IMG/VR virus record: IMGVR_UViG_3300038809_000021
Location: 71,782-94,093 of that record
Length of the DNA stretch: 22,312 nt
Source of the DNA: a virus
Reading direction: 5' to 3' (one strand)
The translations under genes and the position numbers were made by a program. Position 1 is the stretch's first letter, and each line of letters starts with the position of its first letter. Positions 1 to 22,312 of this stretch are shown here, piece after piece. Below the pieces are notes generated by a model. That model searched no databases and was not told the origin of the DNA. It was given only the letters and a program-made list of their open reading frames with translations.

Positions 1-19
1 TTCGATCCGGGTAGCGACG

Positions 20-586
20 ATGAAGGCTTCGATTCTGATAGCCACCCTGAGAGAAATCTCGGAGCCGGACGTGCAGATCACCGAAGAAGCACAGCAAGCC
101 TACGCAGATGCAGAGGACTGGCTGTGCCGGCGGATGAACGTGATCTTCCATCAGATTCGCGGCATGGGTTATCAGCCGCAGCTCTTCAAGAAAACGATTG
201 CCTGCTACATGGAAGGCAATCGTGATCCGATGATGGGCAAGGGCAAGGACTTCGTGTTCGTGCCCATGTGTGCAACCTACATTGGCGACGAGCGTGTGTA
301 TCTGTTTCGCACAATGCCCGAAGGACCAGCGAAAGCAGGCGCAATGTGGGGAATGAACAACAGCGGTGCCATCGGCTACACACGCGAGTATCTGAATCGT
401 GTGTCGCCGGAACTGGCCAACTACATCGCCAAGCTTGAGAACAAGGCGATGCAGGATGAATCAGTGCGTGAAAGCTTCACCCGGCTCGGGGCGATTCTTC
501 GTCCCAAGCAGTTCAAAGAAGAGCAGATCGCCGAGCGTGCAAAGGCGTATGCAGACAAGGGCGACGAGTTCGGTGGATGGGCGTGA
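20..586 (+). CDS. Hypothetical protein with C-terminal FGGWA tag; may be 5'-truncated
   Basis: 188-aa ORF with phage-like codon usage. The frame stays open to the window edge (SIRVAT upstream of the ATG), so the true start may lie outside the window. Ends ...KGDEFGGWA*. Confidence 0.8.
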   Translation: MKASILIATLREISEPDVQITEEAQQAYADAEDWLCRRMNVIFHQIRGMGYQPQLFKKTIACYMEGNRDPMMGKGKDFVFVPMCATYIGDERVYLFRTMPEGPAKAGAMWGMNNSGAIGYTREYLNRVSPELANYIAKLENKAMQDESVRESFTRLGAILRPKQFKEEQIAERAKAYADKGDEFGGWA

Positions 587-1500
587 GCATGAACTACAGC
601 AACTTCAAGGAGTACCTGAACCAACTCGGCACAGACGTGCGCGGGTTTGGGAACATGCTCAACAATCCCGAGCAAGAGGTTGACCCTGACACCGGCGAGC
701 AAAGCTGGAAGCTGCTGAACCCGATGATCAATGACCTGGTGGATGGCAGATCACCAGGCGTGATCGAGGACTTCTACGTCTGGCTGCACACCGCTGCGCG
801 TGAGCTGAGCAACGACGCGAAGTACGCCATCGAAACCATCGACGAGACAAGCCCGGAAGCAACTGATGTCCGGGCGATCGCTGAGCTTGCAGAGCAGGTG
901 AAGACGCTCAACGAACTCGTGACCAACTACGGACAGCGCCTGGCGAAAGCGAAGCCCTGGACGAAGATGCTGGGTTCGACGATGGAGGTATATCGCTTCT
1001 GGAACGACAGAAGCGGTGCCAATCACGGTACGCCAGAGAAGCGTGGCATGGAGCCGCGCAAACTGCCGACCGCCAGCGTCAAGATCGTGGTCATCGAAGA
1101 CGACAACGGCAACAGCCGGGCCGCTATCTCCTGTTCCGACAATCACTATCGTCGGGACGAGAGCATTCCGGGTGCGCCTGACATCGGTCAAGCGTTCGTC
1201 TTCGACGTGTCCAAGATGATCGCTGGCTATCTCGGTAGCACGAGCGGCGGTCGAGTTCGAGCCAGGACAATGGGTGTCGCAACCATGTCCCGCGAAGACT
1301 ACGTACTGGAGACGATGCAGCTTTCCAAGTTGCTGGTGCATGGCATCGCTGACATGGCAGAGACGATGCACAAACACGGGTATCTGGTCGACACCGATAA
1401 CCTTTACATGCTGCGCGATGTCGCGCCCTATAAACCAGGCAAAGGCGTTCTCCCCGAAGAGAACCCGGATGCCATCATTGAAATCGGATCGTGGTCATGA
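577..1500 (+). CDS. Hypothetical protein with C-terminal IGSWS tag
   Basis: About 305-aa ORF overlapping the upstream stop; alternative starts are GTG 583 and ATG 589. Ends ...IIEIGSWS*. Confidence 0.8.
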   Translation: MGVSMNYSNFKEYLNQLGTDVRGFGNMLNNPEQEVDPDTGEQSWKLLNPMINDLVDGRSPGVIEDFYVWLHTAARELSNDAKYAIETIDETSPEATDVRAIAELAEQVKTLNELVTNYGQRLAKAKPWTKMLGSTMEVYRFWNDRSGANHGTPEKRGMEPRKLPTASVKIVVIEDDNGNSRAAISCSDNHYRRDESIPGAPDIGQAFVFDVSKMIAGYLGSTSGGRVRARTMGVATMSREDYVLETMQLSKLLVHGIADMAETMHKHGYLVDTDNLYMLRDVAPYKPGKGVLPEENPDAIIEIGSWS

Positions 1501-2039
1501 ACAAGAAGCCAGAACGCTGGACGACAATCGTCGGCTATCCCAAATACGAGGTGTCGGATCATGGCCGGGTTCGGTCTTTGGTTCACTTCGACCTCCACGG
1601 AGTCCCAAGACTGCTTTCCTTGGTGCCGTGCAGCAAGAAAAAGGGTGTCGCCAAGTATCTGATGGTGGGCCTCGTGCGCAACGGCATGAAAGAGAGCCGG
1701 ATGATTCACCGTCTGGTCCTGGAACACTTCGTCGGGCCACCGCCGACCCCGAAACACCAGGGCGCGCACAACGACGGCAACGGCTTCAACAACTACTGGG
1801 AGAACCTGCGCTGGGCAACCCAGACCGAGAACGAGAAGGACAAGATCGCACACGGGACAGTGGCGACCGGCGTGACTCACGGGAAATCTGTTTTGACCGA
1901 AGAGCAGGTCAGGGAGATACTGAGCGTCACAAAGTGGGAACGTGGGATGGTCAACGACTTCGCTGCCAAGTTCGGGGTGAAGCCAGGGGCCATATCTAAA
2001 ATCAAGACGGGTATCCGTTGGAAGAGCCTAAAACTATGA
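1497..2039 (+). CDS. NUMOD4-HNH homing endonuclease with C-terminal HTH
   Basis: NUMOD4-like WTTIVGYPKYEVSDHGRVRS, HNH_3-like HRLVLEHF...HNDGNGFNNYWENLRW, and HTH-like LTEEQVREI...AKFGV...ISKIKTG. Start taken at the ATGA overlap (1497). Confidence 0.9.
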   Translation: MNKKPERWTTIVGYPKYEVSDHGRVRSLVHFDLHGVPRLLSLVPCSKKKGVAKYLMVGLVRNGMKESRMIHRLVLEHFVGPPPTPKHQGAHNDGNGFNNYWENLRWATQTENEKDKIAHGTVATGVTHGKSVLTEEQVREILSVTKWERGMVNDFAAKFGVKPGAISKIKTGIRWKSLKL

Positions 2040-2560
2040 GCTGGGCAACGATCCCCAGGTTTCCTGATTATCTGATCAGCGACAATGGCGAAATCATGTC
2101 CTATAAGTCGCGCAACGGGAGAGGCCCGGCGTCTCTCGTTGGCAGATTGAAGAAGCCTACGAAGGTCAAAGGCAAGAAGTATTTTCAGGTTGCTCTAATT
2201 GATGTCACTGGCACCAAGATTTTTCGCAAGGTTCATTTGCTCGTGCTGGAAGCATTCGTTGGACCGTGCCCGCCTGGGATGGAAGGCTGTCATGATGACG
2301 GTGATGCAGCGAACAACAAGCTTTCCAACTTGCGCTGGGATACGCACAAGAACAACATTGAAGATCAAGTGAAGCACGGTACACGTCGTCGCGGCACTGA
2401 CATTGGAATATCGGTGCTGACAGAAGATCAAGTTCGAGAAATCAAAGCTGCGCTTCCAGGCTGGAAGCATGGCACTGGCAGATTCTTTGCCAGAAAATTC
2501 GGCGTTGGAGACAACGCTATTCACTCGGTGAAGACCGGCAAAACGTGGAGTCATGTATGA
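2036..2560 (+). CDS. NUMOD4-HNH homing endonuclease with C-terminal HTH (second tandem copy)
   Basis: WATIPRFPDYLISDNGEI, VHLLVLEAFVGPCP...CHDDGDAANNKLSNLRWDT, LTEDQVREI...RKFGV. ATGA overlap start at 2036. Confidence 0.9.
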   Translation: MSWATIPRFPDYLISDNGEIMSYKSRNGRGPASLVGRLKKPTKVKGKKYFQVALIDVTGTKIFRKVHLLVLEAFVGPCPPGMEGCHDDGDAANNKLSNLRWDTHKNNIEDQVKHGTRRRGTDIGISVLTEDQVREIKAALPGWKHGTGRFFARKFGVGDNAIHSVKTGKTWSHV

Positions 2561-3126
2561 GCGTTATTCAAATTTTGGGTCTGGACCCTTCGTTGAGAAA
2601 TTTTGGCCTTGCCAAAGGCGAGCTGAACCTGGAAACCCTGGAGTGGACCATCGGCAGTGTCGAGCTGGTCAAGACAGAGAAGGGCAAGTCCAAGACCGTG
2701 CGCAAGAACAGCGACGACTTCGATCGCTGCCGGATTCTGTACGAAGGCATGAAAGAGGCCGAGAAGGGCGCACAGATGGCGTTCGTTGAAATGCCGGTCG
2801 GTAGTCAGAGTGCAGCCGCAATGCTCTCATACGGCGCCTGCATCGCTCTGATCGCAGCTCTGGACATCCCGGTCATTCAAGTGACCCCAAGTCAGGTCAA
2901 GCAGCATGCAACCGGCGACAAGCATGCGACGAAAGAAGAAATGATCGTGTGGGCTACCAAGAAATTCCCCGACGCGAACTGGCTGCGCCAAGGTCAACGC
3001 TTCATCGCTGCGAACGAACACCTCGCAGACGCATGCGGTGCAGTGAACGCCGGTCTCCAGACTGACGACTTCAAGGCACTGCAAGTCATGATGAAGCGCA
3101 TGACTGCCTCGCTAAAAGCGAATTGA
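2557..3126 (+). CDS. ruvC: RuvC-like Holliday junction resolvase
   Basis: RNase H-fold motifs ILGLDPSLRNFG, FVEMP, VTPSQVK...ATKEEM and EHLADA. ATGA overlap start at 2557. Confidence 0.85.
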   Translation: MSVIQILGLDPSLRNFGLAKGELNLETLEWTIGSVELVKTEKGKSKTVRKNSDDFDRCRILYEGMKEAEKGAQMAFVEMPVGSQSAAAMLSYGACIALIAALDIPVIQVTPSQVKQHATGDKHATKEEMIVWATKKFPDANWLRQGQRFIAANEHLADACGAVNAGLQTDDFKALQVMMKRMTASLKAN

Positions 3127-3159
3127 CCGATTACAATCCCGCACCCTGAGAAATACAAT
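3127..3159 (+). promoter_or_regulatory. Putative nrdA promoter (variant of the CC-N8-CC-N13-YAnnnT element)
   Basis: CCC at 3138-3140, then 13 nt, then TACAAT at 3154-3159. The upstream CC is shifted by 2 nt (3127-3128). Confidence 0.55.
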
Positions 3160-3200
3160 GGGTTGTGTTCACAGCCCATTTTCAATACTACATCTACGAA
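3153..3200 (+). promoter_or_regulatory. Tandem NrdR-box-like operators
   Basis: ATACAATGGGTTGTGT (3153-3168; 12/16 match to ACACWATATATWGTGT) and ATACTACATCTACGAA (3185-3200; 9/16), starting 32 bp apart directly upstream of nrdA. Confidence 0.5.
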
Positions 3201-3212
3201 GGACATTACCCC

Positions 3213-5477
3213 ATGCAGGTCGTCAAATCTGATGGCACCCGGCAAGACCTCGACATTTCCAAAATTCAGAAGCACGGAGCCTGGGCTTGCGAAGGGCTGA
3301 ACGTCAGCCAGTCCGAGTTCGAATGCAACATGCACCTCCAGTTCTTCGATGGCATGTCCACGAGCAACATCGCAGACGCACAGATTCAGACCGCAGCAAG
3401 CATGATCAGCCTCAAGAACCCGGACTACGACAAGGTTGCCGCCAAGTTCGTGATCCAGAAAATCTACAAGCAAGCAACCGGCGGGGGCATCGATTACCCT
3501 CACCTCTCTGTCACGCTGGGCAAAGGCGTTGGCTTCGGTCAGATCGACCCACGTCTGACTGACGGCCGCTTCAACCTCGACGTGCTGTCCGCAGCAATCG
3601 AGCCACAGCGCGACTTCATGTTCGGCTACCTGGGCATTCAAACCCTCGCTGACCGCTATCTTCTGACTGAACCGCTGACCACCGGCGGCACGAAGAAAAT
3701 CTACGAAATGCCGCAGCATCTGCTGATGCGCGTGGCAATGGGCTTGTCGATCAACGAAGACCGCCCGACCGAACGTGCCATCGAGTTCTACGATGTCATG
3801 AGTGAGCAAGAATACTTCCCATCTACGCCGACCCTGTTCAACTCGGGCACAACACGGCCGCAGATGTCGTCCTGCTACCTGGGCTTCGTACCCGATGACC
3901 TGAAAGACATCTTCGACTACGGCATCACCAAGAACGCGCTGCTGAGCAAGTTCGCAGGTGGTATCGGTACCGACTGGACTTCTGTGCGCGCCAACGGCAG
4001 CGTGATCAAGTCTACCAACGGTGTCAGCAAGGGCGTCGTCCCGTTTCTCAAGATTTTCAACGACACCGCAGTGGCTGTGAACCAGGGCGGCAAGCGCAAG
4101 GGCAGCTTCGCACCGTACCTCGAAATCTGGCACGCGGACTTCTTCGACTTCGCAGACTTGCGCTTGCAGACCGGCGACGACTACATGCGTACCCCGGACA
4201 TTCACCCGGCGTCGTGGATTCCTGACCTGTTCATGGAGCGCAAGCAAGCCGGCCTGGATTGGAGCTTCTTCTGCCCGAGCGATGTTCCTGACCTGCATGA
4301 CCTGCACGGCAAGGCTTTCGAGAAGGCATACGTCAAAGCCGAGAAGGCTGGCCTGGCTCGCAAGACTGTTCCGGCAATGGACGTCTGGAAGTACCTGCTC
4401 GACAAGCTCGTTCGCACCGGCTACCCCTGGATCAACTTCAAGGACGAGTGCAACCGCCGCAACCCGCAGTCTCACGTCGGCGTGATCCACAACAGCAACC
4501 TCTGCACTGAAATCACCCTGAACAACAGCCGCGATGAAATCGCAGTCTGCAACCTGGGCTCGATCATTCTGCCGAACATCAAAGGCAGCCAGCACATGAA
4601 GCGCGTGGTCAGCACCGCTATTCGCATGCTGGACAACGTGATCGATCTGAACCTGTACCCGGTCCCGGAAGCAGAGCGCAGCAACATGCGTCACCGCCCA
4701 ATCGGTCTGGGTGTGATGGGCTACCAGGAAATGATGGTTCAGAAAGACATCGCCTGGGACAGCCAAGATCACTTGCAGTTTGCGGACGAGCTGTTCGAAG
4801 AAATCTCCTACTACGCCATTCAGGCGTCGATGGAGCTGGCCAAAGTACGCGGTGCCTACGAAAGCTTCCCAGGTTCCAAGTGGAGCATGGGTCAGTTGCC
4901 GATTCACCACGCTCGTGATCAGAAGTGCAACGTGTTCGCCCGCATGGAGTGGGACATCCTGGGTGAAGAAGTCGCCAAGAATGGTATCCGCAACAGCAAC
5001 CTGATGGCGATCGCACCGACTGCCACCATCGCGAACATCATCGGCACGACTGAGTGCATTCAGCCGATCAACGAACGCGCCGTGATCAAAGAGAATCTGT
5101 CCGGCAACTTCACCTGGATCAACTCGCTTGAGAAGTACGGCAAGCCTGATCTGGTCAAGACGGTGTGGGAAATCGATCAGGTCTACAGCATCAAGGCCGC
5201 AGCGCGTCGTCAGAAGTGGATTTGCCAGTCGCAGTCGCTGAACATCTATCGCAAGAAGGAACACACCGGTCGCATCCTCGATCAGTGGTACACCCTTGCA
5301 TGGGAGCTGGGCGTCAAGACCACCTACTACCTCCGCAACCACAAGGAAGACGAAGCAGCCAAGTACCCGAAGCCAGACATGAACGTGCCGATCAAACTGC
5401 CGGTTGAACCGACCGTCTTCGATCAGCAGATCGCCGGCAACCAGGACGAAGCGTTTGTCTGCGAGGCTTGCCAGTAA
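3213..5477 (+). CDS. nrdA: Ribonucleoside-diphosphate reductase class Ia, alpha subunit
   Basis: N-terminal ATP cone (MQVVKSDG...), PSTPTLFNSGT, MSSCYL, NSNLCTEI (radical Cys), VCNLGSI, APTAT, KTTYYLR and C-terminal CEACQ. SD-like GAAGGA before ATG 3213. Confidence 0.97.
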   Translation: MQVVKSDGTRQDLDISKIQKHGAWACEGLNVSQSEFECNMHLQFFDGMSTSNIADAQIQTAASMISLKNPDYDKVAAKFVIQKIYKQATGGGIDYPHLSVTLGKGVGFGQIDPRLTDGRFNLDVLSAAIEPQRDFMFGYLGIQTLADRYLLTEPLTTGGTKKIYEMPQHLLMRVAMGLSINEDRPTERAIEFYDVMSEQEYFPSTPTLFNSGTTRPQMSSCYLGFVPDDLKDIFDYGITKNALLSKFAGGIGTDWTSVRANGSVIKSTNGVSKGVVPFLKIFNDTAVAVNQGGKRKGSFAPYLEIWHADFFDFADLRLQTGDDYMRTPDIHPASWIPDLFMERKQAGLDWSFFCPSDVPDLHDLHGKAFEKAYVKAEKAGLARKTVPAMDVWKYLLDKLVRTGYPWINFKDECNRRNPQSHVGVIHNSNLCTEITLNNSRDEIAVCNLGSIILPNIKGSQHMKRVVSTAIRMLDNVIDLNLYPVPEAERSNMRHRPIGLGVMGYQEMMVQKDIAWDSQDHLQFADELFEEISYYAIQASMELAKVRGAYESFPGSKWSMGQLPIHHARDQKCNVFARMEWDILGEEVAKNGIRNSNLMAIAPTATIANIIGTTECIQPINERAVIKENLSGNFTWINSLEKYGKPDLVKTVWEIDQVYSIKAAARRQKWICQSQSLNIYRKKEHTGRILDQWYTLAWELGVKTTYYLRNHKEDEAAKYPKPDMNVPIKLPVEPTVFDQQIAGNQDEAFVCEACQ

Positions 5478-5491
5478 ATCCTCACGCTGAC

Positions 5492-5522
5492 CCATGATGT
5501 CCCACACTTCGAGCGCTATTAT
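5492..5522 (+). promoter_or_regulatory. Putative phage promoter CC-N8-CC-N13-TATTAT
   Basis: CC atgatgtc CC acacttcgagcgc TATTAT. Confidence 0.6.
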
Positions 5523-5539
5523 TAGCGCTCGAATTCTTT
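5508..5539 (+). terminator. Intrinsic terminator-like hairpin after nrdA
   Basis: Perfect 11-bp stem TTCGAGCGCTA/TAGCGCTCGAA with a 4-nt loop, followed by TTCTTT. Confidence 0.6.
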
Positions 5540-5563
5540 CAAACACACGCAGCGAGACAAACG

Positions 5564-6487
5564 ATGTCCGAAGATAAGAAAGACGGCTTGCACTTCCGAC
5601 TTGAAGCGCATCAGGTGGACGAGAAGCTGGAAAGCGAAGAGTCCTGCTTTATGAAGCTCGATCGCCTGGGCGACCTTCTGAACAGTCCCGGCTCCATTCA
5701 GTACGAAATCTTGCAGAGCGCGAAGTACGGCCCGGTCGTCAAAGAAGCCACCAACAAGATGCTTCACGCAGCAGTTGATGGCGTCAACTTCGACACCGAT
5801 CCTGACCCGGCTTGCATCGAAGCAATGCACGAGCAAGTGGGCAAGGTCACAGCAGCCTACCTGGGCTTTGTCACCGAAGAAATCGGCCTGGCTTGCGTAG
5901 CAATGCAGGTGCTGGGCATGAAGAATTTGATCCAGTCCGTCGAAAGCTTCGACAAAGCCACCGGCGTGACGCCCGAGATTGCAGAGCGCCTGAAAGCAGC
6001 GCTTGCGAAGAACGGCAAGAACGACCAAATGCTGGCAGCGAAACCGCACCCAGCGTTCGGCAAGATCATGGCGGGCTGTCACCTGGCCGGCGGGTCGCAA
6101 GAAGCGTTTGCACACCGTCAAGCGTCAGTTCTGCACCGCATGCCCGATGTTGTGCGCAACAACCCCAACACGAGCGTCCCTACGCAGATTTGCGGGGCGA
6201 TCATGGAAATGATTAGCGAGCGTGCGATCACTTCCCAAATGATGCTGGGCATCACCATAGGGGTTCTCCAGTCGGTGCTTGCAGCGAAGCGTTTCACAGC
6301 ACTGCCGTTGATTGCGGACTGGCAGGCGCCGGTACCGCATATCGCGAAGAACATCCTGCTGATGGCTGAGCGTGTGATTCTCGACAAGGTGGACATGAAG
6401 AAAATGTCCAAGCACGTCGCAGATGATGCCATCGAGAAGATGATGAGCGCTGCAAGCCAGCAGCCGGGCAACGAGACCAAACACTGA
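5564..6487 (+). CDS. Hypothetical protein (helical)
   Basis: 307-aa ORF with matching codon usage; stop overlaps the next ATG. Confidence 0.8.
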   Translation: MSEDKKDGLHFRLEAHQVDEKLESEESCFMKLDRLGDLLNSPGSIQYEILQSAKYGPVVKEATNKMLHAAVDGVNFDTDPDPACIEAMHEQVGKVTAAYLGFVTEEIGLACVAMQVLGMKNLIQSVESFDKATGVTPEIAERLKAALAKNGKNDQMLAAKPHPAFGKIMAGCHLAGGSQEAFAHRQASVLHRMPDVVRNNPNTSVPTQICGAIMEMISERAITSQMMLGITIGVLQSVLAAKRFTALPLIADWQAPVPHIAKNILLMAERVILDKVDMKKMSKHVADDAIEKMMSAASQQPGNETKH

Positions 6488-7005
6488 TGAACAGCAAGCA
6501 GCGGAAACAAGCCGACAAGCTTCGTGCCGCTGCTTTGGACGGTCTTGAGTCCAAGCAGCAGGCAGTAGCTCTGGAAATTGAACGCCTTCAAGAGCTTCGC
6601 AAGGAGCAGGAGTGGTACGAGAAGGGCAGAACCGCAGCGGCTGACGTCGAGCGCAACGAGCGGGCACTCATGCGCCTGGAGCAGCACAAGACGCTGGCTC
6701 AGGAAGCAGAAGAGATTCATGGTCAAGCAACGACCGTTGCCGGTCTCTTCGCAGAGGTTGAAGTTCGGGAAGCTGAGCTTGAGCGTCGTCAGGAAATGCA
6801 CAAAGAAAACGTGGCGTCAGCAGCAGGTCAACTGGCCCAGCAACAGAAAGACCTTGATGCCCGCACAGTGCTGATCGAAATGGCCAACAAGCCGGTCAAG
6901 GAAACCATCAACGAGATTCTGATGCTGCTCGAACTGGAAGAGACGCCGGAAGAAATCGCGAAGATGGTTCGCAAGAAGCACAATATCCTGGAGCCGAAAT
7001 GGTAA
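6487..7005 (+). CDS. Coiled-coil protein with a conserved 43-aa C-terminal domain (paralog A)
   Basis: E/Q/A/R-rich helical body; last 43 aa align without gaps to those of the next gene. Confidence 0.8.
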   Translation: MNSKQRKQADKLRAAALDGLESKQQAVALEIERLQELRKEQEWYEKGRTAAADVERNERALMRLEQHKTLAQEAEEIHGQATTVAGLFAEVEVREAELERRQEMHKENVASAAGQLAQQQKDLDARTVLIEMANKPVKETINEILMLLELEETPEEIAKMVRKKHNILEPKW

Positions 7006-7400
7006 AGCCTCCTTTTGACCCGAGCGACCTCAAAACTCTGGCGCGTGCGCTGGAAGAAATCGAAGAGGTCACTAAAAAGGCCGCAGAAGCAGTGCGGTCT
7101 GCCTCTGATTACTGCGAAGAGGGTGAGGGTCACTACGACACCGGCGAAGAGTTCCGCAAAGAAGCCAAAGAGCTGCTGGACGAAGTAGAGCGCCGGGAGG
7201 CAGCGCTGGAAGAGAACCGTCGCTCTGTCGAACGTGACATCATCCGGGCAGAGGGTATGCTCGCCAAGATTGACCTCGCAAACAAGCCGGTGATCACCTT
7301 GCTCAACGATGTGCTGATGGCACTGGAGCTGGATGAATCGCCGGCAACAATCGCTGCGGAAATCCGCAGACAACACGCCTATCTCGACGCGAAATGGTGA
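6999..7400 (+). CDS. Coiled-coil protein with a conserved 43-aa C-terminal domain (paralog B)
   Basis: C-terminus IDLANKPVITLLNDVLMALELDESP...LDAKW matches paralog A at 21 of 43 positions. Confidence 0.8.
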   Translation: MVKPPFDPSDLKTLARALEEIEEVTKKAAEAVRSASDYCEEGEGHYDTGEEFRKEAKELLDEVERREAALEENRRSVERDIIRAEGMLAKIDLANKPVITLLNDVLMALELDESPATIAAEIRRQHAYLDAKW

Positions 7401-7403
7401 TCT

Positions 7404-7976
7404 ATGAAAATTGAAGAACCCCGCAAGCTTCTCACGCTGCAAAGCACCGGCGACGATGGTCGTCTTGAGGTTCGCTACGACACAATGGGCGAGCCGTTCC
7501 GTGAGGGCATCAGCCTGTCGCTTGAGCGCCCGAGCTACGATCAGTCGGCCAGCGTATTCATCGAAGGCTGGGAAGTTCGTGCGCTGCGTGACCTGCTGAA
7601 CAACATCGTGCCGGCCGGTCTGATCATGTCGAAAGACGCTTCCATCCTGACCACCATCGCAGATAAACTGGCCGCCGGTGTCGTGATCGAAGAAGCTGAT
7701 CGATCCTTCGCCGCGCAGAAAGTCCGCGACACCATCCCAATTCTAGATATGGCTGATGCCTACGCAGGCTCCCAGGAAGAGGTAGCCATCTGGAAAAAGC
7801 GTGCGCTCGAAGCAGAAGAAGTAATCCGTGAGCTGCCGACCGTTGAAATGGTTGTGCTGCAAGCGCAGAAGTACCGCCGGGCAACTCCTGAGAACCTGCC
7901 CAGCGAAGAAGCCGACCTCAAACACATGCTCGATGGTCTACCAACCGACATCGTGCCCGTAGTCAAGGAACAGTAA
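7404..7976 (+). CDS. Hypothetical protein
   Basis: 190-aa ORF; TAATG overlap with the nrdB start. Confidence 0.75.
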   Translation: MKIEEPRKLLTLQSTGDDGRLEVRYDTMGEPFREGISLSLERPSYDQSASVFIEGWEVRALRDLLNNIVPAGLIMSKDASILTTIADKLAAGVVIEEADRSFAAQKVRDTIPILDMADAYAGSQEEVAIWKKRALEAEEVIRELPTVEMVVLQAQKYRRATPENLPSEEADLKHMLDGLPTDIVPVVKEQ

Positions 7977-9022
7977 TGTCCAGCGCCATTATCACTCTCG
8001 ATCAACTGCCACCCGCAGAACGTCTTCGCTTCATCAGCCTGGCAGAACGTCGCATCATCGACGGCCCGCAGGACAAGCTGATGCAGATCAGCCCGGCCAA
8101 GTACCGCGAGCCGCTCGATATTCTCGACAAGGCTCTGCGTGACGACTGGAAACACTGGCACGTCAATCTGACCCAGGACCTGGCCGACTACCGCGAGCTG
8201 ATCAAGCAAGACCCCAAAGCTGCGACCGCCATTCAATGGGACTTGGGCTTCTTGTCCAACCTCGACGGCATCCAGCTCTGCACCCTGGCCAACAGCATCG
8301 GCCGCTACATCACCGCTCCTGAGTACCGGATGGCGATCGTTCGTCAGACCTACGAGGAAGAGGTTCACGTTCTGACCTACGACCGCATGATCACGTCGCT
8401 GGAAATGGACCCAATCGAAACCTATAACCTGTTCATGACTGACGAGCTGTTGCGCGCCAAGAACGAGCATATTATTCGAATGGCTGAAATCCTCGGCGAC
8501 GATTACTCGGGCGAGAACTTCGTCCGTGCAATTGCGGCGAACCAGGCTTTGGAAGGCATCTACTTCCAGTTCGGCTTCAAGCTGTTCTACGTGATCCACA
8601 AGCGCGGCAAGATGGGCGGCTGCGCCACCAACATCCGCTACATCCAGCGCGACGAAGCGTCACACCTGCGGTTGTTCAACAGCATGTGGCGTGGCGTGAA
8701 AGCTGAGCGCCCTGAACTGTTCACACCGACCGTGATCAACGACTGCCGTCAGGCTCTGATCGAAGCAGCCCGGATGGAAGTCGTTTGGGCCAAGCACATG
8801 ATCCAGGGCGGCATGCTGGGTCTGACCAACGACATCGCAGAAGGCACGATTCTGTTCGGCGCCAACGAGGTTGCAGCGAGCGTCGGTCTTGAGCCGCTGT
8901 TCCCAGAAGTGACACGCGATCCAATGGCCTGGACGAAGGACTACCTGAAAGAGAACGGCATCGAAACGAACTTCTTCGAAGCTAAGGTGCTCGAATATGA
9001 AGATAAAGCGTTAGAGTGGTAG
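7976..9022 (+). CDS. nrdB: Ribonucleoside-diphosphate reductase class Ia, beta subunit
   Basis: Metal ligands LSNLDGIQ, YEEEVH, LEGIYF and RDEASH; radical Tyr in HVLTY; C-terminal NFFEAKVLEY. Confidence 0.95.
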   Translation: MSSAIITLDQLPPAERLRFISLAERRIIDGPQDKLMQISPAKYREPLDILDKALRDDWKHWHVNLTQDLADYRELIKQDPKAATAIQWDLGFLSNLDGIQLCTLANSIGRYITAPEYRMAIVRQTYEEEVHVLTYDRMITSLEMDPIETYNLFMTDELLRAKNEHIIRMAEILGDDYSGENFVRAIAANQALEGIYFQFGFKLFYVIHKRGKMGGCATNIRYIQRDEASHLRLFNSMWRGVKAERPELFTPTVINDCRQALIEAARMEVVWAKHMIQGGMLGLTNDIAEGTILFGANEVAASVGLEPLFPEVTRDPMAWTKDYLKENGIETNFFEAKVLEYEDKALEW

Positions 9023-9028
9023 CAGAAA

Positions 9029-9589
9029 ATGCCAGCTAAAAGAAAGCTGGTGCAAGGAGTGGGCGTCAATGACGCCCCTTTCTCTGTACCCACCAACGAC
9101 CCGATCTACCGTTCTTGGCTGAGAATGCTTTATCGTTGCTATGGCCCTCCTACAGTCCAAAGCGCCTCATACGTCGGCTGCACAGTTGAGCCGGCATGGC
9201 ACAGCTTCATGAATTTCAGAGAGTGGGTGCTGACCCAAGACTGGGAAGGCAACCAGCTCGACAAAGACCTTCTGGTTCCGGGCAACAAGGTGTACGGGCC
9301 GCTGCGTTGCTGTTTCGTCCCTCGCTACATCAACATGATCGGCCCACGTCTGCACACCCCATGTGTCAAACGCGAACCAAGAGGCAAACCCTGGGGCGCA
9401 CGCATCAATGCCAATGGGAAGTTCGTCTGGCTCGGCTCGTTCAACACAGAGCAAGAAGCAATCGACGCATGGAAGAAAGCGCGGTCAGAAGACGTGCTGA
9501 GACTGCTGTCCCGGTACCAGCTTGAGTCGAAGAAGCCTGACTCAAGAGTGGTGATCGCGTTACGTGCGGTGGCAGCAGGTCTAGTCTGA
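9029..9589 (+). CDS. HNH-AP2 homing endonuclease
   Basis: GVGVND, YRSWLRMLYRCY, W..F..FREW, LDKDLL..GNKVYGP..CCFVP..IN, then AP2-like WGARINANGKFVWLGSFNTEQEA. Confidence 0.88.
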   Translation: MPAKRKLVQGVGVNDAPFSVPTNDPIYRSWLRMLYRCYGPPTVQSASYVGCTVEPAWHSFMNFREWVLTQDWEGNQLDKDLLVPGNKVYGPLRCCFVPRYINMIGPRLHTPCVKREPRGKPWGARINANGKFVWLGSFNTEQEAIDAWKKARSEDVLRLLSRYQLESKKPDSRVVIALRAVAAGLV

Positions 9590-9635
9590 ATGGTAAAGTT
9601 AATGTGCCATCACGGCACAATAACTGGAGAGTGTA

Positions 9636-9812
9636 ATGGTCATCGCAAGAATTAACGTCATTGTCCTGCTCATTGCAATGGCGTTCTTTATCGAGCAGGG
9701 CATGTACTGGGGCTTCAATCTGATGCCGGGTAGTGATCGTGAGCTATTAGCTGACGGTTTCAACCTGATTCTGTTGGCATTGGCGTACCAAACACCCCGG
9801 AAAGTGATCTGA
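9636..9812 (+). CDS. Small membrane protein, 58 aa (absent from the ORF track)
   Basis: GGAGA SD followed by ATG 9636. Translates to MVIARINVIVLLIAMAFFIEQGMYWGFNLMPGSDRELLADGFNLILLALAYQTPRKVI*, with two hydrophobic segments. Confidence 0.75.
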   Translation: MVIARINVIVLLIAMAFFIEQGMYWGFNLMPGSDRELLADGFNLILLALAYQTPRKVI

Positions 9813-9827
9813 ACGTAAAATCGCCGC

Positions 9828-9852
9828 CGAAAATTTAGCGCGGAAATTTTCG
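9828..9852 (+). terminator. Hairpin or palindrome downstream of the small membrane gene
   Basis: 9-bp inverted repeat CGAAAATTT-agcgcgg-AAATTTTCG; AT-rich and without a clear U-tract. Confidence 0.3.
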
Positions 9853-9868
9853 TCCCTTACACAGCCGA

Positions 9869-9899
9869 CCAGATAGTCCCTGTCAGAGCGCGATATAGT
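9869..9899 (+). promoter_or_regulatory. Putative phage promoter CC-N8-CC-N13-TATAGT
   Basis: CC agatagtc CC tgtcagagcgcga TATAGT. Confidence 0.6.
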
Positions 9900-9930
9900 G
9901 AATCATCTAAATCGCGTTCTTTCAGGGACT
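9875..9930 (+). promoter_or_regulatory. Long imperfect hairpin covering the probable RBS of the gene at 9936
   Basis: Pairings AGTCCCTG/CAGGGACT, AGAGCGCGAT/ATCGCGTTCT and TAG/CTA. The right arm contains AGGGA just upstream of ATG 9936. Confidence 0.55.
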
Positions 9931-9935
9931 TCTTT

Positions 9936-10193
9936 ATGCGTACCTCAAAAGCAGTACAAATTTCAGGCTTGATTATGGTCCTCGCAGCCAGCGCCCTCAT
10001 GTTTGCAGTTGAGGCGCATGCCGGTGATCGCGGGTACTCCGTTGAGAAGAACGCCAGCGACGAGCGCGACACCTTCTACAACGACAGCAGCGTGGACGCT
10101 GACGGGCCAGAACAAGACCCGCGTTATGACGAAGACGACCCCCGTTATGACGCCATCGACAACGACACAAGCGAAGAAGGCGAAGACGAGTGA
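9936..10193 (+). CDS. Small exported acidic protein
   Basis: Signal-peptide-like N-terminus ending in AHA/G; mature part is D/E-rich and low-complexity. Confidence 0.75.
   Translation: MRTSKAVQISGLIMVLAASALMFAVEAHAGDRGYSVEKNASDERDTFYNDSSVDADGPEQDPRYDEDDPRYDAIDNDTSEEGEDE
10116..10152 (+). repeat. In-frame direct repeat encoding DPRYD twice
   Basis: GACCCGCGTTATGACG and GACCCCCGTTATGACG, with a 21-nt period. Confidence 0.7.
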
Positions 10194-11194
10194 ACAAGCA
10201 CGACAAGACCTACCTGGACACCTGCAAGAGTCTGCTGGAGAACGGCTTCCCAAGCGATGATCGCACCGGTACCGGCACCATCAAGGACTTCGGTCTGCAC
10301 ATGCGTTTCCCCATGAAACACGGCTTCCCTCTGCTGACCACCAAGAAAGTGCCAATCCGGCTGATCGAGCTTGAGCTGCGCATGTTCCTGCTGGGCATCA
10401 CCGACAACAACTTCCTGAAAGACCAAGACGTTCACATCTGGGATGCTTTCGCGAACGACGATGGCTACCTGGGTGAGATTTACGGCGCAATGTGGCGTCG
10501 TTGGCCGGGCAAGGGCACAGCTCACTTCTCGGCAGCAGAAGGTAGCTGGGTCAGCTATGAGCGAATCGACCAGATTGCCGAACTGATGAAAATGCTGCGC
10601 GAGAACCCGAACAGCCGTCGCAAGCTGGTATCGGGCTGGAACCCGGCTCTGCTGCCAGTTGAGGGCGTATCGCACGCAGATAACGTCAACGCCGGTCTGC
10701 AAGCGCTGCCGCCATGTCACACCATGTGGCAGGTTCACTGTCGCAACCTGACGATCCCCGAGCGCGAAGCGATCCACAAAGAGAAGAACGGTGGTCGACT
10801 GATCGGCAGCAAGACCGAAGAATTCCGGCATCAAGTGCTGGATCGTCTCGATGTTCCCCGCATTGGTGTCAGCTTGCAGCTTTATCAGCGCAGCGCCGAC
10901 ATGTTCCTGGGTGTGCCGTTCAACATCGCTTCCTACAGCCTGTTGCTGCACTACATCGCAGCCAGCCTGGGTATGCAGCCAATCGACTTCATCTGGAACG
11001 GCGGTGACTGTCACATCTACAACAACCACGTCGAGCAGATGCAGACGCAGATTGCCAGGCTGAAAGAGTGCCCGGCCAGCCCACAACTGTGGATTGGCAA
11101 CCCGAAAGACGATCTGTGGGATTACACTGCGGACGACATCGAGCTGCGCAACTACTTCCCAATGGCAGCGATTAAAGGAGCTGTAGCGGTATGA
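10190..11194 (+). CDS. thyA: Thymidylate synthase
   Basis: DRTGTGT, FPLLTTKK, NPNSRR, ALPPCH (catalytic Cys), LYQRSADMFLGVPFNIASY (dUMP-specifying Asn) and GDCHIYNNH; about 40-aa insertion after PPCH. GTGA overlap start. Confidence 0.97.
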   Translation: MNKHDKTYLDTCKSLLENGFPSDDRTGTGTIKDFGLHMRFPMKHGFPLLTTKKVPIRLIELELRMFLLGITDNNFLKDQDVHIWDAFANDDGYLGEIYGAMWRRWPGKGTAHFSAAEGSWVSYERIDQIAELMKMLRENPNSRRKLVSGWNPALLPVEGVSHADNVNAGLQALPPCHTMWQVHCRNLTIPEREAIHKEKNGGRLIGSKTEEFRHQVLDRLDVPRIGVSLQLYQRSADMFLGVPFNIASYSLLLHYIAASLGMQPIDFIWNGGDCHIYNNHVEQMQTQIARLKECPASPQLWIGNPKDDLWDYTADDIELRNYFPMAAIKGAVAV

Positions 11195-11400
11195 CTACCA
11201 AGAAGTTGATGGAGCCGGGCGACTTGAAAGAGCCCGGTCACTACTGGTGGTTGCCTGAGTACCTGGCAGACCACCCCGAGCTGGAAGAAAACTGGCAGAT
11301 GATCTTCTGGGAGCGCAACACCGGCGGCCCTCGTGATCGTAAAGGTTTCTTCCAGGGTCCGATTCTCCCGCCCACCAAATCAAAGGTGCCTGCAAAATGA
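11191..11400 (+). CDS. Small Trp/Pro-rich hypothetical protein
   Basis: 69 aa, with ATGA overlaps at both ends. Confidence 0.7.
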   Translation: MTTKKLMEPGDLKEPGHYWWLPEYLADHPELEENWQMIFWERNTGGPRDRKGFFQGPILPPTKSKVPAK

Positions 11401-12245
11401 CATTGGTCAGACAGCTCTCTATTGCGCTGACTGCTGACGGTGAGGTTGGCGATGGTGCCAACCTGCTGTTCACCAGCAATCGCGATTTCAGGAATTTCTC
11501 GCTCTACACCGCCAACACGGCGATGATCATGGGCTTCAATACTGCGGAACAGTTGATCAAGTCCGGTGTTGAGCCAACTCACCTGCGCCCCTGGGTTGTG
11601 GTGAGCGGCGAGCGGTTCATCAAGCATCGTTCCCCGAACGTGTTCTACGTGGACAACCTGCCGATGGCCTACGAGGTTGCCGGAGACGTTTGCCACAACC
11701 ATCATCAACTGATGGGCTGGACTGTCATTGGCGGGATTCAGATTTTCGAAGCAGTGATCGAGGCGCTGGCGAAAAATCTGCACCTGACCAGCTATTACAT
11801 GTGCCGAATCGAAGCGGCGGCTGAGACATCGACGGGCGCTGGGCCTTTCTTGTCGCTGACAAAGAACGCAGCAGAGCTGGAAACGTTGCTCAAACGCAAC
11901 ATGATCGACGCACAGACGCGTGCCGTTGTAGCTGATGTCGTATTGCTCGACAGCGAGAACGAAGCACAGCGCGCAGCGTGCGCGTTCAAGGTCGTCACCG
12001 ACAAGGGTGTATTCGACGACACCGGCATTGACGCACGCGGGCCGTTGCTGATCATCGATACCGCGCACAACGGCGTCACGCACATCCCATTCAACGAAAT
12101 CGCCGGCTTCAACGAAGAGCATGGGAAGGATGTCATCACCATCTTTACTCGAAGCTCGGGCGCGCACATGATTCGTCTCGAATCGGGCAAACCCGGCCTG
12201 GCTTTCCTCAAGCAGCAACTCACCATCATCCTCAACGAGAGATAA
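11397..12245 (+). CDS. Divergent dihydrofolate reductase-like protein with extra C-terminal domain
   Basis: LSIALTADGEVGDGANLLF...DFRNFSLYT...IMGFNT...RPWVVVS...VIGGIQIF follows the DHFR motif order; lies two genes after thyA; 282 aa versus about 160 aa for typical DHFR. Confidence 0.75.
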   Translation: MTLVRQLSIALTADGEVGDGANLLFTSNRDFRNFSLYTANTAMIMGFNTAEQLIKSGVEPTHLRPWVVVSGERFIKHRSPNVFYVDNLPMAYEVAGDVCHNHHQLMGWTVIGGIQIFEAVIEALAKNLHLTSYYMCRIEAAAETSTGAGPFLSLTKNAAELETLLKRNMIDAQTRAVVADVVLLDSENEAQRAACAFKVVTDKGVFDDTGIDARGPLLIIDTAHNGVTHIPFNEIAGFNEEHGKDVITIFTRSSGAHMIRLESGKPGLAFLKQQLTIILNER

Positions 12246-12248
12246 CCA

Positions 12249-12917
12249 ATGACCATTCGTCACCCGCAGTACATTCTGGCAGTCAACACGAAGGCGATCA
12301 TCGAAGGGCTCAATCTGAAAGAAGGCTTGAACGCCTGCTCCCTCGACATCTTCGTGGCCGCTGCACAGAACCACCTGGTGATTCGTCAGCGCGAGCAACT
12401 GGAAAAAGACGAGACTGCGCTGCAAATTCTCCCGTACTTGCCAATTATCAAGTCGTCTCCGCGGCAGCCGACCCGCTTCAAAGCGTATCGTCGTGGGAAA
12501 GGCGTCGGTGAAAGTCGTCTGAGCGGTAACGTCAGCGCTGCATTCGGCGGTCACGTTGATCTGCCGGACGTAGCGCACGTCGATGGCGTGATTGATCTGA
12601 AACAGACAGTCATGCAAGCCGCAGTGCGTGAAGTTGCCGAAGAGCTGCTGTTCGATGGCGTGGCCGGCGCCGAAGATGATCTGCAAATCGTGGACATCGG
12701 TCTGATCCTGGACACGAGCGATGCAGTTGGCCGGGTTCACCTGGGCGTGGTGCTGGGCGTCATGCTCCCAGAAAACCGCAACTGCACGACCGTCGAAGAA
12801 GAGCTTGAGGACATGCCGTTCCTCACTGCTGACGAGCTGCTGTCCTCGGGTCTGCCAATCGAGAGCTGGACTCGCATCCTGCTGAACTTCTTCAAGAAAA
12901 TGGAAGGCGAAGAATGA
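12249..12917 (+). CDS. Nudix hydrolase, YmaB/COG4112-like
   Basis: R..LEKD...LQILPY, YRR..G.GESRL, FGGHVD, AAVREVAEEL (Nudix box), GLILD..DAVGRVHLG and ESWT. Confidence 0.85.
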   Translation: MTIRHPQYILAVNTKAIIEGLNLKEGLNACSLDIFVAAAQNHLVIRQREQLEKDETALQILPYLPIIKSSPRQPTRFKAYRRGKGVGESRLSGNVSAAFGGHVDLPDVAHVDGVIDLKQTVMQAAVREVAEELLFDGVAGAEDDLQIVDIGLILDTSDAVGRVHLGVVLGVMLPENRNCTTVEEELEDMPFLTADELLSSGLPIESWTRILLNFFKKMEGEE

Positions 12918-13504
12918 AGCTGATCGGTCTAACTGGCGCACACGGCACCGGCAAGACCACCCTGGCAGCGAAAGCTGCTGGGGAGTTCGGCTGGGAGTTC
13001 GCGAAAACTGACGTCTCCGGCGTCTATCTCAAGCAGGGTCTGGATCCACGCGAAAGCATGAGCCTGATCACTCGCCTGTCGGTGCAGCAGGAGATTCTTG
13101 ATCTGCACCGCGAGCAGTGGAATCAACTGCGCAGGGTTTGCCCGACAGACCACGTTGTCGTGACAGACCGCACGCCGTACTGCTTCATCGCCTTCATGCT
13201 GGCCGAAATCAGTGGCTACGGGAAGCTGAACCCGGTGCAGGACGCAGCAGTCGTCAACTACGTGAACGAGTGCCATCAGGTAGCGGAAGAGCTGTTCGAT
13301 ATGGTCTGCTACATCCCGCGCTCGATCCCGTTCGTCCCGGCTACTCACAAGGTGCAAGCTGTGGCGAGTGAGGCGTACCGTGAACACTGGGATATGCTGA
13401 TCCAGGGCATTCTCTTTGGTCGCGCACCCAATCACTGGGAAATCAGCGCGGTGAACATCGAAGATCGACTGAAAGAGCTGAGTGCCGTCGCTTCTGCCGT
13501 GTAA
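12914..13504 (+). CDS. P-loop nucleotide kinase (AAA_28/dNMP-kinase-like)
   Basis: Walker A GAHGTGKTT near the N-terminus and VVTDRT (DR motif of nucleotide kinases). Confidence 0.8.
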   Translation: MKLIGLTGAHGTGKTTLAAKAAGEFGWEFAKTDVSGVYLKQGLDPRESMSLITRLSVQQEILDLHREQWNQLRRVCPTDHVVVTDRTPYCFIAFMLAEISGYGKLNPVQDAAVVNYVNECHQVAEELFDMVCYIPRSIPFVPATHKVQAVASEAYREHWDMLIQGILFGRAPNHWEISAVNIEDRLKELSAVASAV

Positions 13505-13527
13505 GCCCGCAACACAAATGACAGACT
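13497..13527 (+). promoter_or_regulatory. Putative phage promoter CC-N8-CC-N13-CAGACT
   Basis: CC gtgtaagc CC gcaacacaaatga CAGACT; the -10 hexamer is weaker than at other sites. Confidence 0.45.
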
Positions 13528-13553
13528 GTCTCTCACAAGAGCAGTCTGTTTTT
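13521..13553 (+). terminator. Intrinsic terminator after the thyA-kinase cluster
   Basis: ACAGACTG(T)CTCT-caca-AGAGCAGTCTGT followed by a T-run. Confidence 0.65.
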
Positions 13554-13574
13554 ATTGACGAGAGGAAAGTGGGA

Positions 13575-13925
13575 ATGAATCGCAAGCGTCGTATAGCAGC
13601 CAGTGTTTTGGCAATCATGGTTGGCTACGGTCTCTACCTCTGGGTCAATGGTGAAGAGAAGCCCAAGCAGGACATGAATGACCGGATCATCGCTCAAACT
13701 GTCAAGTGCGTATCGGCCGGCCTGGAGCCAGAAATTGAGCGCACCAATGCCGTCTTCGGCGTCTCTGATCAGTTCATCGTCGTCTGCAAGCCACCTGGCG
13801 GCAAAGAATCGAATCTGGATCGCATGATGCGTCAGATGGGTCTGCCGGAGCGCGGGTCTGTGAAGAAGCAGGAGCCAACCGTCAACACTGAAAGCTTTGA
13901 ATACAAACAGAAAAGGACCGAATGA
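13575..13925 (+). CDS. Membrane-anchored hypothetical protein
   Basis: GAGGA SD; MNRKRR followed by one TM helix; Cys pair in the soluble part. Confidence 0.75.
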   Translation: MNRKRRIAASVLAIMVGYGLYLWVNGEEKPKQDMNDRIIAQTVKCVSAGLEPEIERTNAVFGVSDQFIVVCKPPGGKESNLDRMMRQMGLPERGSVKKQEPTVNTESFEYKQKRTE

Positions 13926-14122
13926 TGAAAAAGTTTCTTGCAACTGCGGGCGTCGTTGTCGTGTTTCTCCTGATTGCAGCCGCTGTCACCGCCGGTGTTC
14001 GCTATTTCAGCAGCGTGACGACTCGCCTGGACGTGCTGACGCCGAAGCCGGGTGTCGAGTGTGTTCTCGCTTCCACTGCCGATGGCGCCGCCCTGGCCTG
14101 CAACTGGAGTACGCCGAAGTGA
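13922..14122 (+). CDS. Small membrane-anchored protein
   Basis: MMKK followed by a hydrophobic helix; PKPGVEC...LACNW Cys pair. Confidence 0.75.
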   Translation: MMKKFLATAGVVVVFLLIAAAVTAGVRYFSSVTTRLDVLTPKPGVECVLASTADGAALACNWSTPK

Positions 14123-14544
14123 GCCGCCTGACTCGTGAAATGTGGCTGCTGGCCGCGAAGCGTGGTGACACCAACGACTCTTTCGCAGACTGGCAAGAGA
14201 AGATGTCCGAAGGTCACGACGCCCGGAACATCCGCTTCAAGTGCAGCAGGCGTGAGCTGGCAGCAATTCTGACCGGGCTGAACTTCGTCCACGCACGGTT
14301 GCAGTGCGACCCGGAGTTTGCAGCCACGACCGAAGAGCTGCGCGACATCATGACCGATGGCGGCACCATCAGTCTGATCACCGCTGAACAGGTCAATCAA
14401 CTGGCTGACGATCTGAACAGCGGCGCTGTAGACCCAGTTCTGGCCTATCTGTTCACGGAAGCTGACGGCAAGGTCGTTACAGTGGGCACCAAGCCTCCTA
14501 CAGCGCGTTGCAGGCTGAAAGTCGTCAATCTGGTGGCTCAGTGA
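14119..14544 (+). CDS. Hypothetical protein
   Basis: GTGA overlap start (MSRLTREMW...), taken from within the 13897 ORF. Confidence 0.7.
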   Translation: MSRLTREMWLLAAKRGDTNDSFADWQEKMSEGHDARNIRFKCSRRELAAILTGLNFVHARLQCDPEFAATTEELRDIMTDGGTISLITAEQVNQLADDLNSGAVDPVLAYLFTEADGKVVTVGTKPPTARCRLKVVNLVAQ

Positions 14545-14984
14545 GCGGGCGGGAAGAACGCAGCGCACGCATGCACCAGCGACTTGAGCGGGAAGCGCAG
14601 CGACAGCGCACCGAGTACATCAAGTCGCTGGAGAGCGAGCTGCAAGCGCTCAAAGCCCTGGTCTGGGCCGCTGTCGAAGACCAGATGGATCACGTCAATG
14701 TTCACCCGTGCGACGAACACAGCGAAGACGTCAAAGCGCGGGGAATGCCACCCGTTTATCAGGAACTGTACAAGGCGGTCAAAATGCAGGCAGATAACAA
14801 ACCGCTTTCGATTCACTTCAACGCTGACAGCGTGACAATCGAAGGCATCACCTATTCGAACGACATGTTCCGCCAGTTCGGCGGGCTCATGCCGCTCAAT
14901 CAGACCTTCCGTCTGGTGCAGCGCAGCACCGGTATCAGCTCGGGGAGCATCACCGTCGAGTACGTGGATCAGGAGAAGAAATGA
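14541..14984 (+). CDS. Hypothetical protein
   Basis: GTGA overlap start; N-terminal coiled coil. Confidence 0.7.
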   Translation: MSGREERSARMHQRLEREAQRQRTEYIKSLESELQALKALVWAAVEDQMDHVNVHPCDEHSEDVKARGMPPVYQELYKAVKMQADNKPLSIHFNADSVTIEGITYSNDMFRQFGGLMPLNQTFRLVQRSTGISSGSITVEYVDQEKK

Positions 14985-15172
14985 AGCGACTGCTGGTTGT
15001 ACGCTTCCCAAATGGCACCTGGAGCTATGGCGGGAAAGAATCGGACCCGGATTATAAGCATTGCGAGAAATACTGGGTAGAAACCAACAAGTCCAGTCTT
15101 GAGCCAAAGCAGGCCATCAAGATTGCGCAGGGTCGCCGATCACGGGCGAAGAAGGCTGAACATGGCGATTGA
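14981..15172 (+). CDS. Small basic hypothetical protein
   Basis: 63 aa; GGAG SD; ATGA overlap. Confidence 0.7.
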   Translation: MKRLLVVRFPNGTWSYGGKESDPDYKHCEKYWVETNKSSLEPKQAIKIAQGRRSRAKKAEHGD

Positions 15173-15578
15173 AATCAAAATCGACGACGCGGTGATCCAG
15201 AAGCTGGCCGACGAAGCAGTTCAGCGGGCGGTGAAGTCCACCGTTGAAAGCTCGTCGGTCATCAAGCAGGCTGTCGAGAAAGCGATCGCCAGCGTGAAGA
15301 TCGACACTAAGCAAATCGAAGACGCCGTAACCCAGTCGATCAAGGACGTCACCAGCAACCCGGCGTTCCTGAATGACCTGGTTCGAGCAGCGATCTTGAA
15401 GGGCGCTGACAAGCTGACCGGCTCGTTCGACGCCAGCCTGCGCGCAGCAGGCAAGAAACTCGCAATGGATCCAGACACGCTTGAAGAGGTGGCCGCTGGC
15501 GTCAAAGCGAAACTATCCGTCGAAGCACAAGAACGCCTGGCTGACTACGAAGCCAAAGGCATGGGAAAATTTGCATGA
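15162..15578 (+). CDS. Hypothetical helical protein with degenerate C-terminal tag MGKFA
   Basis: Starts MAIEIKIDD; Ala/Lys-rich helices. Confidence 0.75.
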   Translation: MAIEIKIDDAVIQKLADEAVQRAVKSTVESSSVIKQAVEKAIASVKIDTKQIEDAVTQSIKDVTSNPAFLNDLVRAAILKGADKLTGSFDASLRAAGKKLAMDPDTLEEVAAGVKAKLSVEAQERLADYEAKGMGKFA

Positions 15579-16021
15579 AAAAGTTCGTGGACAAAGTGTC
15601 GAGACTGGAAGGGAAAGCCAAGCGCAAGCTGCTGCAAAAGCAGGCGCGTGAGCATGATCGCCAGGCCCGCAAGTTTCGCCAAGACGCAATGAAGCTGGGC
15701 TGTGAGCTGGCAGTAGCAGGTGAGAATCTCTACAACAAGCACCATCCGGTCTACGAAGAGCTGATCATGCCTTTGCTGGATGAAGCAGCTCGACTGGCCA
15801 ACAAGTACGGCTTCAACGTGCTGTATCAGACGCACACTCCGCTGCCGGGTCAGCCTATGTACAGCCACGCAATCGGTAGCATGGACAGTCGCACTGTCAC
15901 GCCAACCATGAAGGCTTGCGTCGATCTGATCCAGGCTCGCCCGAAGCTGAGCAGCACTGCCGCTGAGCTGATCACTGACCGTGCAGAGCCAGCACCGAAG
16001 AGCGATACTGACGCAACGTAA
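15575..16021 (+). CDS. Hypothetical protein
   Basis: 148 aa; ATGA overlap. Confidence 0.7.
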   Translation: MKKFVDKVSRLEGKAKRKLLQKQAREHDRQARKFRQDAMKLGCELAVAGENLYNKHHPVYEELIMPLLDEAARLANKYGFNVLYQTHTPLPGQPMYSHAIGSMDSRTVTPTMKACVDLIQARPKLSSTAAELITDRAEPAPKSDTDAT

Positions 16022-16036
16022 TAAAGCGAGAAGGTC

Positions 16037-16468
16037 ATGACCGATCAACCAACAGTGGAAGAAGAGCTTCTCCGTAAAGCGGGCGAAGCTCTTTCGTGGC
16101 TTGCAAACGAGCGCGAGCGTGGGTCGATCACCAAAGAGGCGTACATCGCTGCTCTCCAGGCTTTCGATATGATCTGCCTGGGTTTGGTGCCGACTGAGTA
16201 CAGCGACTGGGCCAAAGGTGAGCGCGACAAGGCAAGCATCGAAATCCCGGACAGCGTGTTGATGCGCAAGCTCAACCGTCTCGTTCGGGTGTCTCTGCGC
16301 CGCAAGATGGGTGAAATCAAGATCACGACGATTGACCCTGACGTTGGCGCGCATCATAAATTCCTGCAATTCGAAGACGAACTCGATCCCATCAAGGCTG
16401 CGTGCAAGCGCTACCCGAAGGTGATCGATAAGCTTTGGGATGCCGGGTTCAGGCAGGTGATGGAATGA
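16037..16468 (+). CDS. Hypothetical protein
   Basis: 143 aa; GAGAAGG upstream of the ATG. Confidence 0.75.
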   Translation: MTDQPTVEEELLRKAGEALSWLANERERGSITKEAYIAALQAFDMICLGLVPTEYSDWAKGERDKASIEIPDSVLMRKLNRLVRVSLRRKMGEIKITTIDPDVGAHHKFLQFEDELDPIKAACKRYPKVIDKLWDAGFRQVME

Positions 16469-17031
16469 AGCCGTTGATCATTGCAGTGGGTGACATCGAG
16501 ACCACAGGTTTCAAGCAGGAAGATGGGCATCGAATCATCGAAATCGCACTGAGCTTTTTCCAGTACGACCAGACGATTCACACGCATCACAAGATCGGCA
16601 AGACCTGGGTCCAGCGAATCAATCCGCATCGCCCGATCGATCCCGGCGCCGAAGCAGTTCACAAGATCAGCCTGGCCATGCTGCGCGGTGCGCCCAAGTG
16701 GGAAGATGTCGCGCCCACAGTGAGCGAGCTGCTGAGCAAGACCGATCTGTTCGTGGCGCACAACGCCGACTTCGATGCTCCCTGGATCGCGCTTGAGCTG
16801 ATCCGAGTCAAGCAGCCCATGCCGACGTTCAACGTGTTCTGCACCATGCAGAACGGTCGAGCAGCGACACCGATGGGTAAAGTGCCCAACCTGGGCGAGC
16901 TGGCCTACGCATGTGGGTTCGATTACGACCCGGATGCAGCGCACAGTGCCAAGTACGACACCGACTTGCTCGCCCAATGCTATTGGAAAGGCATTGAAAT
17001 GAAGATGTTTCCCCGCCCAACCGATCTTTGA
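16465..17031 (+). CDS. DEDDh 3'-5' exonuclease (DnaQ/Pol III epsilon-like)
   Basis: ExoI DIETTG, HRIIEIA, ExoII VAHNADFD and ExoIII AHSAKYD. Confidence 0.92.
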   Translation: MKPLIIAVGDIETTGFKQEDGHRIIEIALSFFQYDQTIHTHHKIGKTWVQRINPHRPIDPGAEAVHKISLAMLRGAPKWEDVAPTVSELLSKTDLFVAHNADFDAPWIALELIRVKQPMPTFNVFCTMQNGRAATPMGKVPNLGELAYACGFDYDPDAAHSAKYDTDLLAQCYWKGIEMKMFPRPTDL

Positions 17032-17034
17032 ACG

Positions 17035-17065
17035 CCACACTATGCCTGTCACGACAGCGCATAGT
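17035..17065 (+). promoter_or_regulatory. Putative phage promoter CC-N8-CC-N13-CATAGT inside the 17037-17067 inverted repeat
   Basis: CC acactatg CC tgtcacgacagcg CATAGT; shares CCTGTCA...ATAGTG with the 9869 site. Confidence 0.55.
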
Positions 17066-17100
17066 GTCTCTACAGAACAGCGCAGCATCAGGAGAAAACG

Positions 17101-17592
17101 ATGTTTATCTACCAAGCACCCGATGGTCGCGGACTCAACAAGTCGGCCTGGGAGAAACACAAAGACGATTCCGACTGGACCGTCAAAGAATTCCGCAACG
17201 ACAAAATCTGGGTGCGCCTGCACTGGATCGGCCGCTACAAGAAAGACCTGCCATCTGAGTATCGTCACTCGCACGGCATCACTGTCTACAACCGCGTCAA
17301 GGTCAAGGGTAGCGAGTGGGCCGAAGAAGGAACCACAGTCGATAAGGGCTGGATCATCGATCCAACCGGTACCCAAACTGCGCGCACGAAGTCGGCGGCG
17401 ATCACGTTGTACGAAGATATGCTGCTGAGCTATGCCGGCGCCAGTCTTGAAGAAGACGAAGATGGCGACCTTGTGCTTGTCGAGACAGGCAATCAGCTCA
17501 AGCCGGTGGTTCTAGGGTCGAAGCTGATCATGGATGAAGAACAGGTAGCAGCCGCTGCGGAGAAAGGCGTCGATCTTGGCGGGTGGTCTTGA
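17101..17592 (+). CDS. Hypothetical protein with C-terminal LGGWS tag
   Basis: AGGAGA SD; 163 aa; ends ...EKGVDLGGWS*. Confidence 0.8.
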   Translation: MFIYQAPDGRGLNKSAWEKHKDDSDWTVKEFRNDKIWVRLHWIGRYKKDLPSEYRHSHGITVYNRVKVKGSEWAEEGTTVDKGWIIDPTGTQTARTKSAAITLYEDMLLSYAGASLEEDEDGDLVLVETGNQLKPVVLGSKLIMDEEQVAAAAEKGVDLGGWS

Positions 17593-18173
17593 GCAGGCAC
17601 TTTGAATTGGAAGACGTCCCAAGTTACTTGAGACGTTTTCCTGTGCTGAAAGACAAGGCAGTCATTGCGCAGGGTGAGTATTCAGTGGTGTTCGAGGGCA
17701 CGCGCCCCGATACAGTGTTGAAGCTCACCTGTGACCATATCAGCGCATCATTCGCAAGACAGCACGGAAGCCCAACGTTCTGTCCGGTGCTTGAGTATCA
17801 CGGCCAGATGGACAGCTTTGATCACGGCCCGGTAATGCTTCTCGAACTGCCAAGACTGCGTGAGCTGTCCTGGGATGAAGATCGCAAGATGTTCATGGAG
17901 CGAGACATGGTGATGGCCGCAGCCAAGTTCCTGATCGCAGAGAGCGAGCAGTTCAATGGCATCGTGGACTGTCAGCAGTGTCACGCAAGCGCACTGGAAG
18001 ACCTCGCTGACAGCGGCATCGTCAGCAACAGCGTCCGACAGGGGCTGAACACGCTGGCCAACTGGATGAGAAAGACAGCGCACGATGTCATGGTGGACAT
18101 CTGCAACCCGAACAACTTTATGACAGATGGTCACCACCTGATCATCACTGATCCAATCAACCCGGTTCTCTGA
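17583..18173 (+). CDS. T7 gp0.7-like Ser/Thr protein kinase
   Basis: Gly-loop IAQGEYSVVF, beta3 Lys in VLKL, catalytic loop DICNPNNFM (DxxxxN), and LIITDP in place of DFG. Start may be TTG 17589. Confidence 0.7.
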   Translation: MVLSRHFELEDVPSYLRRFPVLKDKAVIAQGEYSVVFEGTRPDTVLKLTCDHISASFARQHGSPTFCPVLEYHGQMDSFDHGPVMLLELPRLRELSWDEDRKMFMERDMVMAAAKFLIAESEQFNGIVDCQQCHASALEDLADSGIVSNSVRQGLNTLANWMRKTAHDVMVDICNPNNFMTDGHHLIITDPINPVL

Positions 18174-18190
18174 AAAAGCCCGTCCTATTG

Positions 18191-18221
18191 CCACACATCG
18201 CCGTGTGAGCGTCTGTAATAT
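18191..18221 (+). promoter_or_regulatory. Putative phage promoter CC-N8-CC-N13-TAATAT
   Basis: CC acacatcg CC gtgtgagcgtctg TAATAT, followed by a perfect 10-bp-stem hairpin at 18229-18258. Confidence 0.6.
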
Positions 18222-18293
18222 CAACTCTATCGAAGCGCGACATTTACAGCGCTTCGATTTAACACTCAATCATAAACTTTGCAGGTGAATCAC

Positions 18294-19094
18294 ATGGCAC
18301 GCGCCGCTCTCAAGAAAGTCGAAGATGCTCCAGAAGACACCGTGACCGGCGGCGTCGAAGAACTGGTTCTGAACCAACCTCAAAACCCAGAAGACCTGGA
18401 CGCCATGTTCAGCGAGCTGGAAAACGAACTCGAAAGCGCCGGTGTGAACACGACCGCCGTCATCCCTTCGAACGACAACGAAGCCGACCACATCGCTGCC
18501 GGCCGTCACATCAGCACCGAAGAGCTGAAAGCCAAAGCTCTCGAAGAACTGGAAGAGCAGTCGAAGCCACTGTCTGACGAGTCCCGCAAGCCGGAACCTC
18601 AGAAGAAAAAGGCTCCTGCTACCAAACGCATCAGCACGCTGGGTCTGACCGTCAGCCAAGCGCTCGCCCAGGGTCTGGGTTCGAAGCTCGATGAACTGCT
18701 GACGCTCGACGTTGCCGACCTGTCGCTGAGCGATGAAGACGCCCACGCGAAGCGTCACGAGCTGATGGCCAAGCTCGACGACAAGCTGCCCAAGAAGATC
18801 GGCGAGAAAGTCGTCAATCTCTTCGCCAGCATCGCCAAAGGTGCGAACCTGTCCACCTACACCCGGATCGCAATCGATCTGCTGGTCAAGGACGGCGAAA
18901 TGACCAGCAAGACGCTGAAAGACCAGTACATCGCCCGCCCGTACAGCGAAGGCACGGCCAGCAGCCAGGCGACACAGATGATGAACCTGCTGCCACTGCT
19001 GGGCATCGCCCGCAAAGAAGCCGGGAAGATCGTGCTGAACGACACCAGCTTGCTGCTGCCAATGCTGACTGCGCCAGCACCAGAAGCAGAGTAA
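18294..19094 (+). CDS. Hypothetical protein with acidic disordered N-terminus and possible winged-helix C-terminal domain
   Basis: AGGTGA SD before ATG 18294; strongly biased codon usage; helical C-terminal part ending in a beta-hairpin-like GIARKEAGKIVLN. Confidence 0.8.
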   Translation: MARAALKKVEDAPEDTVTGGVEELVLNQPQNPEDLDAMFSELENELESAGVNTTAVIPSNDNEADHIAAGRHISTEELKAKALEELEEQSKPLSDESRKPEPQKKKAPATKRISTLGLTVSQALAQGLGSKLDELLTLDVADLSLSDEDAHAKRHELMAKLDDKLPKKIGEKVVNLFASIAKGANLSTYTRIAIDLLVKDGEMTSKTLKDQYIARPYSEGTASSQATQMMNLLPLLGIARKEAGKIVLNDTSLLLPMLTAPAPEAE

Positions 19095-19106
19095 TCCACC
19101 AGCAAC

Positions 19107-19137
19107 AGAAGAGCCTGCTTGATTGCGGGCTTTTCTT
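19107..19137 (+). terminator. Intrinsic terminator
   Basis: AGAAGAGCCTGC-ttgatt-GCGGGCTTTTCTT directly after the stop at 19094. Confidence 0.7.
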
Positions 19138-19147
19138 GGAGACGAAA

Positions 19148-19360
19148 ATGTCCACAGAAGAATGCAATGCCGACGTTTACAAACATGGCGGAATCGTAGG
19201 CGTGTTCGACATGCCAAAGGAAGAAGCCGAAGCAGCCTGCAAGAAAGCAACTGAGGAATCCGGCTGCTTGCACGATTGGCACTACGTGGGCGGCCGGGTT
19301 GTCGTCAAAGCGCTGCCGAAAGGCTTCTACAACAAAAAGCCAGAGAGTCCCTGGGCATGA
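19148..19360 (+). CDS. Small hypothetical protein
   Basis: GGAGA SD; 70 aa; contains DWHYVGGRVVVK; ends ESPWA. Confidence 0.75.
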   Translation: MSTEECNADVYKHGGIVGVFDMPKEEAEAACKKATEESGCLHDWHYVGGRVVVKALPKGFYNKKPESPWA

Positions 19361-19914
19361 AAAATCCATTTGCGCCATATCCGTTCCCTAAGCTGACTTG
19401 CGAACTCGTCCCATCTTCTTTGTGGGGCGAGAATCTGCGCAGCTTACTAACCGCCGGCCAGTGGAAAGAGCTGCGCACGGCTTGCTACGTCCGCGCAGGT
19501 CATAAATGCGAAATCTGCGGTGGTGTTGGCAAGGCCCACCCCGTCGAAGCGCATGAAATCTGGCACTACAACGACCAGGAGCGCAGACAGACCTTGATGG
19601 GGCTGATCGCGCTGTGCCCGGCCTGCCACAAGTGCAAGCATATGGGGTTCGCCCAAGCTACCGGAATGCTTGAGGTGTCCATGAAACATATGAGCCACGT
19701 CAACAAGTGGCCGAAAGAATTGGTCGAGGCGTATGTCATGCGGGAGTTTGAAATACACCGGCTTCGTGACCAGCTAAAGTGGACTGTCGATACGAGCTGG
19801 CTCGCAGACGCAGACAGCTACATCAAAGAAGCTGAAAAAGTCTCGAAGGCAGCGCGTACAGAAGCGCTCACAGCGCTGATGAAGTCAAAGCGCAACACTG
19901 ACGCGACGACATAG
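19357..19914 (+). CDS. Zn-binding HNH-family nuclease
   Basis: CEICG...EAHEIW...LIALCPACHKCKH, a His-Me finger with two CxxC pairs; ATGA overlap start. Confidence 0.8.
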   Translation: MKNPFAPYPFPKLTCELVPSSLWGENLRSLLTAGQWKELRTACYVRAGHKCEICGGVGKAHPVEAHEIWHYNDQERRQTLMGLIALCPACHKCKHMGFAQATGMLEVSMKHMSHVNKWPKELVEAYVMREFEIHRLRDQLKWTVDTSWLADADSYIKEAEKVSKAARTEALTALMKSKRNTDATT

Positions 19915-19951
19915 CGAACGCAGCTCACAACGCAGCACAGCGAGCGGGCGC

Positions 19952-19982
19952 CCACGTTCATCCAGCTCTCGCTCGCTACAAT
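19952..19982 (+). promoter_or_regulatory. Putative phage promoter CC-N8-CC-N13-TACAAT
   Basis: CC acgttcat CC agctctcgctcgc TACAAT; overlaps the AGCGAGCG/CGCTCGCT inverted repeat at 19939-19977. Confidence 0.6.
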
Positions 19983-20010
19983 GCAAGTCAGCAAGCAGAG
20001 AGACTTCCCA

Positions 20011-20343
20011 ATGAGCAGAGACTGGGATCCAAGAGAAGAAGATCGAGCCATCAAGCGAGCGCTTATGAGCAGCAAGCAGCGCGATGGGCTCGACAAGTTC
20101 CTGGCCGAGAAGAAAGCGAAAGTCGCCAGCGTGATGGATCGTTTCCAGACCCGGTGTCAGAAGTGCGACGTCACCAGCGGCAAGACGAAGATTTGGCACA
20201 CAGACGACGGCTATCTGTGTGGTCGATGCCTCCCCGAAGGCGTGACACCAGCGCAACTGCTTCAAGAGAAAGAGGCTCAGAAAGAGCATCTGGAAGCCGA
20301 AGCAGAGAAACCAAAACCAGACAGCTACGGTGAATGGGCATGA
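20011..20343 (+). CDS. Zinc-finger protein with C-terminal YGEWA tag
   Basis: CQKC...CGRC. ATG 20011 is preferred because ATG 19981 overlaps the putative -10 box. Confidence 0.75.
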   Translation: MSRDWDPREEDRAIKRALMSSKQRDGLDKFLAEKKAKVASVMDRFQTRCQKCDVTSGKTKIWHTDDGYLCGRCLPEGVTPAQLLQEKEAQKEHLEAEAEKPKPDSYGEWA

Positions 20344-20570
20344 CCAGTCCCTACAAAAAGATTCTCGATCCAGACTTCGACTATGAAGAGGACGGCCGCT
20401 TCAAAGCGCAGCTCAAGTCTGCCATCGAAGAGCGCATCGAAGAAATGGCTCGCATCAAAGCGGGCGGTGTTCGACCTCCTTTGAGAGTCACGATCAAAGG
20501 CACTCCCTTCATCGACCCGGACACCATAGCAGCAGTTGAAATGCCGGAGGACTTTGGCAAATGGGCTTGA
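20340..20570 (+). CDS. Small hypothetical protein with C-terminal FGKWA tag
   Basis: ATGA overlap; 76 aa. Confidence 0.75.
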   Translation: MTSPYKKILDPDFDYEEDGRFKAQLKSAIEERIEEMARIKAGGVRPPLRVTIKGTPFIDPDTIAAVEMPEDFGKWA

Positions 20571-20809
20571 AAGGTAGTGAGCGGGACTGGCGTGCGCTGG
20601 TCCTGGAAATGATGGCTGACGGCATCAACGAGGAAAACTGCAAGAAGCTGATGAAGGACTTCGAAGATATGGAGCTGACGCCGCGCAAAGCGGTGCAGGT
20701 CTATCGCAAGGCTCTTGACACGCACGTCAAGAACCGGGCAAAGGAGGAAAAGAAGGCTGCTGTAGAGGCGGCTATCCCACGACCAGATGTATTCGGCAAA
20801 TGGTCATAA
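20561..20809 (+). CDS. Small hypothetical protein with C-terminal FGKWS tag
   Basis: GGAGG 10 nt upstream of ATG 20561; 82 aa. Confidence 0.75.
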   Translation: MGLKGSERDWRALVLEMMADGINEENCKKLMKDFEDMELTPRKAVQVYRKALDTHVKNRAKEEKKAAVEAAIPRPDVFGKWS

Positions 20810-20822
20810 CCCAGAGGTAAAC

Positions 20823-21224
20823 ATGCACGCACTCAAATCGCTCTTCCATCTGCTGGTCTTTGTATCCGGCCTCAGTATCGTCGGTCGCCTGGCTGGTCTC
20901 ACCTGGGACTGCTTCTTCTACGACGAGAACTGGACCACCACGCTGAACTTCGCAGCCTACACCGTGATGGCCGGTCTTGGCGCCGCAGTGCTGTGCGAGA
21001 ACCTTCTGGTTCATATCAGCTCCAGTACCGCCGTGAAGAAGGCTCAGACCCGGGCCGAAATTCGCCAGGAAATCATGCAAGAGATTCATCGCGAAGCCAC
21101 GAAGAAGGCTTTCGAGCAGGCGCTGGTCGATCGACAGGCTGATCACCGCCGGGCGCAGATGAAGGGCACGCTGCCGACCGTCGAAGAAATCATGCAAGCG
21201 GGCAAAGAAGACAAGCCCAAGTAA
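20823..21224 (+). CDS. Two-TM membrane protein with coiled-coil tail
   Basis: GAGGT SD; two hydrophobic segments followed by a charged helix. Confidence 0.75.
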   Translation: MHALKSLFHLLVFVSGLSIVGRLAGLTWDCFFYDENWTTTLNFAAYTVMAGLGAAVLCENLLVHISSSTAVKKAQTRAEIRQEIMQEIHREATKKAFEQALVDRQADHRRAQMKGTLPTVEEIMQAGKEDKPK

Positions 21225-21247
21225 ACCCAGCATCGCAGCAGTAAAAT
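21217..21247 (+). promoter_or_regulatory. Putative phage promoter CC-N8-CC-N13-TAAAAT
   Basis: CC aagtaaac CC agcatcgcagcag TAAAAT; the -10 sits at the centre of the 21235-21256 inverted repeat. Confidence 0.6.
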
Positions 21248-21289
21248 TGCTGCTGCAACACACTCAACTCTCAAACATCGAGAACTGAC

Positions 21290-21535
21290 ATGGCTCAAAT
21301 CGTTTATGCGTTCACCAGCGACAACGGTGACGGCAGCTCCAGCGTTTGCTTCACTCGTGACGACACCCTGCTGGCCAAGCTGGAAGAAAGCGACCCGCAG
21401 TCCTACGGCGGCAACGAGGGCAGCGCTCTCTACCTGACCTTCCCCGACGACCTCGACCTGGAAGAAGCCGGTTTCAGTTTCATGACTGCCGACGACATCG
21501 ACCCGGAAGACCTTGACGATGAAGGTGACGAATGA
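21290..21535 (+). CDS. Very acidic small protein
   Basis: 81 aa with 23 D/E and only 2 K/R. Confidence 0.8.
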   Translation: MAQIVYAFTSDNGDGSSSVCFTRDDTLLAKLEESDPQSYGGNEGSALYLTFPDDLDLEEAGFSFMTADDIDPEDLDDEGDE

Positions 21536-22140
21536 AAATCGTCGGCAAAGCAAAGGGCAAAGGTCCAAAAGCCTGGTGTTTGATGCGCAACATCGCCACC
21601 GGTCACTACTACGTCGGTTGGGATGGTGACTGGCCGCTCAACGGCCCGCATGAAAAGATCGCAGCGGCGGCACAAGAAGCACGCGACACCCTGGGTCCAG
21701 AACCCGAGCTGGGCGTCGATGTTCCCTGGCCGGGCTTTCACGCCACGCATCGTCCGTCGAGCCTGCCTCCGCTGACCCAGGAGCAGAAAGACACGTATGC
21801 GGCGTATGAAGCCTCGCAACAGCGCAAGTACGCCCACAACCAGTGGCTCAAGAAGAAGGAAATCGGGAACATCGAGCCGCTCGACTACGTGCCGATCTTC
21901 GAAGACACCCTGGAATTCCTGAACTACTCGCGTGGCCGCAGCTCCGTGACCCTGGTGTTCAAGGCCAGCAACGGCCAAGAAATCGAATTCGGTCCAAGCG
22001 GTATCGACGGGCTGATTCGTGGCGTAATCGAGGGTCAGTGCAAGACCGAGAAGACGGCCGGCGGTACGAAGGGTATCAAGGCGCGCTTCAAGTTCGTCAA
22101 GAAGGGCGCCAACACCTACGCCGAGCTGACTGAGGAATGA
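21532..22140 (+). CDS. Hypothetical protein
   Basis: 202 aa; ATGA overlap; beta-rich C-terminal half. Confidence 0.75.
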   Translation: MKIVGKAKGKGPKAWCLMRNIATGHYYVGWDGDWPLNGPHEKIAAAAQEARDTLGPEPELGVDVPWPGFHATHRPSSLPPLTQEQKDTYAAYEASQQRKYAHNQWLKKKEIGNIEPLDYVPIFEDTLEFLNYSRGRSSVTLVFKASNGQEIEFGPSGIDGLIRGVIEGQCKTEKTAGGTKGIKARFKFVKKGANTYAELTEE

Positions 22141-22312
22141 CCATGTGGCAGAAGATCGAGGACATCCAGCCCGGCGCCCGTTATCACCCAGGTCTTCTGC
22201 TGTATGCTGAAAGTCTGATCGATGAAGACTTCAATCCAGAAGGCGTTGTCGAAGGACATTGGTGCGACGGTGATGGTGAAGAAGAAGGGTTCTGGCAAGC
22301 GGCCGTATGGTG
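22137..22312 (+). CDS. Hypothetical Trp/acid-rich phage protein, 3'-truncated by the window edge
   Basis: ATG at 22137 or 22143; MWQKIEDIQPG...DFNPEGVVEGHWCD...FWQAAVW stays open to the end of the window. Confidence 0.65.
   Translation, partial: MTMWQKIEDIQPGARYHPGLLLYAESLIDEDFNPEGVVEGHWCDGDGEEEGFWQAAVW

What the first reader, a model, noticed from the sequence alone, without database searches (positions are those of the whole stretch)
569..20809. Shared C-terminal tag [DE]-x(0,1)-[FYLI]-G-x-W-[AS]-stop on six unrelated phage proteins
Seen in sequence: six ORFs of different length (76-307 aa) with no visible similarity elsewhere end in DEFGGWA* (569-586), IEIGSWS* (1483-1500), VDLGGWS* (17575-17592), DSYGEWA* (20326-20343), EDFGKWA* (20553-20570) and DVFGKWS* (20792-20809). 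The coordinates cover the last five codons plus the stop. The codons differ between copies, so the conservation is at the peptide level. None of the recognisable enzymes in the window carries the tag. Established: free C-terminal short motifs act as docking signals (SSB acidic tip, T4 gp33/gp55/gp43 clamp-binding tails), as degrons (ssrA), and as PDZ/TPR ligands. Inference: a set of phage proteins converges on one hub, such as a phage or host clamp, RNA polymerase, an AAA+ ATPase or protease, or a capsid-loading machine. I do not recognise this as a described motif.
Basis: partly seen in the sequence, partly recalled or inferred. Interest (0 to 1): 0.9.

Follow-up and report, generated by a model that had tools for sequence, protein, structure and literature searches.

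The report
Shared C-terminal tail on phage proteins
At least seven otherwise unrelated proteins in this stretch of a Pseudomonas phage, and several to fourteen per genome in its distant relatives, end in the same short aromatic-Gly-x-Trp peptide, which behaves like an address label read by one partner that I could not identify.

Summary
All six tails sit at the stated coordinates. A six-frame scan of the 94-kb contig finds G-x-W-[AS]-stop only at those six ORF ends. The wider pattern scores 8 against 0.15 in shuffled termini. The window holds one more variant (GMGKFA) and possibly another (KPESPWA).

Conservation is at the peptide level:
- All four Gly codons are used about evenly.
- Orthologs change codons but keep the motif.
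- Tails without an overlapping downstream start keep the motif.
- Trp is sometimes replaced by Phe.

Syntenic relatives on other hosts carry their own versions:
- Stenotrophomonas and Xanthomonas phages: Y-G-x-W-COOH.
- Rhizobium phage RHEph10: [FY]-G-R-F-COOH.
- Many uncultured ~100-115 kb contigs: [FW]-G-x-W-COOH.
- Possibly SSU5: W-A-T-W-COOH.

Tagged proteins cluster in and beside the replication-recombination module. In relatives they include a WGR and a BRCT protein. An AlphaFold2 model leaves the tail unstructured.

My best reading is a free C-terminal docking motif for one shared reader, probably on the replication or recombination machinery. A C-terminal degron is the main rival. The tail fails the defining features of beta-clamp, SSB-tip and ssrA motifs. 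I found no paper describing it. This scan has noted analogous, differently spelled tags in other phage lineages.

The parts
2..586 (+). Tagged protein 1, ending DEFGGWA*. It is cut by the window start. The full gene is G000 71666-72367, 233 aa, directly after the SbcC-like gene.
   Evidence: Orthologs keep Y-x(4-6)-F-G-x-W-[AG]. AF2 model: folded body, tail residues 229-233 below pLDDT 50.
589..1500 (+). Tagged protein 2, about 303 aa, ending IEIGSWS*. ATG at 589; alternative starts at 577 and 581.
   Evidence: Identity to the nickie and phiK7B1 orthologs is 26% overall, but the last 15 columns are conserved.
15099..15578 (+). Tagged protein with the Phe variant, ending GMGKFA*. The true start may be later.
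   Evidence: Orthologs end GMGNFS (hairong), GMGAFA (nickie) and GLGKFA (phiK7B1).
17101..17592 (+). Tagged protein, 163 aa, ending VDLGGWS*. It overlaps the start of the next gene.
   Evidence: Orthologs end DLGGWS and DAGGWS. Weak match to phrog_5241, function unknown.
19136..19360 (+). Possible degenerate tag, ending KPESPWA*, with no Gly at -4.
   Evidence: Orthologs end LPESPWA (hairong) and PETVSDWA (nickie). Membership is uncertain.
19981..20343 (+). Tagged protein, 120 aa, ending KPKPDSYGEWA*.
20334..20570 (+). Tagged protein, about 76-78 aa, ending MPEDFGKWA*.
20561..20809 (+). Tagged protein, about 80-82 aa, ending IPRPDVFGKWS*. It stops at TAA, and the next gene starts 14 nt later behind its own GAGG.
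   Evidence: This tail is kept without any overlapping downstream start.

Best explanation
The tail is a free C-terminal short linear motif. Its core is aromatic/hydrophobic-Gly-x-Trp/Phe, followed by zero or one small residue and the carboxylate. It usually follows a Pro/acidic linker and often a Tyr 5-8 residues upstream. It sits on a flexible end of many unrelated non-structural proteins and acts as a common docking handle for one shared reader protein. Candidates are the gp32-like SSB, the DnaE polymerase with its unusual UDG-like C-terminal domain, the RecA-like and SbcCD-like proteins, and the CobS/CobT AAA+-vWA pair. A host partner is less likely. Shown here: the motif, its statistics, its peptide-level conservation, its spread, its position outside the fold in the one model made, and where the tagged genes lie. 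Inferred: that it binds anything, and to what.
For: Statistics: 6 of 6 exact hits are real gene ends among 1670 six-frame ORFs. The wider pattern gives 8 against 0.15 (G000), 14 against 0.28 (hairong), 13 against 0.64 (BUCTxx99), 7 against 0.75 (JGB6) and 7 against 0.55 (RHEph10) in shuffles.

Peptide-level selection: in tails selected for Gly at -4, its codons are GGA 19, GGT 16, GGG 14 and GGC 12. Trp (42) alternates with Phe (17). 10 of 61 tails have no candidate overlapping start, and 8 end in TAA. Between the window and hairong, the motif positions carry synonymous changes only, plus one Phe-to-Tyr change.

Conservation: the tail is better conserved than the linker and the body. Values are 0.83 against 0.54 and 0.60 for protein 1, and 0.65 against 0.44 and 0.38 for protein 2. 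Alignment A1 shows the same.

Spread: syntenic relatives that share about 40 core genes carry lineage-specific spellings that are largely uniform within a genome. These are Y-G-x-W-COOH on 9 consecutive genes of BUCTxx99 and 6-8 genes of JGB6, [FY]-G-[RM]-F-COOH on 7 RHEph10 genes, and [FYW]-G-x-W in about 25 of 79 IMG/VR loci at 37-71% gp32 identity. Junction sequences differ between lineages (TGGTAATG against TGGGCATGA), yet the peptide persists.

Structure: AF2 leaves the tail unstructured after a terminal helix.

Context: conserved tagged positions lie after the primase, after RecA and after SbcCD. Tagged proteins in relatives include a WGR-domain and a BRCT-domain protein.
Against: No binding partner is identified. 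No gene was found that is present only in tag-bearing genomes. None of the recognised replication or repair enzymes carries the tag (ligase, 5'-3' exonuclease, DnaQ, RuvC, primase, helicase), which is unlike classical clamp or SSB hubs. Most tagged proteins are small ORFans of unknown function, so a role in DNA metabolism is inferred from a few members and from gene position. A strongly aromatic free C-terminus could equally serve as a protease signal. W and F versions coexist in some genomes, so strict co-evolution with one pocket is not demonstrated.
Confidence: 0.55

Rival explanations
1. C-terminal degron. The exposed aromatic tail marks these proteins for timed degradation by a host AAA+ protease (Lon, ClpXP/ClpAP or FtsH) or by a phage machine, limiting early and middle functions to a time window.
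For: The tail is free, terminal and hydrophobic, and it follows a flexible linker. It sits on many small, fast-evolving ORFans. Its spread across phages of alpha- and gamma-proteobacteria fits a universal host protease. C-terminal non-polar or aromatic degrons are established (ssrA; the Mycoplasma ssrA tag ending YAFA read by Lon; both from my own knowledge).
Against: The motif is more specific than known degrons: Gly at -4 is kept in nearly all tails seen, two aromatics lie three residues apart, and there is an upstream Tyr/Pro. It lacks the Ala-Ala-COOH that ClpX needs. It also marks conserved module proteins next to SbcCD and the primase. Nothing here measures stability.
Confidence: 0.2
2. 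The reader is specifically the phage CobS/CobT-like MoxR AAA+/vWA pair. This pair has no CobN client in these genomes and would capture the tails, for example through the vWA MIDAS site and the terminal carboxylate.
For: All tag-bearing genomes examined encode CobT and CobS in the replication module. CobT here has a CobT_N domain, an acidic linker and a vWA domain with the DCSGS MIDAS motif. Cryo-EM preprints show that CobT is the adaptor between the CobS ring and a client. Earlier notes of this scan raised the same idea for other tags, but they are not independent evidence.
Against: Roseobacter phage CRP-810 and Gordonia phage Jams encode CobT homologs but have no such tails. In the chelatase, CobN contacts CobT through a helical domain, not a terminal peptide. 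The position of the carboxylate relative to Trp differs between lineages.
Confidence: 0.1
3. The tails are non-canonical host beta-clamp-binding motifs.
For: They are five-residue, C-terminal, polar-hydrophobic-small-x-aromatic peptides (NFGRF, NYGDW) that superficially resemble QLGLF-COOH. The phages use a DnaE polymerase, and I found no phage clamp.
Against: The canonical motif is Q-phi-x-[LM]-[FL]. Position 4 is required to be hydrophobic, and Phe-to-Trp weakens binding (review PMC11139829). In the tails, position 4 is variable and mostly polar, and the last aromatic is mostly Trp. The phage DnaE itself carries a canonical-type QKVLL where I recall E. coli alpha having QADMF. Enzymes that usually use clamps lack the tail.
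Confidence: 0.06
4. By-product of overlapping translation signals. The peptide would merely be the upstream-frame reading of the Shine-Dalgarno sequence, spacer and start codon of the next gene.
For: 43 of 61 tails end in ATGA, TTGA or GTGA. 5 of 6 window tails contain a candidate start using the Trp codon. In nickie the Gly-Gly codons spell GGAGG six bases before the ATG. This explains the excess of GCA and TCA as the last codon.
Against: Gly codons are used evenly. The x position is often AAA or GAA with no SD. Tails followed by TAA and a separate SD keep the motif (window 20809; nickie and phiK7B1 orthologs). Relatives with a different junction (TGGTAATG) keep aromatic-G-x-W. Trp-to-Phe needs two base changes.
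Confidence: 0.03
5. Sorting signal for another destination, for example loading into the capsid for co-injection, membrane association or direct nucleic-acid contact.
For: In hairong, one tagged protein is annotated as a host nuclease inhibitor. Such a function would be useful at the moment of DNA entry. C-terminal cargo peptides after flexible linkers are known from encapsulins, whose shells share the HK97 fold (own knowledge).
Against: No tag lies in the structural module. The tagged genes lie among replication, recombination and nucleotide-metabolism genes. Pfam does not confirm the Gam annotation. I found no virion proteome.
Confidence: 0.05

Closest known systems
T4/RB69 sliding-clamp-binding C-termini (gp43, gp33, gp55)
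   Same: Short hydrophobic or aromatic peptides at the extreme C-terminus of unrelated phage proteins that converge on one ring-shaped hub (own knowledge; T4 reviews listed).
   Different: No gp45-like clamp was found here. The motif spelling differs. 7-14 proteins per genome carry it in the genomes scanned whole. The polymerase and other enzymes do not carry it.
T7 acidic C-terminal tails of gp2.5 and gp4 docking on gp5 polymerase
   Same: An acidic linker ending in an essential aromatic residue with a free carboxylate, shared by unrelated replisome proteins of one phage (own knowledge).
   Different: T7 has two carriers and a terminal Phe after an acidic run. Here there is a Gly-containing aromatic-G-x-W core, a Pro/Tyr context and many carriers. 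Binding to the polymerase is untested.
Bacterial SSB C-terminal tip (DDDIPF-COOH)
   Same: A flexible tail ending in an aromatic residue, used as a hub signal in DNA metabolism.
   Different: Polarity is reversed. The SSB tip sits on one hub protein and is read by many partners. Here many proteins carry the tail, and the gp32-like SSB ends in an acidic LLEAE without it.
Beta-clamp-binding motif Q-phi-x-[LM]-[FL]
   Same: A five-residue linear motif, often C-terminal, in disordered tails (PMC11139829).
   Different: There is no Gln. Position 4 is polar or variable. Trp is the usual last aromatic. See the membership test.
ssrA-type C-terminal degrons
   Same: A short non-polar signal at the free C-terminus that can be placed on any protein.
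   Different: The end is not Ala-Ala-COOH. The motif is longer and more specific. No evidence of turnover.
Analogous shared tails noted by this scan in other phage lineages (acidic-Val, PExxL, [GA]LFD, [KR]LF and others)
   Different: The spelling and the phage group differ. Those are AI notes, mostly unchecked.

Membership tests
Beta-clamp-binding motif (CBM) | Gln at position 1 | tested here: not met
   The position before the first aromatic is G, D, E, N or S in 59 tails, never predominantly Q. Definition from PMC11139829.
Beta-clamp-binding motif (CBM) | Leu or Met at position 4 (subsite I) | tested here: not met
   The x position is G, A, K, S, E, T, D or R.
Beta-clamp-binding motif (CBM) | Phe or Leu as last motif residue (Trp weakens binding) | tested here: not met
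   Trp in 42 of 59 Nickievirus tails, and in nearly all BUCTxx99 and JGB6 tails. Only RHEph10 uses Phe.
Beta-clamp-binding motif (CBM) | Binds the DnaN pocket | not testable with these tools
   Needs a peptide-binding assay with purified DnaN.
T4-type clamp-binding C-termini | The phage encodes a gp45-like clamp | tested here: not met
   No clamp family among the module proteins scanned. The protein next to DnaE has a UvsY-like C-terminal part. The 241-aa candidate is all-alpha. Not every ORF was scanned.
SSB C-terminal tip | The motif sits on the SSB and ends Pro-Phe-COOH after an acidic run | tested here: not met
   The SSB is gp32-like and ends DSLLEAE. The tails sit on other proteins and have Gly-x before the aromatic.
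ssrA-like ClpX degron | Ala-Ala-COOH (LAA) at the end | tested here: not met
   The last two residues are W/F plus A/S, or x plus W/F.
HbYX / GQYL proteasome-docking tails | Penultimate aromatic plus one residue, read by a 20S alpha ring | tested here: not met
   The pattern fits only the Nickievirus spelling. Relatives end directly in W or F. The host genera are proteobacteria, in which I know of no 20S proteasome (own knowledge).
Free C-terminal short linear docking motif (generic) | Lies in a disordered terminal segment outside the fold | tested here: met
   In the one protein modelled, AF2 gives tail residues 229-233 pLDDT below 50 after a helix at 207-224. Preceding linkers are rich in Pro, Glu and Lys.
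Free C-terminal short linear docking motif (generic) | Conserved more than its flanks across orthologs, on unrelated bodies | tested here: met
   The bodies have no common family.
Free C-terminal short linear docking motif (generic) | A defined reader domain binds it | not testable with these tools
   No reader was identified. This needs pull-down or peptide-binding experiments.

The most novel reading that the evidence does not exclude
A large group of ~100-115 kb phages and phage-plasmids, on Pseudomonas, Stenotrophomonas, Xanthomonas, Rhizobium and possibly enterobacteria (SSU5-type), uses an undescribed address system. A phage-encoded hub reads the aromatic-G-x-W C-terminus, and the phage plugs 3 to 15 interchangeable accessory proteins into its replication-recombination factory through it. 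Candidate hubs are the UDG-like domain that replaces the tau-binding end of the phage DnaE, the gp32-like SSB acting with reversed polarity, or the client-less CobS/CobT motor. New accessory genes would become functional simply by acquiring the tail.
Probability: 0.3. Interest if true: 0.8.

Novelty: new variant of a known kind. Interest (0 to 1): 0.62.

Why it matters
Shared terminal peptides are among the few sequence features that can assign dozens of phage ORFans to one pathway at once. That covers Pseudomonas syringae biocontrol phages and possibly SSU5-type phage-plasmids. The tail would become a portable handle for targeting or pulling down the phage replication factory. It would also give a function test for the long-unexplained phage CobS/CobT pair or the UDG-like end of phage DnaE. 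Together with the other lineage-specific tags seen in this scan, it suggests that plug-in docking tails are a general and under-described organising principle of large phage genomes.

Tried and rejected
1. Structure-based complex prediction. I tested an 82-aa tagged protein against a panel of the gp32-like SSB, the CobT vWA domain and P. aeruginosa DnaN. The verdict was 'no answer' (score 0.00, mark 0.32). This counts neither for nor against any of the three.
2. Phage clamp hunt.
   - The 446-aa ORF next to DnaE has no Pfam family and a UvsY-like C-terminal part.
   - The conserved 241-aa phrog_2500 protein upstream of DnaB folds as a confident all-alpha protein with no PDB match, so it is not a clamp.
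3. Function of tagged bodies. Pfam and PHROGs gave nothing for the window proteins. The AF2 model of protein 1 has no Foldseek match in the PDB.
4. Phyletic profiling for a reader gene present only in tag-bearing genomes. All core genes are shared across RHEph10 and SSU5 as well, and both carry their own tail versions. No discriminating gene emerged.
5. Mimicry check. No core protein has an internal copy of the motif in a telling place.
6. Boundary-linker recombination idea, in which conserved DNA at gene junctions drives shuffling. I rejected it because the nucleotides are not conserved.
7. Frameshift or readthrough at the stop. I considered this and dropped it. There is no slippery site, and the motif also occurs before TAA followed by a spacer.
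8. IMG/VR scans for two exact spellings first suggested a Nickievirus-only feature. This was overturned by unbiased tail counting in relatives.
9. Literature. I found no description of the motif.

Full report
**Where the window lies.** The window is bases 71782-94093 of a 94-kb IMG/VR viral contig. It is 86% identical in DNA to Pseudomonas phage hairong and about 74% to nickie and phiK7B1. All are genus Nickievirus, about 112 kb, and infect P. syringae. In my reading all window genes are on the + strand. Pfam recognises two HNH/NUMOD4 endonucleases, NrdA, NrdB, ThyA, a DHFR-like protein, an AAA_28 kinase-like protein and a DnaQ-type exonuclease. The rest is unknown. Upstream in the contig lie PhoH, DnaB, primase, ligase, CobT, CobS, DnaE, a gp32-like SSB, a 5'-3' exonuclease, RecA and SbcCD.

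**The observation.**
- In a mechanical six-frame scan of the whole contig (1670 stop-to-stop ORFs), G.W[AS]$ occurs six times, all at these + strand gene ends.
- With a wider pattern the contig has 8 hits against 0.15 expected from shuffled termini. Hairong has 14 against 0.28.
- From 59 distinct tails selected with G-x-[WF]-[ASGE]$ in seven Nickievirus-like sources, the logo is [KR]-P-[ED]-[GDE]-[FYM]-G-x-[W 42/F 17]-[A 34/S 19].

**Is it only the shadow of the next gene's start?** This had to be asked. Five of the six window tails overlap candidate starts: ATGA, TTGA or GTGA at the stop, and an ATG or GTG that uses the TG of the Trp codon. In nickie the Gly-Gly codons spell GGAGG at ideal distance from the ATG. 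The overlap explains why the last codon is so often GCA or TCA and the stop TGA. It does not explain the peptide, for four reasons.
- The four Gly codons at -4 are used 19, 16, 14 and 12 times.
- The x codon is often AAA or GAA.
- 10 of 61 tails have no candidate overlapping start, and 8 end in TAA followed by a separate GAGG. These still keep the motif.
- Trp alternates with Phe, which needs two base changes.

Between the window and hairong, the motif positions differ only by synonymous changes and one Phe/Tyr exchange. In the relatives described below, the junction is built differently (TGG-TAA-TG), yet aromatic-G-x-W remains. I put this rival at 3%.

**Orthologs.**
- The 303-307-aa protein is 26% identical between the window and nickie or phiK7B1. 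Its last 15 columns (AE[ED]NP.A...IG.W[AS]) are the best-conserved block.
- Column conservation for protein 1 is 0.83 in the last six residues, 0.54 in the preceding twenty and 0.60 in the rest.
- For protein 2 the values are 0.65, 0.44 and 0.38.
- An AlphaFold2 model of protein 1 (8 sequences, mean pLDDT 80) ends in a helix at 207-224. Residues 229-233, the motif itself, are below pLDDT 50, so the motif is not part of the fold.

**Spread.** Two exact-spelling scans of IMG/VR at first found multi-tag loci only in Nickievirus-like contigs. An unbiased count of C-terminal patterns changed that picture.
- Stenotrophomonas phage BUCTxx99 has the same gene order and core genes. There the commonest three-residue end pattern by far is YG.W$. 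Nine consecutive minus-strand genes and several others end [N/D/T]-Y-G-x-W-COOH.
- Xanthomonas phage JGB6 has 8 Y-G-x-W-stop matches against 0 in the reversed-pattern control, with tails reading P-[ED]-x-Y-G-x-W.
- Rhizobium phage RHEph10 has seven proteins ending [NH]-P-x-[FY]-G-[RM]-F-COOH.
- Salmonella phage-plasmid SSU5 has two or three proteins ending W-A-T-W or A-W-D-W at orthologous places. This is not above chance on its own: 2 against 0.42, maximum 3.
- Of 79 IMG/VR loci fetched around gp32 homologs (37-71% identity), about 25 show [FYW]-G-x-[WF], with zero or one small residue after it. A Tyr often lies 5-8 residues upstream.
- Whole-contig pattern counts are 6, 4 and 6 against 0 in controls for three complete relatives. 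Their tails are listed.
- Two unrelated phages that merely share a CobT homolog (Roseobacter CRP-810, Gordonia Jams) have no such tails. They do have bacterial-type SSB tips.

The motif is therefore old and family-wide. It is spelled largely uniformly within a genome and somewhat differently between lineages, and it is expanded to 10-15 carriers in the lytic Pseudomonas and Stenotrophomonas lineages.

**Who carries it.**
- In the window, none of the recognised enzymes does.
- Conserved carrier positions are the protein after the primase, the protein after RecA in some lineages, and the one or two proteins directly after SbcC and before RuvC.
- The RHEph10 carrier after the primase has a WGR domain.
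- One BUCTxx99 carrier has a BRCT domain.
- A BUCTxx99 dCMP deaminase ends in a weak version, QQGDW.
- Hairong annotates one carrier as a host nuclease inhibitor, but Pfam does not confirm this.
- No carrier lies in the structural module.

**What reads it.** I could not find out.
- I found no phage clamp. The ORF beside DnaE has a UvsY-like C-terminal part. The conserved 241-aa protein before DnaB is a confident all-alpha fold without a PDB match.
- The tail fails the definition of the beta-clamp motif, Q-phi-x-[LM]-[FL], in which Trp is disfavoured (PMC11139829).
- The phage DnaE carries a canonical-looking QKVLL at residues 921-925, about where I recall E. coli alpha having its internal clamp motif. 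If the phage uses the host clamp, it does so with a normal motif.
This is a free candidate interaction module.
- CobT has a CobT_N domain, an acidic linker and a vWA domain with an intact MIDAS motif. It has no CobN client in the phage. Recent preprints show CobT as the adaptor between the CobS ring and its client.
- No gene is restricted to tag-bearing genomes, and no core protein contains a telling internal copy of the motif.

**Verdict.** The peptide is under selection as a peptide, sits free at the C-terminus in the one protein modelled, and marks many unrelated non-structural proteins across a large phage group.
- Best mechanism: docking to one shared reader, most likely within the replication-recombination factory (0.55).
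- Main rival: degron (0.2).
- Particular readers are each at or below about 0.15.

It works like the T4 clamp-binding and T7 acidic tails but is a member of none of the defined motif families tested. I found no paper that describes it. Earlier notes of this scan report analogous, differently spelled tags in other phage lineages, also without a reader. I rate it a new variant of a known kind, interest 0.62.

Noticed in passing
G000 58789-62172 (upstream of the window; L010:18789-20000 plus L011:1-2172): The phage DnaE polymerase ends in a UDG-superfamily domain (PF03167, E 2.5e-14) instead of the bacterial OB and tau-binding end. It has QKVLL at residues 921-925, about where I recall E. coli alpha having its internal clamp motif.
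   Followed up: partly
G000 46316-47041 (L010:6316-7038): A conserved 241-aa protein (phrog_2500; 605 relatives at E<=0.001 in the representative library) lies just upstream of DnaB. It folds as an all-alpha protein at pLDDT 96.6 with no Foldseek match in the PDB. It has invariant Asp, Arg and Tyr residues. Its function is unknown.
   Followed up: partly
G000 56863-58170 (L010:16863-18167): The CobS-like AAA_5 ATPase has an N-terminal extension of about 160 residues with a weak ROS/MucR zinc-finger-like hit (E 4.7e-4, below the cut-off).
   Followed up: no
window 1491-2039 and 2018-2560: Two tandem HNH_3/NUMOD4 homing-endonuclease genes sit between tagged protein 2 and the RuvC-like gene. Hairong has a GIY-YIG endonuclease after the DHFR gene that I did not see at the matching place in the window, so mobile endonucleases seem to differ between close relatives.
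   Followed up: no
window 9029-9589: This 186-aa ORF has only a sub-threshold DUF4170 hit. Hairong annotates only a much shorter gene in the same interval after nrdB.
   Followed up: no
L107+L108 (BUCTxx99) 53145-56552; JGB6 ORF ending at 10398: The large tail protein of these two relatives ends R-[IM]-G-[IV]-W, which matches the tail pattern. This is probably coincidence, because the Nickievirus counterpart ends differently.
   Followed up: no
window 17583-18173: The gene overlapping the end of tagged protein 17101-17592 was called a T7 gp0.7-like kinase by another first-stage note. Pfam gives no family for it. I did not test the kinase claim.
   Followed up: no
L107 (BUCTxx99) 27312-30077, minus strand: Nine consecutive small genes all carry the tail. 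They sit downstream of a 481-aa 'ATP-binding protein' and a DEAD/DEAH helicase on the same strand, so they may form an operon-like cassette of tagged proteins.
   Followed up: no

Follow-up and report, generated by a model that had tools for sequence, protein, structure and literature searches.

A recurrent element in the intergenic gaps

The window, by which we mean the whole stretch of 22,312 nucleotides analysed (positions 71,782 to 94,093 of IMG/VR record IMGVR_UViG_3300038809_000021), belongs to a phage of the Nickievirus type, virulent-type 112-kb siphoviruses of Pseudomonas syringae. None of the listed runs containing the phage is recorded as RNA; the wastewater 'metagenomic RNA-Seq' runs, kept as contigs, are probably DNA. 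Seven intergenic gaps of the window carry the same 31-bp arrangement on the plus strand: two CC pairs 8 nt apart, followed after a further 13 nt by a hexamer of the form YAnnnT (CC-N8-CC-N13-YAnnnT). The original prediction described these seven sites, six of them beginning with CCA, as a candidate promoter class; all seven were found in place with the described sequences, including the six CCA starts. Its count of ten gaps longer than 40 nt was roughly right, although re-called genes give 13 such gaps, about three of which are probably coding. Four relatives were compared (hairong, nickie, phiK7B1 and BUCTxx99), and an IMG/VR search for more relatives returned nickie alone.

Two of the candidate promoters have the form CCA-N7-CCC-N13. 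The first (5492-5522, hexamer TATTAT) lies 41 nt before the ATG at 5564, and hairong, nickie and phiK7B1 all retain both its boxes and its hexamer. The second (9869-9899, hexamer TATAGT) sits within a long hairpin (9875-9930, dG -35, z -7.3) and has orthologous sites in the same three phages. At 13497-13527 the hexamer is a weak CAGACT and box 1 overlaps the end of the upstream gene; the CC boxes are kept in four of four phages and the interior of the N13 spacer varies. This is the least certain promoter among the seven window sites. The arrangement CCACAC-N4-CC-N13 precedes CATAGT at 17035-17065 and TAATAT at 18191-18221. The hexamer of the former is in the 3' arm of a hairpin (17036-17067), and nickie keeps its boxes and hexamer with a different spacer interior; the nickie and phiK7B1 orthologs of the latter read CCACGCACTGCC / CCACACTCTGCC-N13-TATAGT. 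The candidate at 19952-19982 (CCACGT-N4-CC-N13-TACAAT), with a downstream gene that probably starts at 20011, has its boxes in the loop and 3' arm of a hairpin (19939-19977), and its orthologs keep CC-N8-CC-N13 followed by TAGAAT in nickie and TAAAAT in phiK7B1. The last candidate, CCA-N7-CCCAG-N11-TAAAAT at 21217-21247, places its hexamer in the loop of a hairpin (21235-21256, z -3.8); hairong keeps the boxes, and the hexamer there is TAGCAT. The nrdA gap holds an atypical plus-strand variant (3127-3159), in which CCC-N13-TACAAT (3138-3159) has its upstream CC displaced, as had been reported, to a spacing of 10 rather than 8 nt. Membership of this variant in the class is doubtful because the proximal CCC is kept in neither nickie nor phiK7B1.

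Alignment of the sites gave the refined consensus (G/C)CCA-N6-(G/C)CC(A/T)-N12-TAtaaT. Several sites have weak hexamers (CAGACT, CATACT, TATCGT), which counts against the promoter reading. The free hexamer positions, which played no part in site selection, still follow TATAAT. Likewise, the base after each CC, also not used for selection, is an A in 50-80% of sites. The hexamer lies 34-81 nt before the start codon. That the seven sites lack a good -35 was borne out: no TTG-type hexamer is present 16-18 bp upstream of the -10 in any of them, and a generic sigma70 scan recovers none of the seven. Instead, conserved C-rich boxes stand 13 and 23 bp upstream of the hexamer. This is what separates the class from canonical sigma70 promoters, with which it shares the -10 consensus.

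Enrichment and spacing in independent DNA

The window contains 11 exact matches to the pattern, all on the plus strand, versus 2.89 expected (sd 1.9), a count reached by none of 100 shuffles. Its intergenic DNA alone holds 7 matches versus 0.12 expected (0 of 2000 dinucleotide shuffles). As the motif had been derived post hoc from these same sites, enrichment in intergenic DNA outside the window had been proposed as an independent check. The remainder of the contig gave 3 intergenic matches versus 0.24 expected (2 of 2000 shuffles), the same number coming from the 43-72 kb module outside the window versus 0.12 expected (0 of 2000 shuffles). Nickie contains 9 intergenic matches (0.17 expected) and phiK7B1 contains 8 (0.155 expected), counts that are not independent events, the relatives being few and phylogenetically linked. 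Hairong has at least six further non-orthologous sites in DNA missing from the contig, for example CCACACCCTTCC-N13-TATAAT. The sites are strand-specific and co-oriented with the genes, and the intergenic DNA of the minus strand of the whole contig gave no match.

When all spacings were scanned, 8 and 13 stood out in four data sets. The peaks were sharp at these values in nickie and phiK7B1, and in intergenic DNA outside the window they fell at 8-10 for CC to CC and at 13-15 for CC to TAnnnT. Anchoring on the best -10 hexamer alone still yielded C peaks at -15/-14 and -26/-25. The sharp CC-N8-CC peak corresponds to a 10-bp period, in agreement with the proposal that the two pairs lie one helical turn apart at about -37 and -27. 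The out-of-window contig DNA, the spacing scans, nickie and phiK7B1 together thus remove the worry that the motif was fitted to its own sites.

These data bear directly on whether a loose post hoc motif could have arisen by chance or composition. The pattern holds only about 13 bits, 12 plus-strand matches also fall within coding DNA across the contig, and the match at contig position 1623 sits in unrelated repeats, as such an artefact would have it. However, the enrichment over dinucleotide shuffles is 12- to 60-fold in four intergenic sets, among them DNA that had not been seen when the motif was described, the spacing peaks are sharp, and conservation falls exactly at the C positions. An artefact is extremely improbable, and we judge that explanation already refuted by the spacing, enrichment and conservation results.

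Conservation of the boxes and hexamer

Nickie and phiK7B1 are about 75% identical to the phage studied, and in relatives at this distance the CC positions and hexamer are kept and the spacers drift. Across seven orthologous promoters of this phage and nickie, the four Cs of the CC positions are 93% conserved and the fixed hexamer positions 95%, versus 53% for the remaining bases between the start of box 1 and the end of the hexamer and 42-44% for the flanks. The distant relative Stenotrophomonas phage BUCTxx99 (DnaE 40% identical) showed no CC spacing signal, which confines the class to a single genus and would also fit a factor specific to the host. A coding constraint from a shared C-terminal tag was considered as a source of the boxes and rejected, the boxes lying mostly past the stop codon.

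Hairpins at the sites

Many of the -10 hexamers sit in conserved hairpins, a feature overlooked in the first reading of the sequence. At 5508-5533 (plus strand) a perfect 11-bp stem (dG -18.9, z -2.9) encloses the hexamer in its loop and is followed by TTCTTTC. At the 13497 site a terminator-like hairpin with a T-run (13521-13556) has the hexamer as its 5' arm, a setting that had also escaped notice and that counts against a promoter there. The 18191 site has a separate hairpin with a 10-bp stem in its leader (18229-18258). The hairpins would probably end or stabilise the upstream transcript, which would make each gap a compact terminator-promoter cassette.

The main role of the cassettes could instead lie outside initiation. 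They could mark where transcripts end or are processed, be bound by a DNA-binding protein of the phage (a repressor, for example), or act as hot spots of recombination resembling the PeSL cassettes of T4-type phages, the hexamers then being only AT-rich loops. A hexamer does lie in a hairpin loop or arm at about half of the sites, pairing is kept by compensatory changes between phages, and gene exchanges among related strains fall exactly on the borders of the cassettes. The 5492 cassette, moreover, is near-identical in phiK7B1 despite a downstream gene that is merely 27% identical. Nevertheless, we regard such a main role as very unlikely, since the spacing between boxes and hexamer is constant whereas the position of the hairpin varies between sites and orthologs. 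No hairpin covers the hexamer at several sites (18191, and the hexamers at contig positions 46279 and 50027), box 2 is outside the stem in most of the hairpins that span the -10, and the TATAAT-like free positions also speak for initiation. The idea that the boxes are by-products of hairpin stems was likewise dropped, as their register is kept with the hexamer and not with the hairpins. Initiation and cassette roles are compatible, PeSLs themselves being promoter-terminator composites (PMC4122927).

Genome modules and the early promoter class

The CC-box motif is confined to the module of replication, nucleotide-metabolism and small genes; in hairong all sites fall between 41 and 105 kb and none in the structural module. 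The early region carries a different, sigma70-like class, CTTGCA-N17-TAnnnT, with a canonical -35, and the structural module has neither class. Enrichment, co-orientation of sites with genes, fixed spacing, conservation, the TATAAT-like free positions and module restriction all agree with the original reading of these sites as a promoter class. We consider it likely from these sequence comparisons that the CC-box sites form a distinct class of predicted promoters, genus-wide in Nickievirus-type Pseudomonas syringae phages and belonging to neither the MotA nor the CII family, with about 20 predicted members per genome.

Which protein reads the boxes?

Searches for a phage-encoded polymerase specificity gave negative results. 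Sigma70 regions 2 and 4 (PF04542, PF04545) found no match in the contig, complete hairong or complete nickie, although highly diverged sigma-like proteins could escape such a search, and no phage RNA polymerase or sigma factor is annotated in hairong. In the same three genomes the MotA C-terminal domain and AsiA (PF09158, PF09010) had no match at E <= 1, a search that very distant homologs could escape, and a Pfam search for CII (PF05269) was likewise negative. With no phage sigma or RNA polymerase detected, the most economical explanation is that the host polymerase works together with a phage factor. A -10 box preceded by two CCA boxes in place of the -35 suggests a phage protein that redirects the host enzyme.

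In the model that we favour, which is probable as a whole, these are middle-type promoters read by host RNA polymerase together with a phage factor; where transcription would start, the need for a factor and what that factor would be are inferred. The sigma70-type -10 (TAtaaT) would occupy -12 to -7, with (G/C)CCA at about -38 to -35 and (G/C)CC(A/T) at about -28 to -25, so that the boxes would form a direct repeat exactly one helical turn apart where the -35 hexamer would otherwise stand. Region 2 of sigma70 would bring the host holoenzyme to the -10, and an early protein of the phage, seated on both boxes on one face of the helix, would supply the upstream contact usually provided by sigma region 4 at the -35. 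The replication, nucleotide-metabolism and small-gene module would then be switched on after the early genes.

The promoters could also be real and the CCA boxes be read by a host protein, for instance an alternative sigma or an activator of P. syringae that the phage exploits. Pfam and PHROGs searches yielded no phage factor, and the absence of the motif from BUCTxx99, a relative that infects another host genus, would be expected equally whether the factor is specific to the host or is a phage protein restricted to one genus. On the other hand, the upstream boxes are not known to match any host sigma consensus, and the early promoters have a canonical -35; a separate class beside these suggests temporal control by a phage product. 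We therefore think a host reader improbable.

Particular host sigma factors were also examined as readers and rejected. The hrp box recognized by HrpL needs GGAACC 15-16 nt before CCAC, and GGAAC(C) is absent upstream of CCAC in the site flanks. The CCCCAT-like box of sigma32 would be wrongly placed, and sigma54 would require a different strand and spacing.

If a phage factor acts at these promoters, one speculative candidate is P0001, a conserved early protein (contig 3066-3671, 201 aa, pI 9.4) that corresponds to hairong_163. Among the early proteins Pfam gave TerB only. The PHROGs matches were limited to HslV-like, HNH and TerB (tellurite resistance) families, apart from one weak 'transcriptional regulator' assignment for the TerB protein; PDB sequence searches with four early proteins gave nothing useful. 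P0001 did not match Pfam AP2 (PF00847), a model without a hit in the contig, complete hairong or complete nickie, and its alignment profile found no AP2 match among PDB sequences. The AP2/ERF domain folds as a three-stranded sheet plus a helix. Foldseek of its AlphaFold model (pLDDT 80.7) against the PDB gave no significant match. When residues 10-81 were compared by VIA-align, the PfSIP2 AP2-DNA complex 6sy0 was among the four best rows (Z 5.7, rmsd 3.9, 59 aligned), a score below the level distinguishable from chance, as were the other three, Toxoplasma mitoribosome chains at Z 5.6-6.5. Atlas and viral fold searches returned AP2 and homing-endonuclease leads only. We tentatively raise the possibility, which we rate as unlikely, that P0001 is a stand-alone DNA-binding protein with an AP2-like domain that binds the tandem CCA boxes and recruits or re-targets host sigma70 RNA polymerase. 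If so, it would represent a novel type of transcription activator in phages, acting like MotA or CII with an unrelated fold and defining the middle regulon.

Discussion

The likeness to T4 middle promoters that had been pointed out stands. Like them, the CC-box class would use the host polymerase, no phage sigma having been detected, and combines an excellent or good sigma70 -10 (TAnnnT) with a phage-specific element replacing the -35. Its predicted targets, too, are genes of replication and nucleotide metabolism, which would follow an early class whose -35 is canonical. In T4 a spacing of 12 +/- 1 bp separates the MotA box, (a/t)(a/t)(a/t)TGCTTtA, from the -10 (PMC2988021), and the proximal CC(A/T) box ends 12-13 bp before the hexamer, a correspondence of architecture only. 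Unlike T4 promoters, the boxes read (G/C)CCA, form a direct repeat of two rather than one, and lack TGCTT, and homologs of MotA and AsiA were not detected.

P1 late promoters (Lpa) had been offered as a second parallel, but lambda CII promoters are the closer architectural analogue. The CII activator reads a repeat that straddles the -35 of promoters without a good -35, and the -10 elements of those promoters are poor. The CC boxes are likewise a short direct repeat of 10-bp period straddling the position of a -35 that is not good. In the CII-dependent promoters PRE, PI and PaQ the repeat is TTGC-N6-TTGC (PMC2629481); the CC-box class differs in its CCA sequence, in numbering about 20 predicted promoters versus 3 lysogeny promoters, in belonging to virulent-type phages and in its good -10s, and no CII homolog was detected.

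PeSL cassettes of T4-type phages, each a stem-loop joined to a promoter, are found repeatedly between genes and at the borders of gene swaps (PMC2839356, PMC4122927). The CC-box cassettes resemble them as short intergenic combinations of stem-loop and predicted promoter at such borders. PeSL promoters are early and canonical sigma70; the CC-box cassettes, by contrast, lack a -35, carry CCA boxes and often hold the -10 in a hairpin loop.

The searched literature that names these phages does not discuss their promoters, and the CC-box class is clean, conserved and so far undescribed. Earlier phage promoter classes that replace the -35, sigma appropriation by T4 MotA/AsiA and lambda CII activation, each revealed a new way of re-programming polymerase. 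The present class predicts a regulator and supplies exact sites for its discovery. The predicted sites also provide a map of transcription units for a genus in which most genes are 'hypothetical' and whose phages are in development for biocontrol of kiwifruit and cherry canker, and they are potential infection-inducible promoter parts for Pseudomonas.

Conservation of the CC-box element

The window, the final 22.3 kb of a 94-kb viral contig, shares 87% identity with Pseudomonas phage hairong and about 75% with phages nickie, phiK7B1, ZY21 and Nican01, 112-kb siphoviruses of the genus Nickievirus that infect Pseudomonas syringae. Nearly all genes lie on the + strand. The window contains nrdA, nrdB, thyA and a dihydrofolate reductase gene, together with many small genes.

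The CC-box element (CC-N8-CC-N13-YAnnnT, in which two CC boxes precede a -10 hexamer) was found at all seven + strand window positions named in the original prediction: 5492, 9869, 13497, 17035, 18191, 19952 and 21217. The pattern matches the window 11 times, on the + strand only (2.9 expected), and its intergenic DNA seven times (0.12 expected). The claim that the sites lack a good -35 also held, as no TTG-type hexamer lies 16-18 bp upstream at any site, and a generic sigma70 scan recovered none of the seven. The variant proposed for the nrdA gap (CCC-N13-TACAAT, window 3127-3159, with the upstream CC shifted by 2 nt) has the sequence claimed, but its membership of the class is doubtful because nickie has not kept the proximal CCC.

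As the motif had been derived post hoc, tests were run on DNA outside the window and on relatives. Gene calls along the full contig were made with a codon model trained on the genes of hairong, and the gaps were then listed. The expected enrichment in intergenic DNA outside the window was found, with three exact matches (contig positions 48874, 50002 and 52550) versus 0.24 expected; only 2 of 2000 dinucleotide shuffles reached three. For the 43-72 kb module alone the expectation was 0.12, and none of 2000 shuffles reached the three matches. Near matches with the proximal box (box 2) at exactly 13 bp precede contig hexamers 46279, 54698, 56859 and 68148. When all spacings were scanned in the out-of-window gaps, CC-TAnnnT peaked at 13-15 and CC-CC at 8-10; gaps of the structural module gave no such peaks, and no minus-strand intergenic match was found across the whole contig. 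In nickie and phiK7B1, CC-N8-CC forms sharp peaks (25 and 24 occurrences over a background of about 5) and the full pattern occurs nine and eight times, versus 0.17 and 0.155 expected. When each gap was anchored on its best -10 only, with C ignored, C still peaked at positions -15/-14 and -26/-25, counted from the hexamer. Hairong 88-105 kb, which is absent from the contig, has at least six extra non-orthologous sites, for example CCACACCCTTCC-N13-TATAAT and CCACGTCATGCC-N13-TATAAT.

Across seven promoters of this phage that have orthologs in nickie, identity between the two was 93% at the four C positions and 95% at the fixed hexamer positions, versus 76% at the free hexamer positions, 53% at the remaining positions from the upstream box (box 1) to the hexamer and 42-44% in the flanks. 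Positions unused in selection were also patterned: the base after each CC is A in 50-80% of sites, the base before box 1 is G or C and never T, and the free hexamer positions fit TATAAT. The refined motif is (G/C)CCA-N6-(G/C)CC(A/T)-N12-TAtaaT, in which the CCA boxes form a direct repeat of 10-bp period at about -37 and -27 with the hexamer set at -12 to -7. We conclude that the element is almost certainly real and conserved, and that it is probably a promoter class.

Hairpins and cassettes

Roughly half of the sites have their -10 hexamer inside the loop or arm of a strong hairpin, a feature overlooked in the original prediction. At window 5508-5533 an 11-bp perfect stem has TATTAT in its loop; further hairpins cover the hexamer at window 21235-21256 and 9875-9930 and, outside the window, at contig hexamers 48899, 52575 and 56859. 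At hexamers 54698 and 68148 the hairpin is upstream and its 3' arm provides box 2. Compensatory changes preserve the pairing in the cobT-gap hairpin (GGGGC/GCCCC here, GGGAGC/GCTCCC in nickie, GGGGAC/GTCCCC in phiK7B1) and in that of the 19952 ortholog (AGTCTG/CAGACT in nickie, AGACTG/CAGTCT in phiK7B1). The register of the boxes is fixed to the hexamer and not to the hairpins, and so we read the gaps as putative compact cassettes of a terminator (or 3'-end) plus a promoter, comparable to the PeSLs of T4-type phages (PMC4122927). Transcription starting about 7 nt past the hexamer would begin in the hairpin 3' arm, and the hairpin would then be folded only in read-through transcripts from upstream. 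Site 13497 is the least certain promoter of the set. All four phages keep its boxes, but its poor hexamer, CAGACT, makes up the 5' arm of a hairpin with a T-run after it.

Two other short repeats were noted. The 9-mer CCTTACACA has five copies, all intergenic (a rough estimate gives about 0.7 by chance), at window 9855-9863 and contig 1597, 1633 and 1669 (+) and contig 6934 (-). Three of these have a 36-bp period inside a 638-nt non-coding early-region gap, and one is immediately 5' of the 9869 promoter, where it is kept in nickie and phiK7B1; the copies may be iterons or sites for a regulator. In + strand intergenic DNA, TCAAAC occurs 14 times in 7.3 kb, versus 21 times in 86.8 kb of coding sequence (about 8-fold enrichment), and it recurs, often as two copies, in leaders 3' of CC-box promoters, such as window 5539-5544 and 21271-21276 and contig 52595, 52608, 56890 and 68162.

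Related strains from wastewater runs have other sequence at window 13574-13981 and 20343-20535. The genes swapped are one directly after the 13497 cassette and one at 20334-20570, and the breakpoints coincide with gene and cassette borders. In phiK7B1 the 5492 cassette is near-identical although the protein encoded downstream of it has only 27% identity. Hence, cassette-mediated gene shuffling is suggested.

Other promoter classes

All 18 exact CC-box sites of hairong lie within 41-105 kb and none is in its packaging and structural module. The early region (contig 150-7000, hairong 102.9-112.8 kb) has another class, aCG-CTTGCA-N17-TAnnnT, often with A/T-rich DNA upstream. Its sites are at contig 203, 402, 1484, 3008 and 15623 (+) and 217 and 6950 (-), and four tandem copies precede the first early gene (510-1085). 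This class is sigma70-like and confined to the early region. Thus, a canonical -35 is used where unmodified host polymerase must act, and CCA boxes are used in the module of replication genes, nucleotide-metabolism genes and small genes. Structural-module gaps at contig 21921-21993, 28365-28409, 35898-35943 and 40890-40975 contain -10-like hexamers (for example CATATAATG and GCTATACTG) without CCA boxes or CTTGCA, and a third, late promoter class may be present there. About ten small early genes of hairong (hairong_153 to 162), which include those for a ParB-like protein and a 'host nuclease inhibitor', are missing here (contig 2740-3066 versus hairong 105.8-109.2 kb).

Known systems and a candidate factor

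The direct repeat of lambda CII promoters has a 10-bp period and straddles the -35, a closer likeness to the CC-box sites than that of T4 middle promoters, which share one trait, a phage element replacing the -35 near the -10. The CII repeat is TTGC-N6-TTGC (PMC2629481), and the T4 element lies 12 +/- 1 bp from an intact sigma70 -10 (PMC2988021). The box sequences and proteins of both families are absent here; by analogy, the CC-box class would work like these promoters while being a member of neither. The signal is absent from Stenotrophomonas phage BUCTxx99, a distant relative with another host (DnaE 40% identical), and the class looks genus-specific. Searchable papers mentioning these phages do not discuss promoters.

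The sites probably need a factor, most likely one encoded by the phage, in addition to plain recognition of a -35 by sigma70. As no homologs of sigma70 region 2 or 4, MotA, AsiA or CII were detectable in the contig or in complete hairong and nickie, and the hairong annotation has no phage RNA polymerase, the simplest reading would be host polymerase plus a phage early protein. The conserved early genes are those at contig 510-1085, 2111-2266, 3066-3671, 3650-3877 and 6354-6572. Of the early proteins that this phage has in common with nickie we singled out P0001 (contig 3066-3671, +; 201 aa, basic with a pI of 9.4; hairong_163), the gene of which is preceded by a CTTGCA-class promoter. By eye, its N-terminal stretch resembles AP2, its ESM Atlas neighbours include AP2 clusters (score 0.90), and its AlphaFold model (pLDDT 80.7) has two sheet-plus-helix modules. 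For residues 10-81 the best four VIA-align matches scored Z 5.6-6.5, below the level distinguishable from chance; one was the PfSIP2 AP2-DNA complex 6sy0 and the other three were Toxoplasma mitoribosome chains. A viral fold library gave weak matches to homing endonucleases, in their DNA-binding parts; neither the Pfam AP2 model nor profile searches of the PDB gave a match. P0001 has no nuclease domain and may have a weak AP2-like or homing-endonuclease-type DNA-binding fold. That P0001 reads the boxes is a speculative and rather unlikely proposal. The exact sites are given here for testing, and the CC-box class predicts a regulator of host RNA polymerase.
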